Translations under genes and position numbers: made by a program
The notes under the pieces: generated by a model
The model's input: only the letters and a program-made list of their open reading frames with translations
Told to the model about the DNA's origin: nothing
The model's database searches: none
Assembly: GCA_963842525.1 (NCBI GenBank)
Contig: CAWJGT010000003.1
Location: 1,824,001-1,888,000 of the forward strand
Length of the DNA: 64,000 nt
Direction of reading: 5' to 3'
Source of the DNA: an uncultured Holophagales bacterium
Lineage (GTDB): Bacteria > Acidobacteriota > Thermoanaerobaculia > Multivoradales > UBA5704
Part shown: positions 1 through 64,000 of the stretch, piece by piece
Numbering within the stretch: the stretch's first letter is position 1
Layout of the letters: each line of letters begins with the position of its first letter

Positions 1-324
1 CAGCGCCGAGTCGATGCCGGAGAGCCCACGGTACGTCTCCATGTCCGGGAGCGCGATCCATAGGACCGGCGGGATCAGCAAGGCTGAGGCTGCGACGGTT
101 GCAAGGAAGGCCCGTCGTCCACGGGCCTCGCAGAGGACCGCGAGCAGGACGAAGACGGCGAGGTCCCAGACCAGATGGCGCACGGACCAGTGCGTCCAGT
201 GGCATGTCACCAGGCGCCAGATCTCGCCGCGGGCCATGGCCACGCGATCAAACTGGAGACGCTCCGCCCAGCCCGGGAGCTGGAAGAGCAGGGCCGGTAG
301 AGCCAGAAACAGCCAGCGTTTCAT
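1..324 (-). CDS. Rhombosortase / rhomboid-family intramembrane serine protease (partial, runs off window start)
   Basis: Not in ORF track; own translation MKRWLFLALPALL...GEIWRLVTCHWTHWSVRHLVWD...YRGLSGIDSAL shows rhomboid WR motif, conserved His residues and GLSG catalytic motif; RBS GAAGGAGG upstream. Confidence 0.85.
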   Translation of the reverse strand, partial: MKRWLFLALPALLFQLPGWAERLQFDRVAMARGEIWRLVTCHWTHWSVRHLVWDLAVFVLLAVLCEARGRRAFLATVAASALLIPPVLWIALPDMETYRGLSGIDSAL

Positions 325-350
325 CTCCACCCTCCTTCGACGTCCAGGAG

Positions 351-366
351 AGCGATCGCCATGCCA
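351..366 (-). promoter_or_regulatory. Putative sigma-54 (-24/-12) promoter for the rhombosortase gene
   Basis: Minus strand TGGCATGGCGATCGCT = GG-N10-GC spacing, about 27 nt upstream of the ATG, divergent from a sigma-54 activator gene. Confidence 0.6.
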
Positions 367-458
367 TCCCTGGCCGCAACGGCTCATCCTGTTGTGCAGA
401 AAAGGCTTGTCGGAAAAGGATGACTCGACCGTCTTCGGAGTGCATGGTAAAGGCCGGT

Positions 459-491
459 CATCCGATGTAGAGTGCATGTGCATCCGATGTA
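459..491. promoter_or_regulatory. Candidate upstream activator sites (two near-palindromic CATCCGATGTA copies, 22-bp period)
   Basis: Identical 11-mers at 459-469 and 481-491, roughly 100 bp upstream of the sigma-54 box. Confidence 0.5.
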
Positions 492-509
492 CGAGGAGGG
501 CCACTGATT

Positions 510-2072
510 TTGCCGAGCCGCTCGATCCTTTCCGATCGTGAGCGGGAGACGCTGGAGGCGATCTCCCGGCTCACCCACGGCAACCCGTTCGGGACCGACC
601 GCCTGCAGTGGGAGCGGGAGGTGCTGGGCGAGGCGTTCACGCCGTTCGACGTGGTCTGGCACGCGCGGGCCGACCGGGTGGACGCCAACCCCAACGTGCC
701 CCGCATCGCGGAGCGGGCGCAGGTGCTGGCGGAAGACCTGCGGGCGCGCCTCGCCCGCGGCGGTTCCGCGCTGCGCCACGAGCTCGAGCTCTACCGCGAC
801 CTCGTCTTCTATCTCCTTTACTACAGCTTCGAAAAGCGGTTCTACGAGGTCATCACCGGTGAGGGCGGGCTGCGGGGGGTCCGGTTCTACAGGGATTTCC
901 GGGCCGACCTGTCCTCCTGGCTCGAGCTTCCCGGGATTTCATGGAGCGAGCCGATCGATCCGGGCCACCTGTTCTCCTGCTTCTTCCAGATCCGGCGGGC
1001 CTTCCACTCCACATTCCATTCGATCGTGGGCGGATCGCTTCCGGCCGCCCGCCTGCGCGAACAGGTCTGGCAGTCGATCTTCACCTGCGACCTGCGGCGG
1101 TATCAGCGTTTCCTTTTCTTGCGTATGGGCGACATCACTACCCTGGTCACCGGACCGTCCGGAACCGGCAAGGAGCTGGTGGCGCGGTCCATTGCCGACT
1201 CGCGCTACATTCCTTTCGATGCGGAGGCCCTCGCCTTCCGCGACAGCGCGGAGGAGCCCTTCTTTCCTCTGAACCTCTCGGCCCTCTCGCCCACGCTCAT
1301 CGAGTCCGAGCTCTTCGGGCACTGCCGGGGCGCCTTTACCGGGGCCGTGGCCGACCGCGCCGGCTGGCTGGAGGTTTGCCCGCCTCTGGGCACCGTGTTC
1401 CTGGACGAGATCGGCGAGGTCGATCCGTCCATCCAGGTGAAGCTCCTGCGGGTGCTGGAGACGCGCAGCTTCCAGCGTCTGGGAGACACCAAGCCCCGCC
1501 GTTTCCAGGGCAAGATCGTGGCGGCCACCAACCGCGATCTCGCGGCCGAGATGCGCGCCGGCCGGTTCCGCGACGATCTCTACTACCGGCTCTGCTCGGA
1601 CATCCTGGTCACCCCTTCGTTGCGGGAGCGGCTCGCGGATTCGCCGCAGGAGCTTTCGGATCTGGTCCTGTTCCTGGCCCAGAGAGTGGTCGGAGAGGAG
1701 CTGGCCGAGGAGGTGGCGCGCGAGGTGGAATCCTGGATCGGCGAGCACCTGGGCCCCGGCTATCCCTGGCCCGGCAACGTCCGGGAGCTCGCCCAGTGCC
1801 TGAACAACGTCCTGATCCGCCGCGATTACCGTCCAGCCGGCGAGGGAGGGGACAGCGGAGCGCGGGAACGGCTCGCCGCGGACTTCCTCGCCGGGGGCCT
1901 GCCGGCCGAGGACATCCTGCGCCGCTACTGCACGCTGGCTTACCTCCACAGCGGCAGCTACGAAGAGACCGCCCGCCGGATCGGGCTCGACCGGCGGACG
2001 GTCAAGTCGCGGGTGGACCCGGATCTGCTAAGGGAGCTGCGCGATCCCGCCGTGAGGAGGGCCCATGGTTGA
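510..2072 (+). CDS. Sigma-54-dependent transcriptional activator (bacterial enhancer-binding protein)
   Basis: Walker A GPSGTGKE, ESELFGH, GAFTGA loop, Walker B FLDEIG, WPGNVREL, C-terminal HTH-like segment; TTG start with GAGGAGG RBS. Confidence 0.93.
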   Translation: MPSRSILSDRERETLEAISRLTHGNPFGTDRLQWEREVLGEAFTPFDVVWHARADRVDANPNVPRIAERAQVLAEDLRARLARGGSALRHELELYRDLVFYLLYYSFEKRFYEVITGEGGLRGVRFYRDFRADLSSWLELPGISWSEPIDPGHLFSCFFQIRRAFHSTFHSIVGGSLPAARLREQVWQSIFTCDLRRYQRFLFLRMGDITTLVTGPSGTGKELVARSIADSRYIPFDAEALAFRDSAEEPFFPLNLSALSPTLIESELFGHCRGAFTGAVADRAGWLEVCPPLGTVFLDEIGEVDPSIQVKLLRVLETRSFQRLGDTKPRRFQGKIVAATNRDLAAEMRAGRFRDDLYYRLCSDILVTPSLRERLADSPQELSDLVLFLAQRVVGEELAEEVAREVESWIGEHLGPGYPWPGNVRELAQCLNNVLIRRDYRPAGEGGDSGARERLAADFLAGGLPAEDILRRYCTLAYLHSGSYEETARRIGLDRRTVKSRVDPDLLRELRDPAVRRAHG

Positions 2073-2301
2073 CAAGGTCGTCTCTGCAGCCTCGAAGGTG
2101 CCGTTCTGGACGGTCAGCTCCTTCTCGTTCGAGGCAAAGGCGACGAGGTTCCCGGTCCTGAAGTCGAGCACGACCGTGAGGGTGTACCCGGACGAGGCCA
2201 GATAGGAGACGGCGTAGACGTCTTCGCCGACCTGGGCGACTTCGGACTTCTCCGCGCGGGCAGGCTTGCCCTTGGCCTCGCCGGTTTTTCCGTCGAGCTC
2301 A
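2028..2301 (-). pseudogene. 3' fragment of a MoaF-like beta-barrel protein lacking its N-terminus
   Basis: Translation AQVGEDVYAVSYLASSGYTLTVVLDFRTGNLVAFASNEKELTVQNGTFE looks like real protein; no plausible start before the eCIS-1 upstream region. Confidence 0.45.
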
Positions 2302-2314
2302 CGCCCAGATGGGG

Positions 2315-2341
2315 TGAGGGGGTCTCTCCTTCTCCCTCGTT
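2315..2341 (+). promoter_or_regulatory. ECF-type promoter motif A (TGAGGG-N17-CGTT), upstream of eCIS-1 sheath
   Basis: TGAGGG 2315-2320, CGTT 2338-2341; same spacing at five other upstream sites. Confidence 0.65.
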
Positions 2342-2453
2342 GTGTGGACGAGTAGATGAAGCGGCTCCTGGGGCGACCCGGAGCGGCGAGGCACCAACGA
2401 GAACTGTGCGCCCTGTCGGCCGGAAGGCGAGGGTCGCCAAGGAGAGAGCTCTT

Positions 2454-4367
2454 ATGCCAACGTACCTTCGGCCCGGGGTGTACGTCGAGGAGATCCCGAG
2501 CGGCTCGAAGCCGATCGGGGGAGTCGGCACTTCCACCGCCGCCTTCCTCGGATTCACCACCCGGGGGACGACCGATGATCCCACCCTGATCTTCAAGTGG
2601 GACGACTACCAGCGCCTGTACGGCGGGATTCGCGACACCGGGACCTCCGCCCAGGGCGACCCGATGGGCCATAGCGTCTTCGCCTTTTTCCAGAACGGCG
2701 GCACCGCCGCCTATATCGTGCGCCTGGCCGAGGGCGGCATCCGCTCCCGCGGCGCGATCCTGCACCCCGCTGCGGACACCACACTCTCGCCGGATGACCA
2801 ACTCGTCACCTGGACGGCTGCCAACGAGGGTGCCTGGGGCAACGATGTGCGGGTGCTGTTCAACCCCAAAACCGTGGGTGGTAAAACCACCTACGTCGCG
2901 CAGATCGGCACCGGCTCGGGCGACGATTTCCAGACACTCGAGACCTTCGGCGGGATGTCCCTCACCCAGGGCGACCCCCACTACATCGAGGGCAGGATCA
3001 ACGGCGTCTCCTCGCTGGTCACGGCGAAGGTCGAGCCCGCCTCGACCCACATGCAGGGCGTCAGCATCGGCCGGGATATGGCCAGCGTCGTCCTCAACAC
3101 CCTCAACGGCCAGTCGATGTCGGTGACAGTGGACGGCACCGCTCGCAACATCAGCTTCACCGCCAGCGAAATCGGCGACGGTGCCAAGCTCGCCGATGTG
3201 GCGGCCAAGATCCAGGAGAAGGTGCGCGAAGGCGAGAACGCTCCTGCCGTCGAGAATTTCACGGCCACGGCAGCCAACAACCGGATCGTACTGACCTCGG
3301 GCTCGCGCACCGCCACCTCCTCGGTCGTGGTCGCTCCAGCCGGCACGGCGGCGGTGATCCTCGGCCTGGGCACCGGCAACCAGGGGACGGAGCGGACGGG
3401 CGACCAGAGCCTGCGCCGTGTGCTCCCCGGGTCCAACCCCCGTGTGGAGGCCGCGCTGGCCAACGGCGGCGACGGCAGCACGGCGGGCAGCAACGCCTAC
3501 CAGGCCGCCTTCGCCAAGCTGGAGAAGATCCGCGACATCAGCATCCTCTCCCTGCCCGGCCGCGCCTATGACAACGCGGGCAAGGCGCTCGTCGACTCGG
3601 CCATCGCCCACGCGCAGAAGATGCGCAACCGGGTGGTGATCGTCGATCCGCCGCAGGGTGCGCAGCTCGTCACCGAGAACGACGTCAACGGCCTCGGCCT
3701 GCCGACGTCGACCTACTCGGTCCTCTACTACCCCTGGCTCAAGGTCGCCAACCCGTTCTACAGCGCCGAGAAGAATCCGGGCGCGCCGGTGACCGTGCTC
3801 GTGCCGCCGTCCGGCTTCGCTGCCGGCATGTGGTCGCGCATCGACGGCCGCCGCGGCGTCTGGAAGGCGCCGGCCGGCGTCGAGACGGCGCTCCTGGGCG
3901 TCGCGGGCTCCGAGTTCCAGGTCGAGGACGGCGAGCAGGACCAGCTCAACCCGCTGGGCGTCAACTGCATCCGCAAGCTGCCCAACTTCGGGCCGGTCAT
4001 CTGGGGCACCCGCACGCTGTCGACCAACGCCGACCCGGAGTGGCGCTACGTGCCGGTCCGCCGCACGGCCATCTTCATCGAGCAGAGCGTCTACAACGGC
4101 ATCCAGTGGGCCGTGTTCGAGCCCAACAATCACCAGCTCTGGTCGTCGCTGCGGGTCAACATCGATTCGTTCATGAACGGCCTGTTCCGCGCCGGAGCGT
4201 TCCAGGGCGAGAAGGCGTCCGACGCCTACTTCGTCCGCTGCGGCCTCGGCGACACCATGACCCAGGGCGACATCGACCGTGGCCAGGTCATCGTGGTGGT
4301 GGGCTTCGCGCCGCTCAAGCCGGCCGAGTTCGTCATCGTCCGCATCCAGCAGAAGGTCGGACAGTAA
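2454..4367 (+). CDS. eCIS-1 contractile tail sheath protein
   Basis: MPTYLRPGVYVEE start, FFQNGG, VWKAPAG, LNPLGVNCIR, WRYVPVRR, VFEPN, APLKPAEFV sheath motifs; ATG at 2454 after AAGGAGAG. Confidence 0.96.
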   Translation: MPTYLRPGVYVEEIPSGSKPIGGVGTSTAAFLGFTTRGTTDDPTLIFKWDDYQRLYGGIRDTGTSAQGDPMGHSVFAFFQNGGTAAYIVRLAEGGIRSRGAILHPAADTTLSPDDQLVTWTAANEGAWGNDVRVLFNPKTVGGKTTYVAQIGTGSGDDFQTLETFGGMSLTQGDPHYIEGRINGVSSLVTAKVEPASTHMQGVSIGRDMASVVLNTLNGQSMSVTVDGTARNISFTASEIGDGAKLADVAAKIQEKVREGENAPAVENFTATAANNRIVLTSGSRTATSSVVVAPAGTAAVILGLGTGNQGTERTGDQSLRRVLPGSNPRVEAALANGGDGSTAGSNAYQAAFAKLEKIRDISILSLPGRAYDNAGKALVDSAIAHAQKMRNRVVIVDPPQGAQLVTENDVNGLGLPTSTYSVLYYPWLKVANPFYSAEKNPGAPVTVLVPPSGFAAGMWSRIDGRRGVWKAPAGVETALLGVAGSEFQVEDGEQDQLNPLGVNCIRKLPNFGPVIWGTRTLSTNADPEWRYVPVRRTAIFIEQSVYNGIQWAVFEPNNHQLWSSLRVNIDSFMNGLFRAGAFQGEKASDAYFVRCGLGDTMTQGDIDRGQVIVVVGFAPLKPAEFVIVRIQQKVGQ

Positions 4368-4388
4368 AGGTATAGGGAGATACGAGAC

Positions 4389-4899
4389 ATGGCTGCTCCA
4401 CTGTTCACTGTCAATGCGCACCGTTCCGACCCATATCGGACGTTCAAGTTTCAGGTCATCATCGACGGCAAGGTCGTCGCCGGCCTGCGCAAGATGGGCG
4501 CCCTCAAGAAGAAGACCGAACCGGTCAAGTGGCGCTCTTCCAACGACCCGTCGCACGAGCGGATCATGCCCGGCGGCACCAGCTATGAGCCGGTGACGCT
4601 GGAGCAGGGTCTGACGCACGACCCGGTGTTCGAGGCCTGGGCAAACCTGGTCAACAACATCGAGGGCGACGGTGCGGTCTCGCTCAAGAACTACCGCAAG
4701 GACATCGTCATCAACGTCCTGAACCTCCAGGGCCAGGTGGCGATCTCGTACAAGCTGTTCCGGGCGTGGATCTCGGACTACCAGGCGCTGCCCGATCTGG
4801 ACGCCGGCAACATGAACACGGTCGGCATTCAGAGCGATCACCCTGCAGCACGAGGGCTGGCAGCGCGACGGCAGCGTGGCGGAGCCGACGGAGAGCTAG
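4389..4899 (+). CDS. eCIS-1 tail tube protein (T4 gp19/Afp1-like), one frameshift near 4835
   Basis: DPYRTFKFQV...PGGTSYEPVTLEQGLT...YRKDIVI; the expected end ITLQHEGWQRD...TES* is in a shifted frame. Confidence 0.9.
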
Positions 4900-4902
4900 T
4901 CG

Positions 4903-5696
4903 ATGCTGCCCGGCGGACTCTGGCATCAGGGGGAGCGGCTCCGCGACTGGTCCTTCGCGCCTCTCACAGGCGCGGTGGAGCTGGCGATCGCGGAGGCCGC
5001 TCGCGGGGTGGGGAGCCTCCCCCAGCGGGTCACGGCGGTGCTGTCCGCCGCGCTGGGGGAGCTTGGAGGGGAGGTGGTGAGCCCCGAGGCGGTGCGCTCC
5101 CTCTGCGTCGCCGACCGGCAGTTCCTCATGCGGCAGCTCGCCGTCGTGCTCGGGGTGGGGGACGACTGGATGGCTGCATCGTGCAAGCGGTGCGGGAGCG
5201 CGTTCGAACGTGCCGATCCGCCATGCGGAGCTGCCGGTCAAGCCGGCGGGGCAGGGCTATCCGTTCGCGGAGGCCGAGACGAGCCTCGGTCCCTTGCGGC
5301 TGCGGGTCGCCACCGGCGCCGATCAGGAAGCGGTCGTGCGGATCGAGGACCCGGCGGAGGCCCGGCGCAAGCTCGCCCGGCGCTGCCTGGTCGAGCCGTC
5401 CGCCGGCAACCTTTCGGACGAAGATTTGGACCGGATCGACGCGGCGCTCGAGGAGGTCTCGCCGGAGCTCGTCGACACAGGCGCAGGTGGCCTGCGTCGA
5501 CTGCGGCAGCCCGAGCGAGCTGTTCCTCGATCCCTACGTCTGCCTCTCGCGGGCCAGCACGGAGATCTACTCGGATATCCACGTGCTCGCCTCCGTCTAC
5601 CACTGGAGCGAGCGGGAGATCCTGGGCCTGCCACGCGAGAGGCGCCAACTGTACATGGCCCTGGTCGACAGGGCGCGAGGAATAACGGCGGACTGA
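4903..5696 (+). CDS. eCIS-1 baseplate/tail-assembly protein with two CxxC motifs and DUF6760-like C-terminus; frameshifts near 5208 and 5475
   Basis: Spliced from three frames: LCVADRQFL..CKRC / VPIRHAELP..LRVATGADQ / CVDC..IHVLASVYHWSEREILGLPRERR. Confidence 0.7.
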
Positions 5697-5723
5697 GGTC
5701 CGCTGCAACAAGGAGACGAAGCC

Positions 5724-7338
5724 GTGGGTTACCTGGCCGATGTAGTCGCCGACAGCCGCTCGCGGGGGACTCATGCCCCCATGCCGGAGGCTGCCGTGCC
5801 GGGGCTGGAGCCCGCGGAAGGAGAGGTCCTGGCGCCGGAGGAGATCACCGATCCCTTCCTGGACGCCGGGCCTCTCGTCAACGATCGGGCTGGGGCCGGG
5901 GTGGTGGGCTCATGGCCGCTGGAAGACCCGGCGGCCGCCGTCCGTAAGGAGGCAACCCCTTCTCCTCTGCGGGAAGACCGGAGAGTGGCTACGGGGGAGG
6001 CGAAATCCGAAAGGTGGAAGGGTCGTGAGGTCGGCGCTTCGGTGTCACCTCTTTTATCGGCTCCAACTGCTCGTAGGCAAGTACCCGAGCTCGCAAGTGA
6101 AGTCGCAGGACTCGTGGAGAGACCACAGGAGACCGCCACCCCGCCCCATCCGAATTTTGAACCTCACCCCCTGTCCCCCTCTCCCATCGCCCCCCCTGCC
6201 GCCGGGAGAGGGGGGACGCAGGCGGAGGCTTTGCGGGACAGGGAGCTCATTCGCTGATTCCAGGGACGTTGCCCCGACGCGCCCTCACCCCGGGTTGACA
6301 CCCGGGGCTACCCAGTTCCGCCCTCCGGGCTCCGGAATGCCCGGCTCTGGCGAGCCCGGAGGGCGCCATTCGGTAGCCCCGGGTGTCAACCCGGGGCGAG
6401 GGTCCCATGATCCCTTGGCCGCTGACCATGTGACCGATCTCGACGCAGGGGTGGGGCGCGGGCAGAGTCCTCACCCCCTGTCCCCCTCTCCCATCTCCCT
6501 TCCATCCCCCGCCGGGAGAGGGGGGACGCAGGCGGAGCGGCTGGGAGATACCACTCACTCTCTTGGAGCTGGGGCTGACAGAGGAGACGGAGGCCGGCGC
6601 GCTGAAGATCTACGAGGGGGTGGGCAGGGGGAAAAGCCCCAACGGGGCGCCGGCATAAAGCCTGGGGTTTCAACCCCAGGACAGCGGTCCGATTCCATCC
6701 CAAGCCCCGAAGGGGCGACGGCAGGGCAGCGGGGTTCTAACCCCGCGGGCGCGGCCCCGCCCGGGCATGAAGTGCCCGGGCTAGGAACGGCGCCGGGTGA
6801 ACCCGGCTTGAAGCCCCATTCATGGGGCGCTGTTGCTAGCCCGGCGACTTCATCGCCGGGCGGGATTGGCTCCCGAGAGCTCCCGGAGGACCCTCTCCCC
6901 CTGGCCCCCTCTCCCGTGCGTCCCCCGGCCCTCCACCCCGAACGGGAGAGGGGGAACGCTGTGGTGGCTGGTGGGGATGAGCCGACCGCAAGCGGCAAGG
7001 CCGTTTTCGCAGAGCCCGTCCCGCCGCGGCAGGACGGGGGGGTGGGAGCCTGGGACCGCGGGCGTCTCGCCCGCCCAGAGCCGAGCCGACAGCTTCAGCA
7101 CCGATCAGCGCCACCGCTGCCGCCCACCCAGGCCCTGTCCCTTCCTTCCTTGCCTCCTCTCGCCCGCCGGGCGGAGCGAGGCCAGGGAAGGGAGTCCCAG
7201 GCACCGCGCGTCAGCATCGGGACCCTCGAAGTCGTCATCACCGTGCCCGAGCCCACCGTTCCCCAGGAGGCTCCGGCCGCGCCACCTCCGAGCGCCGGCG
7301 AGTCGTTCGCCAGCCGTTTCTATCTGAGATCTCTGTAA
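5724..7338 (+). CDS. eCIS-1 low-complexity protein filled with in-frame REP-like palindromes; frameshift near 6240
   Basis: GTG start with AAGGAG RBS (MGYLADVV); C-terminus RVSIGTLEVVI...FASRFYLRSL typical of the eCIS gene preceding Pvc16; Pro/Gly-rich middle. Confidence 0.6.
5957..7192. repeat. Cluster of several different REP-like hairpin families inside a CDS
   Basis: CCTCACCCCCTGTCCCCCTCTCCC..GGGAGAGGGGG at ~6162 and ~6469 (variant ~6889); CCCCGGGTTGACACCCGGGGCTAC inverted pair ~6287-6396; CCTGGGGTTTCAACCCCAGG ~6661; GCCCCGAAGGGGC ~6704; further hairpins ~6760-6862, ~7044, ~7138. Confidence 0.85.
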
Positions 7339-7359
7339 GCGCCCCGGGAGTTTTCGCTC

Positions 7360-7920
7360 ATGCCGCTTCCTCTCTCGTCCCTGTCGCGCGTGTGCCGGTA
7401 CGTGGCCGACTTCGTCGGCTCCGAGCTGGAGGCGAGCACGCACTCGGTCCGCGTGCTGATCGGCTCTCCGGCCGAGGCGGCCAAGGATGCCGAGACCGAG
7501 CACCGTATCAATCTGTTTTTCTATCTGATCGAACCGTCCGGCTTCGGCTTTGGCATGGCCCCGGGCGAGACCTGGCTGCTGCGCCTGCACTGCCTGATCA
7601 CGGCCTTTGGCGCCGCAGAAAGCCCGGTCAGCTCGGGGGAGAACGACCTGCGGCTGCTCGGCGAGGTCCTGCGCGCCTTCCACGAAAATCCGGTCCTTCC
7701 GCCGCTCGACATCGATGGCTCTACCGTGCGGATGCAGGCGGTTTTCGAGCCCCTCACCCTCGACCAAATCAATCACATCTGGTCGACCCAGGGGGACGTC
7801 ACCTACCGTCCGTCGGTCGGCTATGAGATGACCCTGCTGCCGGTCATACCGAAGACGCCGGCGGTGGCGAGCCCGCTCGTCGCCGCGATCGACGTCAGCG
7901 TCCATGCGGAGGAGCCATGA
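7360..7920 (+). CDS. Pvc16/Afp16-family (DUF4255) tail terminator/cap protein
   Basis: INLFFYLIEP, LHCLITAF, LLGEVLRAFHENPVL, IWSTQG..YRPSVGYE. Confidence 0.88.
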   Translation: MPLPLSSLSRVCRYVADFVGSELEASTHSVRVLIGSPAEAAKDAETEHRINLFFYLIEPSGFGFGMAPGETWLLRLHCLITAFGAAESPVSSGENDLRLLGEVLRAFHENPVLPPLDIDGSTVRMQAVFEPLTLDQINHIWSTQGDVTYRPSVGYEMTLLPVIPKTPAVASPLVAAIDVSVHAEEP

Positions 7921-9260
7921 GCGCCTGGGCACTGGGCGTCGAGCCGGAGAACGCCATCCTCGCGCGGCCGGAGCTGCTGCGCGCCGAGTGGGAGCGCATC
8001 GAGCTGCTCGGCCACTGCCTCGACCAGTCGCGGCGCGGTCAGGAGGTCGGGAAAGAGGTCATCTCGCGCCTCCAGGGCCTCCAGTCGGAGGTGCAGCAGT
8101 CGCGGCCGGATGCCTGGCGGATCGTCGATGCGCCCGACCTCGCGCCGCATGAGTACGACCTGCTGGCCTGCGCGGTGGCTCCCGAGGCCGAGCCCCGGCT
8201 CGGATGGCTCTTCCAGAGCCTCCAGCCCGGCGCACCGCAGCCCTATCCGACCCCTGCCTTCGTCCACGACCTGCTGGCCATGGACTCCCTGGAGGCGAAT
8301 ACGCTCTATGAAGCGCTCGCCGACGGCGGCAGGCTGCGCCAGCGCAACCTGATCCGCGTGGACGGGGAGGACCCCTACCAGCCGATCCGGCCCGGTCCGG
8401 GGATTGCCGCCCGCCTGCTTGGCCGTCAGGGAGGCGATGCGGCCCCGCCCGGCGCCGTCAAGGTCACCGCGCGGCCGGCCTGGGACGACCTCGTGCTGCC
8501 GCAGTCCCACCTCGCCATGCTGCGCGAGCTGCTGCTCTGGGTGCAGCACCGGCGCATCGTTGTCGAAGAGTGGGGTGGCGGCGAGGTCGGCGGACCGATC
8601 GCGCTCTTCGCCGGCCCGTCGGGCACCGGCAAGACCTTCGCTTCGGCGGTGCTCGCCGCCGAGCTCGGCTGGCCGCTCTATCGGGTCGACCTCGGCCAGC
8701 TCGTCAGCAAGTACATCGGCGAGACCGAAAAGAACCTGAACCGCCTCTTCGACGCCGCACACGGCCGGCCCATGGTCCTGCAGTTCGACGAGGCGGACAG
8801 CCTCTTCGGCAAGCGCGGCGAGATCAAGGAGGCGCGCGACCGCTACGCCAACCTGGAGGTCAACCACCTGCTGGCGCGCATCGAATCGCACCGCGGCCCC
8901 TGCATCCTGACCTCCAACCTGCGTCGCAACATGGACCAGGCCTTCGCGCGGCGCTTCCAGGTCGTGGTCGACTTCCCGCGCCCGGACGCCGAGTCGCGCT
9001 CACGCCTCTGGGCCCGCCTGCTGCCTCCGCGCGCCCCCCGCGCGGCGGACGTCGATCCCGAGTTTCTTGGCCTGGCGGCCAACCTGACCGGCGGCGGCAT
9101 CCGCAACGCCGCCCTCCACGCCGCCTACCTGGCAGCCGGGGCGGGCACGCCGATCACCCTGGCGCACGTGACCCTGGCGGTCTGGCGCGAGCTGGGCAAG
9201 GACGGCCGCGAGCTGTCGCGTACCGACCTCGGGCCGCTGGCGCCGTACCTGGCGGAATAG
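7917..9260 (+). CDS. eCIS AAA+ ATPase (Afp15/Pvc15-like)
   Basis: WDDLVLP, GPSGTGKT, VDLGQLVSKYIGETEKNL, FDEADSLFGKR, DRYANLEV. Confidence 0.95.
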   Translation: MSAWALGVEPENAILARPELLRAEWERIELLGHCLDQSRRGQEVGKEVISRLQGLQSEVQQSRPDAWRIVDAPDLAPHEYDLLACAVAPEAEPRLGWLFQSLQPGAPQPYPTPAFVHDLLAMDSLEANTLYEALADGGRLRQRNLIRVDGEDPYQPIRPGPGIAARLLGRQGGDAAPPGAVKVTARPAWDDLVLPQSHLAMLRELLLWVQHRRIVVEEWGGGEVGGPIALFAGPSGTGKTFASAVLAAELGWPLYRVDLGQLVSKYIGETEKNLNRLFDAAHGRPMVLQFDEADSLFGKRGEIKEARDRYANLEVNHLLARIESHRGPCILTSNLRRNMDQAFARRFQVVVDFPRPDAESRSRLWARLLPPRAPRAADVDPEFLGLAANLTGGGIRNAALHAAYLAAGAGTPITLAHVTLAVWRELGKDGRELSRTDLGPLAPYLAE

Positions 9261-9263
9261 GCC

Positions 9264-9500
9264 ATGTGGTCCATCGAGCGGCTGCGCCTGGAGCTGCCGG
9301 CCGGCTTCGAGCACCGGGCTGGGAGGATCGCGCAGCTCCTGGCGCGGGAGCTGGAGGCGATCGCCGTGCCGGGAGACCTGCGTCTCCAGGAGCTGAAGCT
9401 GCCGCCGCTCGAAATCGACCCTGCCGCGGGCGATGGCGAGATCGCCTGGCAGATCGCCCGCGGCATGGCCCAAAGCATCAGTGACAGAGGCCGCCGGTAG
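9264..9500 (+). CDS. Small eCIS-associated hypothetical protein
   Basis: IERLRLELP start, 3 nt after the ATPase stop, high-GC3 codon usage. Confidence 0.7.
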   Translation: MWSIERLRLELPAGFEHRAGRIAQLLARELEAIAVPGDLRLQELKLPPLEIDPAAGDGEIAWQIARGMAQSISDRGRR

Positions 9501-9546
9501 CAAGAGTAGAATGGGAGGAAACCATGACCGCGTGAGGAGGTTTGCG

Positions 9547-10377
9547 ATGAAAGGAACCGCAGTCTTTCCCGCCGTGCTCCTTCTGGCCCTGACGGCCCAC
9601 CCTTCCCAGGCGTCCGTTGTCGCCAAGCTGACGTTCAACGGTGCCGGAACCGCGGCGCCCGTCGTCGTCCCCCTCAATATAGGCAACGTGCCGCTCGGCA
9701 CGATCGTGGACATCAACCTGGAGCTCTGCTTCAAGCAGCCGGCTTCGCCGCAGGGTTCCTGCGACCAGAGCGGAACGGTGAGCCTGGAAGAGCAACTCGC
9801 CCCACCGTTTTTCTTCGTCGCAGCGTTCCGCGAAGCCCTGGCAACGGGGGCGACGACACCGGTCAGCTTCCCCGTCACCCTCGCGGCAGGGCAGCGCCTG
9901 ATCGTGCTCAGCCACTGGGTTCCCGACCGGATCGGTTCAGTCACCGACTCCCTGGTGCTGCAAGGCTCCTCGGGCGCCGACACCGATATCTTCCGTGTCG
10001 ACCTCACAGGGTCGGGCGTGCCCTCCGGGGCATGTGTGCCGAGCTCTCAGGCGCTTTGTCTCGGCAACGGCCGCTTCAAGGTGCAGTCGGATTTTCTGAG
10101 CTCGACGGACTCGGAGGCGGCGCGGGGGGGCGAACTGACCGACGACACCGGGTATCTCTATTTCTTCAGCCCATCGAACGTCGAGGCAGTGGTCAAGGTG
10201 CTCAACGCCTGCTCGTTCAACAACCGGTTCTGGGTCTTCGCCGGCGGTTTGACCGATGTGCGCACCGTGATCAGCGTCACCGACACGCAACGAAATGTCG
10301 TCAAGACCTATATCAACCCCCAAGGGACGCCATTCCGGCCAATCCAGGACACCGGCGCCTTCGCTACCTGTCCGTGA
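9547..10377 (+). CDS. Secreted protein with Ig-like region and Thermoanaerobaculia-type C-terminal domain
   Basis: Signal peptide MKGTAVFPAVLLLALTAHPSQA; C-terminal LCLGNGRFKV..DDTGYLYFF..NVEAVVKVLNAC..FWVFAGGLTDV..IQDTGAFATCP. Confidence 0.8.
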   Translation: MKGTAVFPAVLLLALTAHPSQASVVAKLTFNGAGTAAPVVVPLNIGNVPLGTIVDINLELCFKQPASPQGSCDQSGTVSLEEQLAPPFFFVAAFREALATGATTPVSFPVTLAAGQRLIVLSHWVPDRIGSVTDSLVLQGSSGADTDIFRVDLTGSGVPSGACVPSSQALCLGNGRFKVQSDFLSSTDSEAARGGELTDDTGYLYFFSPSNVEAVVKVLNACSFNNRFWVFAGGLTDVRTVISVTDTQRNVVKTYINPQGTPFRPIQDTGAFATCP

Positions 10378-10407
10378 GGCCGGCTTCCAAAACGAGCGCC
10401 GGGGGGG

Positions 10408-10434
10408 TGAGGGTCCCCGGCGGCCGTGAGCGTT
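10408..10434 (+). promoter_or_regulatory. ECF-type promoter motif A upstream of tube-initiator gene
   Basis: TGAGGG-N17-CGTT, followed by CCTGTCGGCGGAGAGG which is shared with the 13954 copy. Confidence 0.7.
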
Positions 10435-10464
10435 CCTGTCGGCGGAGAGGAGAACGAAGCCGAC

Positions 10465-11115
10465 ATGATGCTCAACCTGACCAAGGCCGCCTTGATCGAA
10501 TATGCGCTCTCCGTTCCGCCGCTCGCGCTGGTCTTCGACCTCAACCCGGAGAGCCTGACGCGCACGCGCACGGTCACCCTGCGCAACGGCGGGACGAACG
10601 CCACCCGTGGCGGCTATGACTTCAAGCTGCCCACCGAGACCCCCCGCGCTGCGCTGGGGATCGCCGTGCAGCCCGAGATTTTCAGCATCGAGGTCCTGTT
10701 CAACGCCACCGACCGCATGAACGACGGTGATCCGCAGGCTTCGGTCCTGGGCATCCAGCCCGAGCTCGACACCCTGCGCACCATGGTCGAGCCGAAGTCG
10801 CAGGGACCGGGCGGGTTCCAGATGCTCGCCAGCCTGGGCCTGGGCGGTCAGCGCGCGTTCCAGCGCCAACAGTCGGCCTCGGTGCTGCTGTTCGTCTGGG
10901 GCACCCACCTGCTGCCCGTCTTCCTGACCAGCGTGCGGGTGACCGAGAAGGCCCACCTGCCGTCGCTCGTCCCCTACCGCGCCAACGTCGCCCTGCAGAT
11001 GCAGGTCATCGAGGGGAACAACCCCTTCTACACCGTGGAGAAGGTCCGCCAGGTGGCGAGCGCGGCGGTCAACACCGGGCGCGCCGCCGGCGTCATCGTG
11101 GGAGGGCTCTTCTGA
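10465..11115 (+). CDS. CIS tube-initiator protein (Afp7 N-terminal-like)
   Basis: LVFDLNPESLTR, GIQPELDTL, LLFVWG..LPVFLTSVRVTE, PYRANV. Confidence 0.8.
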   Translation: MMLNLTKAALIEYALSVPPLALVFDLNPESLTRTRTVTLRNGGTNATRGGYDFKLPTETPRAALGIAVQPEIFSIEVLFNATDRMNDGDPQASVLGIQPELDTLRTMVEPKSQGPGGFQMLASLGLGGQRAFQRQQSASVLLFVWGTHLLPVFLTSVRVTEKAHLPSLVPYRANVALQMQVIEGNNPFYTVEKVRQVASAAVNTGRAAGVIVGGLF

Positions 11116-11405
11116 TGTTCCTCAAGGGATCGCGCTACGAAGGGAGCCGCCCGTTCGCGCCGGCGCCGGCCGGCCGCGCCACCTTCCCCGGCGTGCGTCC
11201 GCGCGAGGTCGAGACGCTGGCCGGCGTGGTCGAGCACATCGTGCGCAGCGGCGACCGGCTCGACCTGCTGGCCCGCCACTACTACAACGACGACCGCCTC
11301 TGGTGGCGGATCGTGGACGCCAACCCGGACATCCTCTTCGCCGGCGATCTGCTCGACCGGGAGATGGAAGGGCAGGTCATCCTGATCCCGCGGGGGAGGA
11401 GCTGA
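11115..11405 (+). CDS. LysM/tail-X-like small protein
   Basis: SRY, HIVRSGDRLDLLARHYYNDDRLWWRIVDANP...ILIP. Confidence 0.9.
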   Translation: MFLKGSRYEGSRPFAPAPAGRATFPGVRPREVETLAGVVEHIVRSGDRLDLLARHYYNDDRLWWRIVDANPDILFAGDLLDREMEGQVILIPRGRS

Positions 11406-11408
11406 GCC

Positions 11409-12564
11409 GTGTCCTTCGGCCTCCTCTCCGAGCAGCACCGGGAGCCGGCGAGCTGCGTCATCAAGGTCGGCGTCGCCGGGCTGGAGATCGGCGACCTCTA
11501 CCCCCATCTCACTGAAGTCCTGGTCGAGCACAGCCGGCACGGCGCCTGGACGGCGGCGCTCACCTTCCAGTCACGGCGCGACGAGCAGGGGCATTGGCTG
11601 GTGCAGGATGCGGGCGTCTTCGCTCCCTGGGAGCCGATCGTCCTTGCCGCCGCCTTCGCCAGCAGCACGGAGGAGATCCTGCGCGGCTATGTGCGCGAGG
11701 TGCAGGCGAGCTATCCGCGGGACCCCGGCGCCGCGGCGGTCGTCGTCCACTGCCAGGACGAGTCGCTCGCCCTCGACCGCGAGCATGTGCGGAAGACCTG
11801 GGGTACCGCCGAGGTACCGACGAGCGACTCCCTGATCCTCCTGGAGATCCTGGGCAAGCACAACCTGGCCCCGCACCCGCTCTCCGGCCAGGGGCTCTCG
11901 GGGCTCGTCCTCTACCAGGACGGCACGGACGCCGCCTTTCTGCGCGCGCGCGCCGAGGCCAACGGCTATGAGCTCGTCTTCAGCGAAGGGATGGTCTATT
12001 TCGGCCCCATGCGCCTGCAGGGGGAGCCGCAGCCGGCCATCCTGGTCTATGCCGGCCCCGGCACCCACTGCCTCGACCTCAAGGTGACCGTCGACGGCCA
12101 CCAGCCGGAGAAGATCTCCTATCAGGTGGCCGCCGCCGAAGGGACGTCGACCGAGGAAGCAGACGGTCGAGCCCGACCTGCCGCTGCTCGGCCTCGAGCC
12201 GGCCGCGGGCGGCGGCCCGGGCCTCAAGGACTTCGTCTGGCGGCTGCGCCGGACCGGCACGGCGAGCGACGAGGAGCTGCAGGCGCGCGCCCTCGGCAAG
12301 GCCAACGAGCTGGCCCTGCGCGTCCACGCCGACGGCGAGCTCGACGGCACCCTCTACGGCCAGGTGCTGCGCGTCGGCGAGACCGTCGCCCTCGACGGCG
12401 TGGGGGAGAGGCTCAACGGCCTCTACTACGTCGACCGCGTCACCCATCGCTTCACGTCCAGCGGCTATCACCAGGCCTTCCGGCTGCTGCGCAACGCCTA
12501 TGGAGACAACGTGCCGGGAGGGGGCGCGCTCGGCGCGATTTCGTCGGCGGTCGCTCTGCTCTGA
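11409..12564 (+). CDS. Baseplate hub (phage late-control D / VgrG N-terminal-like); frameshift near 12160
   Basis: QDGTDAAFLRARAEANGY; after the shift GELDGTLYGQVLRVGETV..GLYYVDRVTHRF. Confidence 0.85.
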
Positions 12565-12713
12565 GTCTCGCAGAGCACGAAGACGCCGTGCGTGTAGGGC
12601 GGGTCGAAGTCGTTGGTCGCCTGGGCGAGGTCGAACCAGAGGTCCCAGGCGCGGTCCAGCTCCTCCCGGGTCATGTCCTTGAGATTGAGGTCATCCTCAC
12701 TGAGCAGCTCCAT
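12498..12713 (-). CDS. Small acidic hypothetical protein, partner of adjacent nucleotidyltransferase-like gene
   Basis: MELLSEDDLNLKDMTREELDRAWDLWFDLAQATND..YTHGVF; overlaps the end of the upstream minus-strand gene. Confidence 0.6.
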   Translation of the reverse strand: MELLSEDDLNLKDMTREELDRAWDLWFDLAQATNDFDPPYTHGVFVLCETQSRATADEIAPSAPPPGTLSP

Positions 12714-13511
12714 GCTCGTCCTCCATGCCGAGAGGCCTGAGGGGATTATTGGGCAGCAAGCGCTGCGCGAGATCGCAGAGACGCCGATGCGCCTCCTGCA
12801 GGTCGAGGTCGCCGATCCGGGCGGCCTGGAATTCCCGGAGATATGCCTCGGACGCCGCCTTGTATCGATCGAGCCTTGCCCGATCCACCTGCTGAAGGCG
12901 GTCGGCCTCCCGGGCGAGCTCGACCACGACCGCCTCACGCGATCCTCCGGCCAGGACAGCCTGGACCGCAGGACGCCGCGAGCGCTGGCCGTGCAGGGGG
13001 GCCAAGGTGAGGATGCGGTCCGGGTCGGTCGTGAGCTCCATCTCCCGCTCGGGAGGAAGGAGACGGGCCAGCTCGCCGATCACCGGATAATCCTTCGCCC
13101 GCTGAGTCTGTTTCATGTGGATGAGCGGCTCGACATCCAGGACGAGCAGGTCTCGCGGGGATTCCCCGGCATCGAACAGACGAGCGACCTCTTCGGGCGA
13201 CACCCGGGGCGGACGAGAGAGAAGTCGCAGCGGATCCTCCGGCGCTGGGAGTCCGTGAGCTCGAAGTGGCTCGACCAGCCGCCGGCCAGCCAGCGGACAT
13301 CGAGAGGCGCTCCGGGACGGTACCGGGCCCCATACCGTTGAAGAACGGCGAGCACCCGGCTACAGGCCTCCGGGGTTTCCCGCACGATCCAATCGCCATC
13401 CTTGCTCATCATGGCGATCTGGTAGTACACGACCGCCTGCCCGGAGGTGAGCGCCACGACAGTCCCTTCAGCATTGAGCTCTTCCGTCAGGTCGAAGTAG
13501 ATATTGCTCAT
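12697..13511 (-). CDS. Nucleotidyltransferase-fold protein; frameshift near 13210
   Basis: SGQAV..SKDGDW (G-x..DxD) N-terminus and LIHMKQTQRAKDY C-terminal motif, split over two ORFs. Confidence 0.6.
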
Positions 13512-13544
13512 CCCGAGCCTCCCTGAAGAGCATAACGCGGTCGC

Positions 13545-13865
13545 CTCGGCCCATCAGTGTGTGCCGGTGAGGTACGTCCGGGCGGATGTGGTGGTCGCGG
13601 ACCAGACGTGTTACGGGGATGCTGCGCGCGACTGGGACCATGGTGCGCGTGGCCGGCACCACCAGGCGCGTCACGCGGACCGCGTTGCCTGTGACTTGCC
13701 CCGGCAGTGGGCGTCGGGCTTCGCCGTGCGCGCGACAGGCACCATGGTGCGCGTGACCGGCACCACCAGGCGCGTCACACGGACCTCGGTGCCTGTGGCT
13801 GGCCCCGGCAGTGGAGGCCGGGCTTCGCGGTCCGCGCGACTGGCACCACGGTGCGCATGACCGGG
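13545..13865. repeat. Degenerate tandem repeat, 104-bp period with ~21-bp subunits
   Basis: CGCGCGAC..ACCA(T/C)GGTGCGC recurs at 13625, 13729 and 13833. Confidence 0.8.
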
Positions 13866-13953
13866 AGCCCGGTCCCTCGGACTTGTCTCCTCCTATGGCC
13901 GGCAGGGGGTGAGGGCTCTGCGCGCCGCTGCACGACTTGCGAGACACCCTTGG

Positions 13954-13980
13954 TGAGGGTCTCCACCCTGCCCGAGCGTT
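13954..13980 (+). promoter_or_regulatory. ECF-type promoter motif A upstream of spike gene
   Basis: TGAGGG-N17-CGTT; a variant TGAGGG-N17-CGAC lies at 13910-13936. Confidence 0.7.
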
Positions 13981-14032
13981 CCTGTCGGCGGAGAGGCGAA
14001 CGACGCCGGTATGACCCCGAGAGGGAGGTCCT

Positions 14033-14848
14033 GTGGAAGAGCTTTTAGCGCAGTTGGCCCGCGAGGTCCAGCGGAAGTACTACGGTAAATACCGCGGCTT
14101 CGTGGTGGAAAACAAGGACCCCGAGAAGCGGGGCCGGCTGCGGCTGCTGGTGCCCTCGGTGCTGGGCACGGAGGAGACCGCCTGGGCCCTTCCCTGCCTG
14201 CCGTTCGGCGGCGCTGCCGGGCACGGCCTGTTCACCGTGCCGGAGAACGACGCCCAGGTCTGGGTCGAGTTCGAGGAGGGCGAGCTGGCGCAGCCGATCT
14301 GGACCGGCACCTTCTGGCAGAAGCAGGGCGATCCGCCGGACGAGGCCACTGCCGGCGAGGGCCCGACCGCGCGGGTCTTGAAGACCCCCGGCGGCCACAT
14401 CCTCCTGTTCGACGACGAGAAGGACAAGGAGAAGCTCCGCCTCGTCCACCCGAGCGGCTCCGAGATCGCCATCGACGAGAAGGGCATCCTCTCGCTGACC
14501 GACTCCGGCGGCTCCAAGGTGACCCTGGACGCCGACGCCGGCACGCTGACCGTCGAAGACTCGAACGGCAACACCCTGACGATGAGCTCCAGCGGCACCA
14601 CCGTCGAGGACTCCAACGGCAACAAGATCGAAATGGCAGCGGCCGGCGTCACCGTCGAGGGGAAGAAGGTGGTGGTCAAGGGCCAGACGGTCATGCTGGC
14701 CGGCGACGGCGGCGAGCCGATCATCAAGGGCCAGAGCTTCCTGGCGCTCTTCGCCACCCATGTCCATCCGACCGCCATGGGGCCCTCGGGCCCGCCGATT
14801 CCGCAGGGCGAGATGTCGACCCTGTCCACGAAAGTCCTGACCTCCTAG
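14033..14848 (+). CDS. Spike, baseplate assembly protein V (gp5 OB-fold, beta-helix, HxH tip)
   Basis: YYGKYRGFVVENKDPEKRGRL, WALPCLPFGG, VWVEFEEG..PIWTG, DSNGN repeats, THVHP. Confidence 0.93.
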   Translation: MEELLAQLAREVQRKYYGKYRGFVVENKDPEKRGRLRLLVPSVLGTEETAWALPCLPFGGAAGHGLFTVPENDAQVWVEFEEGELAQPIWTGTFWQKQGDPPDEATAGEGPTARVLKTPGGHILLFDDEKDKEKLRLVHPSGSEIAIDEKGILSLTDSGGSKVTLDADAGTLTVEDSNGNTLTMSSSGTTVEDSNGNKIEMAAAGVTVEGKKVVVKGQTVMLAGDGGEPIIKGQSFLALFATHVHPTAMGPSGPPIPQGEMSTLSTKVLTS

Positions 14849-14859
14849 AAAAGGCAACG

Positions 14860-15258
14860 ATGAAACGTCTCGCCGATCCACCCTATATGTCCTTCCCGTT
14901 CCGCATCGGGGCCGGGGGAGCGCAGCGGTCCGATCGCCGCCGCCACGTGCGTGAGCAGATCGAGCAGGTGCTCTTCACCGACCCCGGCGACCGGGTCTTC
15001 CGTCCGGAATTCGGTGCGGGCGTCCGCACCCTGATCTTCGAGCCCAACACGTCCCCGCTATGGACCCTGGCGCGCAAGCGGCTGATGGCCGCGCTGGCCG
15101 AGGTCCTCCAGGGGGAGGTCGATCCACGCAGCCTGCAGGTCGACGTCACCGGCGAAGGGGAGACGCTGTCCCTGGTGATCTCCTACCGCTTGGCGACCCT
15201 CGGCCACTCCGAAGAGCACCGCTTCGCCATCGGAGCGGGGGGAGGCCGCCTTGGCTGA
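14860..15258 (+). CDS. GPW/gp25-family baseplate protein (Afp9-like)
   Basis: FPFRIG, IEQVLFTDPGDRVFRPEFGAG. Confidence 0.92.
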   Translation: MKRLADPPYMSFPFRIGAGGAQRSDRRRHVREQIEQVLFTDPGDRVFRPEFGAGVRTLIFEPNTSPLWTLARKRLMAALAEVLQGEVDPRSLQVDVTGEGETLSLVISYRLATLGHSEEHRFAIGAGGGRLG

Positions 15259-16450
15259 TCTCCCTCTGCCGCGGCTGGAGTTCCGCGACCAGGGCACCGA
15301 CGGCGGCGTCCGCCGGGTGGATCTGCCCGGCGAGCTGCCGGCCCTCGGCGACGATTTCGACTGGCGTGTGCGCGACTACGACGGCTTCCGCGTCTTCCTG
15401 CTGGAGGAGCTGATCGCCCGCTTCCCCGAGCGGTCGCGCTGGACCGCCGCCGACGTCGAGGTCGCCCTGGTCGAGGTGCTGGCGGCGGTGCTCGACCAGC
15501 TCTCCGACATGCTCGACCGGGTCTCGTCCGAGGCCACCCTGGAGACGGCGCGGCGGCCGGAGTCGGTGCGCCGCCTGCTGCGCATGATCGGCTTCGACCC
15601 GGTCGGCTCCCCCTTCGACCGCCCCGACCCGGTGGCGGTGCCCGAGGGGACCGATCCGGTCGAGGAGAGGCGCCTGCGCGAGGAGGCCCTGGAGCTGTTC
15701 TGGCTGAGCCATCCCGAGGCCATGGAAGCGGCGCGCCGGGCCGGCCCGCGCGCCATCCGCACCCAGAGGCGCATGGTCACGGTGGAGGACTACGGCCTCC
15801 GCCTGCAGGACCACCCGCTGGTCCACCGCGCCCACTCGTGGCTGGAGTGGACCGGCTCGTGGGCCGCGGTGCGCGTGGCGGTCATGGGCTGGAACGACCG
15901 CGGCCTCGACGACGCCCTCTCCGCCGCCCGGCTGCCGGCCGATATGCGCCCCGTGGTGGACGCCTTCCACCGCCAGAGCGGTGTTCCGCTGCCCACGTGG
16001 GACGCCGCGCCGACGCTACGCCAGGTGCTGCGGCTCTACCTCGACGCCTACCGCATGGCCGGCCAGGAGGTGGTCCTCCAGGACGCGGTCGCCGTCGGCG
16101 TTGCTCTCGAGCTGGTGATCACGGTGGACGACCGCTTCTTCCGCTCGGAGGTGCAGCGCGCGGTCGAGCAGGTGCTGGGGCGCGGCCCGGGCGGCTTCTT
16201 CGCGGCCGGGCGGCTGCGCTTCGGCGAAGACCTGCACGCCAGCGACGTCTTCGAGGCTGTCATGTCGGTCGAAGGGGTGGAGGACGTCTATCTGGAGCTC
16301 TTCAAGCGGGTGGGCGGGCGCCATCCCGACCGCACGGTCGAAGGCAACATTCCGCTCCAGGGGGTCGAGGTGGCGGTCTGTGACAACGATCCCGCGCGCC
16401 CCGAGCGCGGCTATTTCCGGCTCGCGATGACCGGAGGGAGGAGAGGATGA
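15251..16450 (+). CDS. Baseplate J-like protein
   Basis: RDYDGFR, DQLSDMLDRVSSEATLETARRPESVRR, RMVTVEDY, YRMAGQEV, LRFGEDL. Confidence 0.85.
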   Translation: MADLPLPRLEFRDQGTDGGVRRVDLPGELPALGDDFDWRVRDYDGFRVFLLEELIARFPERSRWTAADVEVALVEVLAAVLDQLSDMLDRVSSEATLETARRPESVRRLLRMIGFDPVGSPFDRPDPVAVPEGTDPVEERRLREEALELFWLSHPEAMEAARRAGPRAIRTQRRMVTVEDYGLRLQDHPLVHRAHSWLEWTGSWAAVRVAVMGWNDRGLDDALSAARLPADMRPVVDAFHRQSGVPLPTWDAAPTLRQVLRLYLDAYRMAGQEVVLQDAVAVGVALELVITVDDRFFRSEVQRAVEQVLGRGPGGFFAAGRLRFGEDLHASDVFEAVMSVEGVEDVYLELFKRVGGRHPDRTVEGNIPLQGVEVAVCDNDPARPERGYFRLAMTGGRRG

Positions 16451-19400
16451 GCGCCGCCGACCGCGATCTCACCCGCTGGAACCGCTCGGGCCTCAAGCGC
16501 TTCCGCTACGTGGACGGCAATGCCGCCACGCACCTGGAGGAGCTGCGCCTCGCACTGCTCTCCCGCTTCCTGCACGAGAAGGCCGGAGGCGGTCAAGGGA
16601 TCCGGACGCGGCCGCAGCCTCGACTGGTGGCGCGAGGTCTGGGCCGATCCTCCCGATGCCGCCTCCGACCCCGACGGCCGCGAGGCGCTCGACGGCCTGC
16701 TCACCGACCTCCGCGGCCGTCTCGCCTGGACCGGCGAGGGCTCCGACCCCGGGCCGCTCTGGACGCCCGTGCCGCCGCGCCCCGAGGCCGAGGGCGAGCG
16801 CGCCGGCCGCCTGCTCGGGCAGTATGAGGGGGCGCGCCGCGACCTCGCCTGGGAGGTCGTGCGCTCCTTCTCCCGCGCCGCGCACGTCCTGACCGAGCAC
16901 CTGGACGCCTACGCCAACGAGGGGTTCCTGGGCACCGCCACGCAGTGGGAGAGCGTCCGCCGGCTGGCCGCCATGCTCGACGCCCGCCCGGCGCCGCCGG
17001 CCTCCGCCTCGACGGTGCTGCTGCTCCAGGCCAAGGAGGGGCGCCAGGGGGTGGTGGAGAAGGGCTTCCAGGTCAAGCACACGCCCGCGGACGGCGGCGC
17101 GCCCGTGATCTTCGAGACCCTGGAAAACATCCAGGTGGATGCCGCCCTCGACGAGCTGCGCCCGCTCGGGTTCGACCGCAACCCCGAGCTCCTGCAGGGC
17201 TCGCGGCTCGACCTCGCCGGCCGGATCAAGGGGTTGCGCACCGGCGAGCCGCTGATCCTGGAGGACGACCGCAACGGCCAGCTCCACGCCCATGTGATCC
17301 GCGGCGTGCTGGAGGAGGACGCGGCGACAATAGTTGACGTGGCGCCGCCGGTCGCCGGCGGCCCCGGCGGACTACCGCGCGGACACGTGATCGTCCACTC
17401 CGTGCCCCGCGATCGCCTGGCGCCGCTCGCCCCCGCCGCCACTTCCGTTCAGATCGGGCGCGCCCTCCACCTCGCCGAGGAGCCGTCCGGCCTGGCGGTG
17501 GGCGAGACCGTCTGGATCGGCGACGGCCGGCGGTCGCTCTTCCGGCGGGTGGACGCGGTCCAGGGCCGCCGCCTCACGGTCTACGAGGACATCGGCGAGC
17601 TGCGGGTCGACCTCACGGAGGTCGGGCGCCCGGTGCTCGTGCCGGTGACCAGCATCACGGGCCGCACGGTCGAGCAGACGCAGGACGGCCAGAACGTGGA
17701 CGTCCTCGCGGTCAAGGTGGCCGGCGACTGGACGCGCCTGCTCGGCGGCTGGGTGGCTGGCCGGCGCGGCGGCAGCCTGGCCCCCTGCCGGGTGTTCGGG
17801 GTGGACTACCGCCCCGTGGGCTCGGGCGTCGGACGACGCCGGCTACTCCTTCCTCCGCCTGGAGTGGCAGCACGGCGGCACGGGGAACCTGAACCCGCAG
17901 ACGCTCCTCGCGCCGCCGCCGGGCGGCGGCGTCTGGAGGGCCGACCGCTTCCTGGTCGAGGAAAGCTCCCGGGTGCCGCGCGACCTGGTCACCACCGTGC
18001 CCAAGAAGACGGCGGCCGGCGACCTGGCGGCCGTGGTAAGCGGCGGGCGGGTGGCCTGGGCCCGGCTGGGAGCGGTCGAGGTCGACACCGCCAGGGAGCA
18101 GGCAACCCTTCGCGCCGAGGCCGATTGGCGCGACCGCGGCGGGGCGCCGTACTTCTTCGCCGGGACCACTGTATACGGCCACTTCGAGCACCGCGTGCGC
18201 CTCGCCGGCTGGGACCGCAACGACCAGCCGCTCGCCGGCAGCGAGGTGCCGCTGGCGCAGGTGCCCGCGGCTCTGCGCTCCGGCCGCATCGTCTTCCTGG
18301 GGCGGCTGGACCAGCCCGGCGCCGGCCGGGTCGCCAAGGTGGGCGAGGTCAGGGACCGGTCGATCGTGCTCGACGCCGTGCTGCCGGAGGGCTCGACCTA
18401 CGGCAACCTGGTGCTGCGCGGCAACACGGTCGCGGCCGGGCACGGCGAGGCCAAGGAGGAAAGGGTCCTGGGCAGCGGCGACGCCTCGCAGTCGGGGCAG
18501 GTCTTCGTCCTGCGCGACAAGGGGGTCTCCTTCGTGGCCGACTCGAACCACCCGGCCGGCGTGCGGGCGGACATCGAGGTCCGCGTCGGCGACCGCGCCT
18601 GGCAGCAGGTGCCGACCCTCGCCGACTCCGGGCCGGCCGACCCGCACTTCGTGCTGCGCATGACCGAGGACGGCGGGCTCGAGCTGACCTTCGGCGACGG
18701 CCGCAACGGGCGCCGCCTGCCGACCGGCACCAACAACGTGCGCATCGCCTACCGGGTGGGTACGGGCCTCGCCGGCAACCTGCCGCCGGGGCGGCTGGAA
18801 AAGCCGGCCCGCCCGCATCCGCTGATCGAAGCCGTGCGGCAGCCGCTGCCGGCGACCGGGGGCAACGACATGGAGGCGATCGAGTCGTTGCGCGCCACGG
18901 CGCCGGCGAGCGTCTCAACCCTTGGCCGCGCCGTTTCGCTGGCCGATTTCGGACGGCTGGCGGCGAGCCAGAGCAGCCTCTGGCAGGCGCGCGCCTTCCC
19001 GTTGCCGGCGGGCATCGGCCGGCAGGAGAGCGTGCGGGTGGTCGTGGTGCCAGCCGGCGGCGGCCCCTTGGACGGCCTCGCCGTCTCGCTGCAGGCCTTC
19101 CTGGAGGCCCATGCCCTGCCCGGCGTGGCGGTGCGGGTGGAGCGCTACACCTCGGTGGCGATCTCGCTCCACGTCACGCTGCAGATCAAGACCGCCGAGT
19201 TCGATCCCGACCGCGTCCTCGCGGCCGTCCGCGAGCGCCTGCTCGAGGCCTTCGGCCTGCGCGGCCGGCGCATGGGGCAGGCGCTGCGCCTCGGCGAGAT
19301 CTACCACGTCGTCGAAGGGGTGAGCGGCGTCTCCAACTCGCTCTGCGTCCTCGACGGCGACCCCGCCCGCAACCATGTCGTGGCGCCGCCGGACGGCGTG

Positions 19401-19460
19401 GTCCACCTGGATGCGGAGCAGTCCTCCCTGATCGTTGTCTACAAGGAGTTCGAGCTGTGA
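16447..19460 (+). CDS. Large baseplate assembly protein (Afp11-like); frameshifts near 16580 and 17830
   Basis: YANEGFLGTATQWESVRRL, IFETLE, GNTVAAGHGE..LGSGD, FGDGRNGRRLPTGTNNV, GRAVSLADF. Confidence 0.85.
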
Positions 19461-21187
19461 ACGATCTCGAGACCCGCACCGGAAACCAGCTCTACGACCT
19501 CCTCCCGGAGGTCTATCGTAGCCGCGACGACGGCAGCCTCGCCGCCTGGATGAATGGCATGGGGCACCTCCTGGACCTTGTCCGCAACACGCTGGAGCAG
19601 CGGCTGGCCGACTGCTTCCCGGACGCACCGCTGCGCGGCCGGGCCAGCCAGGACTGGCTGCTGCCGTACTTCGCCGACCTGCTGGAGCCGCACATGATCT
19701 CCTCCGACCCCCGCGCCCAGCGCGCCGAGGTGGCGAACGCCATTGCCTGGCGGCAGCGCAAGGGGACGGTCGCCGTGGCTGAGCAGGTCGCCCAGGGGGT
19801 CGGGCAGATCGAGGTCGAGGTCCAGGAGGGGTGGAAGCGCGTCGCCGTCACCCCGCGGATCGGTGGCACCCCGCCGCCTCCGCCTCCCATGGAAGGAGAT
19901 CCCTGGGCCGACGGGCCGGCCGGCACGGTGGCCTTCGGCTTCCCGTCGCGCGCCGTCCGCGTCGATCCCGAGGATCCGGCCGCGCGCGTCACCCGCTTCG
20001 GCGACCAGTGGATCCCCTGGCGCCAGGCCCATGCCTCGGGCACACCCGCCTTCCCCGGCAGCTACGAGGACGTCTCGGCCCGTACCGTGGACATGCGCTC
20101 GCCCGACTGGCGCTGCGGGCACGCCCATCCGCGGCGGCTGCTGCTCTACTATCCGCCGCAGGGCGGCTTCTTTCCGCCCGGGGCGCCGGTGGTGGACTGG
20201 TACGCCTGGGCCTCCCGGCGCTCGATCTTCGAGCAGGGGCTCGCGCAGCTCGATGCCGGAGAGGAGAGCCGGATCTCGTTCAGCGATGTCTCGGCCGAAC
20301 GGCTCCCCGAGTCCCAGGGCATCGCGCGCGTCCTGATCAAGAAAGGCGGCGCTCTCGTAGGCGAGCGCATCAGCGAGCCCCACGGCCGGGTCACCCTGCG
20401 GATGCTCCTCTCCGGGCGGTGGATGGAGAGGAGCACCAAGCCCGGGGAGCCCGTCCTCTACCGTGGCGACGGCCGGCCGGTGATCGTCCGCGCCAGCAGC
20501 TCCGGCAATACCATCCACCTCGGTTCGGAGCTCCGCGTGGACTTCGAAGGGCTCTCCTTCGACGCGAGGCTCATCGGCAGCAACGGAACCCGCCTCAGGT
20601 TCCGCAATTCGGCCGCCCGGGAGGTCAACGTGCCGACGGCGGACCTGCATGAGCCTGTCATCGAGGCCGTCGATTCCCTCTTCGACTGGTTCGCCGCAAT
20701 CAACGGCCTTGTGCGCCTCGAATACGTGACCGTTCTGTCCGAGATCGCGGCGTCAGCGGCGTCGCGCGTCCAGGTGAGCGATTCGCTGCTGGTGGGGCAG
20801 CTCCAGATCTTCTCCTCCCAGCTCCCGAGCGTGATCCGCTATTCGCGCCTGCCCTGGCTCCCTGAGGGGGCGCCGGTCCTGGCGGCGTTCAATACCACGG
20901 AGCGCCCCCTGTTCGTGGAGCTGGACTTCCAGGAGGACGCCGGGACCGTCCGGCGCGCGGCCCGCTTCGGCGAGCCCGGCGCCGGCGTGCTCCACCCCGA
21001 AGCGCCGCGGGCGATCCGCCTCGGCGCCGAGGACGGCGGAGAGATGGGGGCCTATCACGGACGCCGCTACAGCCTGACGGCCGAGGCGGTCCGCAACAAG
21101 CTCGAAGACTACCTGCCGGTCGGCGTCGAGGCAGTGCTGATCCCCGATCCGCAACTCCTCAACCCGCCGCCCGAGCTCGAAGGGTGA
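19457..21187 (+). CDS. Baseplate wedge / tail protein I-like (Afp12-like)
   Basis: GTG start overlapping previous stop; LYDLLPEVYRSRD, DWLLPYFADLL, RAEVANAIAWRQRKGT, GAEDGGEMGAYH, LEDYLPVG. Confidence 0.85.
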   Translation: MNDLETRTGNQLYDLLPEVYRSRDDGSLAAWMNGMGHLLDLVRNTLEQRLADCFPDAPLRGRASQDWLLPYFADLLEPHMISSDPRAQRAEVANAIAWRQRKGTVAVAEQVAQGVGQIEVEVQEGWKRVAVTPRIGGTPPPPPPMEGDPWADGPAGTVAFGFPSRAVRVDPEDPAARVTRFGDQWIPWRQAHASGTPAFPGSYEDVSARTVDMRSPDWRCGHAHPRRLLLYYPPQGGFFPPGAPVVDWYAWASRRSIFEQGLAQLDAGEESRISFSDVSAERLPESQGIARVLIKKGGALVGERISEPHGRVTLRMLLSGRWMERSTKPGEPVLYRGDGRPVIVRASSSGNTIHLGSELRVDFEGLSFDARLIGSNGTRLRFRNSAAREVNVPTADLHEPVIEAVDSLFDWFAAINGLVRLEYVTVLSEIAASAASRVQVSDSLLVGQLQIFSSQLPSVIRYSRLPWLPEGAPVLAAFNTTERPLFVELDFQEDAGTVRRAARFGEPGAGVLHPEAPRAIRLGAEDGGEMGAYHGRRYSLTAEAVRNKLEDYLPVGVEAVLIPDPQLLNPPPELEG

Positions 21188-21233
21188 GAGGCATTTACTC
21201 GGCATTTACTCCTGCCGGATGCTGGGAATTCCC

Positions 21234-21467
21234 TCAGGGGGTGCAGCAGGCGATCCCACACTGCACTCCCGCCCGTCTGCAATCGCGCATGCACGCACTG
21301 AAGCCGGGATCCCCCTGCGGCGGACAGGTCGCCAGGCAGCTGTTGGTTACTACACTGCAGCCGCAATCGTCACCTGAGCATGCAGCGACGACCTTGGAAG
21401 GAACCGCCACGATCGTCAGGAGGACGAGACAGAGCGTTGCAAGCAGGTAAACAAGTTTGGTCCTCAT
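21234..21467 (-). CDS. Small secreted cysteine-rich peptide (77 aa; 10 Cys in mature part)
   Basis: Signal peptide MRTKLVYLLATLCLVLLTIVAVPSKVVA then ACSGDDCGCSVVTNSCLATCPPQGDPGFSACMRDCRRAGVQCGIACCTP; RBS AAGGGAG. Confidence 0.75.
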   Translation of the reverse strand: MRTKLVYLLATLCLVLLTIVAVPSKVVAACSGDDCGCSVVTNSCLATCPPQGDPGFSACMRDCRRAGVQCGIACCTP

Positions 21468-21530
21468 AGGCTCTCCCTTAGTAAGCAGCTTTCCTATTAT
21501 CTCTTTGTCAGATTCGCTTCGGATGGAGAG

Positions 21531-21749
21531 GCCCCGAAGGGGCTTGGGCATAAAGCCTGGCGCTTCAGCGCCAGTTGGCGCCCCCCAATGACCTGGAGCC
21601 CTGAAGGGGCGCAGGCATTCTCTACCATCCACCCGCGGCGGGGCTCGCGCCCCTCGCCCGTGCCGTCGCCCTTTCAGGGCTTTGGGTCAATATTGGGCCT
21701 CGGTCCTGGGGTTGAAACCCCAGGCTTTACGCCTTTGCCCCTGCGGGGC
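21531..21749. repeat. Intergenic REP-like inverted-repeat composite
   Basis: GCCCCGAAGGGGC..GGCATAAAGCCTGG inverted against CCTGGGGTTGAAACCCCAGGCTTTACGCC..GCCCCTGCGGGGC; same family as the copy at ~6637-6716. Confidence 0.85.
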
Positions 21750-21847
21750 TGCCGCCAGCCAGGGCCAATCTGACAAATAGAATTATGGCATCACAGGTCG
21801 TTGAGCACGCAAGCCCCGAGCGTGGAGCGTAGGGTCTCCAAGCATCC

Positions 21848-21874
21848 TGAGGGGGTCCGGGCTCGGGCAGCGTT
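21848..21874 (+). promoter_or_regulatory. ECF-type promoter motif A upstream of first DUF6519 gene
   Basis: TGAGGG-N17-CGTT(CC). Confidence 0.7.
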
Positions 21875-21937
21875 CCATACCGCGGAGTGGACGGCCGCCG
21901 CCGTCGCAGCCGATCGATTGACAAGGGACAGGCCGAC

Positions 21938-24805
21938 ATGAAGACTCAGATCTCCAGGAACGGATATGCCGCCGAGAAGCGCTACTCCGGGGTCTACCAG
22001 CAGCAGGGCAGCATCCTCACGGACCGCGACTGGAACGAGATGGTCGATGTCCTCAAGGGGCGCATCGACGAAGGATTGGCCCACGCGGTGGGGGCCGGCC
22101 TGGCGCGCAGCGGCGCCGTCGAGATCCTGCCGGGCTCCAGCTCGCAGGGGCTCGCGATCCGACCCGGGACGGTCTACGCCGGGGGGGTGACAGCCCAGGT
22201 CGCGCCCGCCGCCGGGGCCGCGGTCCCCTTCCGCTACGACCAGCAGGCCGACTTCCCGTCGCCCCCTGCGCTGCCTGCGGGCCAGGACTACGTCCTCTAC
22301 GCGGACATCTGGGAGCGGCCGGTGCTGGCCATGGAGGACGAAGGCCTGCGCGACCGCGCCCTGACCGGGGCGGCCGATCCCAGCACCCGCAGCCAGACCC
22401 TGGCGCAGATCAAGTGGGCCCCGGCTTCCTCGGACCCGGAAGACCCGGGCCAGAATCCACCGCGCGGCAACGCAATCCTCAGGGTGTCCGTGCCGTCGCA
22501 GGACCACCTCCCCGGACCCGATACCGACACCCTTCCGGAAGCCGTCGATCCGCTGGGCAGAGACGTCCTCCTCCGTCTGGAGGTCCACAACGTGACCTGG
22601 CCGGAAGAAGCCCCGCCGGAGTGGTGGTCCCGCATCGTCCTCAAGTGGTCGCGGGAGAACGGCGCGCGGCAGTACCGCTACCTGGAGGTGCCCCCCTGGT
22701 TCAAGACCGGGACGTGGATCTACGAGCTCTACGACCCGGAGGCCGAAAAGCACCTGGGCTACACCTTCGGGAGCTGGACCCCGGTGCGCGGAACGCTTTC
22801 GTCGACGTTCCCCGAGGTGAGCGGGGAGATCGCCGCACGCTCCTTCGTCCGGCGCTGGGACGGCTACTGCATCGTCTCGAGAACGGACTCCAGCAATCCC
22901 CACCTCCCTGCTTTCCAATTTGACGAGGACCCCGCGACGACCGCTCCCGGGTCCGTGGTCACCCTGTCCTCCTGGGAGGAGCCCTCCCCCGATGGGGACC
23001 TGGCCGTGAATCTCGGCCATCTCAGGCTCGACCTCACCCTCCAGAGCTCCGTCCTCCTGGCCGGAGACTCCTGGCAGGTCCCGGTCCGCCGGGCCGGCTA
23101 TCTACCCGGATCACAGATCCTGGCGGATCTGCCGTCGGGAGTTGCGCACCGCTACGCGACCCTGGCCACGGTCAGTGCCGCGGGGGCCGTGACGCCGCGG
23201 CTAGCCACCTTCTCGCCCCTGACCGCGCTCCAGGCGGGCGATGTCGCCTACGACGGCAGCGGTGCCACGAACGGCCTCTTCAACGCCTCCCACAATACGG
23301 TGAAGAAGGCGCTGGACCGACTCTGGAGCCTCGGCGCCGAGCACGCCGGGTACACCAGGTCCGCGAACAAAGGGGTCTACAAGGACAGATCCGCCGCCAA
23401 CGTCAAGCAGGCATTGGACCTGCTGAGCGACGTCCGTGCGCGGCAGATCGTCTACGACGGGCGGACGGGCGTGCCCGATCCTCAGGCCGCTCTGGACGCG
23501 TTGTTCAACCGCTCCACCAAGCTCAACGCCTGGACCACGGTCGGCGGGGCCGGGCAATATACGTCAGTCAATGCGGCGGTCACCGCGCTCCTCGCGCAAC
23601 AGAAGCGCGACATCCGCCTGTGGCTGCTGCCGGGCGATCATCGAGCTCGATCCGACGCAGCCGCTGATCACCGCGCAGGACGCGGTCCATCTGACCCTCG
23701 CGGGTGCCGGCTGGGTCTCCCGCCTGCTCGTCCGGGGAGCGGTCTCGTTCCAGGGCTTCGCCTCGGTGACGTTCCAGGGGCTGGCCGTCGAAGTCGACCG
23801 CCTGGCCGGCGTGTTTGTGAGCGGCGGCGAGTCTCTCTCCTGGACAACCGCATCTCGGGCATTTGCACCGAGGACGGCAAGGGTTTGATCCATTCGACCG
23901 GCAGCTCCCGCATCCTGCTGCGGGACAACATCGTCGAAGCCTCCCGGAACGATCCCACGGTGGAGCCGGTGTCGATCCTCGCGCCGCTCGATACCGAGGC
24001 CGCGCTGCGCGAGCTGTTCTCGACGCGCTCGCCCAGGCTGTTCGCGCTGCGTGCCAACGCGATGGACCTGCGGGTGCAGGCGCTCACGAAAGCCGAGCGC
24101 CAGCAGAGGGCGGACGCCATCCAGGCGCTGCTGGACCTGCGCCCGGACCTCCCGAAGGGGGCCTACAACACCTTCGTGACCAATCTGCGCGGCACATCTG
24201 TCGGTTTTCTCAACGGCACCTTGTCCCCGATCCGCGTCGAAGCCGTGCGGCGGGCGCTCCCCGGCACCTTTCTCACGATCGACGACATCGCCGGCAGCGT
24301 GCGCCTGGAGGGCAACCAGATCTTCGGCACCGTGAGCCTCTACGGGGCGCCCGGCGGCGAGCTCACCTCTGCCGATCTCCAGCGCATCGCCGGGCAGATC
24401 ACGACGATTTCCTTCGACGCGGCAGGCGGGTATGACCTCGTGGCCCGCAACAACAGGATGACCGGCTTCCGCATCGGCAAAGCGAGAGTCGAGCGACTCC
24501 AGGCCCAGAACGGCGCCGGGCTCGTCTATCGCCGCATCTGCCTGCGCGACAACACGATCGACAGCACCGGCAATCAGCTCCTGGCCGGCGCCGTCTCGCT
24601 GCAATCGAACCTCGTCCTCGCCGCGCCCACGTGGGGATGGATGATCACGGACGAGGCCTTGCTCCAGCTCAACCTGACGCGCTTCGCCGTGACGCAGAGC
24701 GCCACGGCCATCGATGTCCTGGCGCGGAGCGGGGTGACGGCGCTCAACGGGGCCTCCTTCAACGTACGTCAGCCGGCGTCGGAGTTGGCTCCCACGGTCC
24801 CCTGA
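21938..24805 (+). CDS. DUF6519-domain tail-fibre-like protein 1 (compensating indels near 23640 and 23835)
   Basis: MKTQISR..RYSGVYQQQG..LTDRDWNE, WERPV, LKWSRENG, RRWDG, GDSWQVPVR; beta-helix-like C-terminal half. Confidence 0.85.
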   Translation: MKTQISRNGYAAEKRYSGVYQQQGSILTDRDWNEMVDVLKGRIDEGLAHAVGAGLARSGAVEILPGSSSQGLAIRPGTVYAGGVTAQVAPAAGAAVPFRYDQQADFPSPPALPAGQDYVLYADIWERPVLAMEDEGLRDRALTGAADPSTRSQTLAQIKWAPASSDPEDPGQNPPRGNAILRVSVPSQDHLPGPDTDTLPEAVDPLGRDVLLRLEVHNVTWPEEAPPEWWSRIVLKWSRENGARQYRYLEVPPWFKTGTWIYELYDPEAEKHLGYTFGSWTPVRGTLSSTFPEVSGEIAARSFVRRWDGYCIVSRTDSSNPHLPAFQFDEDPATTAPGSVVTLSSWEEPSPDGDLAVNLGHLRLDLTLQSSVLLAGDSWQVPVRRAGYLPGSQILADLPSGVAHRYATLATVSAAGAVTPRLATFSPLTALQAGDVAYDGSGATNGLFNASHNTVKKALDRLWSLGAEHAGYTRSANKGVYKDRSAANVKQALDLLSDVRARQIVYDGRTGVPDPQAALDALFNRSTKLNAWTTVGGAGQYTSVNAAVTALLAQQKRDIRLWLLPGDHRARSDAAADHRAGRGPSDPRGCRLGLPPARPGSGLVPGLRLGDVPGAGRRSRPPGRRVCERRRVSLLDNRISGICTEDGKGLIHSTGSSRILLRDNIVEASRNDPTVEPVSILAPLDTEAALRELFSTRSPRLFALRANAMDLRVQALTKAERQQRADAIQALLDLRPDLPKGAYNTFVTNLRGTSVGFLNGTLSPIRVEAVRRALPGTFLTIDDIAGSVRLEGNQIFGTVSLYGAPGGELTSADLQRIAGQITTISFDAAGGYDLVARNNRMTGFRIGKARVERLQAQNGAGLVYRRICLRDNTIDSTGNQLLAGAVSLQSNLVLAAPTWGWMITDEALLQLNLTRFAVTQSATAIDVLARSGVTALNGASFNVRQPASELAPTVP

Positions 24806-24829
24806 GGGGACTCGGGACCGACTGGCGTT
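24803..24829 (+). promoter_or_regulatory. ECF-type promoter motif A upstream of second DUF6519 gene
   Basis: TGAGGG-N17-CGTT(CC); the TGA doubles as the upstream stop codon. Confidence 0.7.
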
Positions 24830-24894
24830 CCTACCACGAGCCCGCCGCCGTGGCGGAGCCGCAGCAGACAACCGAGATCAGGATCGAAAACGAG

Positions 24895-27681
24895 ATGAAG
24901 ACACAGATCTCCAGAGATGGATACCGCGCCGACAAGCGCTACTCCGGCGTCTATCAGCAACAGGGCCGGATGATCACCGACCGCGATTGGAACGAGCTGG
25001 TCGATATCCTGAAAGCCCGCCTCGACACGGGGCTGGCCGACGTCGTGGGCAGCGGCGTGCCGCGCGAGCATGCCGTCGCGCTGCGCAAGGGCGCGCAGGG
25101 GCTGGAGATCCGGCCAGGTGTGGTCTACGCCGGCGGCGTGGCCGCGCAGATCGGATCCTCCTACGGACCTTCGACGTTCTTCGGCTACGACCAGCAGGTC
25201 GACTTTCCGTCGCCCCCCCTGCCGCAGGCCAACCAGCCGTACGTCGTCTATGCGGACGTCTGGGAGCGTCCGGTCTCCGCGCTGGAAGACGAAGGGCTGC
25301 GCGATCCGGCCCTGAACGGAGCCGACACGACGACGCGTACCCAGACGATGGCCCAGATCAAGTGGGCCCCCACCGGAAAGAAACCCGAGGACGCGGGCCA
25401 GAACCCGCCGCGCGGCAACGGGACGCTCTCGGTGAGCGTACCGGCGGCGAGCTCGGGCGATCCGCTGGGCGGCACCGACGCGGCCGGCGGGGACTACCTG
25501 TTCCGCCTGGAGGTCCACGACGTGACCTGGCCGTCGAACGCGGCTCCGGACGCGCCGGGCCGCGTGGTCCTCAAGTGGTCCCGCGAGAATGGAGCCGAGC
25601 AGCACAAGGCCCTGGAGGCCCCCAGCTCCTTCCGGTCCGGGCCCTGGATCTACGAGCTGTACCAGCTCGCGAACGAGAAGACCCTCGGATTCCATTACGC
25701 CACCTCCTGGCAACCGGGCCGCGGCGAGCTGTACACCGTGTTCCCTTCCCTGTCCTCCCAGGCGCACCAGAGCCATTTCCTGCGCCGCTGGGACGGCTAC
25801 TGCGTCCTCCAGCTCCAGAGCAACAAGTCCTGGGGTTTCTCCTCCAATCAGGTCGAGGAGCCGAGGCGGACGGCTCCGGGGGCGACGGTCCAGCTCGAGA
25901 GTGGACGACTCATCGTGCGGCTCCTCGACCTCGAGCTCGACCTCGACATCCAAGGCCGGACCTTCCTGGCCGGAGACTACTGGCAGGTGCCGGTCCGCCG
26001 CGCCCTCCACCAGCCCGGAACCCAGATCGTCCAGTCGGCTCCGCCGGCGGGCATTACGCACCGCTATGTGACCCTGGGCTCGGTGAGCGCCACGGGCGAC
26101 GTGACGCCGCGCGCCACCTTTCCGCCCCTGACCGCCCTCCAGGCAGGCGATGTGGGCTACGACGGCAGCGGCTGCACGACCGGTCTCTTCAATGGCTCCC
26201 ACGATACGGTGGAGAAGGCCCTCAACCGTCTCTGGCAGCTCGCCGCCGAGCACGTCGCGTACACCAAGCCCGCGGACAGCTCGCTCTACAAGGGCAAGAC
26301 CATCGCCAATGCCAAGAATGCCCTGGACCTGCTGAGCGACGTCCGCGCGCGGCAGATCCTCTATGACGGAAGGACGGGCGTGCCGGACGTCCAGGCCGCT
26401 CTCGACACGCTGTACACCCGTCCCAGCGGCGACTCCTGCGGCTATACGGTCGGCACGGGCGGAGAATTCGCCAACATCGACACGGCAATCCAGACGTTGA
26501 TGACCCAGCAGAGGCAGGATATCCGCCTGATGCTGCTGCCGGGCGACCACGTGCTGAGCGCGAAGCTCCGTCTTCCTCAGCGACCGCAACGTCCACCTGA
26601 CCTTCACCGGCACCGGCTGGGCATCCCGCCTGATCATCAACAAGGCATTCTCGATTCAGACGCCCGCCTCCGTGACCTTCCAGGGCCTGCACATCGAATT
26701 CCAGGGAACGGGCTCTCTCGTGAGCCAGGGCGGCGAGGTCAGCTTCCTGGACAACCGCATCACCGGCGTCTCCACGGCTGCCCTGATCCGGCCCCAGATC
26801 TGCTCGCGCATCCTGTTGCGCGACAACCTGGTCGAGGTCTCGGAGATCGACCCGACGCTCGAGCCGGTCTCGATCCTCGCGCCGCTCGACACCGAGGCCG
26901 CGATCCAGCAGTTGTTCTCGACGCGCTCGCCGCGGCTTTTCGCGCTGCGCGCCAATGCGATCGACGACAGGATCGCTGCGCTCACCGAGGCCGAGCGCCT
27001 GCAGCGGTCGGACGCCATCCAGATGCAGTTGAACAAGTTTCCCGACCTGCCGAAGGCCGCGTACAACACCTTCCTGATGAACCTCCGGGCCGGAGCCCGG
27101 GGCTTCCTCAACAACACCCTCTCCGCGGTCCGCGTCGAGGCCTTGCAGCGGGCGCGCCCCGGCCTCTTTCTCCAGCTCGACTCTCCCCTGTCGCCGCTGC
27201 GGCTGGAGAGCAATCAGATTTTCGGCTACGTGAGCCTCTACGGCGCTCCGGGAGGAGACCTCACCTACACCGAGCTGCGCAACTTCAGCAGTCAGGTGGG
27301 GAACACACTCTTCGATTCACAGGCTCGACACGACCTGATCGCCACCGGCAACCGGATGAGCGGATTCCGCGTCACTGCACACACCTTCAGCTCGATCCGC
27401 ACGGGCACCCACATCACCCCGCTTTTCCAGCGCATCACGCTGACGGACAACACCTTCGAGGCCGGAGGCAACCAGCTCGTCGCGTGCAACGTCGAGCTCA
27501 GCTCGAACCTGTACACAGCGCCGACCTTCGGCTGGGCCATCGGGGAGGAGGTCCTGCTGATGAGCAACGTGGCGCGCATCGATGTCGGCCTCGACGTGGT
27601 CACCCGGAACATGGTGTCGACCGGCAACTCGACGCGCATGAAGATCCGGCGGATCACGCCGAGCTCCCCGCCACGCCATGA
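24895..27681 (+). CDS. DUF6519-domain tail-fibre-like protein 2 (frameshifts near 26570 and 27655)
   Basis: Paralogue of 21938..24805 along its length; the C-terminal half is in ORF 26672..27799; end AELPATP* parallels SELAPTVP*. Confidence 0.82.
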   Translation: MKTQISRDGYRADKRYSGVYQQQGRMITDRDWNELVDILKARLDTGLADVVGSGVPREHAVALRKGAQGLEIRPGVVYAGGVAAQIGSSYGPSTFFGYDQQVDFPSPPLPQANQPYVVYADVWERPVSALEDEGLRDPALNGADTTTRTQTMAQIKWAPTGKKPEDAGQNPPRGNGTLSVSVPAASSGDPLGGTDAAGGDYLFRLEVHDVTWPSNAAPDAPGRVVLKWSRENGAEQHKALEAPSSFRSGPWIYELYQLANEKTLGFHYATSWQPGRGELYTVFPSLSSQAHQSHFLRRWDGYCVLQLQSNKSWGFSSNQVEEPRRTAPGATVQLESGRLIVRLLDLELDLDIQGRTFLAGDYWQVPVRRALHQPGTQIVQSAPPAGITHRYVTLGSVSATGDVTPRATFPPLTALQAGDVGYDGSGCTTGLFNGSHDTVEKALNRLWQLAAEHVAYTKPADSSLYKGKTIANAKNALDLLSDVRARQILYDGRTGVPDVQAALDTLYTRPSGDSCGYTVGTGGEFANIDTAIQTLMTQQRQDIRLMLLPGDHVLSAKLRLPQRPQRPPDLHRHRLGIPPDHQQGILDSDARLRDLPGPAHRIPGNGLSREPGRRGQLPGQPHHRRLHGCPDPAPDLLAHPVARQPGRGLGDRPDARAGLDPRAARHRGRDPAVVLDALAAAFRAARQCDRRQDRCAHRGRAPAAVGRHPDAVEQVSRPAEGRVQHLPDEPPGRSPGLPQQHPLRGPRRGLAAGAPRPLSPARLSPVAAAAGEQSDFRLREPLRRSGRRPHLHRAAQLQQSGGEHTLRFTGSTRPDRHRQPDERIPRHCTHLQLDPHGHPHHPAFPAHHADGQHLRGRRQPARRVQRRAQLEPVHSADLRLGHRGGGPADEQRGAHRCRPRRGHPEHGVDRQLDAHEDPADHAELPATP

Positions 27682-30600
27682 GCAGCGGACCGGCCGTCGC
27701 CCACAAGGCCGCGGAGGCCGGGAGGCAGCGCACGCCGTCTCCCGTCCCGGCCGGCCCCTCGCCGCAGCGGGAGGAGATCCGCAGTGCCCTCTCGCGTGAC
27801 GAGGAGTACCGCCTCGCGCGCACCGAGGACGGCGGCATCGTCCTGTACTTCCATCCGCGGGACTACTTCACCTGGTCCGATCCCCTCGGCGAGACCTTCG
27901 GCCGCTACGTGCTCCACGTCTTCCCGGGAGCCACCCGGGAGGACGCCGAGGAGTGCGCGCGCGACAACGGGGTCTTCTGGGTGCAACGGGTCCCCGAGGA
28001 TGCCGCGGGCCGCGGCCTGGTCCCCATCACGATCCAGGGGCCTCTTCACTCCCAGGTCAAGGCCTGGTTCAAGACGCACCGCCCCGGCCTCCTGCCGGTG
28101 GAGCCCGCGCCCGGATTCTTCCGCCTGGCGGACACGCGTCCCGACCGCAGATCGCTGGACGTGATCCGTACCTTCGTGCCGAAGGGGGCGCTCGTCCTCC
28201 AACCCGACGTAGGGACCTTCGTCCAGGGGAGCACCATCAAGGCGGCCGTCGAGTTCGCCGGCGACTCCGCCAACGAGCGCCTCAACCTCTATCCCAGCAT
28301 GGCCGCCTTCGACTGGACGGTCGTCGATGCGAACGGCCAGGAAGTCCTGACCGGCCCCCTCTTCGAGGGGCGCGGCACCCGCATCTACGAATTCGAGCTG
28401 AGCGAAAAGGGCCGCTACGAGGTCCGGGTCACGGTCTCCAGCCGGTGGTTCAGCACCGGCGACTTCACCCCGCCGCCGGTCTCGATCCTGGTGGTCAGCG
28501 AAGCGCAGCGCGAGAAGGAGGTCTTCGACCTGCTCCTCACCGGCCCCGGCGAGGAGGCCCCGTTCGAGCGCGTCGGCAGCGAGCTGCGTCTCAAGCCCGG
28601 CGCCGAGCCTCTCTCGGTGGACCGGGAGGTCGAGAAGGCCGACTTCTGGGTCCGGCTCGTCGACCGGATGCAGGCGAGAGGGCAGATCACGGAAGAGCAG
28701 GCCGAGGAGTTCCGCGAAGTCTGGACGGACCGCAAGGAGATGCTCGAGGAGAAGAGGGAGCTGCTGACCGGCACTACGCCATACATCGCCTACGGGAGCT
28801 TCCTCGATGCCACCACCTCCGCCTATCTGCCTCTCCAGGTCGCCCTGCGCGGCGAGAGGCGGAACGAAGGATCCTCCCTCGGCTTCAGCTTCCGACTGCT
28901 CGACTTCACCCTGGCGCCGTACGACCCGCCGCTCCACTCGGGCGAAGCCGAGGTGGAGGTCGCGTTCGGCGACGAGCAGACGGCGACCCGCCGGGCCGAG
29001 ATCGCGGCCCTCGACGAGCTGGCCGGGCACTGGCAGTCCAACAACAGCTATCCGGACGGCACCGTGCGTCTCGTCGTCCGGCTCTCCGACGGGACCCTCT
29101 ACGAGAGGCCGCCCATCGACACCCGCAGCGCCAAGAAGGACGTGCAGCAGGCCGCGGGCAAGGTGGCCCTGGTCCTCGGCGCCGTGGCGCTCGGCATCTC
29201 CCTGATCAATCCCGTCGGCATCCTTTTCGTCGTCGGCACGGGCGCGGGCGTCCTCGCGGCCGGCGCCGGGCTGACCGATGTCGGCCTGCGGCTGGAGCAG
29301 CGCATCCAGACCCACACGCTGCACGCCGACCGCCAGGTGGCGCTCGACTGTCTGCAGGTGGCCGCCACGATCGCCGGCATCGGCGGCATGGCCCGGGCGG
29401 TGCGCTCCGGCAGGGTGCTGAGCGACGGCCGCCTCCTGGTCGGCATGGCCGGCCTGGACGTGGCGCAGGGGATGGTCCTGACCGCCGACGTGCAGGCGCG
29501 CATCCTGGAGGTCGAGGCCGACTACCACAGCCGCGCCGCGGCGCTCCAGGAGCAGGGGAATGCCGTCGAGGGGGACCTGAAGGCGCTCGCCGTCGAGAGG
29601 GACACCGCCGTCGCGAACATCCTCGGCGAGGCCGCCATCGGCGGCGGCTTCCTCCTGGTCTCGCTGGGCAGGGGAGTCAAGGACATCAGAAACCACGTGC
29701 GGAGGGTGGCGGCGAGCGGCGACCCGCGGCTCATCCGCAACACCCTGGGGACCGACCGCGTCCTCACTCCGGACGAGGTGCGCCAGCTCAACACCGCGCT
29801 CGAAGCGGCCGAGCCGCCGGCGAGGATTGAAGAGCCGCCCACGGCCACCGCGAAAGTGGAAGAGCCGCTGCCCGCGCCGCCGAGGGTCGAAGAGCCGGTG
29901 AAGCCCGAAGCCAGGGTGGAAGAGCCGCCCCCCGCAACGGCGAAGATCGAGGAGCCTGCCAAGCCCGGGCCGAAGGTGGAAGAGCCCGGCACGCCGGAGA
30001 AGCCCAGGCCTCCCAGGCCCGCAAGTCCAGAGCCCGCCGCAACGGTCCGTCCGGTCCCCGAGGTCCGGGGACTGGTGACCCTCCCCGCCAAGCCGGTCCG
30101 GCCCGGCGAGCTGCGCTACGACTACCAGACCTGGCTGCGCTCCGAGGTCGAGCATCCGGTCTCGGAGGCGCGGCGCGCGCGGGCCGCCGAGCTGGCGGAG
30201 CGTCTGGCCGGCTTGGACAAGAGGCAGCGCAACGTCGACAAGGTCACGCGACAGCTCGACGAAGCCGAGATCGAGGCCCGGGAGGCAGCCCTCGAGGAGC
30301 CCAAGACGGGAGAGGCGCCGCCGCCACCTTTCGACGAAAAGGCCCATCAGGCCGCCCGCGAGCGCAACGCGGCGGAGCAGCAGCAGATCCTGGCGGACAC
30401 CGTCCCCCTGATGCACGCCCTGCAGGAGCACGCCAACTCGTCCCTGTCCACGGACATGGGCGGCACCCCGGCCCAGATGCTCGACCTCCAGGGACGCCTC
30501 AATCCACCCGAGATCCGGGGCCTCCACATCGAGCTCGGCCGCGAGCGGTTCGTCAAGCTGCTCGGCGCCGGCCCCGACGTCGTCGGCCGGTTCCTGGACG

Positions 30601-31601
30601 TGCGCCGCCAGACCAACCTCACCCGGACCGGCCGCCTCCGCCTGCTCGAGATCCTCGACCTGCACCGCAGCGGCGCCCTCGACGACGCCCGCCTCTCCCA
30701 GGCGCTCGACGAGTGCCGGGACTTCCTGACCCTTTATCCGAACGGGATCAAGGGGGACTTCCGGCGCATGGCCGCGGCGTTCGATCCGGCCGCCCGCGTC
30801 TCCACGGTCGAGGCGCTCCCCACCTCCGAGCTGTACCTGCGGGCCCAGTCGGGGGACGCGGATGCCGCCCACGAGCTCGAGCTGCGGCGCCAGAGCCTCT
30901 CCACCGAAGAGCTCCAGACCGCCGCCCAGCAGGCCGAACAGGCCGCGCGGCGGGCCCGCAAGGCCAAGCGCAAGGACGAGGCGCGGAGCGCCAAGGGCGA
31001 GCAGGACCGGCTCAGAACCCTGCTGGCCGAGCGCAACGTCCTCTTCACAGGGGTCCGCACCACCGACGGCCCCTTCACCACCCACCCCGAGCTGCGCAGA
31101 GTCTTGGAGAACGACCTCCGCAAAAGCCGGGTCGTGGGCCGGATCGACATCCCGCAGTCCGATGCCGCCGTCGAGGGAGGCACCCTCGGAGCCGCGCGCA
31201 CCGACATCCCGGGCGTCGGCCCCCGCAAGCTCTTCCTCGGCCGCTCGCCCAAGGCGCACGCCGAGGGAGAGGCCTCGACGATCAATCCCAGGTACAAGGC
31301 CCCGGCCGAGACCGCGGCCGCCCACGGGCACGCCGAGCAGACCCTGGTCGGCAACCTCGCGGACGACATCGACCAGCTCATCAAAGCCGGCAAGCTGACC
31401 CAGGCGGACCTCCAGGGGAAGACCGTCTGGATGCTCATCGATCAGGAAGTCTGCAGCTACTGCGGCTCCGGCCTGGACAGCCCCGTCGCTCCCGGCGTGC
31501 TGGCGCAGTTCAGCCAGGACTTCCCGCTGCTCACCATCCAGATCAAGAACCTGCGGACCAGCGACCTCATCATCCTGAGGGGCGGCCGCCGGATCAATTA
31601 G
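27678..31601 (+). CDS. Polymorphic-toxin-like eCIS effector with C-terminal zinc-dependent deaminase domain
   Basis: Ig/PKD-like segment, hydrophobic Gly/Ala-rich helices, EEPP linker repeats, then HGHAEQ...EVCSYC..GVLAQFSQDFPLLTIQI. Confidence 0.85.
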   Translation: MSSGPAVAHKAAEAGRQRTPSPVPAGPSPQREEIRSALSRDEEYRLARTEDGGIVLYFHPRDYFTWSDPLGETFGRYVLHVFPGATREDAEECARDNGVFWVQRVPEDAAGRGLVPITIQGPLHSQVKAWFKTHRPGLLPVEPAPGFFRLADTRPDRRSLDVIRTFVPKGALVLQPDVGTFVQGSTIKAAVEFAGDSANERLNLYPSMAAFDWTVVDANGQEVLTGPLFEGRGTRIYEFELSEKGRYEVRVTVSSRWFSTGDFTPPPVSILVVSEAQREKEVFDLLLTGPGEEAPFERVGSELRLKPGAEPLSVDREVEKADFWVRLVDRMQARGQITEEQAEEFREVWTDRKEMLEEKRELLTGTTPYIAYGSFLDATTSAYLPLQVALRGERRNEGSSLGFSFRLLDFTLAPYDPPLHSGEAEVEVAFGDEQTATRRAEIAALDELAGHWQSNNSYPDGTVRLVVRLSDGTLYERPPIDTRSAKKDVQQAAGKVALVLGAVALGISLINPVGILFVVGTGAGVLAAGAGLTDVGLRLEQRIQTHTLHADRQVALDCLQVAATIAGIGGMARAVRSGRVLSDGRLLVGMAGLDVAQGMVLTADVQARILEVEADYHSRAAALQEQGNAVEGDLKALAVERDTAVANILGEAAIGGGFLLVSLGRGVKDIRNHVRRVAASGDPRLIRNTLGTDRVLTPDEVRQLNTALEAAEPPARIEEPPTATAKVEEPLPAPPRVEEPVKPEARVEEPPPATAKIEEPAKPGPKVEEPGTPEKPRPPRPASPEPAATVRPVPEVRGLVTLPAKPVRPGELRYDYQTWLRSEVEHPVSEARRARAAELAERLAGLDKRQRNVDKVTRQLDEAEIEAREAALEEPKTGEAPPPPFDEKAHQAARERNAAEQQQILADTVPLMHALQEHANSSLSTDMGGTPAQMLDLQGRLNPPEIRGLHIELGRERFVKLLGAGPDVVGRFLDVRRQTNLTRTGRLRLLEILDLHRSGALDDARLSQALDECRDFLTLYPNGIKGDFRRMAAAFDPAARVSTVEALPTSELYLRAQSGDADAAHELELRRQSLSTEELQTAAQQAEQAARRARKAKRKDEARSAKGEQDRLRTLLAERNVLFTGVRTTDGPFTTHPELRRVLENDLRKSRVVGRIDIPQSDAAVEGGTLGAARTDIPGVGPRKLFLGRSPKAHAEGEASTINPRYKAPAETAAAHGHAEQTLVGNLADDIDQLIKAGKLTQADLQGKTVWMLIDQEVCSYCGSGLDSPVAPGVLAQFSQDFPLLTIQIKNLRTSDLIILRGGRRIN
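29805..30000 (+). repeat. In-frame (I/V)EEP linker repeats, ~30-bp period
   Basis: ARIEEPPTATAKVEEPLPAPPRVEEPVKPEARVEEPPPATAKIEEPAKPGPKVEEP. Confidence 0.8.
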
Positions 31602-31613
31602 CAGGAGACGTAC

Positions 31614-32378
31614 ATGCCGTTCATCCAAGACAAGGAACCCGCCGCCGCGGTCTGGCGCCGGTTCCTGGAGAAGTCCGCCACGCCCCTTGGACCCGTCCCC
31701 GACCGGCAGGAGGTCCGCCGCATCCTCGCGCAATCGCCCACGGCCGCGCTGCCGGCTCTCGCCATGGGCGGCCTGCCCGCTGTCGGTGGGCTCGTGCAGG
31801 GTGCCACGAATGAGGATGCCCAGACCGTCTGGAGCAAGATCGCCGACGTCAAGACGAAGGCCGAGCCGGGACAGCCGGAGACGCCGCAGCAGACGCGCGC
31901 CCATCAGGCCATCCAACAGATGCTCTCCATCCCCGAAGGGATCACGCTCGTCCGGCAGCTCGGCCGGCTCTTCGGCAAGCGCGACAAGCCGACCTTGGAA
32001 ATCCACTTCGTCAACAAGCTCAAGAAGGACTTCGAAGGCGCCGGCGGCTACTTCGTTCCCGAGGAGAAGGGGCAGCCCAAGTACCAGATCTACATCAGGA
32101 ACGACACGCCGATGGAAGGCGTCTTCTCGCGGGAATGGCCGCAAGGGGAGGGGCCGAAGATCTCCTCCCTCAGCGTGGACTCCGCGTCCAACATGGCCCG
32201 GACGCTGCACCACGAGCTGCTCCACGTCTGGTACCTCCACACGCAAGACGACGGGGAGTACCCGACCGGGCACGGCGATGTCGGCGAGCGCGAAATCGCG
32301 CAGCTCTTCTGGGACCGCCTCAAGAAGTTCGCCGAGCAGCAGGACGATTTCACCCGTCCTGCCCGCGAGCGCAGGTAG
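31614..32378 (+). CDS. HExxH-motif protein (putative metallopeptidase effector or immunity protein)
   Basis: AGGAG RBS; ARTLHHELLHVWY..PTGHG; directly follows the deaminase toxin. Confidence 0.75.
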   Translation: MPFIQDKEPAAAVWRRFLEKSATPLGPVPDRQEVRRILAQSPTAALPALAMGGLPAVGGLVQGATNEDAQTVWSKIADVKTKAEPGQPETPQQTRAHQAIQQMLSIPEGITLVRQLGRLFGKRDKPTLEIHFVNKLKKDFEGAGGYFVPEEKGQPKYQIYIRNDTPMEGVFSREWPQGEGPKISSLSVDSASNMARTLHHELLHVWYLHTQDDGEYPTGHGDVGEREIAQLFWDRLKKFAEQQDDFTRPARERR

Positions 32379-32543
32379 GTGAACAAACCAACGGATAACC
32401 GAACCATCTGCAGACGCTGTAGAGATGCCCTAGTCCACGACCACCGCCCTTGTGGCCACCACATCCGCCAGGGCGTCTCTCGGCCTCCGCAACCACAAAC
32501 GCCCAGGACCTCGTCACAGTCCGAGTGACGGATAGCGTTTCAT

Positions 32544-32601
32544 GTAGGGGCGGCCCTTATGGCCGCCCTCCGGAGGGGCACCCACAAGGGGCGCCCCTAC
32601 A
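32544..32601. repeat. GTAG-type REP doublet
   Basis: TGTAGGGGCGGCCCTTATGGCCGCCC..GGGCACCCACAAGGGGCGCCCCTACA inverted pair; another TGTAG hairpin at ~32418-32480. Confidence 0.85.
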
Positions 32602-32843
32602 GAGGGACGATCCATCTTTTCCGACGTGACAGGGTACTAGCGGCGAAGAGGCTCGGGCTCGCCGGAATTATCGCACGAGCAAGGGAGCGGCTTCCCGGGG
32701 CCCAGGCCGGACCGCTCCCCGTCAGCGCGTACAACGTTTGACAACTGAAGCACAGACGAAGAGGCGGCCCTATCTGTTTGCCAGGGCGTGGCCGTCCAGG
32801 CCATGCTCTGGTCCTTTTTTAACTGAGCTTCCACCCCCGTGGT

Positions 32844-32870
32844 TGAGGGAAACGCAACACCCTCTCCGTT
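32844..32870 (+). promoter_or_regulatory. ECF-type promoter motif A upstream of the ECF sigma gene
   Basis: TGAGGG-N17-CGTT, ending 47 nt before the ATG at 32918. Confidence 0.62.
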
Positions 32871-32917
32871 TGCTCTCCTGAAGACCAATGGCCTTCGGAT
32901 AACATACTTGCCACGCT

Positions 32918-33550
32918 ATGAGCCTCCCAGATCCTGAACCGGCCGTCCGGCCCTATCCGGACGTCGATGAACGGCACCTCGTCCTTGCTCTCCGTAGGAA
33001 AGAGGAATCCGCGTTTTCGCAACTGGTCCATGCGTACGGTGGCCGCATGCTGGCGGTGGCGCGGCGCTTGCTGCGCGATGAGGACGATGCGCGCGATGCG
33101 GTGCAGGAGGCGTTCCTCGCTGCGTTCCGCTCCATCTCCCAGTTCGAGGGCTCCGCCCGGCTCTCGACCTGGCTGCACCGGATCGTCGTCAATGCCGCGT
33201 TGATGAAGCTGCGCAGCCGGCAGAGAAAGCCGGAGGAAGCGATCGAAGACCTGCTGCCCAGCTTCCTGGAGGACGGCCACCGGGTGGATCACCACGCGCC
33301 CGGTTGGCCGGAACCGGTGGACGTCCTGCTGCAGCGCAAGGAGGTCTGTTCGCTGGTCCGGCGCTCGATCGACCGGCTGCCGTCGAGCTACCGCACCGTT
33401 CTGCTCTGCCGCGACATCGAAGGGCTGGATACGGGCGAGGCAGCGGCCCTGCTCGGGATCAGCGAGAACGCGGTCAAGATCCGCCTTCACCGCGCCCGGC
33501 AGGCCCTGCGGACGCTTCTCGATCCACACCTGAGAGGAGCAGCGGCATGA
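32918..33550 (+). CDS. ECF (sigma-70 group 4) RNA polymerase sigma factor
   Basis: DARDAVQEAFLAAFRSISQFEGSARLSTWLHRIVVN (region 2); LP..YRTVLLCRDIEGL..EAAALLGISENAVKIRLHRAR (region 4). Confidence 0.96.
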   Translation: MSLPDPEPAVRPYPDVDERHLVLALRRKEESAFSQLVHAYGGRMLAVARRLLRDEDDARDAVQEAFLAAFRSISQFEGSARLSTWLHRIVVNAALMKLRSRQRKPEEAIEDLLPSFLEDGHRVDHHAPGWPEPVDVLLQRKEVCSLVRRSIDRLPSSYRTVLLCRDIEGLDTGEAAALLGISENAVKIRLHRARQALRTLLDPHLRGAAA

Positions 33551-33804
33551 GCCAGGACCCCGAGCATCTGACCTGCAAGGAAGTGATCGAGTTCCTCTGG
33601 GCCTACGTCGCGCGCGAGCTGCCGCCGGAGAGGACCCAGGCGTTCGAGGAGCACCTCGCGCTCTGCCCCGGCTGCGTCGTCTACCTCGACACCTACCGGC
33701 AGGCCATCGAGCTGACCCAGGGAGCCCTGAGCGAGCCGGAGGAGGAAGACTTCCCGGACGAGCTGGTCCAGGCCATCCTCGCGGCCCGCAAGCGGCAGGA
33801 GTGA
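33547..33804 (+). CDS. Soluble zinc-binding anti-sigma factor (zf-HC2/ZAS)
   Basis: TC...EEHLALCPGC (HxxxCxxC); ATGA overlap with sigma; no transmembrane segment. Confidence 0.93.
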   Translation: MSQDPEHLTCKEVIEFLWAYVARELPPERTQAFEEHLALCPGCVVYLDTYRQAIELTQGALSEPEEEDFPDELVQAILAARKRQE

Positions 33805-33824
33805 GGACGCGTTGCCGGATCTCC

Positions 33825-35177
33825 TCAGCCGACGTACGCGACGTTCAGGTTGAACAGGAGGCCCGGCAGGAGCTGGGTGGCGTTCGTGGGCAGCGAGACG
33901 ATGTAGGAGTAGGTTACGCTGGTCGCGGACAAGGAGCTCACCCGGACCTGCACCTCCACTCCGCGGACGGGCGATGCGCTTTCGTCGCGGACTGAGAAGG
34001 TCACAATCCCCTGATCGGTCGACACCCCCGCAACCGATTGGTACGGGATTGAGCCGAGCCGAACCATCACCATGCCGGTGCCTCGCTGCACAAAGGGAGA
34101 GGCTTCGAGCTCGGCAAAGCCGTTGGTGGTGCTGCCGAAGTTGGCTCCCGCAACAGGCGCGTAATACGCACCTGTCGCCCAGATGAACCTGGGCTGGAAA
34201 TTGAGGGTGCTCGACACAGTGTCCGTGACCGTGAAGTTTCCGGTCGCGGTTGGGGTGGCGAAAGTGATCTGTGACAGGAGCCGCCGGCCGAAGTCGTACT
34301 GATTCGATGGCAGTGCGCCGAGGTCCGCCAGGCTGGTGGAGATCCGGATGTCGTTCATGCTGTCGTTGCCGGTGACGGTGATCCCTCCCATGCCTGTCAC
34401 GCTGATGTTGCCGCCGGGGTTCGACACGCCGGCGACGCTCACCAGCGCTCCCACCTGGGCTGCGTTGACCCCGTGCGGGTTGCTGCGGCTGGCGATGTGA
34501 TTTCCGACATTCGAGTTCGTCGAGCCGACGGTCAGATCGCCCGAGACGGCGAGGCTTCCCTGCAGGTCGAGCCGGCTCGTCGCGCCGGAGGTGAGGAGCG
34601 GCCAGGAGCTTTCGGCCACCCCCTGGCGAGACAGTCTCAATCTCTCGACCGAGACCTCGCTGCCGAGCCGCACGCCGGCCGCCAGGCGCACGCTCGAATC
34701 GTGGAGGGAGGCCCGGCCGACCCCGTTGACCTGGATGCGGGCCAGGCGGATGGCGACGTCGGCCGCCGGGGCCTCGGGGGAGTCGAGGATGATCTCGAGG
34801 CGCGGGCTCTCGCTCCAGCGCGTCTCCCCCTGGTCGCCGACGGCCGCGGGGTCGGAGGGTGCTTCATGATAGGAGATCACCACCAGGACCGAGCGGTTGG
34901 CGAAGGGTCCGGGCGAGCCCAGGGACGACCCCAGAGATAACGTGCGGGGCTCGGTGAGCACGATCGACCGGCCCGAGCTGTCGACGGCGGTGCCGGCCCC
35001 GACGGTCACCTCGGTGCTGTCCAGGTTGGCGGTGGCCGTCAGCCCTTCCGTGATGCCGGGCGTGTGCTGCTGCCGGTTGTGGCGCCGTAGCCGGTCGAGG
35101 AAATAAGCCTGCTCATCATTGAAATCCTGCTCCTGCAGGAATTGGCCTGTGTAATAACGTAGACGTTTGTCAGCCAT
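33825..35177 (-). CDS. eCIS-2 tail-fibre-like protein
   Basis: KRLRYYTGQFLQEQDFNDEQAY..RRHNR..GITEGL..GTAVDSSGRSIVL N-terminus; H..NPHGV motif; beta-rich C-terminus. Confidence 0.82.
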   Translation of the reverse strand: MADKRLRYYTGQFLQEQDFNDEQAYFLDRLRRHNRQQHTPGITEGLTATANLDSTEVTVGAGTAVDSSGRSIVLTEPRTLSLGSSLGSPGPFANRSVLVVISYHEAPSDPAAVGDQGETRWSESPRLEIILDSPEAPAADVAIRLARIQVNGVGRASLHDSSVRLAAGVRLGSEVSVERLRLSRQGVAESSWPLLTSGATSRLDLQGSLAVSGDLTVGSTNSNVGNHIASRSNPHGVNAAQVGALVSVAGVSNPGGNISVTGMGGITVTGNDSMNDIRISTSLADLGALPSNQYDFGRRLLSQITFATPTATGNFTVTDTVSSTLNFQPRFIWATGAYYAPVAGANFGSTTNGFAELEASPFVQRGTGMVMVRLGSIPYQSVAGVSTDQGIVTFSVRDESASPVRGVEVQVRVSSLSATSVTYSYIVSLPTNATQLLPGLLFNLNVAYVG

Positions 35178-35916
35178 TGCCGTTGTCTCCTTGACCGTTC
35201 GATGCCACGCTGCCCAAAAAGGTTTCATATCCAACGGTCGAGCTGACGCCGACGCGCAGCGTCGGGATGTCGAGGAAGAGGTCGTAATAGGAATGCGCCG
35301 GTTTTTCGGCGTCGATGATGGAGCGCAGGATGGTGCGCTGGCGGGCGAGGTCGTCGCGTGCCGCCAGCCGGACCCGGAGCTGGAAGTAGTGGGCTGGCCC
35401 GCCGCCGAGAGCGGTGTCCTCACCGACGCGCGACGTGACGCCGACCTCCAGCGGCTCGTGAAGCTCCCGGATCGTGATGGTCGACGCCGGCAGCCCCGTG
35501 AACGCGGCCAGGATCTGGCGCAGGCCGTCGGGTGTGCCGCGCTTGCGGTAGGAGGAGGCGATCCCGGCCAGGATGCGGCGCCGTTCTTCTTCGCGCCAGT
35601 CGTCGCGGAGGGTCAGCGCCACCCAGCCCGACAGCCACTCCAGGAATTCGGCCGGCGCGCGCTGGGCGTCGCGCAGGCCCGGCCCGGGATCGAAAAAGCG
35701 GTGGGCGCCCGCCAGCCGGACGGAGCCGTCCGGGCCTGGGATCCCTTCGAGGATCTCTTCGAGCCCTGGATTCTCCGGATCGCCCAGGCCGGTCAGCACC
35801 TGCTCGAAGCCGAGCAGGAAGCGGCCCAGGAAGCCAGAGCGTCCGTCGGGGCCCTCCTGGCGGAAGATGGCCGGCAGGTCGTCCAGATACCGGCTGGCCT
35901 GGATGTCGGAGATCAT
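35170..35916 (-). CDS. Baseplate tail protein I-like (Afp12-like)
   Basis: YLDDLPAIF, FLGRFLLGFE, APAEFLEWLSGWVAL, YRKRGT, IIDAEKPAHS. Confidence 0.9.
   Translation of the reverse strand: MISDIQASRYLDDLPAIFRQEGPDGRSGFLGRFLLGFEQVLTGLGDPENPGLEEILEGIPGPDGSVRLAGAHRFFDPGPGLRDAQRAPAEFLEWLSGWVALTLRDDWREEERRRILAGIASSYRKRGTPDGLRQILAAFTGLPASTITIRELHEPLEVGVTSRVGEDTALGGGPAHYFQLRVRLAARDDLARQRTILRSIIDAEKPAHSYYDLFLDIPTLRVGVSSTVGYETFLGSVASNGQGDNGNG
35201..35227 (-). promoter_or_regulatory. Promoter motif B (TGAAACC-N15-GCATC) upstream of eCIS-2 fibre gene
   Basis: Plus strand GATGC-N15-GGTTTCA, inside the 3' end of the upstream gene. Confidence 0.58.
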
Positions 35917-37184
35917 GCCGTCACCTCCACCGCGAGCTCGGCCATTTCGCCGGCTGCGAAGCTCACTCGCTGCACGGGTCCCGGCAGCATGTGTCCGGCA
36001 TCGCTCGTCAGCTCCGCCGAGACGACGAAGCTGATCTCGGGAAGCCCGGTCAGGAGCTGGTTCAGCTCGTTCAGGCTCGTCTCCCAGGGCGCCGTGCCTC
36101 CCGGCCCACCGGAGCCGGGATGGAAGTGCCGGCGGAGGGCGGACTTGACGGCCTGCCGCACCGCCGCCGGGGTCACATTCAGCTCCGGCCGGACCCAGGC
36201 TTTCACCCGCACCGGTGCGAAGCGGGTGCCGAAGACGAGGAGCTGCGGCTCGATCCGCGCCCAGGGGAGGTGATGGGAATCCAGGGCGAGGCCGATCAGA
36301 TCGCCCGTGTCGTGCCAGAGGGCAGCGGCCTCGACGCAACGTGGGGCGTCCGCCGGGCAGGCGCTCGCCAGGGCCAGGTCGACCACGTGGTCCACGCCGG
36401 GTACGTCGCGCTCCAGGAGCTGGTACAGCTCGGAGACGTAGACGTCCCGCCCGAAGGGCCAGCCCCGGCCGTCCGGTCCGCCGGTCCGTGGATCGAGGAA
36501 CCTCTCCAGGGCCGCGGCGACCTGCCGCCGCAGAGGCTCGACGGCCACGTCCGGCCGGGTCGCCAGGACGATCTCCGGCGTGACCGGCACGTAGACCGGT
36601 GCGGCGACATGCTGCCGCACGGTGAGGAGCCGGCGCGGCGCCAGGCCCTCGCGGACAGCGCGGAGGAGGTCTTCGGAGGGCATGGGAGCCCCGGGCCGCG
36701 AAGCAGGGTCTTCGCCCTCCGGGTGTGGGACGACGAGGACGCTGACGTGGCCTTCCCGCGGGAGCGTCCGCAGCGCTTCGGTCCTCGCCTCCAGGTCACG
36801 CAGCCGCACGCAGTGCGCCCGGGCCACCCGCGGATCGGCCTCGCGAGCCAGGACCTCGTAGTCGTCCGGAGTCACGGCCCGGTGGCGTGCCCGCAGGTCG
36901 AGCAATGCAGAGCGGATATCCGCGTCCAGGTCCGGCCCCGGCGTCCAGGCCGGCCCGTTGAGCAGCTTGAGGAAGGTGCGGGTGTTGTCCGCGGTCAGGC
37001 GATTGACCCGGTAGATCAGCATCTCCGTGAGCCAGGCGAAGAGCTCGACCAGGGTGATGCCGGGATCGGACGGGTTGAGGTTCGTCCACGTCCGCTCGGG
37101 GACGAGGGTCGGGATCAGGGCCCGCGCCTCGTCTACCAGGTCGGCGAACGTGCGGTCGTCGAGGTTCGGCTGCGGGATGCTCAT
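35913..37184 (-). CDS. Baseplate J/gp47-family protein
   Basis: PNLDDRTFADLV, NPSDPGITLVELFAWL, RAVTPDDYE, GWPFGRDVY. Confidence 0.92.
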   Translation of the reverse strand: MSIPQPNLDDRTFADLVDEARALIPTLVPERTWTNLNPSDPGITLVELFAWLTEMLIYRVNRLTADNTRTFLKLLNGPAWTPGPDLDADIRSALLDLRARHRAVTPDDYEVLAREADPRVARAHCVRLRDLEARTEALRTLPREGHVSVLVVPHPEGEDPASRPGAPMPSEDLLRAVREGLAPRRLLTVRQHVAAPVYVPVTPEIVLATRPDVAVEPLRRQVAAALERFLDPRTGGPDGRGWPFGRDVYVSELYQLLERDVPGVDHVVDLALASACPADAPRCVEAAALWHDTGDLIGLALDSHHLPWARIEPQLLVFGTRFAPVRVKAWVRPELNVTPAAVRQAVKSALRRHFHPGSGGPGGTAPWETSLNELNQLLTGLPEISFVVSAELTSDAGHMLPGPVQRVSFAAGEMAELAVEVTA

Positions 37185-39850
37185 GCGCTCCTCCCGGGGG
37201 TGTCGGGGTCGAGGTCGCTGCTGAGGAGGATCCGGTGGTCGCCGGAGTAGACGAGGAAGCGGCCTGGGCGCGCCCCGCCTTCTTCCGCCGCCTCGGTCAC
37301 GGTGAGCCGCCGCACGTGGTCGACGCCCGGCGTGCTCTCGATCAGGGCATAGAAATCCGACCGGTAGGGCCGGGCTCCGAAGGCCCATCCGCGGCCGTCG
37401 AGGCCGCCGGTCAGCGGATGGAGGAAAGAGCGCAGCCGCTCCTGGACCGCGGCCTGGACGTCGGTGGAGGCTTCGAGCCGTGCCGGCACGACCTCCGCTT
37501 CGACCGTCATGCGCAGCCAGTCGGGTCCGATGACACGAAGGTCGGCGGTGGCGGCCAGCCGCGCCTCCAGGTGTGTGCGCACCCGGTCGAGGAGCTGCAG
37601 GTCGGGTACCGGCTTGGGGTCTGACGAAGCGGACACCACGAGGAGCGTCACGGCTCCGGCATCGCCGGCTCCGCTGGCGGAGAGGGTTCGGGCCCTTGCC
37701 ACCCGCGGCGAGGCCTGGAAGGCCAGGTCTTCGAAATCGCTGGCGGCCATGGCGCGGTCGCGGTGGCGCAGGGCCTTGGGGCCGCGCACCCGCACCGCCT
37801 CCAGCGACTCCGCGGCCGTCCCGCCCGCGGCAGGCTCGGGCTGGGCGACGCGGTCCACGTACGGCACGGTGCCGCGGAGCTGGGTGAGGCGCCCGGCCGG
37901 GAGATTGCCGGCATCCGCCCCGCCGCCTCCCTCGACATGGACGGCCCACGTGGTGTTGAGGAGGACCCGCTCGAGCCGCGGCTCCACCGCGTACTGGCCC
38001 CGCTCCCAGCGTGCCCGCAGCCAGAAGGCTTCGCGGCCGAATTCGAGCGAGCATTGGAAGCCAGCCGGGCCGACGAAGGTCACCAGGCCGCTGCGGGTAA
38101 AGCCGCGGGTCTCATCGCGCGTGCCCAGCCGTTGCCAGCCGCTGCCGTTCCAGAATTCCCAGGCGATCGCGGCCTCTTCGATCACCTCGGCCGGCTCAGA
38201 GCCCGCATCGTAGAGGCTCCGCGATACCCCGCAATAGAGCGAGGCCTCGCGGTTCGCAAAGGCGCGGTCGAAGCCGAGGTAGAGGGTCGGCCGTGGGTCC
38301 GCGGCAGCGACGAACGCCTTCAGGAAGTTGTCCGGAGAGCTGGCGCGGTCCACGAAAGCGCGGTCGTTCTCGGCCAGGATGTGCTCCGCAATCAGGGATG
38401 CGCTCCAGAACAAGCCCAGGAGGATGGCGCGGAGCGACGGTGGCCGGTAGGTCGAGGGCACGAGCCGGTAGAGCGGGACGTTGCCCGGTCCTGGCACGGG
38501 ATTGCCGCTGGCATCGGTCACCGGCTCATACCGCGTGTCGGCGCCGTAGCTGTCGCGGGCGATCCGTACCCGGACCCAGCGGCGGACCTGTCCGCCGGCC
38601 TCGACCGGCATGAGCGAGGACGGGCAGCGAAAACTGATCATTCCGGGGGTCAGCAGGCCGTTGGTCGTATCGCTGAAGAAATAGGTGTTGTTGGCCGCCG
38701 TCTCGTTCGGCGTGACGCCCGGGCCTGAGTAGCCGAGAATCTGCCAACGGCTGCCGTCCCAGAATTCCCAGGCGAGCAGGACGCGGATCCAGGTGGGCGG
38801 CGTGACCGTCTGCGCCGGCTCGACACCGGTCAACCCGACATGGATCTCCACGGCCGCATCGGGCTTGGAAAACGCCTGGTCGCTTGCCATGTAGAAGACG
38901 TCGCCAGTCGCCGGCCGGTCGCCGAAGGGGCGGAAGTCGCGGCTCAGGTCCAGAGGCTGGTCGTTGGCGAGGCCCGCTTCGGGGATCTCCTGCGCCGCGG
39001 CATCCCGGCGGTTGATGAACAGGGTCACATCGACGTTGGCGACCGTGATCCCGTCCCTGGATGGCGGCACGGTCAGCCGTGCCCGCAGCCAGGAGCTCAC
39101 GACCCCGTTCACCGCGCGCGGCGGGATGGGAGGCACGCCGGTCAGGCTGATCTCGACGTACCGGACCTCGCCCTGGTTGACGGCATAGGCCTCCGACGGG
39201 ACCGGCCGCCAGGCTGTGCCGTCCCACGCGTCCCAGGCCACGGACGTCACCCAGGGGGAGAAGTCGGACGTGTCAGGGCGGAGGGTGATGTCTTTCGTCT
39301 CCGGCGTCGCGAGCGCAGAGTGCCCCAGGTAGAGGAAATGCGCGGCGGGCTCGGCGCCGCGGAAAGGCGCGAAGGGGACAGCAGACCGGCCGTCGACCAG
39401 GGCCGTGAGGTCGCTGGAGCGGTCGGTCTCCGGCTCGCGCGCGAAGGCGGCCACGAGCCGGCTGCGGGTGACGACGAGGTCGCGCTCGGTGGTGAAGACG
39501 ACCGGCTCCGCGTCCCCTTCCTGGAGCGTGGCCACTTGCGTGCCGGCCGGCACCAGCGTATCCACCTGCGTGCCCGCGGCAAGTTGGAAGGTCAGCGGCG
39601 TCCGCGCCGGCTGTGCCGGCTCGGGCCGGGTTCCGATCAGATCGAGAAATGCAAGGAAATTGCGCTCGGGCAGGCGGTTCACGCGCTCGATGACCTGCCC
39701 GGCCATATTCGCGAAGACGCGGACGAGGGCGCCGCCCGCGTCCATCCCTGTGGGCTGCCAGCCGGAGTGGCGGCGCGCCAGGTCCTCCACCTGCGCGACC
39801 ACGTCATCGTAGGTGCGCGGATCGATCCGGGGGGCCTCAAGCGACGGCAT
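37181..39850 (-). CDS. Large baseplate J-like assembly protein (Afp11-like)
   Basis: IDPRTYDD, LAFLDLIG, FTTERDL, PFGDRP, LRHRDRAM..DFE, FLHPLTGG..GWAFG. Confidence 0.9.
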   Translation of the reverse strand: MPSLEAPRIDPRTYDDVVAQVEDLARRHSGWQPTGMDAGGALVRVFANMAGQVIERVNRLPERNFLAFLDLIGTRPEPAQPARTPLTFQLAAGTQVDTLVPAGTQVATLQEGDAEPVVFTTERDLVVTRSRLVAAFAREPETDRSSDLTALVDGRSAVPFAPFRGAEPAAHFLYLGHSALATPETKDITLRPDTSDFSPWVTSVAWDAWDGTAWRPVPSEAYAVNQGEVRYVEISLTGVPPIPPRAVNGVVSSWLRARLTVPPSRDGITVANVDVTLFINRRDAAAQEIPEAGLANDQPLDLSRDFRPFGDRPATGDVFYMASDQAFSKPDAAVEIHVGLTGVEPAQTVTPPTWIRVLLAWEFWDGSRWQILGYSGPGVTPNETAANNTYFFSDTTNGLLTPGMISFRCPSSLMPVEAGGQVRRWVRVRIARDSYGADTRYEPVTDASGNPVPGPGNVPLYRLVPSTYRPPSLRAILLGLFWSASLIAEHILAENDRAFVDRASSPDNFLKAFVAAADPRPTLYLGFDRAFANREASLYCGVSRSLYDAGSEPAEVIEEAAIAWEFWNGSGWQRLGTRDETRGFTRSGLVTFVGPAGFQCSLEFGREAFWLRARWERGQYAVEPRLERVLLNTTWAVHVEGGGGADAGNLPAGRLTQLRGTVPYVDRVAQPEPAAGGTAAESLEAVRVRGPKALRHRDRAMAASDFEDLAFQASPRVARARTLSASGAGDAGAVTLLVVSASSDPKPVPDLQLLDRVRTHLEARLAATADLRVIGPDWLRMTVEAEVVPARLEASTDVQAAVQERLRSFLHPLTGGLDGRGWAFGARPYRSDFYALIESTPGVDHVRRLTVTEAAEEGGARPGRFLVYSGDHRILLSSDLDPDTPGRSA

Positions 39851-40241
39851 TGGCGGCTCCCTCCAGATAGAATGGAAACACCAGATTGAAACGGTTGTTC
39901 GTGACGCGCACGCGGTAGTCGATCTGAAGGAGCAGCCGCGAAGGCTCACTCTCGTCGCGGTCGGCGCTCACGCCGAGCAGCTCGATGCGCGGCTCCCAGC
40001 GGGTCAGAGCATTGCGCACCTCGGTCTCCACGCGGCCGAGGGTCTCGCCGGTCGGCGAGGCGAACACGAGATCGTGAATGCCACAGCCGAAATCCGGCCG
40101 CATCCTGCGCTCGCCGCGGGCCGTGGCGAGCACGATCCAGATCGACTCGCGCACGCTTTCTTCGTAAGGTGCCAGGCCGATCTGACCTCCTTCGAGGCCG
40201 ATCGGGAACCGCCAGCCCACACCCAGGAATTCGGATCTCAT
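39837..40241 (-). CDS. GPW/gp25-family baseplate protein
   Basis: FLGVGWRFP, GERRMRPDFGCG, WEPRI, NLVFPFY. Confidence 0.95.
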   Translation of the reverse strand: MRSEFLGVGWRFPIGLEGGQIGLAPYEESVRESIWIVLATARGERRMRPDFGCGIHDLVFASPTGETLGRVETEVRNALTRWEPRIELLGVSADRDESEPSRLLLQIDYRVRVTNNRFNLVFPFYLEGAANAVA

Positions 40242-40247
40242 CTCGTC

Positions 40248-40646
40248 CTATCCAATCCGCACCGTTCCCGCCGCCACCACGGTGCCGGCGAGGAGGTCCA
40301 CAGGGTCGTTGCAGGTTTCGGCGCGGTCGCCGTTGCGCACGGCGGCCTGGCCGTTGATCTTCACGGTCGCGCTACCGGTCCGGATCGTGCCCCGGTTGGC
40401 CGGCGGCCTTTGGAAAGAATTTCCCGGCGGCGTCGGCAGGTGCGGCGTGGTGTTGTCCGCCGTGCTGCCCACCGTGGCCGCGGGGAGGCCCTGGATCTTG
40501 ACATCGCTCGACAGACCGCCGCCCAGGAGCCCGGAGAACGGGTGCGGCAGGGGCGTGGGCATCAGCCCGGCCGGCGTCGGCACGAAGACGATGTGCGTGT
40601 CCGTCGCCACGATCCGATCCCCCTGCTTGGCCGCCGGCTGTCCCAT
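40248..40646 (-). CDS. PAAR-domain spike tip protein
   Basis: PAAKQGD, PAATVGS, GSATVKINGQAAVRNGD..TCND. Confidence 0.93.
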   Translation of the reverse strand: MGQPAAKQGDRIVATDTHIVFVPTPAGLMPTPLPHPFSGLLGGGLSSDVKIQGLPAATVGSTADNTTPHLPTPPGNSFQRPPANRGTIRTGSATVKINGQAAVRNGDRAETCNDPVDLLAGTVVAAGTVRIG

Positions 40647-40667
40647 GGCATCGCTCCGGAAAACCGA

Positions 40668-41315
40668 TCAATTCAGGTTGATGCCCGAGCCGCGCACGTT
40701 GACCTGCGCGTTGGACCGGAGGTCGAGGCTCTGCGCCGTCTCGACCCTGCCCGCTCCCGCCGGCGCGGAGATCTCGACGCCCATCTGGCCGGTGATCTTC
40801 ACGCTGCCGTTTTTCGACTCGATCACGATGTCCTGATCGGCCGTGATCGTGATCGTGTTCTGCGCGGCGTCGAAGACGAGACTCTGCTTGCCGCTCGCAT
40901 CGACGATCTCGATTTTCTCGCCGCCGTCGGTATCATCCAGGGTGATCGTGTGGCCGCTGCGGGATTTCAAGATCCGCAGGTTGTTCTGTCCGTCGCCGTT
41001 GTCGGCCGGCGGCTTGTCTTTTCCATTCCAGAGCGCGCCGAGGACGTAGGGGAACTCCACACGGCCGTGCTCGAAACCCACGAGCACCTCGTCGTCCACC
41101 TCGGGCAGGAAAAAGAGGCCGCGGTCGTTCCCAGCCATCGGCGTGAGGACGCGCGCCCAGCGGCTCTCGTCGCTTTCGGAAAGCCACGGGAACCGCACCT
41201 TGACGCGGCCCAGGCCGTCGGGGTCCTGGTTGTTCGTCACCACGCCGATGACCAGGCCGTACATGCGTCCGGCCTCCGTCGCAGGACGAAGCCGTCCTTC
41301 CAGCAGATCGATCAC
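40668..41315 (-). CDS. Spike, baseplate assembly protein V (gp5 OB-fold)
   Basis: GVVTNNQDPDGLGRVKVRFPWL, WARV, FLPEVDDEVLVGFEHG, SRSGH. Confidence 0.95.
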   Translation of the reverse strand: MIDLLEGRLRPATEAGRMYGLVIGVVTNNQDPDGLGRVKVRFPWLSESDESRWARVLTPMAGNDRGLFFLPEVDDEVLVGFEHGRVEFPYVLGALWNGKDKPPADNGDGQNNLRILKSRSGHTITLDDTDGGEKIEIVDASGKQSLVFDAAQNTITITADQDIVIESKNGSVKITGQMGVEISAPAGAGRVETAQSLDLRSNAQVNVRGSGINLN

Positions 41316-42382
41316 GTGGCGTTCCTCCGCACGGTAAAGGCGGTGCGATAGCCCCGCCGGGGCGACCAGGTGTGGCGCGCCGAGGTGACGTAATACAGGC
41401 CGCTGAAGCGCCGGCCGAGGCCGTCCATACGGATCACGGTGCCGGCCGCGAGATCGGGGCGGCCCTTGGCCACCCCCTCGCCCGCGACATAGCCGAGGGC
41501 CATCTCGCGCAGCCGGCCCGAGGCGATCTGTCCGGCCTCGTTTTGCAGGAAGACCGGCTCGTCCACGATGCGGGCCACGGCCGAGCCGAACGCGCTCTGC
41601 ACCGCCTGCGGCCCGGTGACGGAGCCGCCCATGGTGGTCCCTTCGCCGCCGGCCGCGGCCTGGCCGACGAAGGCCTCCTTGTCCCTGGGGTTCCAGGCGC
41701 GCACTTCAACTTGAGCGGCCTGCCCGAGGGTCGAGAGCCGCAGGTCGATCTCCAGGAGGTCGTCCTGCCGCGTCAGCGTGAGGGCCGGGGAGCCGGTGTT
41801 CGCGTGGGAGCGGAACCTGAGGGTCCGCCCCTCGACGAGGACCTCGAAGCCGAGGCGGCCGGCGCGGTCCTGGAGGAACTCGAGATCGGTCTGGTTGTGT
41901 TGCAGCACGTATTCGAGGACGTTCTTCGTGCTCTCGACCTCGGCCGTGAGCCCGGCCTCCTGGGCGATCCGGCGCGCGATCTCGCTGTCCTGGATCTGGG
42001 TGAACGAGCGGGTCTTGCGACCGCGCAGCAGGCGGTGCCGGCGGTCGTGGCCGCGCACCGTGAGCATCGGCGGCTCGTCCATCCGGAGCTCGGGCTCCAG
42101 GCCCGTGATCTCACCGATCATGACGGTCCCCAGCCCGGCGCCGTAGCCCATCCGGACCTCCACCTCGGCGCCGGGAGAGAACAGGCGGTGATCGGACCAG
42201 GTGAGACGCCCGGTCTCGCGGTCCTCGTTGCGCAGGCGCAGCGCGAACATGCCGGGCGCCGCGACGTCCTGGAGCACCGACACCTCGACCACGTCGGCTT
42301 CGGCCTGCGGGAGGAGCTCTCCGCCGTTGAGCCGCAGCTCGAAGCGCGGCGCCAGGCGGTCGGCGGCAAGAGGCAGTACCAT
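41312..42382 (-). CDS. Baseplate hub (phage late-control D family)
   Basis: VRMGY, HRLLRGRKTRSF, QHNQTDLEFL, GLGRRFSGLYYVTSARH..GYRTAF. Confidence 0.92.
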   Translation of the reverse strand: MVLPLAADRLAPRFELRLNGGELLPQAEADVVEVSVLQDVAAPGMFALRLRNEDRETGRLTWSDHRLFSPGAEVEVRMGYGAGLGTVMIGEITGLEPELRMDEPPMLTVRGHDRRHRLLRGRKTRSFTQIQDSEIARRIAQEAGLTAEVESTKNVLEYVLQHNQTDLEFLQDRAGRLGFEVLVEGRTLRFRSHANTGSPALTLTRQDDLLEIDLRLSTLGQAAQVEVRAWNPRDKEAFVGQAAAGGEGTTMGGSVTGPQAVQSAFGSAVARIVDEPVFLQNEAGQIASGRLREMALGYVAGEGVAKGRPDLAAGTVIRMDGLGRRFSGLYYVTSARHTWSPRRGYRTAFTVRRNAT

Positions 42383-42385
42383 GGC

Positions 42386-43030
42386 TCAGCTCCGCGGCGG
42401 AATGGACAGCACCATGCCCGGCGTCATCCGGCGCGGGTTGTCGATGCCATTCATCGCGGCGATGGATCGCCAGAGGCCGGGGTCGTCATACTCCTCGGCC
42501 GCGATGCTGGAGAGCGTGTCCCCCTGGCGCAGCACGCGCGTGCGCACCACGGCCGGCAGGCCGGCCAGCCCCGGGACCTCGCGGGTCTCCTCTTCAGGGT
42601 CGATCCACTGCGTGAAGCTGCACCCCAGGGTCGCCCGCACCGGCGTGCCATCGGAAAGAAAAAGGGTATACGTCTGGGACAGGCTCCGCAGCACCCACGG
42701 GAAGCCGCCGAAGTTGTAGCGGCCCCACTGCAACCGGCACCGCGGCGGCCGTCCGAGATCGCCCTGGACCCGCAGCAGCCGCGCGATCTGGCGGGTGATC
42801 AGGCTCACATCGACCCCCTGCTCGTAGGTGTCGAAAAAGAGATCGACCGCGAGAGTGAGCGGAGCGCTGTAGGTGTAGCTCGACTGCGCGGTGCGCTGCG
42901 CGGTCGGCGCCGGCACCCAGCGTGCGTCCTGCGTGAACCGGAGCTGGTTCGGATTGAAGAGCACGGGGACCGGCACCCCATAAACCCGGTTCCGCGTCTC
43001 GACCGCAATCGTAAGCTTTTCCAAAGCCAT
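42386..43030 (-). CDS. CIS tube initiator with LysM domain (Afp7-like)
   Basis: LEKLTI, VLFNPNQ, LFFDTYE, RPP..LQWG, GTPVRA, GDTLSSIAAEEYDDPGLWRSIA..NGIDNP. Confidence 0.93.
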   Translation of the reverse strand: MALEKLTIAVETRNRVYGVPVPVLFNPNQLRFTQDARWVPAPTAQRTAQSSYTYSAPLTLAVDLFFDTYEQGVDVSLITRQIARLLRVQGDLGRPPRCRLQWGRYNFGGFPWVLRSLSQTYTLFLSDGTPVRATLGCSFTQWIDPEEETREVPGLAGLPAVVRTRVLRQGDTLSSIAAEEYDDPGLWRSIAAMNGIDNPRRMTPGMVLSIPPRS

Positions 43031-43031
43031 C

Positions 43032-44108
43032 TCACCGGCCTCCCAGGCGCCCGCGCTCGACCGCAATCGACCGCGCCAGTTGTCGCATCACCCGTTCCGC
43101 GAGGTCGTCCGCGACCTCACCACCTTGGATGCCGTCGGGCGGCTCAGGTTTCATCGAAAGAACCTCACCCCCTGTCCCCCTCTCCCATCTCCCTCCCTCC
43201 GACCGGGAGAGGGGGGACGCGTCTCGGCTCTCTGGCGCGACCTCATTCCCTGGAACAGGTGGTGGCGTTGTTGTTTTGAGAATGGGCAAGGGTAAAGCCT
43301 CTGAAAAAGGCGCAGGCATAAAACCTGGGATTTCAAGAGGAAGCATGGGAGGCAGCAGAAGCGCCCCTTGTGGGCGCGGGAACGTAGCCCCGGGTTTCAA
43401 CCCGGGGTCGGGGAGGCCCCGATCATGATTTCGAGCCCCTTCAGGGGCGATGGCACGGTCGCGTGGGGTTCCCAAAGGCATAGGGTCGCCCGTCCGCCCC
43501 GGGTTGAAACCCGGGGCTACGTGCCCGCGCCCATGAAGGGCGCCGCCCCCGGACCCGCCGGTTGATTGAGCGCGTACAAGGACGATGGGCATATTCGGTT
43601 CAATAGGAGGCGCCGCGTCCCGCCCATGCCCAGGGTTCACACCCTGGGCTACCGAATGTCGCCCTCCGGGCTCAAGAGAGTCAGGGTTCCCAGAGCCCGG
43701 AGGGCGGAACTGGGTAGCCCCGGGTGTCAACCCGGGGCGGCGAGCTACAATCGCCGGCCCGATCTCCACAACCGCCGGTCGCAAAACGACTTTTTCCGCC
43801 ACCGCAGCAACCTTCACCTCAGGCAAACTCGAAGCCGTCCCCCCTCTCCCGGTCGGGGGGAGGGAGATGGGCGAGGGGGCCAAGGGGTGAGGGGCCACCG
43901 GAGCCACCGGGGCACCAACGCTCGCATAAACCAATCCGCCTCCTGGACCGCTCGCCATCCCCGGCGTCCACCGCTGCAGAATGTCGGCCGCGAGCGTCGA
44001 TCCTCCGAGGCTCGCCCGCGCCCGCATCCGCCGCACCACCCCCGGCTCAGTCGCGCGCCGCAGAAGACTCTGTCCCAGCTCTGTCGTTTCACCGTCCATG
44101 TCTCTCAT
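43032..44108 (-). CDS. eCIS-2 low-complexity protein filled with in-frame REP-like palindromes
   Basis: Uninterrupted ORF between tube 2 and the LysM gene; helical C-terminus DDLAERVMRQL..IAVERGRLG typical of this eCIS position. Confidence 0.68.
   Translation of the reverse strand: MRDMDGETTELGQSLLRRATEPGVVRRMRARASLGGSTLAADILQRWTPGMASGPGGGLVYASVGAPVAPVAPHPLAPSPISLPPTGRGGTASSLPEVKVAAVAEKVVLRPAVVEIGPAIVARRPGLTPGATQFRPPGSGNPDSLEPGGRHSVAQGVNPGHGRDAAPPIEPNMPIVLVRAQSTGGSGGGALHGRGHVAPGFNPGRTGDPMPLGTPRDRAIAPEGARNHDRGLPDPGLKPGATFPRPQGALLLPPMLPLEIPGFMPAPFSEALPLPILKTTTPPPVPGNEVAPESRDASPLSRSEGGRWERGTGGEVLSMKPEPPDGIQGGEVADDLAERVMRQLARSIAVERGRLGGR
43127..43153 (-). promoter_or_regulatory. Promoter motif B upstream of eCIS-2 LysM/baseplate sub-operon
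   Basis: Plus strand GGATGC-N14-GGTTTCA. Confidence 0.58.
43163..43893. repeat. Cluster of REP-like hairpins inside a CDS
   Basis: CCTCACCCCCTGTCCCCCTCTCCC element at 43163 and inverted at ~43836-43893; CCCCGGGTTTCAACCCGGGG pair ~43361-43545; element ~43629-43737 is nearly the reverse complement of 6287-6396. Confidence 0.88.
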
Positions 44109-44112
44109 GGGC

Positions 44113-44622
44113 TCACCTGAAGGCATTACGGAACGTGCTCAGCGTGCCACCCTGGCTGGAGACGTCGCGGCTGACCGCGGGCCGCGAGAGGCCGCGGTGC
44201 GCCAGCTCGACCGTCTCCACGGCGATCGCATTGGATTCGGACCGCAGCGAGGGCCCGCTCCAGCGCACCGGATATGCCTCGCGGAAGCTCCACCAGATCG
44301 AAGGCTGTCCCTGGGCATCGAGGAGATAGACCGTGCCATTCCTGCGCTCCACGAGGCCCGCGGCCACGTCCTGATGCCAGCTCCAGAGCGTGGCGATATC
44401 GGTGACCCCGCGGCGGAGGATCAGGTTCGAGGGATACCGCGTGGGACCGGGCAGACGGTGCACGTACTCGTTGCGCCCGCCCTCGCGGTAGTCCTCGAAA
44501 ACCGTTTCAATCTCCAGGCCGCCGACCTCCGAGAAGCCGCCCACCACCAGGCCTTCGACCTCCACCAGGAAATTGAAGGCGAGATAGGGGTCCCTGCGCG
44601 AATCCAGTCCCAGCGTCGGCAT
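44113..44622 (-). CDS. Tail tube protein 2 (Afp5-like)
   Basis: DPYLAFNFLVEVEG..GGFSEVGGL, YREGG, LRRG, AYPVRWSGP, VETVELAH. Confidence 0.95.
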   Translation of the reverse strand: MPTLGLDSRRDPYLAFNFLVEVEGLVVGGFSEVGGLEIETVFEDYREGGRNEYVHRLPGPTRYPSNLILRRGVTDIATLWSWHQDVAAGLVERRNGTVYLLDAQGQPSIWWSFREAYPVRWSGPSLRSESNAIAVETVELAHRGLSRPAVSRDVSSQGGTLSTFRNAFR

Positions 44623-44631
44623 GGTCGTCCT

Positions 44632-44805
44632 CTAATGCGCCTGCGCGCTCTCCTCGTTCAGCCGCCGGTTGATCCGGGCGACCTCCGCGACCCAGTGTTG
44701 CCGGTCGCGGTGCTCGAGCCGCAGGATCTCGTCCTGCGGCCAGTGAAAGTGATAGGCGAGGTAGGCTACCTCCTCGAACAGGCGGTCCGAGGGGTAGCCC
44801 ATCAT
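44632..44805 (-). CDS. DUF6760-family small protein
   Basis: Not in ORF track; MMGYPSDRLFEEVAYLAYHFHWPQDEILRLEHRDRQHWVAEVARINRRLN. Confidence 0.88.
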   Translation of the reverse strand: MMGYPSDRLFEEVAYLAYHFHWPQDEILRLEHRDRQHWVAEVARINRRLNEESAQAH

Positions 44806-45167
44806 CGTCCCGAGCCTGCGAGCTCCACCTCGTAGGCTTCCTCGCAGTGTGGACAGGTCACCGCCACGCGGTTGTGACCCTCCTCGTTCAGCCGCCGGTA
44901 GAGGTCCTGCAGGTAGGCCAGGTCGCAGGCGAACATCCCTTCGATCACCTTGGGATTGACCTGGTCCAGCGTCCCCAGCCGCGTGATCACCCGCGCCAGG
45001 AGGATGATCACGAGATAGCCCGGATTGGATTGCACTCGCGGGTCTTTCATGGGCGCGATCTCGTCATAGGCCGTGGCCAGCCGCATGACCCCCTCGCGGT
45101 GGAGGTTGCCCTCCGCGTCGAGGAAGCCGCGCGGCAATGTAAAGGGATGCTCGGTCTGGAGCGTCAT
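44802..45167 (-). CDS. Tail assembly chaperone-like protein
   Basis: TEHPFTLPRGF..LHREGVMRLATAYDEI..DLAYLQDLY..CPHC. Confidence 0.88.
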   Translation of the reverse strand: MTLQTEHPFTLPRGFLDAEGNLHREGVMRLATAYDEIAPMKDPRVQSNPGYLVIILLARVITRLGTLDQVNPKVIEGMFACDLAYLQDLYRRLNEEGHNRVAVTCPHCEEAYEVELAGSGR

Positions 45168-45170
45168 GGA

Positions 45171-45605
45171 TCAGGCCCTCTCCAGCCCCTCGTGAGCGAT
45201 CTCGATGGCCTCGATCGCCACCTCGTTGCCGGTGGCGTTGAAGCTCGGGCCGGTCCAGCGGTTCGGCCAGGCATTGCGGAAGTTCCAGCGCACCTTCTCC
45301 TCGCCCGCGCTGTCGAGCAGCACGATCGAGCCGTTGCGGCGCTCGACCCGGCCTTCCGCCGCCTTCTTGCGCCACTCCCAGAGCTCGGCGTCGTCGGTGA
45401 TGCCCCAGCGCAGGGTGATGTTCGTATAGGTGTTGAGCCCGGGAAGCTTCCGCGTGGTCAACCCGTCGTTGCCTTCGCGGTACTCGATCGGGTTCTGGGA
45501 CGAGTCGAGGCCCGAGCACTCGCGGAAGCCGGCGCGGGTGATGCCGTCGATCTCCACCAGGAAGTTGAAAGAACGGAGGGGGTCTTTGCGATCTCCAGTC
45601 GCCAT
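45171..45605 (-). CDS. Tail tube protein 1 (Afp1-like)
   Basis: DPLRSFNFLVEIDG..GFRECSGL, EYREG, KLPGL, NAWP..WTGP, IAHEG. Confidence 0.96.
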   Translation of the reverse strand: MATGDRKDPLRSFNFLVEIDGITRAGFRECSGLDSSQNPIEYREGNDGLTTRKLPGLNTYTNITLRWGITDDAELWEWRKKAAEGRVERRNGSIVLLDSAGEEKVRWNFRNAWPNRWTGPSFNATGNEVAIEAIEIAHEGLERA

Positions 45606-45653
45606 GATCGATTCTCCTTATGACGAAGAAAGCTGTGATGAGATGGATTGTTA

Positions 45654-46721
45654 TCAGCCGGTGACGATACGCACGACGACGAATTCGCTCGGGGCCAGCG
45701 GCGCGAGGCCGAGGAGCGTTACCACGCGGCCGGCCTCGCGTTCCTCCGGCGGATTCGTCTCCGCGTCACAGCGGACGAAGAAGGCTTCCGCGGGCGTCCG
45801 CCCCTGGAGCGCGCCGGCCTGGAAGAGGCGGCTCAGATAGGCCGTGATCTCGCGCGTCAAGCGATTCCACAGCCTTGCGTCATTCGGCTCGAACGCGGTG
45901 CCGGCCAGGTTGCGCTCGATCCAGCGCACGACGGTCAGGAAGAGCCGCCGCACGTTCACATAGGCCCATGCGGCCTCGCGCGACAGGGTGCGGGCCCCCC
46001 ACACCCGGATGCCACGGCCGGGGAAGGCGCGCAGGACGTTGATCCCCTCGGGATTGAGCGCCGCCTGCTCCACATCGCTCACGTTTGCCGCGAGCTCCAC
46101 GACACCGTCGAGGGCCTCGTTGGCCGGGGCCTTGTGGACCCCGATGTTGCGGTCGCTCCGTGCCACGAGGCCCGCGACATGGCCGCACGGCGGGACGAAC
46201 GGACCGTCCAGCCGCGGCCGGACCCAGGGGTGATAGAGAGCGCCGTTCGTCCCCGACAGGCTCCGCCGCTGGTCCAGCACGCCGGAGCCCGGGACCGAAT
46301 CGAGAAGAGCGATGCGATCGCCGGCCGCGTCGCAATGCGCCAGGATTTCGGACTGCAACCGCAACCCCGTCTCCAGGCCGTTTGCGAACACGTCCGGCGC
46401 GCAGACCAGATCGAGGTCCTGGCGTGGCCGGATCGCCGCCAGGCCACCCTGCAGAGAGTCTCCGCCCTCGGCGAGGCGCACCACCAGGCACTCCTGTCCG
46501 CCGTTGGCAAAGAAGCCCTCCACGGCCGCGGCGAGATGGCTGCCCGGCCGCGGCGCCCCGAAAGCCTCGGAGAGCTGGGCGAGGCGGGTCAGGCGCCGCG
46601 GCACGTTCGTCTCTCCCTCGGAAGCGAGCCCGAGGAATACCGGCACGCCGGTCGCCAGCCCCGCGGGCGGCGCGGGGAAGACGTTCTGCCGGTAGACGCC
46701 GGGGGTCTGCGGGGTGATCAT
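45654..46721 (-). CDS. Tail sheath protein 2
   Basis: TPGVY, FFANGG, VPPCGHVAG, GVHKAPANE, LNPEGIN, VNVRRL, FEPN. Confidence 0.95.
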   Translation of the reverse strand: MITPQTPGVYRQNVFPAPPAGLATGVPVFLGLASEGETNVPRRLTRLAQLSEAFGAPRPGSHLAAAVEGFFANGGQECLVVRLAEGGDSLQGGLAAIRPRQDLDLVCAPDVFANGLETGLRLQSEILAHCDAAGDRIALLDSVPGSGVLDQRRSLSGTNGALYHPWVRPRLDGPFVPPCGHVAGLVARSDRNIGVHKAPANEALDGVVELAANVSDVEQAALNPEGINVLRAFPGRGIRVWGARTLSREAAWAYVNVRRLFLTVVRWIERNLAGTAFEPNDARLWNRLTREITAYLSRLFQAGALQGRTPAEAFFVRCDAETNPPEEREAGRVVTLLGLAPLAPSEFVVVRIVTG

Positions 46722-46724
46722 TGG

Positions 46725-56275: not shown

Positions 56276-56315
56276 TTGACGTGGTCCCACTCTTCGCGTA
56301 CGCTTTTCCGTACGC
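56276..56315 (+). promoter_or_regulatory. Sigma-70 promoter and palindromic operator of the TA operon
   Basis: TTGACG-N17-TACGCT overlapped by two CGTACG palindromes. Confidence 0.6.
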
Positions 56316-56330
56316 CGAAGGAGACAGCGA

Positions 56331-56573
56331 ATGACTACAATCACCGCCACCGATGCCCGCAAGATCCTCTACAAGCTGCTGGACGATGTGGCTGACTCGC
56401 ATGAGCCTATCCAGATCACCAGCAAGCGCGGCAATGCAGTCCTCGTTGCCGAGGAGGACTGGCGGGCCGTACAAGAGACCCTCTATCTCGTCTCCTTCCC
56501 CGGAATGAGGGAGTCCATTCTCGAAGGAATGAGCACGCCGGTTGAGGAGTGCGAAAAGGATCTCGACTGGTGA
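56331..56573 (+). CDS. yefM: Phd/YefM antitoxin
   Basis: ARKILYKLLDDV..HEPIQIT..GNAVLV..W..QETLYL..PGMRESI. Confidence 0.92.
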   Translation: MTTITATDARKILYKLLDDVADSHEPIQITSKRGNAVLVAEEDWRAVQETLYLVSFPGMRESILEGMSTPVEECEKDLDW

Positions 56574-56833
56574 GTTGGACGCTCGTCTATACGAAGCAAG
56601 CCAAGAAGGATGCGAAGAACCTCACGGCCGCGGGTTTGAAGCCGAAGGCGCAACGCCTGCTCGCGATTCTCGAAGAGAACCCGTATCGCACCCCGCCTGT
56701 GTACGAGAAGCTCGTCGGCGATCTGGCTGGAGCGTACTCCCGGCGCATCAACATCCAGCATCGGCTCGTCTACCAGATCCTTGACGACATCCAGACCGTC
56801 AAGGTGCTGCGGATGTGGACGCACTACGAGTAG
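56570..56833 (+). CDS. yoeB: Txe/YoeB toxin
   Basis: YEKLVGDLAGAYSRRINIQHRLVY..RMWTHYE; GTGA overlap. Confidence 0.94.
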   Translation: MSWTLVYTKQAKKDAKNLTAAGLKPKAQRLLAILEENPYRTPPVYEKLVGDLAGAYSRRINIQHRLVYQILDDIQTVKVLRMWTHYE

Positions 56834-56847
56834 GGCAACAAGCGCCC

Positions 56848-57789
56848 TTACTGAATCGCTTCGACGATCTCGATTGCGTTGAGCGCGCCGCCGCGGGTGA
56901 GGTTGTCCATGACGGCCCAGATCCAGAAGCCGCCGAGGACGTCCTTGCGTGCCGGGCCATAGGTCACTTTTTCGCTCGCGGCGGCATCGATGGGTCCCAG
57001 ATGGCGGGGCCGGTCCGACAGCTCCAGATGAGAATGGGCGGCCAGGGCCTTGCGCACGGCCTGGATGCCAACGTTGCTGGCGAAGCGGACGTAGAGGCTT
57101 GCCGAGAGGCTGTGGAAGACCGCACCTTGGACGACCTGGAGGGCCATTGGCTGCTGCTCGCCCAGGACGGCCTGCAGGGTCTCGGTCAAGGAGAGCGCGT
57201 CGGCCGTGGTCGGCAGGAGGTTGAAGGCGAGCTGGGAGCCGAAGACCGGGGTCGGCCGGCGCGGCACCATGGCCACGATCTCCCGGGTCTGCTCGAAGAG
57301 CTCCTCGATGCCGGGATCGCCGAGCATCGAGGCCGGCTGGACCACGGTGGCCACCATGGATTCGGGGCCCAGCCCGCGCAACGGGTGGAGGAGGTGGGCG
57401 AGCAGCACGACCGCCGGATGCGGCGATACGAGGGTCTGCCCCGGCCGCGCCGCTTCGCTGTTGACGCCGGCTACGACCGGGGTACCGTCCTCCGGGGTGG
57501 CGTCGGGCGAGAGGACCACGCCGGTCGTTCCGGGCGGAAGATCGCCGAAGAGCGGGCGGTTGGCGGCGATCGGCCCGCAGAAGTAGACGGTCGAGACCCC
57601 TTGCAGGCTTTCCGGCTCGTAGCGTGTCACCAGGGCGGCGGCGCCGGCGGCCTCGGTCAGGCCTCCGATCTCGTCCTCGCGGGTGCTGAGGAGACGGATC
57701 TCCTGCCACTGGCGGGACCGGTTTTCGATCGTCGACAGGAGCTCCTTGCCGAGGAGGTTCGACGGGTGGAGGATGGCGATGCCGCTCAT
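56848..57789 (-). CDS. Aspartate-semialdehyde dehydrogenase-like protein (catalytic Cys apparently absent)
   Basis: LLGKEL, QLAFNLLP, MDNLTRGGALNA; SPHP in place of NPNC. Confidence 0.8.
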   Translation of the reverse strand: MSGIAILHPSNLLGKELLSTIENRSRQWQEIRLLSTREDEIGGLTEAAGAAALVTRYEPESLQGVSTVYFCGPIAANRPLFGDLPPGTTGVVLSPDATPEDGTPVVAGVNSEAARPGQTLVSPHPAVVLLAHLLHPLRGLGPESMVATVVQPASMLGDPGIEELFEQTREIVAMVPRRPTPVFGSQLAFNLLPTTADALSLTETLQAVLGEQQPMALQVVQGAVFHSLSASLYVRFASNVGIQAVRKALAAHSHLELSDRPRHLGPIDAAASEKVTYGPARKDVLGGFWIWAVMDNLTRGGALNAIEIVEAIQ

Positions 57790-58589
57790 GGAGGGACCTC
57801 GGCCGGTGGGGGTGGAGGCGCGCCGTCGTCGATGCGGGCACCGCCAGGACGAAGGCGGCCCACGAAGTAGGCGAGCGGCCCATAGAGGGTGTAGAGCATC
57901 GCCAGGGTCAGGAAGGCCGCCCGCGGGATGAAATAGATGGTCAGGACCACGGCGGCGATGGGCACCAGGGCGCGGAAGCTCCAGCGCTTGCGGAGGTCGA
58001 CCTTCTTGCCGCTCGGATAGCGGAAGGTCGAGACCATGAGGGCGCCGACCACCAGCAGGGCCGTGGCCACCAGCACCTGCATCCAGACGCGCCACTGCGA
58101 GTCGGGCGCGAAGAAGAGCAGCGAGCAGATGGCCCCTCCCGCCGCCGGCGTCGGCAGGCCGACGAAAAAGCGGGCGTCCACGATCTTGGTCTGGACGTTG
58201 AAGCGGGCCAGCCGGGTCGCGCAGCAGACCATGTAGAAGAGCGACAGCAGCCAGGCGTCGGGATGGAAGTCGCCCAGCCCCCAGAAGTAGGTCAGGAGGG
58301 CCGGCGTGGCCCCGAAGGTGATGACATCGGCCAGCGAGTCGTACTCCTTGCCGAAGTCGCTCTCGGTGCCGGTCAGCCGGGCGATGCGGCCGTCCAGGGA
58401 GTCGAGGAGGGCGGCGGCGAAGACCAGCAGCGCTGCCTTCTGGAAGTCGCCGTCGCGGTAGCCGCAGACGATGGCGTAGAAGCCGAGCAGCATGTTGCCG
58501 ATGGTGAACAGGCTCGGCAGCAGGTAGGCACCGCGGCGGACCCGCTGGCCCATCCTGCGGCGGGCCGGAGAGGCCGGCTCGATGATCAT
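57786..58589 (-). CDS. pssA: CDP-diacylglycerol--serine O-phosphatidyltransferase
   Basis: DSLDGRIAR..FGKEYDSLADVITFG..P, RLARFN, FVGLPTP. Confidence 0.95.
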   Translation of the reverse strand: MIIEPASPARRRMGQRVRRGAYLLPSLFTIGNMLLGFYAIVCGYRDGDFQKAALLVFAAALLDSLDGRIARLTGTESDFGKEYDSLADVITFGATPALLTYFWGLGDFHPDAWLLSLFYMVCCATRLARFNVQTKIVDARFFVGLPTPAAGGAICSLLFFAPDSQWRVWMQVLVATALLVVGALMVSTFRYPSGKKVDLRKRWSFRALVPIAAVVLTIYFIPRAAFLTLAMLYTLYGPLAYFVGRLRPGGARIDDGAPPPPPAEVPP

Positions 58590-59233
58590 GTCGTCCCTCC
58601 TGGGCCTGGCGGCAGGGCCACCGGGGTGGCCCCGTTCTTCAGGCGGTCCCCTTTCCTGACCAGGACCTGGTAGCTCTCCGGCACCAGGAGGTCCACCCGC
58701 GAGCTGAACTTGATCAGGCCCATCGCCTGTGCCCGGTGCACGTGGTCCCCCTCTTTGAGGTAGCAGACCACCCGGCGGGCGAGCAGGCCCGCGATCTGCC
58801 GCACTCCCACCAGGTCGCCGTCCGGGCGGCGGATGACCGTGAGGTGCTTTTCGTTGACCTCTCCGGCGTCCTCGCGGAAGGCGGCGACCTTCTTGCCGGC
58901 GGTATGGCGGGAGACGGTTACCTCGCCCGCCGCCGGCGCTTTCTGCACGTGGACGTCGAACACCGAGAGGAAGGTGACGACCCGATGGTAGCGGCCGGGC
59001 CCGATCTCCGGGTCCTCGATCGTGTCGACCCGCGTGATCAGGCCGTCCGCCGGGGCGAGCACGGCCCCGGCCTCCCCCTCGTAGCGCCGCGACGGATCGC
59101 GGAAGAAGAGCAGGATCAGCAGGCCGAGGACGAGCGCGAACGCTCCCCATCCAGAGTGGCCGAGCAAGAGGAGCAGGACCGCCAGGAAGATGAACGGCAG
59201 GACGAAGGGCCAGGCTTCGCGGGCGAACTTCAT
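58586..59233 (-). CDS. psd: Phosphatidylserine decarboxylase (short type)
   Basis: FFRDP.R, APADG, DVHV, QIAGLLARR, IKFSSRVD. Confidence 0.92.
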   Translation of the reverse strand: MKFAREAWPFVLPFIFLAVLLLLLGHSGWGAFALVLGLLILLFFRDPSRRYEGEAGAVLAPADGLITRVDTIEDPEIGPGRYHRVVTFLSVFDVHVQKAPAAGEVTVSRHTAGKKVAAFREDAGEVNEKHLTVIRRPDGDLVGVRQIAGLLARRVVCYLKEGDHVHRAQAMGLIKFSSRVDLLVPESYQVLVRKGDRLKNGATPVALPPGPGGTT

Positions 59234-59244
59234 GGGACGGCGCG

Positions 59245-59481
59245 TCAGGCGGTAACCCGCGATTCGCGGTGTTGCCGCAGGATCTCTTCCATCTTGTCCT
59301 TCAGCACCAGCTTGTGGAGCTTGATCTTCTTTTCCTCGGCCTCGTCGTCCTGCGAGAAGAGCGATTTGTGGTTCAGCTCCTGGAGGCGCCGCTCGTACTC
59401 CTGGTGCTCTTCGTACAAGCGGTGGAAGTCGTCGTCGGTCTGAATCAGCTCCTGCTTCAGGGCTTCATCCCTGTTCGGCAT
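59245..59481 (-). CDS. DUF465/YdcH-family protein
   Basis: FHRLYEEHQ..KLHKLVLKDKM. Confidence 0.85.
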   Translation of the reverse strand: MPNRDEALKQELIQTDDDFHRLYEEHQEYERRLQELNHKSLFSQDDEAEEKKIKLHKLVLKDKMEEILRQHRESRVTA

Positions 59482-59753
59482 GGCATCGGCCTCCTTGAAG
59501 GATGCGGAAGGGTGGTCCGTATGGACCTGGGCTGTGAGTGAAAGAAGAGAGAGCGGGTCTGCGGCGCGAGACGCTCACCGGCGGATCGTCTCCCGGATAC
59601 GCTCCCGCCCGGGTTCCTGGATGGAGGGGCGGGACGTGATGGTAGCTGGGGTCACCATGCTCCGGCCCGAGGATAGCACCCTGCCGTGCGGCTTGGGTAG
59701 TCAAGGGAGGCCGGCGCGGAGGAGCCGCGCCGGCCTGGGGATGGGCTGTGGGC

Positions 59754-61685
59754 CTACTCGCAGATCTTCCAGTGCGCGCGATAGGCGCCGGTCACGGTGG
59801 GGGAGGGGTTGTCGCTCCACCCACCGGAGATCTTGCCGACCGCGATCCCGGAGGCGGCATTGAAGATCCGGGCGGAGAACTCGCCCGAGCTCGTCGTCGT
59901 GAAGGTCCACGTCCCCGACACGGTGTAGTCCGGGTCGGGGGCCAGGCCGTCGTAGAGGATGCCGTTGACGAGGGTGCCGCCGGCCGAGCTGGTCCAGACC
60001 AGGTCGGCGGTGAATTTGTACTGGAAGACGCCGGCCGGATCGTAGAGGTAACCGGCGACGCTCCCGGGCGTCGTCCCGGTGGGCACCGGCTGGTCCCAGG
60101 ATCCGGTGGAATAACCGTTCCGGCAGGTGAAGCAGCCCGAGGTGTCGAAGGCCGCGCAGGTCGCGCTGCAGGACAGGGTGCCGCCGGTGAAGCCCTGACT
60201 GGCGCAGGTCGCGCCGCCGAGGTCGGTGCCGTCGCAGACTTCGGCCGGCGCCTCGAGGATGTTGTTGCCGCAGGCCGTCCAGCCGACGTCGGTGAACTGC
60301 TGCATCGTGAGGTCGACCCCGTGCGTGAGGTCGGCGTTGATGGCGGGCTCCATCAGGAGGTTGGGGGAGGCGATCACGTCCCAGTGCGAGATCGAGGAGC
60401 CCGGTTGGACCGGGTTCGGGGCCCAGAGCAGCACGTGGCCGTTGGGGTCCGCGCCGAGCAGGACGGACATGTTGATCCCCAGGGTGCCGCTGACCCCCAC
60501 CCCGAGCTGCGCCTTGAACCTGTTGCCGTCGGCGAGGCTGATCCGGACCGAGGGGATGGTGATCGTCGGATCGACGCCGGCCATGCCGGCGGGCGGGCTG
60601 CCCGCGACGTTGTCCGCCACCAGGACGCCCACGGCGCCGACCGCCTGCGCGTTCGCCACCTTCTGGGTGAAGGGGCAGGTGCCGCGGTCGACCAGCGCGA
60701 GGTTGCCGTTGATGGCCGCTCCGTTGGTGATCGGCTCGCAGGCGTCGCTGGTCACGCCGACGCCGTCGTTGGCGAGGATGACATTGCCGCTGACCCCGGG
60801 GCTGGAGAGCGGCGGCCCGAAGTCGGCGGCGCCGATCCGGTAGGTCCAGGCGATCGCCGGCGGCGAGGTGATGGTCACCGCCGGCGTGCCGGGGATGAGG
60901 ATGGACGGCGCGGCTGCCGTGACGTCCGGTCCGTCCCACACGACCCGGTTGGTGTTGATGGCCGAGGCGACGCGCTGCGCGTTGGTCATCTGGTTCCAGT
61001 GCAGGTTGACCTCGGTGTCGAACGTGAAGCGGGTGTAGATGTCGGGCAGGCCGCCAGCGAGCGCGCCGGTGGTCTTGTTGACGAACTCAGAGAACCCGAA
61101 GCCGTGGGCGAACTCGTGGAGCAGCACGGTGACGAGGTCGATGTTGCCGCCATGGTTGTTGTCGAGGCCGTAGTACCAGCTCGTGGCTCCAAGGCAGGTC
61201 GGGTTGTCGATCAGGTCGTTGAAGAAGGCGATCATGTCGTCTGCGTTGGTCCCCGGCGGGCCGGGGTTCAAGTCGAAGCCGGCGAGCGAGTTGGCGAGCG
61301 CGCCGTGATACCAGGTGTTGGGGAAGGGCGCGTTGGGGAAGTTGGAGAAGACCTGAATGGTCCCCGCGGCGCCCAGCGTCGCGGCGGTCGGGGTGCAGGC
61401 GAGCGGCGGGTTCGGATGGAAGGTCGCCTGGACGAAGATCGGGACGCTGCTGTTGATGATGCCGCTCCAGATGGTGGCGGCGTGCTGGAACGCGTTGATC
61501 CGCTGGGCGCCCACGGTGGTCCCGGGGTTGCCGCCGACCGGTGCCACCACAGTGGGGTCGTCGAAGCCGAGACCGGTCCCGGCGTCGAGGTTGACGATGT
61601 TGATGGTGGCGGTGCCGAAGGCCGGCGGCGCCACGAGGACAGCCAGGACGAGGGCGGAGAGCAGGGTGAAGAAGCGCTGTCTCAT
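59754..61685 (-). CDS. Secreted zinc metallopeptidase with PA domain and Cys-rich repeat
   Basis: Signal peptide, LLHEFAHGFG, LVDRGTCPF..K..NAQ..GA (PA domain), SSISHWD, CGNNILE..EVCDG. Confidence 0.9.
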   Translation of the reverse strand: MRQRFFTLLSALVLAVLVAPPAFGTATINIVNLDAGTGLGFDDPTVVAPVGGNPGTTVGAQRINAFQHAATIWSGIINSSVPIFVQATFHPNPPLACTPTAATLGAAGTIQVFSNFPNAPFPNTWYHGALANSLAGFDLNPGPPGTNADDMIAFFNDLIDNPTCLGATSWYYGLDNNHGGNIDLVTVLLHEFAHGFGFSEFVNKTTGALAGGLPDIYTRFTFDTEVNLHWNQMTNAQRVASAINTNRVVWDGPDVTAAAPSILIPGTPAVTITSPPAIAWTYRIGAADFGPPLSSPGVSGNVILANDGVGVTSDACEPITNGAAINGNLALVDRGTCPFTQKVANAQAVGAVGVLVADNVAGSPPAGMAGVDPTITIPSVRISLADGNRFKAQLGVGVSGTLGINMSVLLGADPNGHVLLWAPNPVQPGSSISHWDVIASPNLLMEPAINADLTHGVDLTMQQFTDVGWTACGNNILEAPAEVCDGTDLGGATCASQGFTGGTLSCSATCAAFDTSGCFTCRNGYSTGSWDQPVPTGTTPGSVAGYLYDPAGVFQYKFTADLVWTSSAGGTLVNGILYDGLAPDPDYTVSGTWTFTTTSSGEFSARIFNAASGIAVGKISGGWSDNPSPTVTGAYRAHWKICE

Positions 61686-61689
61686 GGCA

Positions 61690-62118
61690 TTACTCCGTTT
61701 CCGCCGCCGGCTGTGGCCGGGGAGCCGGGGCAAGGCCGAACAGGGCGCGGGCCTGCCGGATGTCGCTGGTGCAGTTGAGCTTCAAGGTGCCGTCCGCGCT
61801 CTTCTGGATGAGGGCGGCGTTGAGGAAGCTGCCCTGGAGGTCGAGGACCAGCGTGCCGTCGGCGCGCTCCTCGGGCTTCAGGTCTTCTGTGGACTGGCGG
61901 AAGAGCTGCTCCAGGGAAGCGGACAGCGTTCGCATTTCCTCGGGCGTGGGGGCGCGCAACTGCCCCGTTGCCGGGTCGATGGCGACCTGGACGCCGCTGG
62001 CCGCGGGCGCCGCGGCCTTGCCGGATACGGGCTTGTCCTGGGCCATGCCGGCCGCGGACGCGGCGACGGCCAGGGCGAGCGCCAGGATCAGGGCTCCTCG
62101 CATGATGCCGATTCGCAT
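61690..62118 (-). CDS. Secreted partner/propeptide-like protein of the PA peptidase
   Basis: Signal peptide, IDPATGQLRAPTPEE, ADGT..LDL, terminal Cys. Confidence 0.78.
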   Translation of the reverse strand: MRIGIMRGALILALALAVAASAAGMAQDKPVSGKAAAPAASGVQVAIDPATGQLRAPTPEEMRTLSASLEQLFRQSTEDLKPEERADGTLVLDLQGSFLNAALIQKSADGTLKLNCTSDIRQARALFGLAPAPRPQPAAETE

Positions 62119-62236
62119 GTTCGGTTTCCTCCGTGGGAAAAGAAGTTGAGGGTTGGCCGCTCCCCGAGCGGGAGCGCGTTCGGACACCCTCTGAGAGGAA
62201 GAGCGAGAATCGGCGGAGTTTTCGACGATTGTTTCT

Positions 62237-62293
62237 CCCCCCTCTCCCGGCGGGGGGTGGAAGGGAGATGGGAGAGGGGGTCAGGGGGGTGAG
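62237..62293. repeat. REP-like element (CCTCACCCCC family, inverted) at the 3' end of rimI
   Basis: CCCCCTCTCCCGG..GGGAGATGGGAGAGGGGG..GGGGGTGAGG. Confidence 0.85.
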
Positions 62294-62739
62294 GACACCG
62301 GCCGCGAGAGCACCAGGGCGTCCGAGCCGTCCCGGTAGTAGCCGCGGCGCCTTCCCGCCGGCGCGAAGCCGAGGGCGCGATAGAGGGAGATCGCCGCTTC
62401 GTTGTCGATCCGGACCTCGAGGAGGCAGGTCTTGATGCCCGCCTGCCGCAGCCGCTCCAGGCCGTGCTCCACCAGGGCGCGGCCGACGCCGCGGCGGCGT
62501 TCGGCGGACAGGACCGCGAGGCGCAGCAGCTCCGCCTCTCCCCAGCCATGACGGAAGGCGGAGTAGCCGCACGCGGGCAACTCCCCCCAGGAGGCCTGAT
62601 GGAGGAGGGCGGTCGGCTGCTCGAGCTCGCCGGCGAGCATCTCCAGGGACCAGGGGTCTCCGAAGGTGGACGCCTCGAGCCAGGCGATCCGGGTCAGGTC
62701 GTCGCGCAGCACCGGCCGGATGACGAGCGGATCGGTCAC
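62281..62739 (-). CDS. rimI: Ribosomal-protein-alanine N-acetyltransferase
   Basis: PWS, EAELLRLAV..RRRGVG, LEVR..N..AISLY..GF..GRRRGYY; adjacent to tsaB. Confidence 0.88.
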   Translation of the reverse strand: MTDPLVIRPVLRDDLTRIAWLEASTFGDPWSLEMLAGELEQPTALLHQASWGELPACGYSAFRHGWGEAELLRLAVLSAERRRGVGRALVEHGLERLRQAGIKTCLLEVRIDNEAAISLYRALGFAPAGRRRGYYRDGSDALVLSRPVSSPP

Positions 62740-63446
62740 GGTCGTACGGGTTCCGGGGTGGGCCTGCGGGAGCGGGGGAGGGAGATGGCGGCGGGGCGTG
62801 AATAGAGAGGAGAGATCAGACGCGCCGGGTCCCAGACGGCGTCCGGTCCGGACGCCAGCCGGGCCGCGACCGAGGCCAGAGGCGGGGAAGGGCCGGGCTC
62901 ATGCAGGCGGATCTCCGGAGGCCAGCCTGGCAGGTCCGCCAGCCGCGAGGCGCCGAAGCCCACGATCATTCCGGCCCCCGCCGCGAACAGCTCCGGCAGG
63001 CGGCTCCCCGGCAGCAGCTCCATCCCGCTCAACGGCCGGGGCGGGATCTCTCCGGAGAACGCCTGGGCGCTCCACTCGCCGCGCAGCGCGTCGACGATCG
63101 CCACGACAACATCATCCGCGGACCCGGACGCGGCGGCGGCCAGCACCTGGAGCGTGTCGAGCGCGGTCGCGGCGATGCCCAGCGACTGGTGGAAGCCGAG
63201 GGCGGTGGCGAGCCCGATGCGCAGCCCCGTAAAGCTCCCCGGCCCGCGCAGTGCCACGACGCCGCCCAGGTCCGCCGGCCGCGCTCCCACCTCGGCGAGC
63301 AGGTCGCGAATCATCCCCAGCATCTGACCGGCCGAGCGCTCCATCCCGGCCGCGCGCTCGGCCAGCACCTCGCCGTCCCGCGCCAGCGCCGCGCTCACCC
63401 AGGGAGAGCCGGCGTCGAGGACGAGGAGGAGGGGGGAGGGGGGCAT
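62736..63446 (-). CDS. tsaB: tRNA threonylcarbamoyladenosine biosynthesis protein TsaB
   Basis: GPGSFTGLRIG, DALRGE, P.Y.R. Confidence 0.92.
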   Translation of the reverse strand: MPPSPLLLVLDAGSPWVSAALARDGEVLAERAAGMERSAGQMLGMIRDLLAEVGARPADLGGVVALRGPGSFTGLRIGLATALGFHQSLGIAATALDTLQVLAAAASGSADDVVVAIVDALRGEWSAQAFSGEIPPRPLSGMELLPGSRLPELFAAGAGMIVGFGASRLADLPGWPPEIRLHEPGPSPPLASVAARLASGPDAVWDPARLISPLYSRPAAISLPRSRRPTPEPVRP

Positions 63447-63506
63447 GGGGGAAGTATAGGCGGCCCCTGTTGTCGCCCCCGCGGGGAACCGATAATCTCT
63501 CTTTCC

Positions 63507-64000
63507 ATGCCGTCTCTCGCCGCTCCCGTCTCCCTCGGGTCGTTGACCCCCATGCTCCGCCAGTACCTGGAGGTCAAGGCGGAGCATCCGGACGCCGTCC
63601 TCATGTACCGGATGGGGGATTTCTACGAGATGTTCTTCGAGGACGCCCGGCGGGCGGCGCCGCTCCTGGAAGTGCAGCTCACCGCCCGCAACAAGGGGAC
63701 CGGGAACGAGGCCCCCATGTGCGGCATTCCCTATCACGCCCTGGAGTCCTATCTCGGCAAGCTGATCGCCGCCGGCCTCAAGGTGGCCATCTGCGACCAG
63801 GTCGAGGACCCGGCGCAGGCCAAGGGCCTGGTCAAGCGCGAGGTCACCCGGGTCGTCACCCCCGGCACGCTGAGCGATCCCGCGTTGTTGGACGGAAAGG
63901 AGGAGAACCTCCTGGCCGGGCTGGTATGGGATGGAGAGGGCGGAAGCGGCGCCTTCCTCGACCTGTCGACCGGCAGCTTCTTCATCCGCCGCTGGCGTTC
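63507..64000 (+). CDS. mutS: DNA mismatch repair protein MutS (partial)
   Basis: Not in ORF track; LTPMLRQYLEVK..RMGDFYEMFFEDA..PMCGIPYHA..KVAICDQ..REVTRVVTPGT. Confidence 0.97.
   Translation, partial: MPSLAAPVSLGSLTPMLRQYLEVKAEHPDAVLMYRMGDFYEMFFEDARRAAPLLEVQLTARNKGTGNEAPMCGIPYHALESYLGKLIAAGLKVAICDQVEDPAQAKGLVKREVTRVVTPGTLSDPALLDGKEENLLAGLVWDGEGGSGAFLDLSTGSFFIRRWR

Follow-up and report, generated by a model that had tools for sequence, protein, structure and literature searches.

Two candidate ECF-type promoter sets in a double eCIS locus, and a putative two-step sigma cascade joining them

The window, by which we mean the whole 64-kb stretch of DNA that was analysed, holds two convergent eCIS clusters with a sigma/anti-sigma operon between them. 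A gene for a sigma-54 activator (510-2072) lies directly 5' of the first eCIS-1 unit, and REP families were found at 6159-6975, 21525-21574, and 43160-43739. The larger features are the following:

2454..32378, plus strand: eCIS-1, from profile matches, with at least six apparent frameshifts
32780..32820, plus strand: intrinsic terminator closing eCIS-1 (14-pair stem and T-run)
32918..33550, plus strand: ECF sigma factor of 210 aa (sigma 32918), with Sigma70_r2, Sigma70_r4_2, and NCBIfam matches and 80 orthologous loci
33547..33804, plus strand: soluble zinc anti-sigma of 85 aa with HxxxCxxC, a zf-HC2 match, and a weak RsrA match
33825..53052, minus strand: eCIS-2, from profile matches, convergent with eCIS-1

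The genes of eCIS-1 run in the order sheath, tube, REP array, Pvc16 cap, AAA ATPase, tube initiator, gpD-like hub, spike, gp25, baseplate proteins, two DUF6519 fibres, a 1307-aa protein, and an HExxH protein, and those of eCIS-2 in the order AAA ATPase, cap, two sheaths, two tubes, REP array, LysM tube initiator, gpD, spike, PAAR, gp25, baseplate J, P2-I, and a CIS13-like fibre. Both clusters qualify as eCIS by their sheath, tube, Pvc16 cap, AAA ATPase, spike, gp25, and baseplate J / P2-I genes. Given its apparent frameshifts, the promoters of eCIS-1 may serve a decaying cluster. A tblastn search of plasmids with the eCIS-1 sheath returned only distant relatives (at most 34% identity over full length), which were unusable for promoter footprinting.

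Sigma 32918 matches Sigma70_r2 (E = 1.3e-17) and Sigma70_r4_2 (E = 2.5e-15), scores 86.3 against the sigma70-ECF model TIGR02937 (cut-off 42.9), and has the makeup of an ECF (group 4) factor, with regions 2 and 4 only in about 200 aa. The start of the anti-sigma gene overlaps the sigma stop codon, and its product carries a Cys near residue 10 besides HxxxCxxC, with no hydrophobic segment seen. The initial annotation had proposed an ECF sigma paired with a soluble HxxxCxxC anti-sigma, and these matches bear it out. The SigR-RsrA pair of Streptomyces coelicolor, an ECF sigma and zinc anti-sigma (ZAS), has the same makeup, namely a small ECF sigma co-transcribed with a short soluble anti-sigma bearing HxxxCxxC and an N-terminal Cys. 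Unlike RsrA, however, the anti-sigma in the window falls below the cut-off of the RsrA model TIGR03988 (28.4 vs 62.5), and the solved sigmas closest to sigma 32918 are AlgU/RpoE/SigW-like. No other sigma gene was found within the 64-kb window.

The bipartite motif TGAGGG-N17-CGTT (the TGAGGG box) occurs seven times in the window, against 0.12 copies expected by chance, and none of 100 shuffles reached seven. The copies, all on the plus strand and co-oriented with the genes, are as follows:

P1, 2315..2341, plus strand: 112 nt 5' of the sheath ATG at 2454 (sheath by Pfam match)
P2, 10408..10434, plus strand: 30 nt 5' of the tube-initiator ATG at 10465 (weak CIS_tube match)
P3, 13954..13980, plus strand: 52 nt 5' of the spike GTG at 14033 (Phage_base_V match)
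P4, 20863..20889, plus strand: inside the P2-I-like baseplate gene (about 19460-21187); paralogue of P5
P5, 21848..21874, plus strand: 63 nt 5' of the fibre 1 ATG at 21938 (DUF6519 match)
P6, 24803..24829, plus strand: 65 nt 5' of the fibre 2 ATG at 24895
P7, 32844..32870, plus strand: 47 nt 5' of the sigma ATG and 24 nt 3' of the terminator T-run

All six positions reported by the initial annotation carry the box, but it had overlooked P4. Its statement that every copy lies within about 30-115 nt of a start likewise applies to six, which stand on the coding strand with the start codon of an eCIS-1 unit or the sigma gene 30-112 nt 3' of the box end; P4 is in coding sequence, 108 codons ahead of the stop of its gene. 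The earlier estimate of under one chance copy per window agrees with ours, and the exact 17-nt spacing was confirmed. The two strands together contain 33 TGAGGG hexamers, of which seven are followed by CGTT at N17; the remaining spacings between 12 and 22 gave none. Allowing one mismatch at spacings of 16-18 added nine scattered matches, none before an eCIS gene. All seven copies are perfect and degenerate relatives almost absent. Upstream of P2 lies a signal-peptide ORF (9433-10377) with weak coding statistics, upstream of P3 about 1.4 kb without eCIS homology, and upstream of P5 about 0.66 kb with a minus-strand Cys-rich ORF and REP / Acido-Lenti-1 copies; it is plausible that these three boxes restart transcription 3' of inserted genes. 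The TGA of P6 doubles as the fibre 1 stop codon. At P7, the strong terminator 5' of the box marks the sigma operon as a separate transcription unit, and since the sigma gene carries the same box as eCIS-1, it is wired to that cluster, as had been claimed.

The -10 half (CGTT) and the -35 half (TGAGGG) are both invariant in the seven copies. An AAC core in the -35 half is usual, not universal, for ECF promoters, and it is absent here; the box otherwise has the ECF-type attributes of a bipartite site with a single fixed spacing and a CGT-type -10. The earlier description of a bipartite ECF-type promoter with a CGT -10 thus stands: with its fixed spacing, unconserved spacers, coding-strand placement, and position at the head of transcription units, the TGAGGG box looks like an ECF-type promoter.

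Not all seven copies are independent. The 30-nt leaders of P2 and P3 are 87% identical, the surroundings of the box are 53-59% similar in P4 and P5, and identity in every other pair is that of background (0.28 ± 0.09, pairwise flank comparison of the seven copies); tested as parts of a longer repeat, the boxes share flanks in those two pairs only, and the REP families occupy positions apart from the boxes. This leaves about five independent contexts rather than seven separate events, and over these, conservation is limited to the ten core bases and the spacing, while the spacers vary. We regard it as improbable that the boxes are not promoters at all and represent a dispersed short repeat, a duplicated leader module, or the site of a non-sigma protein in a degenerating cluster. 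Such an origin would suit the perfection of the seven copies and the scarcity of degenerate relatives, the paralogy of P2/P3 and P4/P5 past the core, the coding position of P4, the REP / Acido-Lenti-1 elements and apparent frameshifts in which eCIS-1 is rich, and the G-run of the kind seen at REP ends that precedes P1 and P2. In most pairs, however, both halves and the exact spacing persist although spacers and flanks have only background identity, which fits selection on a bipartite site and not repeat copies. Orientation with the genes and the 5'-UTR distances of six copies from start codons also argue against it, as do the absence of any Rfam family over a TGAGGG box and of a hairpin common to all seven (judged by eye; TGAGGG can pair with several of the spacers), and eCIS-2 is built in the same way, its box having an independent link to the sigma family, as set out below. 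The caution that REP sequences inflate TGAGGG counts has a minor basis: GGGG precedes five of the 33 hexamers, of which two are boxes.

A second box was recognised by eye on reading the intergenic regions of eCIS-2 and was then tested. TGAAAC-N15/16-GCATC occurs in four exact copies (0.02 expected), all on the minus strand and heading eCIS-2 units:

53086..53112, minus strand: family-type box, TGAAAC-N16-GCATC, before the AAA ATPase ATG at 53052
48540..48565, minus strand: family-type box, N15, before the cap ATG at 48491; the ORF ahead of it ends on the TGA of the box
43128..43153, minus strand: family-type box, N15, directly 3' of the REP array and before the LysM tube initiator
35201..35227, minus strand: family-type box, N16, with -10 GCATCGAA, before the CIS13-like fibre ATG at about 35165

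The two box types do not mix otherwise: eCIS-2 lacks the TGAGGG box, and eCIS-1 lacks the family box.

Orthologues of sigma 32918 (55-68% identity) were collected from 80 loci in several phyla; a short zinc anti-sigma gene lies downstream of the sigma gene in 72 of the 80, and eCIS genes are near it in none. Their upstream regions suggest a box of the family's own, which appears to be G(A/T)AAC-N15-16-GCATC. Sites of this kind occur within 400 nt upstream in 8-10 of 79 orthologous loci, against 0.6-1.0 expected from how dense such sites are across these loci, and recur directly 3' of the anti-sigma gene and ahead of further genes in the vicinity. With the pattern drawn solely from eCIS-2 there are 11 matches in the 80 loci (0.82 ± 0.87 simulated), a roughly 13-fold enrichment obtained with the window-derived pattern only. 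A bipartite enumeration of the orthologue upstream regions by exact 5-mer plus 4-mer counts found nothing, as the family box is too degenerate for such counting.

These orthologues bear on the claim of the initial annotation that sigma 32918 itself reads the TGAGGG box and switches on eCIS-1 when its anti-sigma releases it; on such a model the sigma would autoregulate through P7 and might also read the eCIS-2 box. We consider this unlikely, although autoregulated ECF sigmas usually show just such a box directly 5' of their own gene, the operon adjoins the end of eCIS-1, and it contains the window's sole sigma gene. The two box types are also similar in geometry (TGA...-N15/16-GC[A/G]T[C/T]C), with a common TGA start, spacing, and GC-R-T-Y-C -10, such that one sigma may read both. 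Against this, the TGAGGG box precedes none of 78 orthologues at up to one mismatch, and at up to two mismatches there is no excess over controls (10 vs 18 antisense); the box thus lacks the conservation before orthologous sigma genes that the cognate promoter of an autoregulated sigma would show. Around the orthologues the box is not enriched (3 vs 1.98 ± 1.35 expected by simulation over 80 loci), and TGAGGG-N17-CGT has four matches there, three with the full CGTT, which is at chance level, none being before a recognisable regulator. The DNA-reading regions 2.4 and 4.2 of sigma 32918 are identical to those of three orthologues (L022, L033, and L078) that bear the family box before their own sigma genes, and that box heads eCIS-2 four times. 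The missing AAC core of the TGAGGG box points the same way.

We consider it somewhat probable that a different ECF-type sigma drives eCIS-1 and the sigma operon, and that sigma 32918 drives eCIS-2 through the family box. The boxes, their positions, the distribution of the family, and the motif statistics are observed directly, and from these sequence patterns we infer promoters, their readers, and a release signal. The TGAGGG box would be an ECF-type promoter that starts each eCIS-1 unit and the sigma/anti-sigma operon, and its reader would be a sigma X that is neither sigma 32918 nor encoded in the window. Sigma 32918, of a widespread stress-type family, would be held by its 85-aa zinc anti-sigma. 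With the TGAGGG box on eCIS-1 and the sigma operon and the family box on eCIS-2, the arrangement suggests a two-step cascade, in which sigma X would switch on eCIS-1 and produce the sigma/anti-sigma pair, and sigma 32918, once freed from the anti-sigma, would turn on eCIS-2 through its four family boxes. More tentatively, and as a possibility that we would not call probable, the cascade may act as an ordered launch with two keys: an ECF-type sigma fires eCIS-1 and loads the pair, and a second signal (thiol or other cytoplasmic) frees the sigma for eCIS-2, the pair being borrowed from a pan-phylum stress regulon. The sigma-54 activator at 510-2072, which sits directly 5' of P1 and in which the GAFTGA motif is intact and a Sigma54_activat domain was recognised, is very improbable as the driver of eCIS-1 and was rejected, since a -24/-12 scan at up to two mismatches fell below chance (8 matches vs 19 expected; none in 2072-2454 or any other eCIS-1 intergenic region, and none before an eCIS gene) and the TGAGGG box is built differently from the sigma-54 consensus GG-N10-GC.

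Sigma cascades are known from the sporulation sigmas and from mycobacterial SigH, which drives sigE and sigB. As in these, the promoter of one sigma would stand before the gene of the next and give ordered or conditional expression; each tier here, however, would run a separate phage-tail-like machine. From SigR the window further differs in that the apparent family box is G(A/T)AAC-N15-16-GCATC and that the predicted targets of sigma 32918 are injection-system operons. In S. coelicolor the ECF sigma SigE is described as controlling SCO4253 (the sheath) and SCO4263 (the regulator of the cluster) among the CIS genes; an ECF sigma likewise reaches part of a CIS cluster in Streptomyces (PMC10286715). 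As characterised there, SigE is also a stress-responsive ECF sigma with contractile-injection-system genes in its regulon, but it is encoded elsewhere, is controlled by its own transcription, and acts partly via a LuxR-type regulator (PMC10286715), whereas in the window the sigma operon lies between two clusters, with a box on every unit and two box types. Little is known in general about the triggers of eCIS production. The conserved regulators named so far are GerE/LuxR-type, BTAD, and RfaH (Geller et al. 2021, PMC8213781). Their genes are reported to adjoin eCIS loci, as that of sigma 32918 does, but they are DNA-binding activators or antiterminators rather than a sigma factor (PMC8213781); the word 'sigma' is absent from the main text of that paper. 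Our literature search returned no description of an ECF sigma beside an eCIS or of the TGAGGG box, with Streptomyces SigE as the only precedent. The locus offers two complete and sharply defined predicted promoter sets, of seven and four exact boxes, and a sigma/anti-sigma pair whose family box is legible from orthologues in several phyla. Together these make up a testable circuit: which sigma serves which machine, the signal involved, and a possible priming of one machine by the other.

A general caution also follows, namely that a box preceding a sigma gene is not necessarily that sigma's own. It counts against our main reading that only 8-10 of 79 sigma orthologues carry the family box upstream and another 38 have a housekeeping-type -10 (TGnTAnnnT) in its place. 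As with the SigR-RsrA pair, two kinds of promoter appear to precede the sigma genes across the family, a housekeeping type (38/79) and an ECF type (8-10/79).

The window (68.5% G+C) carries two convergent clusters of phage-tail-like contractile injection genes, eCIS-1 and eCIS-2, with an ECF sigma gene and a zinc anti-sigma gene between them, the stop codon of the anti-sigma lying 20 nt from that of the last eCIS-2 gene. The main features are as follows.

510-2072, sigma-54 activator adjoining eCIS-1, GAFTGA motif intact, N-terminal domain of no known type
about 2454-32378 (+), eCIS-1: sheath, tube, Pvc16 cap, AAA ATPase, tube initiator, gpD-like hub, spike, gp25, baseplate proteins, two DUF6519 fibres, 1307-aa protein, HExxH protein
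32780-32820, strong terminator between eCIS-1 and eCIS-2
32918-33550, ECF sigma gene just after box P7, 210 aa, Sigma70_r2 and r4_2
overlapping the sigma gene, anti-sigma, 85 aa, soluble, zf-HC2, HxxxCxxC
53052 down to 33825 (-), eCIS-2: AAA ATPase, cap, two sheaths, two tubes, LysM tube initiator, gpD, spike, PAAR, gp25, baseplate J, P2-I, CIS13-like fibre

Two different bipartite boxes recur in the window. The first, TGAGGG-N17-CGTT, has seven copies (P1-P7), all on the + strand.

2315 (+), P1, box end 112 nt upstream of the sheath start codon
10408 (+), P2, 30 nt upstream of the tube initiator start codon
13954 (+), P3, 52 nt upstream of the spike start codon
20863 (+), P4, within the coding sequence of the P2-I-like baseplate gene, 108 codons ahead of its end
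21848 (+), P5, 63 nt upstream of the fibre 1 start codon
24803 (+), P6, 65 nt upstream of the fibre 2 start codon
32844 (+), P7, 47 nt upstream of the sigma start codon

Chance would give 0.12 copies per window, and none of 100 shuffles reached seven. The initial annotation had put the expectation at well under one, which agrees with this figure, and had reported six copies; all six of its coordinates are genuine, the copy at 20863 having been overlooked, and the placement it described, on the coding strand some 30-115 nt from start codons, holds for those six (30-112 nt). Of the 33 TGAGGG hexamers counted over the two strands, CGTT follows seven at exactly N17 and none at the remaining spacings between 12 and 22, and a relaxed scan of the window (one mismatch, spacing 16-18) added just nine scattered matches, none of them upstream of an eCIS gene. 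The P2 and P3 leaders are 87% identical and the sequences surrounding P4 and P5 are 53-59% alike, so the seven boxes are not all independent and represent about five independent contexts; no other pair rises above background identity (0.28 ± 0.09) in the spacer or in either flank. Only the ten core bases and the spacing are conserved across these contexts, a pattern that looks like a bipartite protein-binding site under selection. We think it unlikely that the boxes are instead a non-promoter repeat. The earlier caution that a REP family inflates TGAGGG counts is a minor one, with GGGG preceding 5 of the 33 hexamers and boxes making up two of those five.

Some smaller features accompany these boxes. 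A MoaF-like gene fragment lacking a start codon (2028-2330, -) lies between the sigma-54 activator and P1. A one-mismatch box with CGCT for CGTT at N17 (12738-12764, +) follows the hub gene, where a non-eCIS stretch begins, and may be a decayed copy; a 104-nt tandem duplication (13623-13830, 88% identity) is found in the non-eCIS stretch upstream of P3. The initial TGA of P6 (24803-24805) doubles as the fibre 1 stop codon.

The intergenic regions of eCIS-2 hold a distinct repeated box, TGAAAC(CT)-N15/16-GCATC, with four perfect copies, every one of them on the minus strand.

53112 (-), directly before the AAA ATPase start
48565 (-), directly before the cap start
43153 (-), directly before the LysM tube initiator start, right after a REP array
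35227 (-), directly before the fibre start

For TGAAAC-N15/16-GCATC, the four copies compare with 0.02 expected, and elsewhere in the window there is a single one-mismatch match. At 48563-48565 the initial TGA doubles as the stop codon of the preceding 873-aa ORF.

The sigma has relatives at 80 loci (55-68% identity) in Acidobacteriota, Myxococcota, Planctomycetota, Binatia and other groups, which sum to 1.24 Mb, with at least 5 kb on either side in 46; the anti-sigma is kept in 72 of the 80. Homologues of eCIS-1 or eCIS-2 proteins were absent from these loci except for generic AAA matches in two, so the sigma does not belong to an eCIS family. A box of the eCIS-2 kind, G(A/T)AAC-N15-16-GCATC, is found before orthologous sigma genes, with the same core as the eCIS-2 box in L022 and L078 and as variants in L002, L008, L016, L033, L035, L055, L069 and L076. 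It lies within 400 nt upstream in 8-10 loci, against 0.6-1.0 expected from its density there, and reappears just past the anti-sigma gene, some 860-900 nt downstream of where the sigma match begins. Neighbouring genes that it also precedes would encode, judging by eye from their N-termini, glutaredoxin, sugar-metabolism enzymes, a zinc-type dehydrogenase and further ZAS proteins. The family box was first spotted by eye; a pattern derived from eCIS-2 alone gave 11 matches in the 80 loci versus 0.82 ± 0.87 in Markov simulations (maximum 3). A TGnTAnnnT extended -10 occurs in the 120 nt ahead of the match start in 38 of 79 orthologues versus 0 of 79 in antisense, often so near the start codon that a leaderless mRNA would result. 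Sigma genes of this family thus seem to rely on a housekeeping promoter or, alternatively, on the family box. The window sigma matches L022, L033 and L078 exactly over the segments that we assign, from general sigma architecture, to regions 2.4 and 4.2, with no sign of altered specificity.

The best-supported reading, which we regard as somewhat probable and in which we infer every functional step from sequence features and statistics, is that the window has two promoter classes, each with its own sigma. The sigma, once freed from its zinc anti-sigma, would recognise the TGAAAC...GCATC boxes and switch on eCIS-2. The TGAGGG...CGTT boxes would be recognised by another ECF-type sigma, X, encoded outside the window, which would switch on the eCIS-1 units and, via P7, the sigma/anti-sigma operon. 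The outcome would be a cascade from eCIS-1 to eCIS-2.

The initial annotation had the window sigma itself reading the TGAGGG box and driving eCIS-1, which the orthologues do not bear out. At one mismatch or fewer the box occurs within 450 nt upstream of 0 of 78, and is therefore not the family's ancestral upstream box; at up to two mismatches there were 10 sites versus 18 in the antisense control, and the 80 loci contain 3 matches versus 1.98 ± 1.35 in simulations. Both boxes do have TGA, the spacing and a GC-R-T-Y-C -10 in common, but we consider this model, or dual recognition of both boxes by one sigma, improbable. Control of eCIS-1 by the sigma-54 activator is very unlikely, as no sigma-54-type promoter was found in eCIS-1.

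The pair is similar to ECF/ZAS modules of the SigR-RsrA type but does not reach the RsrA equivalog cut-off, and the closest solved relatives of the sigma are AlgU, RpoE and SigW. Streptomyces SigE is a precedent for an ECF sigma reaching CIS genes (PMC10286715). The regulators named in a large eCIS survey are GerE, BTAD and RfaH, sigma factors going unmentioned in its main text (PMC8213781). Our literature searches turned up no account of an ECF gene adjacent to an eCIS, nor of TGAGGG or TGAAAC boxes.

At least six apparent frameshifts affect eCIS-1 (4830, 5190, 5470, 12029-12367, about 17750 and 26711-26736), in the tube gene, the Zn-ribbon gene (twice), the gpD-like hub, the baseplate-J-like gene and fibre 2, and may be genuine decay or local assembly error; none was seen in eCIS-2 or the housekeeping genes. 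The segments 32210-32385 and 32745-32819, comprising the HExxH gene's 3' end (gene at 31614-32378) and terminator, recur in direct orientation at 53267-53535, just past the eCIS-2 head (91% and 85% identity). These repeats, of which the right-hand copy is a 3' fragment only, flank about 20.4 kb comprising P7, sigma, anti-sigma and eCIS-2, an arrangement that is the pattern single-crossover integration or duplication would leave. Four Rfam matches to Acido-Lenti-1 RNA (RF01687; 6353-6396 and 6635-6680 on the minus strand, 21705-21750 and 43629-43672 on the + strand) sit within the REP-like arrays at 5700-7340, 21.2-21.8 kb and 43.1-44.1 kb, which break up both clusters; these matches point towards an Acidobacteriota host. 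Five in-frame 30-nt repeats (29815-29994) lie within the 1307-aa ORF.

Follow-up and report, generated by a model that had tools for sequence, protein, structure and literature searches.

The question raised by this locus is whether a working protein gene can carry REP palindromes through most of its middle, or whether such a stretch is what remains of a gene in decay. The window, by which we mean the whole stretch of DNA that was analysed (64,000 nucleotides, from a soil-type Acidobacterium), contains a locus for a contractile injection system (CIS), a machine resembling a phage tail, and a first-pass annotation had described positions 5724-7338 as a gene of this locus that absorbed a collection of different REP palindromes in frame. 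That proposal is borne out. The stretch is a real gene of the CIS locus, here called X, and its disordered middle has been colonised in frame by palindromes of families that are shared with extragenic copies.

A gene with two conserved ends

The gene order at this locus is sheath, tube, gp51-like, X and cap (Table 1). X is flanked by a T4 gp51-like hub chaperone gene upstream and by the cap gene downstream, and the earlier placement of X after a tube gene and a chaperone-like gene was correct. The assignment of the chaperone as gp51-like was made on the orthologue from the related locus L002, which scores 0.96 by Atlas features and has a structure TM of 0.84 to T4_baseplate clusters. This orthologue also has a PHROG baseplate hub match (3e-4) and a Pfam PF12322 match that lies below the cut-off (E 0.001).

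Using the cap gene as an anchor, we collected orthologous loci from related Acidobacteriota. In all five loci that hold the whole region, X is one intact ORF of 386-532 codons, with the gp51-like gene on one side and the cap gene on the other. The N- and C-termini are in one frame in 5/5 orthologues, which shows that X is real as a gene. A sixth locus contributes the last 104 codons of X only.

The N-terminal codons of X have 86% nucleotide identity to the related locus L001 over 42 nt, and between orthologues the first 14 codons evolve with dN/dS of 0.15-0.43. The C-terminal module, of about 50 residues, consists of a beta-hairpin motif, a P/A-rich stretch and a terminal helix motif, and has dN/dS of 0.23-0.48. 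In the window X is divided between two frames. The N-terminal frame runs into a stop codon, and a second frame is open across 5773-7338; this frame reads both 1080 nt laden with REPs and the C-terminal module.

Table 1. Coordinates of genes, conserved ends and palindromic elements in the window
Feature	Position	Strand	Remarks
CIS tube gene (T4 gp19-like)	4389-4896	+	Pfam Phage_T4_gp19 9e-32, profile 1-125 of 134
T4 gp51-like baseplate hub assembly chaperone gene	4900-5696	+	three frames in window, one in orthologues
Shine-Dalgarno-like AAGGAG	5710-5715	+	8 nt ahead of the X GTG start; read from sequence
X N-terminal reading frame	5724-6257	+	GTG start, stop TGA 6255-6257
Conserved N-terminal 14 codons of X	5724-5765	+	align with 5 orthologues and P0013
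REP family A copy 1, C-rich hairpin	6159-6235	+	92% identical to 43160-43220
Inverted dimer of GTAG-tagged REP units	6282-6402	.	121-nt palindrome with 51-nt arms of 90% complementarity
REP family A copy 2	6469-6545	+	96% identical to extragenic 62236-62288
Acido-Lenti-1 unit	6635-6680	-	Rfam 39.5 bits; 27/27 nt identical to 21703-21729
Weak Acido-Lenti-1-like two-hairpin unit	6703-6746	-	Rfam 13.7 bits, E 2.7 in 901-nt search; weak evidence
Palindrome D	6752-6868	.	117 nt; inverted pair of two-hairpin units, other stem sequences, CTAG tag
REP family A copy 3, diverged	6892-6975	+	matches family-A copy in L005
A-like C-rich hairpin	7136-7198	+	just ahead of C-terminal module; hairpin within a stretch (7100-7220) that folds at z -4.0; no second copy seen
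Conserved C-terminal module of X and TAA stop	7201-7338	+	alignment: 5 orthologues, L005, P0013, 8 C-terminal fragments
Cap gene (Pvc16_N / DUF4255)	7360-7920	+	Pfam 2.8e-26; begins 21 nt past X stop
Two extragenic Acido-Lenti-1 units flanked by divergent genes	21530-21750	.	21705-21750 and 21530-21575; Rfam 37.2 and 24.3 bits
ORF2 of second CIS locus	43032-44126	-	between Cis5-like tube gene and LysM tube initiator (Cis6/Afp6 position)
Extragenic family A copy	62236-62288	-	3' end of GNAT gene

Palindromic elements inside X

The middle of X in the window contains at least eight palindromic elements, totalling 629 nt, inside a stretch of 272 codons. They are of two kinds, namely GTAG-tagged REP units that match the Rfam Acido-Lenti-1 model (RF01687, gathering score 37 bits), and a family of C-rich hairpins that we call family A. 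At least five repeat families had been distinguished at first. These can be merged into two superfamilies, one being family A and the other the Acido-Lenti-1-like two-hairpin units with varied stems.

The inverted dimer at 6282-6402 is made of two Acido-Lenti-1 units, at 6288-6331 on the forward strand (33.1 bits) and 6353-6396 on the reverse strand (37.2 bits). It folds with a dG of -109.9 kcal/mol (folding z -12.2), fits the GTAG pattern with 0 mismatches and is 88% identical to 43628-43737. Another REP inverted dimer is found at 43622-43743, and the 64 kb hold four clusters. Within X the gathering score is reached at 6353-6396 and 6635-6680, with sub-threshold matches at 6288-6331 and 6703-6745; both hairpins of the weak unit at 6703-6746 are present in the computed fold. 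In the window as a whole, the gathering score is attained by two matches in X and by one each at 21.7 kb and 43.6 kb. Palindrome D, whose arms of 54 nt are 78% complementary, folds with a dG of -87.6 kcal/mol (z -8.7), and no second copy of it was found within the window.

The GTAG tag stands next to the stem in 6/6 stem-pattern matches (five with 0 mismatches and one with 3), and other tags are AAAG in unit C and CTAG in unit D. Measured against chance, the GTAG-REP pattern gives 6 matches versus 0 in 100 shuffles, and the family-A hairpin pattern 5 matches versus 0 in shuffles. Taken alone, the family A hairpins do not exceed shuffles in stability (z -2.0, -0.2 and +0.25); it is their sequence, not their folding energy, that marks them as repeats.

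Repeats of these families had also been reported outside the CIS genes, and this is confirmed for the Acido-Lenti-1 units at 21530-21750 and for family A at 62236-62288. Sequence matches of this sort show that the elements in X and the extragenic REPs are members of common families. Extragenic copies do not predominate here: 6/6 GTAG units and 4/5 family-A pattern matches are inside two CIS ORFs, in a 64-kb window that is perhaps unrepresentative of the genome, and 5 of the 7 Acido-Lenti-1 matches in the window are inside open reading frames. No transposase domain, and so none of a RAYT (an IS200-like Y1 transposase), was detected by Pfam among 95 scanned ORFs of the window.

The elements differ in the number of frames that they leave open, with 5-6 of 6 for A, 3 of 6 for B, 4 of 6 for C and 2 of 6 for D; the A-like hairpin at 7136-7198 is open in 6/6. 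The REP part of the window's X is open in frame in 49/2000 shuffles, which is only moderate evidence for an open frame in this copy of the gene. A coding GC3 signal is absent from the REP part.

A spacer held open in the relatives

The middle of X is disordered and hypervariable. In an AF2 model of the protein from the related locus L004, the mean pLDDT is 45 and 332 of the 435 residues are below 50, with values above 70 only in strands 393-396 and 399-402 and in helix 427-434. Across the orthologues dN/dS is 0.63-0.93 in the middle, 0.49-0.74 in the REP-bearing part and 0.15-0.48 at the ends, and the differences by codon position are consistent with this pattern. In the relatives, then, the middle evolves almost neutrally.

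That said, the frame itself is maintained. For the orthologue middles, just 2, 1, 18, 3 and 3 of 2000 dinucleotide shuffles leave the frame open, and each of the other five frames holds 1-10 stops. The expectation that orthologues would gain and lose sequence in multiples of three agrees with the alignments, where 92 of the 124 gaps from ten pairwise comparisons are multiples of three, and in three of these pairs (71-78% identical) all 34 are (11/11, 11/11 and 12/12). These results show selection in the relatives to keep the spacer of X open. The X gene of L001 has an in-frame duplication of 303 nt.

The first-pass annotation had proposed that the disordered region is a REP sink or is built from REPs. 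In-frame colonisation is what we find; a spacer built from REPs does not describe the family, where the orthologues have a non-REP middle block plus two to four family-A units. Family A is present in X of L001, L003, L005 and L006, and its frame differs from that of the window's copies.

Copies in a second CIS locus and in other proteins

A second CIS locus in the window has copies of the repeats at 43160-43220, 43362-43407, 43497-43520, 43629-43737 and 43836-43892. ORF2 of this locus has no stop across about 760 nt of the REP families found in X, and its REP part is open in 13/2000 shuffles. Apart from the last ~30 codons, ORF2 has no coding GC3 signal. No relatives of its ends were found, also among shorter proteins, and it matches 0 families in PHROGs and 0 in NCBIfam. 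A search with the whole protein was swamped by REP-coded words, giving 4 matches of which 2 were the window's own proteins.

Further proteins share the REP-coded peptides. For example, P0024 is a CIS_TMP protein by Pfam (E 5e-84; 587 aa versus a 463-position profile) and carries the REP-coded segment of the X orthologues, which is the sole part common to P0024 and X. In P0004 and P0005 a GTAG dimer lies between two unrelated domains and is read in the same frame. The peptide of the GTAG dimer is conserved, with the same frame used in X, ORF2, P0004 and P0005. The family A peptide is not conserved, as its frames differ between the window and L001. Since P0024, P0025, P0004 and P0005 were found via REP-coded peptides, they give no measure of how often CIS genes are hit.

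A probable tolerant spacer and its rivals

The best explanation, to which we assign a probability of roughly 60%, is that X is a CIS protein with a tolerant disordered spacer, largely replaced in frame by REPs. X, a rare CIS protein, would work through its two short conserved ends. These would be joined by a long intrinsically disordered spacer, nearly free in sequence and required to be translatable. REP palindromes are GC-rich and mostly stop-free, and their landing in such a spacer would be tolerated while the frame survives. In the window genome they would have replaced most of the spacer, and the REP-coded stretch is presumably translated in this organism. The protein would sit in the tube lumen, tape-measure-like or plug-like and anchored by its C-terminus, and the single +1 break in X would be an insertion error of the assembly and not a real mutation.

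This break counts against that explanation. The first-pass annotation noted that the frame stays open for more than 1 kb after one indel, and the openness stands; the indel is not a harmless single event, being one of six +1 frameshifts in five genes of the locus within about 15 kb, found by tblastn with orthologue ORFs. Decay of the window copy has therefore still to be reckoned with. Nor can the break be fixed at 6240, as first proposed. It lies somewhere in 5773-6255, where both frames are open, and aligning the copies of REP family A with their flanks, which are not conserved, did not place it. In the tube gene a +1 shift near 4836, a single extra base relative to L001 and L004, puts the last 23 codons in the other frame, and the gp51-like gene has +1 shifts near 5208 and 5474, both single-base insertions; further sites of extra bases are near 12150 and 17830. 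The shifts are not in long homopolymers. No Pfam domain of the second CIS locus is cut, and an asd-like gene is intact. The breaks are therefore clustered, a pattern that local decay would explain as well as local trouble with the assembly. Either an assembly error or recent decay could account for the break in X. Frameshifting of the programmed type, known from tail chaperones, was considered and rejected, as the orthologues read straight through.

If the locus is decaying, a real frameshift killed X, REPs then piled in, and the long frame is open as a side effect of repeats that are GC-rich and poor in stops. We judge this to be unlikely. In its favour are six shifts in the one locus versus none detectable in the second, and a foreign-looking secreted-protein gene (9433-10377), absent from L002, points the same way. 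Window X has also lost the middle block that the orthologues share, and has at least eight elements versus two to four in intact orthologues; most REP frames are open, and the 49/2000 open shuffles suit this reading too. However, all six shifts are +1 and 4/4 of those inspected are single-base insertions, the restored frames are free of nonsense codons, and deletions are absent. Over 149 aa the tube protein has kept 97% identity to L001, and the C-terminal module of X is still in frame with the REP-laden sequence. Intact orthologues and P0024 have REPs in frame, and REP tolerance therefore needs no dead gene.

A different reading moves selection to the RNA. The REP array would stand between the high-copy sheath and tube genes and the low-copy cap, ATPase and baseplate genes, and would stabilise the upstream message or attenuate the downstream one, with the open frame kept mainly to hold ribosomes on the mRNA and avoid polarity. 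In both loci a REP array lies directly after the tube genes and ahead of the baseplate genes. REPs are reported to lie mostly just 3' of coding regions and are thought to be RNA elements (PMC3733652, in excerpt), and Acido-Lenti-1 has been proposed as an RNA (PMC2864571, in excerpt). The orthologue middle differs about equally at the three codon positions, and in the closest pairs pS is lower in the middle (0.22-0.26) than at the ends (0.26-0.41). Against this, hairpins would melt under translation, conservation of the two protein ends is a sign that the product itself counts, and RNAalifold on the orthologue middle block gives a covariation term of only -1.28 kcal/mol, insufficient to claim RNA structure. 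We find this reading improbable; it is compatible with the tolerant spacer and would not displace it.

It is very improbable that X is no single gene but a short upstream and a short downstream ORF around an ordinary intergenic REP cluster, open by chance: the REP part lacks a coding signal, public gene predictions hold only C-terminal pieces (45-139 aa) and ORF2 could be such a case, but 5/5 orthologues are one frame from conserved N- to conserved C-terminus, the in-frame indels and shuffle tests speak for a single frame, and the short database proteins may be pieces ended by contig ends.

The role of X

A tape-measure role for X is plausible, by gene position and exclusion. The first-pass annotation had pointed to the tape-measure position in tail operons, and here the position stands: X is near the tube and chaperone genes and is the only ruler candidate in the locus. 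The CIS_TMP match and the helical centre that would go with such a role were not found. Pfam gives 0 families for both window X frames, the L001 X protein and P0013, while P0024 is positive for CIS_TMP (PF19268) with the same tool; CIS_TMP is likewise absent from the 95 window ORFs and the 18 ORFs of L002 and L004 that were scanned. A mainly alpha-helical centre is not predicted. AF2, run on an alignment of 5 sequences that is shallow and makes this weak evidence, yields one helix at 134-152 (pLDDT ~50), and residues 1-392 have no other predicted secondary structure.

Other searches were equally unrevealing. A PDB sequence search with a profile of X returned 0 matches at E up to 1, NCBIfam returned 0 families, and PHROGs returned 0 families for the L004 and L001 proteins, P0013 and the window C-part. 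The best Atlas look-alike scores 0.85; all of them are unnamed, and the recognition value is low. A predicted complex of the gpD-like hub with the last 60 residues of X scores 0.00 versus a mark of 0.32, which is no evidence either way. X is not at the position of the Cis6/Afp6 plug, where ORF2 of the second locus is found. A cargo role was rejected, since no effector domain follows the disordered part of X.

Comparison with known systems

GTAG/CGTC REPs are short tagged palindromes, often found as inverted dimers, mostly extragenic, and thought to be moved by RAYT transposases (this and the following points from PMC3733652, in excerpt). Intragenic REPs are described there in several species, and Rickettsia palindromic elements, named by the first-pass annotation as the classic exception, are thus not the only one. 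These intragenic REPs add 20-30 residues, the largest quoted stretches being 43-82 residues, and the reported hosts are mostly DNA replication and repair genes. X is like them in its GTAG tags, its inverted dimers and the occurrence of these inside ORFs. It differs in having 629 nt of elements in 272 codons, two unrelated superfamilies mixed together and a CIS host gene. As intragenic REPs have already been described, the case is not of a new kind; X shows a known phenomenon on an unusually large scale.

Rickettsia palindromic elements are about 150 bp long, usually occur one per gene, and add a conserved peptide to folded metabolic proteins (PMC10969869, in excerpt). Both systems are in-frame palindromic mobile elements that add peptide to protein genes. 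By description X is set apart by its many short, GC-rich REPs in one disordered spacer, and by an element common to the window and its relatives that is read in different frames by lineage.

Acido-Lenti-1 is listed as a probable non-coding RNA (PMC2864571, in excerpt). The window units share its two-hairpin architecture but behave as GTAG-tagged REPs in inverted dimers, which suggests that the Rfam Acido-Lenti-1 'RNA' is a GTAG-type REP.

Compared with CIS tape measures (Afp14 / Alg14; PF19268), X is alike in gene order, conserved ends and a variable centre. Published eCIS tape measures are predicted to be mainly alpha-helical, with a ruler rise of 0.216-0.229 nm per residue (bioRxiv 10.64898/2026.05.27.728243, in excerpt). 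At 386-537 residues X is in the range of eCIS rulers, and would give a length of ~83-123 nm by these values. Unlike them, it has no PF19268 match, its centre is predicted to be disordered and its middle is nearly free of amino-acid constraint. The Cis6 / Afp6 spike plug, in turn, is a small luminal protein with a flexible loop into the tube lumen (PMC8894136, in excerpt). ORF2 has the same gene position, between Cis5-like and Cis7-like genes, and its ends are without detectable relatives. A literature search found nothing relevant on REPs in tape-measure or CIS genes.

What the case may mean

We raise, as a doubtful idea, that unfolded luminal CIS proteins, the tape measure and the spike plug among them, serve generally as landing sites of REPs, and that REP gain and loss changes ruler length in steps. 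The lumen would tolerate any disordered chain, and particle length and cargo room would vary between strains. The spread of X from 386 to ~537 residues, the 303-nt duplication in L001 and the REP-bearing P0024 would be traces of this process.

If the REP-coded stretch of X is translated, it would be among the largest known cases of selfish palindromes inside a working protein, and a clean natural example of a spacer constrained only to stay open. Acido-Lenti-1 as a REP would matter for the annotation of Acidobacteriota, where gene callers already emit proteins with REP-coded peptides. Finally, if X is the ruler, the gain and loss of REPs would connect the activity of mobile elements with particle length and cargo capacity, a property that engineers now adjust by hand in other eCIS (bioRxiv 10.64898/2026.05.27.728243, in excerpt).

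Palindromic elements inside X

The first locus for a contractile injection system (CIS) in this DNA, which has a G+C content of 68.5%, contains a gene, X, that hosts short mobile palindromes (REPs). In public data, the nearest relatives of the cap protein come from Acidobacteriota genomes labelled Holophagales or Thermoanaerobaculia. The identity of the gp51-like gene is best seen in its intact orthologue from L002, one of six related loci (L001-L006): the Atlas gives a feature score of 0.96 and a structural TM of 0.84 to T4_baseplate clusters, PHROGs a baseplate hub match (3e-4), and Pfam a match to PF12322 below cut-off (E 0.001).

Features of the window
Feature	Position	Strand	Remark
Sigma-54 activator	510-2072	+	first CIS locus
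Sheath	2073-4367	+	first CIS locus
T4 gp19-like tube	from 4389	+	first CIS locus
T4 gp51-like hub assembly chaperone	4900-5696	+	0.8-kb gene, directly precedes X
X	5724-7338	+	first CIS locus
N-terminal part of X	5724-6257	+	GTG ORF, good ribosome-binding site
Second frame of X	5773-7338	+	open throughout
Cap (Pvc16_N)	7360-7920	+	first CIS locus
AAA ATPase	7917-9260	+	first CIS locus
78-codon gene	9264-9500	+	adjoins ATPase 3' end
Signal-peptide-like N-terminus gene	9433-10377	+	between 78-codon gene and tube initiator
Tube initiator, tail-X, gpD-like hub, VgrG-like spike, baseplate J	3' of AAA ATPase	+	first CIS locus, in that order
Frame change, tube gene	4836		
Frame changes, gp51-like gene	5208, 5474		
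Frame change, X	5773-6255		placeable only to this interval
Frame change, gpD-like hub gene	about 12151		
Frame change, baseplate J gene	about 17832		
Family A, C-rich hairpin, three copies	6159-6235, 6469-6545, 6892-6975		in X
121-nt palindrome	6282-6402		in X; inverted dimer of Acido-Lenti-1-type units; z -12.2
Two single two-hairpin units	6635-6680, 6703-6746		in X
117-nt palindrome	6752-6868		in X; z -8.7
A-like hairpin	7136-7198		in X
Intergenic copies, both superfamilies	21530-21750, 62236-62288		
Second CIS locus	37181-53109	-	baseplate J to end of AAA ATPase
LysM tube initiator	42386-43066	-	flanks ORF2
ORF2	43032-44126	-	364 codons, between tube initiator and Cis5-like tube
Cis5-like tube	44113-44622	-	flanks ORF2
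122-codon gene	44802-45170	-	between the two tube genes of the second locus
~795-codon ORF	48566-50950	-	flanked by ATPase and cap, second locus
Phd/YefM antitoxin and YoeB/ParE-like toxin	56280-56830	+	toxin-antitoxin pair

We count eight palindromic elements in X, making up 629 of its 1615 nt; seven of these (566 nt) lie in a 272-codon stretch, 6159-6975. The two-hairpin units are assigned by Rfam to Acido-Lenti-1 (RF01687), with two matches in X reaching the gathering score and two below it. All six pattern matches of this type in the window have GTAG adjoining the stem, as against none in 100 shuffles. A stem-adjoining GTAG is given as the mark of the REP superfamily of Di Nocera et al. 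(PMC3733652). The first-pass annotation had described palindromes in an open frame with copies between genes, which is what we find; its five families, however, reduce to two superfamilies.

The elements are stop-poor, with 5-6 (A), 3 (B), 4 (C) and 2 (D) of the six frames open, and in-frame survival is easy. Of 2000 shuffles, 49 left the REP part of X (6259-6975) open in its frame, and 18 did so for the stretch reaching to the stop. Taken alone, this is moderate evidence for a kept frame, and it carries more weight when combined with the orthologues.

Evidence that X encodes a protein

The comparison used the six related loci, which total 84,103 nt. The whole interval from the gp51-like gene to the cap gene is present in five, each with a single ORF (386, 421, 435, 436 and 532 codons), and the sixth holds the last 104 codons of X only. 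Conservation between the orthologues and the window covers the 14 N-terminal residues and roughly the last 50. With these ends removed, the orthologue middles were open in frame in just 2, 1, 18, 3 and 3 of 2000 dinucleotide shuffles, while each of the remaining five frames carries 1-10 stops. When nucleotide sequences were aligned in pairs without regard to codons, 92 of the 124 internal gaps had a length divisible by three; three pairs are perfect (11/11, 11/11 and 12/12) and the most diverged are poorer, e.g. 7/15. The dN/dS ratio runs from 0.15 to 0.48 at the two ends, as against 0.63-0.93 for the middle and 0.49-0.74 where the repeats lie, a pattern with which raw differences by codon position agree. 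An AF2 model built from the five sequences shows disorder, with a mean pLDDT of 45 and 332 of 435 residues scoring under 50, except for a C-terminal beta-hairpin and the final helix. From the single ORFs, the shuffles, the triplet gaps, dN/dS and this model we conclude that X is a real protein gene, with ends under purifying selection and a centre constrained solely to remain open.

The orthologues also share a lower-G+C middle block (L001:8389-8829, L002:8909-9367, L003:7043-7483, L004:8932-9372, L006:596-1036). Here codon positions 1, 2 and 3 differ about equally, and synonymous divergence in the closest pairs is lower than in the conserved ends, which hints that this block may be under nucleotide-level constraint; RNAalifold, however, found little covariation.

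Frame changes in the first locus

Compared with the orthologues, five genes of the first CIS locus carry six frame changes between them. Phase arithmetic makes every one of these +1, and each of the four that were inspected is a single extra base. They lie outside long homopolymers, and the restored frames have no interrupting stop. The tube protein is 97% identical to that of L001, and an asd-like gene is intact. No frame change was detectable in the second locus, where the Pfam domains are complete. One-directional single-base insertions look technical, while their clustering in one locus looks either biological or like locally poor assembly. On balance we lean slightly towards an artefact.

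Relatives of X and of its repeats

X belongs to a rare family, for which a profile search across 1.84 billion representatives returned 21 matches, six of them at E up to 1e-10. Among the 12 inspected, one (P0013, 394 aa) is a further full-length member with the same ends and another centre, eight are fragments (45-139 aa) of the C-terminus with its motif in common, and three lie outside the family. These are P0024, P0025 and P0014, the last a 741-aa repeat protein in which no repeat-coded segment was seen.

Family-A units occur in the orthologues as an inverted pair, and L001 has two such pairs (8939-9519) through an in-frame 303-nt tandem duplication (two copies of 278 nt, 84% identical), which added ~100 residues. 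Window and orthologue copies are 75-88% identical, in both orientations; together with the gene's initial 42 nt, they account for all nucleotide similarity between X in the window and its orthologues. The unit is read in different frames in the window and L001, therefore the peptide itself is not what is kept.

When each X was queried against the six loci, the sole matches outside annotated X fell in the first 309 nt of L005, which is that locus's own X end, so the flanks alone cannot show that the orthologue units are dispersed. Dispersal is instead suggested by proteins found through the repeat-coded peptide. P0024, a 587-aa CIS_TMP protein in Pfam (E 5e-84, 463-position profile), shares only the repeat-coded segment with X, and P0025, an unrelated protein, has this segment at its C-terminus. 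In P0004 (a GT2 glycosyltransferase) and P0005 (an ATP-grasp/GNAT protein) the GTAG dimer sits between two domains, in the same frame as in X. Because these four, all predicted proteins of other genomes, were found via the peptide they say nothing on frequency; each may be a genuine fusion or else the product of read-through by the gene caller.

A second REP-filled frame

ORF2, in the second CIS locus, is open through ~760 nt of X's repeats (REP part in 13 of 2000 shuffles, whole ORF in 1 of 2000). Together, X and ORF2 hold all six GTAG units and four of the five family-A pattern matches in 64 kb. ORF2 occupies the position of the Cis6/Afp6 spike plug gene, whose product is described as sealing the spike cavity and extending a flexible loop into the lumen of the tube (PMC8894136). 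It is a weaker case than X, since its coding GC3 signal is limited to the last ~30 codons and no relatives were detected for either end. It may be that only a short 3' ORF is the true gene, preceded by an intergenic REP cluster of the ordinary kind.

The second locus looks complete. Its 122-codon gene matches a PHROG tail assembly chaperone (E 1e-5). The ~795-codon ORF has lower G+C and no Pfam match; we take its N-terminal motif to resemble the start of DUF4157-type eCIS cargo proteins, and by this analogy it is a candidate payload. The small 78-codon gene is conserved in loci of the first type, with a counterpart just before 12639 in L002 and no family match. The gene that follows it lacks a counterpart at the same place in L002 and thus looks like an insertion.

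What X may do

Our main reading, with a probability of about 0.6, is that X is a real CIS gene with a translated, REP-tolerant spacer. Pfam, NCBIfam, PHROGs, the PDB and the Atlas gave no recognising match for X. A tape-measure-like role is favoured by its position 3' of the tube and hub chaperone, by its conserved ends, by a length range that fits eCIS rulers, quoted at 0.216-0.229 nm per residue (bioRxiv 10.64898/2026.05.27.728243), and by the lack of any CIS_TMP match among 95 ORFs of the window and 18 of L002 and L004. Against this, no helical centre is predicted for X and its sequence is nearly unconstrained. We tentatively suggest that X encodes a ruler or plug protein that lies in the tube lumen, is anchored by its C-terminus and has a passive spacer. 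Action of the REP array at the RNA level, at the border of high-copy and low-copy genes, is a possible rival explanation, though one compatible with ours.

In-frame palindromic elements are described in Rickettsia (PMC10969869), and in-frame REPs in several other bacteria, where the largest clusters quoted encode 43-82 residues (PMC3733652). Our literature search found no REPs linked to CIS or tape-measure genes. New here are the scale of the REP-coded stretch in X, the mixing of two REP superfamilies within one spacer, the interpretation of Acido-Lenti-1 as a REP of the GTAG type, CIS genes as REP hosts, and the clean evolutionary signature of a spacer that is kept open but is otherwise free.

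Follow-up and report, generated by a model that had tools for sequence, protein, structure and literature searches.

We propose that P0001, a protein encoded in the window (the whole 64,000-nucleotide stretch of DNA analysed here), serves as cargo for the contractile injection system whose genes lie immediately upstream and has the modular build of a polymorphic toxin; we give this reading a probability of about 0.6. Judging from its motifs and from structural models, the C-terminal tip of this protein very probably has a deaminase fold and is catalytically competent. It probably acts on a nucleic-acid substrate and, by analogy with known toxins, has slightly less than even odds of acting on DNA cytosine. 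[quoted passage not shown]

The locus upstream of P0001 (locus A, Table 1) encodes a sheath, a gp19 tube, a Pvc16_N tail terminator, an AAA ATPase, a tube-like protein, a VgrG-like OB spike, gp25 and Baseplate_J, along with two DUF6519 proteins; the gene for the second of these has a frameshift. All components of the eCIS core set given in Geller 2021 (sheath, tube, gp25, Baseplate_J, spike, DUF4255 terminator and AAA ATPase) are present. P0001 is the second-to-last gene of the operon, and the eCIS-type context described for it earlier holds, the gene lying at the 3' end of a contractile-injection operon. No terminator-like site was found between the upstream genes and P0001; a terminator-like hairpin was found only after the last gene (P0003), where it is the probable end of the operon. 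The sole related genome locus that we found (L001) has the same order, i.e., two DUF6519 genes followed by the cargo. In locus A, one gene or more is frameshifted and the reading frames of one stretch are unclear, so the machine may not be intact, or indel errors may be present in the assembly.

The last gene, P0003, may encode a small zincin-like second cargo, as suggested by its HELLH motif and by weak leads to Peptidase_M91 (E 0.097) and, in a search with ESM features, to zincin effector families (top score 0.83). It had no match on plasmids and no meaningful match among the sequences of solved structures, and PHROGs gave no useful match for P0001, P0003 or P0007, a protein related to P0001 in its N-terminal part (see below). 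P0003 is unlikely to be an immunity protein: it has the HELLH motif and zincin leads only, it is not Imm10-like, and it is not conserved next to the ortholog of P0001 in L001 (75% identical), which is followed by an unrelated partial ORF. No Imm10-like sequence occurs within the window, and no immunity gene was recognised.

Table 1. Coordinates of the cargo gene, its parts and its neighbours in the window.
Feature	Position	Strand	Basis or remark
Contractile injection locus A, upstream of cargo	2340..27655	+	Profile matches
Cargo ORF, P0001	27678..31601	+	1307 aa; ATG start; stop codon 31599-31601
N-terminal ~40 aa, low-complexity, Pro/Ala-rich	27678..27797	+	Composition; equivalent N-terminus in P0006 (alignment)
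Conserved N-terminal carrier region, aa ~32-488	27771..29141	+	Common to P0005, P0006 and P0007
Gly/Ala-rich hydrophobic helices	29142..29666	+	Part of scaffold common to P0001 and P0007
Pro/Glu-rich linker, aa ~680-800	29715..30077	+	Composition (23% Pro)
All-helical 'pre-toxin' region, aa ~800-1135 (~330 aa)	30075..31082	+	AF2 model, pLDDT mostly >90
Deaminase-fold domain, aa ~1137-1307	31086..31598	+	AF2 models, fold searches, family alignment
H1218-A1219-E1220 (codons cac gcc gag)	31329..31337	+	Predicted Zn ligand (His, 31329-31331) and catalytic Glu (31335-31337)
C1259-S-Y-C1262	31452..31463	+	Predicted Zn ligands (C1259, 31452-31454; C1262, 31461-31463)
Downstream ORF P0003, 254 aa	31614..32378	+	HELLH motif; 12 nt past cargo stop
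Terminator-like hairpin	32780..32812	+	14 pairs (9 G-C), then T run; past P0003

The codon-position GC content of P0001 (0.73/0.48/0.93) is like that of the window's other clear genes, and orthologs were identified in P0005, P0156 and P0006, the last from Thermoanaerobaculia. Which start codon is used is uncertain: P0004, the database copy of the protein, begins 77 residues further downstream, and the frame upstream of P0001 is open to 27799, overlapping the start at 27678. The latter start, or one nearby, is favoured because the homology to P0006 begins at about residues 10-30. The low-complexity N-terminus is possibly a loading leader. The carrier region that follows had no match in Pfam, PHROGs or PDB sequences. 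The preliminary description had noted hydrophobic helices and a Pro-rich linker ahead of the C-terminal domain, and both are there. A Kyte-Doolittle scan (window 19, threshold 1.5) placed the hydrophobic segments, which are candidates for membrane insertion, at residues 489-533, 554-572 and 643-663, and the linker includes a 60-nt tandem repeat of 2.8 copies (29821-29986). Between the linker and the deaminase-like domain lies an all-helical region that had been overlooked. Its model contains two helices of ~40 residues, its fold search gave no informative match, and it accompanies the deaminase domain in P0005, P0006, P0008 and P0156. It might conceivably act as an intramolecular mask of the deaminase.

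The protein is built from two units that occur separately elsewhere. The N-terminal ~770 residues (carrier, hydrophobic helices and start of the linker) are a reusable scaffold that recurs in P0007, which matches residues 32-136 (E 4e-16) and 163-767 (E 2e-90). In P0007, an eCIS_core domain (DUF4157; E 1.8e-19) directly precedes the shared carrier region, and the tip is GH-E-like and nuclease-like. The last ~500 residues of P0001 (helical region and deaminase fold) are a separate cassette, found behind a different N-terminus in P0156. The linker is where the homology to P0007 stops, and the homology to P0156 and P0008 starts just past it. Neither P0001 nor the adjacent gene encodes eCIS_core, which was absent at E<=10 from all six frames of the window and of L001 (P0007, as positive control, gave 9e-20), so the best-known marker of eCIS toxins is missing here.

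The lack of eCIS_core and of a recognised packaging signal is what one would expect if the adjacency were coincidental and P0001 were a remnant or a stand-alone polymorphic toxin, secreted or anchored in the membrane; in addition, the synteny rests on one other genome locus and a neighbouring gene is frameshifted. We nevertheless regard coincidence as very unlikely, since the synteny is kept in L001, the scaffold is fused to eCIS_core in P0007, eCIS_core is carried by 73% of the long members of the domain's family, the upstream genes and P0001 have no terminator-like site between them, and the 3.9-kb ORF is uninterrupted and shows a strong coding bias. The genomic evidence makes it quite likely that P0001 is a cargo of this injection system.

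The deaminase-fold assignment of the tip relies on its motifs, on models and on fold searches. The HxE/CxxC string first quoted for the C-terminus is present letter for letter. Two AF2 models cover the domain with high confidence (pLDDT 90.5, pTM 0.85; pLDDT 89.3, pTM 0.56), and both order its elements as alpha1, beta1, beta2, an insert, alpha2 (bearing the HAE motif), beta3, the CxxC motif, alpha3 and a beta4-beta5 hairpin. The domain has the features of the cytidine-deaminase-like (CDA) superfamily: the models show the core alpha/beta fold, an [HCD]xE motif opens helix 2, and CxxC comes ahead of helix 3. Strand 151-155 comes right after strand 140-145, and the 508-aa model agrees. The models therefore place the domain in the C-terminal-hairpin division, where strands 4 and 5 pair as a hairpin without an intervening helix 4 (Iyer 2011). 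In a Foldseek search of the PDB, 40 of the 42 listed rows were named cytidine or cytosine deaminases, and the names among the listed matches include CDD1, CDA, DddA, APOBEC3, SsdA and PPR-DYW; the 508-aa model retrieved BSD, CDD1, DddA and DddB. These matches are weak (best E 4.7e-3, none at <=1e-3; query-normalised TM-scores 0.29-0.46). Named matches in a viral library were mostly dCMP-type deaminases. Sequence searches of solved structures with the domain alone, the family profile or a full-length alignment profile gave no meaningful match to any deaminase; the window domain had no match in Pfam even at E<=10, and P0001 had none in NCBIfam. The preliminary description had named AlphaFold modelling and structural search as the check on a CDA-like fold, and that fold is borne out by confident models, structural matches that are almost all deaminases, and a conserved catalytic tetrad.

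A search of 1.84 billion representative proteins placed relatives of the domain in 271 representative clusters (50% identity; E<=1e-3). The complete H/E/C/C tetrad is present in 149 of the 152 relatives spanning both motifs; D replaces H in two and R replaces the first C in one. The size of the family and this conservation indicate that the motif did not arise by chance. Residue by residue, H is conserved in 150/154 relatives, A in 151/154, E in 152/154, and the two C in 153/154 and 154/154. The family pattern is (G)HAEQ and CxxCxxG, which reads CSYCGS in the window copy. The domain is C-terminal in 113/154 relatives and internal, with 48-815 residues following, in 41/155 family proteins, so the tip position is not universal. 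Pfam detects eCIS_core in 33/53 relatives, and our own HMM detects it in 69/154, including 67 of the 92 (73%) that have at least 600 residues. Other members bear RHS repeats, a pretoxin-HINT domain or WXG100. The domain forms the end of an RHS protein encoded on an Oscillatoria plasmid (own HMM, E 1e-49), where the next gene belongs to the Imm10 immunity family. The prevailing C-terminal position and these contexts speak for a role as toxin. Neither Pfam nor NCBIfam has a model that scores above threshold for the family, the nearest being PF14424, below its cut-off. When 33 aligned members were searched against Pfam at E<=1, 19 families were matched in total, with sub-threshold matches to PF14424 (16/33), dCMP_cyt_deam_1 (4/33) and MafB19-deam (2/33). 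Every named neighbour of the domain in the ESM feature search is a deaminase family.

If P0001 is the cargo of the upstream system, it would be loaded unfolded into the tube lumen, presumably aided by the Pvc15-like AAA ATPase of the locus, and ejected upon sheath contraction. The hydrophobic helices could then help it to cross, or to sit in, the target membrane. At the predicted active site, H1218, C1259 and C1262 would hold the zinc and E1220 would act as proton shuttle for the hydrolytic deamination of a base. The likeliest substrate would be DNA cytosine, converted to uracil, with ensuing C-to-T mutation and breaks caused by repair, by analogy with DddA, SsdA and DddB.

Deaminase toxins have become tools: DddA is used for mitochondrial base editing, and SsdA, DddB and MsddA serve in editing, footprinting and methylome sequencing. 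The base-editor screens that we consulted drew their candidates from curated Pfam/InterPro deaminase profiles or from the alignments of Iyer 2011 and Zhang 2012. With 271 clusters and none above a curated cut-off, the family may have been missed by such screens, and it is a cheap source of new deaminase candidates. P0001 is in addition a natural example of a cargo in three parts (carrier, linker and toxin cassette), all of them recombined in some relative, and a carrier lineage lacking eCIS_core bears on how large cargos are loaded. A bolder and rather doubtful proposal is that the domain typifies a large clade of nucleic-acid deaminases, without a Pfam or NCBIfam model and perhaps never screened, which evolved mainly as payload of contractile injection systems and is borne here by a carrier lacking both eCIS_core and a dedicated immunity gene. 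Were this true, the clade could offer a substrate or sequence-context preference that is not yet available (dsDNA, RNA, modified bases), and the lack of eCIS_core and of an immunity gene would imply a different loading route and self-protection through the protein itself or through timing.

The domain had been assigned to SsdA (BaDTF2), an identity that is not supported, given a missing motif, a missing profile match and a low structural rank. De Moraes 2021 defines BaDTF2 by its resemblance to DYW in sequence and by a helical insertion that contains an SGW motif. We found no SGW in the P0001 domain, where the sole Trp lies in beta3 (VWML), and the insert, unlike that of BaDTF2, has no helix of four or more residues in the AF2 model. 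DYW_deaminase (PF14432) and SsdA_C (PF24120) matched none of the 33 members at E<=1 and did not match the window domain at E<=10, where the presence of PF24120 in our copy of Pfam is inferred from other PF24xxx-PF26xxx models in the outputs. SsdA itself (9c63) ranked 30th in Foldseek (E 5.6e-2, probability 0.57), and SsdA_C came last (rank 29) among the families that the ESM feature search listed. The likeness to SsdA is that of a common superfamily, the HxE...CxxC chemistry and a toxin domain that ends a large delivery protein; SsdA, unlike P0001, is delivered by a T6SS and has an adjacent immunity protein.

By sequence the nearest family is PF14424 (Toxin-deaminase, the BURPS668_1122 clade; ESM score 0.88), yet its best match among the members reached 21.6 bits (E 2.6e-4) against a gathering cut-off of 29.6 bits. 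Iyer 2011 gives RxxDxExK (helix 2) and CxxCxS (helix 3) as the motifs of that clade, whereas the family has HAE and CxxCxxG. The window copy itself happens to read CxxCxS (CSYCGS), as in the clade. In base-editor format, proteins of the PF14424 clade deaminate cytosine in ssDNA (Huang preprint). DddB (BaDTF3, Pput_2613-like) and DddA (BaDTF1, SCP1.201-like) are, like the family, C-terminal-hairpin deaminase toxins; DddA ranked ninth in Foldseek, and DddB (9k3e_B) had the best target-normalised TM-score (0.60, rmsd 4.7). The link to Pput_2613 and DddB consists of this score and of the Imm10-family gene after one family member, Imm10 being tied to Pput_2613 deaminases (Zhang 2012). PF14427 and PF14428 were unmatched among the 33 members at E<=1. 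Pput_2613 has HTE and PCxxCK, in contrast to HAE and VCxxC in the P0001 domain (VCSYCG), and the [HD]xEx[KQ] pattern of SCP1.201 does not fit because Thr lies two residues past the Glu. An HAE signature with a C-terminal hairpin, described for MsddA-like and sce3516-like deaminases (Zhang 2012), is found in the domain. PF24174, whose presence in our Pfam copy is likewise inferred, matched none of the 33 members at E<=1, and an ESM cluster with 13% PF24174 carriers scored 0.84. The comparisons with DddA, DddB, SsdA, MsddA and sce3516 drew on motifs, Pfam and ESM matches, and fold searches.

These comparisons bear on the substrate. The domain could instead deaminate free nucleotides or a small molecule, like the dCMP/dCTP and blasticidin-S deaminases, and kill by depleting or poisoning the nucleotide pool. 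Structurally it matches nucleoside or small-molecule enzymes best (CDD1, CDA and blasticidin-S deaminase), the viral matches that carry a name are dCMP deaminases, dCMP_cyt_deam_1 is weakly matched in 4/33 members, and no DNA-binding insert like the helix-hairpin-helix reported for DddB was identified in it. However, Foldseek ranks among such distant matches are indecisive, the nearest families by sequence (PF14424, MafB19, SCP1.201) are toxin clades that act on nucleic acids or are predicted to, and the polymorphic-toxin architecture and RHS/Imm10 context match those of DNA deaminase toxins. We thus consider a free-nucleotide substrate improbable and a nucleic-acid substrate the better reading.

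Among effectors of contractile injection systems, P0001 resembles the Tme/Sle1-type actinobacterial proteins, which are very large, have predicted transmembrane helices as well as long helices or coiled coils, and end in an enzymatic module that can be exchanged. Tme is an endonuclease; one Sle1-type protein, from Micromonospora eburnea, ends in a cytidine-deaminase-like part, with an immunity gene downstream. This general build, along with the lack of an identified immunity gene, which fits suicidal use, raises the question of whether the system is extracellular at all: like the cytoplasmic CIS of Streptomyces, it could fire inside the producer or at its membrane, the deaminase serving producer death, differentiation or a stress response. 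We judge this unlikely. The Tme gene lies upstream of baseplate genes, and Tme/Sle1 genes in general lie upstream of baseplate or sheath genes, whereas P0001 is at the 3' end. Tme contains DUF4157, Sle1 is paired with a small protein bearing this domain, and the window shows neither feature. Tape-measure similarity of the N-terminal region was not detected with HMMER, which is less sensitive than the profile-profile methods of those papers (one unannotated PHROGs family at E 0.041, none in Pfam). Both loci analysed here bear the Pvc16_N and AAA ATPase set typical of eCIS, and the RHS members with an immunity gene point to use between cells.

As an eCIS cargo, P0001 has published counterparts. 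The preliminary description implied that such deaminases were known only from T6SS, which is wrong: Zhang 2012 tabulates Tox-Deaminase domains with PVC-type delivery and PVC-metallopeptidase, and the supplement of Geller 2021 lists YwqJ-deaminase as enriched in eCIS operons. Since the concept of an eCIS-delivered deaminase is already published, our finding extends a known picture. The Pfam deaminase families named for eCIS toxins are unmatched by the window protein. DUF4157 is frequent in such toxins without being obligatory, being given as 'Absent' for several validated EATs in Table 1 of Geller 2021. The closest comparison is with EAT11, an eCIS toxin of 364 residues in which DUF4157 is joined to an XOO_2897-like deaminase of the Helix-4 division and which is toxic to E. 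coli and yeast (Geller 2021). P0001 differs in having 1,307 residues, no DUF4157/eCIS_core and a deaminase of the C-terminal-hairpin type; the two share a deaminase-fold toxin domain and a gene position at the 3' end of their eCIS operons.

P0001, the 1307-aa cargo, is a genuine open reading frame: it starts with an ATG, and its GC content at the third codon position (0.93, in a window of 68% GC) is on par with that of other clear genes. The start codon is ambiguous: the database copy starts 77 aa further in, similarity to the nearest full-length relative begins around aa 10-30, and the upstream frame, belonging to a split DUF6519 gene, is open to 27799, beyond the cargo start. The preliminary description had quoted a C-terminal string, HxE and CxxC motifs, and hydrophobic helices followed by a Pro-rich linker. 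The string is present, the codons of both motifs were read directly, and three Gly/Ala-rich hydrophobic segments, which may have a membrane role, precede a Pro/Glu-rich stretch. A tandem repeat in this linker encodes (K/R)(V/I)EEP-type sequence, and a helical region of about 330 aa, absent from that description, lies between linker and deaminase-like end.

Positions of the features in the window (or in P0001, where given in aa).
Feature	Position	Strand	Remark
Sigma-54 activator	510-2072		upstream of locus A
Sheath, locus A	2340-4367	+
gp19 tube, locus A	from 4389	+
Pvc16_N terminator, locus A	7360-7920	+
AAA ATPase, locus A	7917-9260	+
Tube-like protein, locus A	10426-11115	+
VgrG-like OB protein, locus A	14033-14848	+
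gp25, locus A	14860-15258	+
Baseplate_J, locus A	17973-19460	+
DUF6519 proteins, locus A	21887-24805 and ~24895-27655	+
P0001	27678-31601	+	1307 aa
Hydrophobic segments, three	aa 489-533, 554-572, 643-663
Pro/Glu-rich stretch	aa ~680-800		23% Pro
60-nt tandem repeat	29821-29986	+	2.8 copies, 73% matches
H1218-A-E1220	31329-31337	+
C1259-S-Y-C1262	31452-31463	+
P0003	31614-32378	+	254 aa
Terminator-like hairpin	32780-32812		sole strong one
ECF sigma factor	32918-33550
zf-HC2 anti-sigma	33304-33804		extent of frame
Locus B, second injection-system locus	48491 down to ~33825	-	AAA ATPase at 50950-53052
PAAR gene	40248-40646		locus B only
Acido-Lenti-1 RNA motifs	6353-6396, 6635-6680	-
Acido-Lenti-1 RNA motifs	21705-21750, 43629-43672	+

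The deaminase-like domain spans about aa 1137-1307. The last 200 aa of P0001 have no Pfam match even at E<=10, the domain has no NCBIfam match, and its sequence comparison with PDB chains returned noise only. Searching 1.84 billion representative proteins exhaustively with HMMER gave a family of 271 relatives at E<=1e-3 (137 at E<=1e-10). Across the alignment of 33 short members, H72, E74, C116, G119 and G127 are invariant, and C113, S44, A73, G101 and S133 nearly so. When 154 relatives were aligned to the family HMM, 152 covered both motifs and 149 of these keep the complete H, E, C, C tetrad; D replaces H in two, and R replaces the first Cys in one. The family signature is approximately GxSP ... 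(G)HAEQ ... GxTV ... EQxVCxxCxxG ... PGVLxQFS.

At the level of predicted structure, the end of P0001 has the deaminase fold that its motifs had suggested. A 161-aa AlphaFold2 model, with the family alignment as input, reached a pLDDT of 90.5 and a pTM of 0.85; a 508-aa model (aa 800-1307) reached 89.3 and 0.56, the latter value making the packing between domains unsure. Both models have the order alpha1, beta1, beta2, an insert of about 30 residues, alpha2 (beginning at HAE), beta3, the CxxC loop, alpha3 and a beta4-beta5 hairpin. The fold matches agree with one another but are weak. Foldseek gave no PDB match to the domain model at E<=1e-3; named cytidine or cytosine deaminases make up 40 of the 42 matches listed (TOD6 and BubCD-BubB account for the rest), with yeast CDD1 at the top (E 4.7e-3, prob 0.95), DddA at rank 9, and APOBEC3G at prob 0.97 and TM 0.44. 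The 508-aa model also matches blasticidin-S deaminase, CDD1, DddA and DddB (for the last, target-normalised TM-score 0.60, rmsd 4.7), and dCMP-type deaminases are most of the named matches in a viral library fold search. We predict a zinc-dependent deaminase whose most likely substrate is cytosine in DNA, by analogy with DddA, SsdA and DddB and with PF14424-clade enzymes, for which ssDNA activity is described in base-editor format. A rival reading is a deaminase that acts on the nucleotide pool or on a small molecule.

The 33 aligned members were scanned singly against Pfam at E<=1. The P0001 domain itself had zero matches; PF14424 (Toxin-deaminase, the BURPS668_1122 clade) matched 16 members (best E 2.6e-4, 21.6 bits with a cut-off of 29.6), dCMP_cyt_deam_1 four, MafB19-deam two and Deam_C one, and DYW_deaminase, SsdA_C, SCP1201-like, Pput_2613-deam and MsddA-like matched none of the 33. 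PF14424 is the nearest neighbour of the family. An ESM feature search, whose ranks for the P0001 domain are leads only, placed an unnamed cluster first (0.92), then the PF14424 and MafB19 clusters (0.88), with MsddA-like and SCP1.201 lower (0.84) and SsdA_C last (rank 29, 0.81).

The earlier assignment of this end to the SsdA-like (BaDTF2) toxins is not supported. BaDTF2, the SsdA family, is defined in the relevant part of de Moraes 2021 by resemblance to DYW sequences and by a helical insertion that bears an SGW motif, and the P0001 domain has neither feature. Alongside the unmatched SsdA_C and DYW_deaminase models, SsdA (9c63) stands at rank 30 of the Foldseek PDB matches (prob 0.57). The domain is not SsdA-like. 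The family consensus also differs from the motifs described in print for BURPS668_1122 (RxxDxExK and CxxCxS), Pput_2613 (HTE and PCxxCK) and SCP1.201 ([HD]xEx[KQ]). By description, it fits the sce3516-like clade, which has HAE and a C-terminal hairpin (Zhang 2012) and was renamed MsddA-like in a later preprint. Because Pfam and NCBIfam models do not recognise the domain and the family departs from the published motif sets, we treat it as a clade of the CDA superfamily, in the C-terminal-hairpin division and outside the Pfam and NCBIfam models.

The domain's behaviour is that of a polymorphic-toxin cassette. In 114 of 155 family proteins its last residue is no more than 30 residues from the C-terminus; in the other 41 (P0013, P0015, P0016 and 38 others) it is internal, so it is not always a terminal tip. 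Internal copies, typically directly behind eCIS_core, are followed by 48-815 aa; these tails have at least 200 aa in 37 proteins and there sort into 13 unrelated groups. Hydrophobic segments occur in the tails of the three family proteins examined. Further architectures include pretoxin-HINT, RHS repeats, and WXG100 with a DUF6782 peptidase. On an Oscillatoria nigro-viridis plasmid (NC_019730.1 55417-59810; positions 5632-10025 of the extracted locus), the RHS repeat protein WP_015179651.1 has in its last ~170 aa, a region without annotation, a family-HMM match (E 1e-49) and 35.5% identity to the P0001 domain. The next gene is annotated as Imm10-family immunity (Pfam Imm10 27 bits, cut-off 28.6), a family tied to Pput_2613 deaminases (Zhang 2012), and the two make a ready toxin-immunity pair for tests of the family.

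PF13699 eCIS_core (formerly DUF4157), described as a core eCIS domain and N-terminal in many eCIS toxins (Geller 2021), is present by Pfam in 33 of the 53 best relatives. An HMM built from their segments agreed with Pfam in 33/33 and identified eCIS_core in 69 of 154 relatives; of the 92 with at least 600 aa, 67 have it. A six-frame scan of the window and of L001, a related Thermoanaerobaculia locus, gave no eCIS_core at E<=10, against 9e-20 for P0007 as control. In a quick midpoint-rooted FastTree of 147 domains, P0001 falls in a five-member clade (support 100), all without eCIS_core, nested in an 86-row group of which 48 have it. Full-length-type relatives of P0001 number three besides its own record, plus P0156 and the fragment P0008. 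P0007 matches aa 32-136 and 163-767, has eCIS_core immediately ahead of the matching region and ends in a weak GH-E nuclease match (E 0.0027, below cut-off); P0156 matches in aa 805-1129 and the deaminase domain only. Since these two share different parts, the Pro-rich linker, the junction where the match switches between relatives, divides a reusable carrier from a toxin cassette of ~500 aa.

Locus A, the upstream injection operon, is followed directly by P0001 and, 12 nt on, by P0003. P0001 could stand beside an injection locus by coincidence; in L001, on one related MAG contig, the order is the same (Tail_P2_I-like gene, DUF6519, DUF6519, cargo), and the synteny support comes from this one locus. 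Within locus A, the second DUF6519 gene lies in two frames relative to its intact 925-aa L001 ortholog (by tblastn, aa 1-557 in one and 565-925 in another, with the break near 26560-26580). At about 4850-7340 (+), the best coding frame by third-position GC switches repeatedly, at intervals of a few hundred bases, and beyond the gp19 tube gene this stretch has no Pfam domain. These breaks are either assembly indels or signs of a decaying locus or pseudogene. Loci A (2340-27655, +) and B (33825-53052, -), both complete-looking, converge within 64 kb, with sigma and anti-sigma genes between them. Four Acido-Lenti-1 motifs (Rfam RF01687; 37.2-41.3 bits, gathering score 37) lie in gaps of both loci, two of them on the opposite strand within the frame-shifting stretch; they suggest that the host belongs to the Acidobacteriota.

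P0003 has a low-complexity N-terminal region of ~100 aa and a HELLH motif. The only hints as to its nature are a weak match to Peptidase_M91 (E 0.097) and low ESM scores, 0.83 at most, that link it to M85/PipA clusters among the zincin effector families. No relatives were found among plasmids or PDB, and the incomplete ORF that follows the 75%-identical L001 ortholog of P0001 is unrelated to it. We lean, without confidence, towards P0003 being a small second cargo and not an immunity protein. The window contains no Imm10-like sequence, and many PVC/eCIS toxins are described as having no adjacent immunity gene (Zhang 2012; Geller 2021).

The AAA ATPase would help to load P0001 into the tube, as in the PVC precedent (PMC11495950), and P0001 would be expelled when the sheath contracts. 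The system could also work inside its producer, like Streptomyces systems with Tme/Sle1-type effectors.

We found no paper on this nameless family in a search that preprint supplements and Geller 2021 file 9 lie outside, and a prior description is possible. Deaminase toxins with PVC/eCIS delivery are already published: a Tox-Deaminase table row lists PVC/eCIS-linked ones (Zhang 2012), EAT11 joins DUF4157 to an XOO_2897-like domain in 364 aa, eCIS operons hold YwqJ-, DYW- and XOO_2897-type Pfam hits (both Geller 2021), and a cytidine-deaminase-like end has been described on a Sle1-type effector. New beside these systems are a large clade of deaminases for which no curated model exists and a carrier lineage that lacks eCIS_core.
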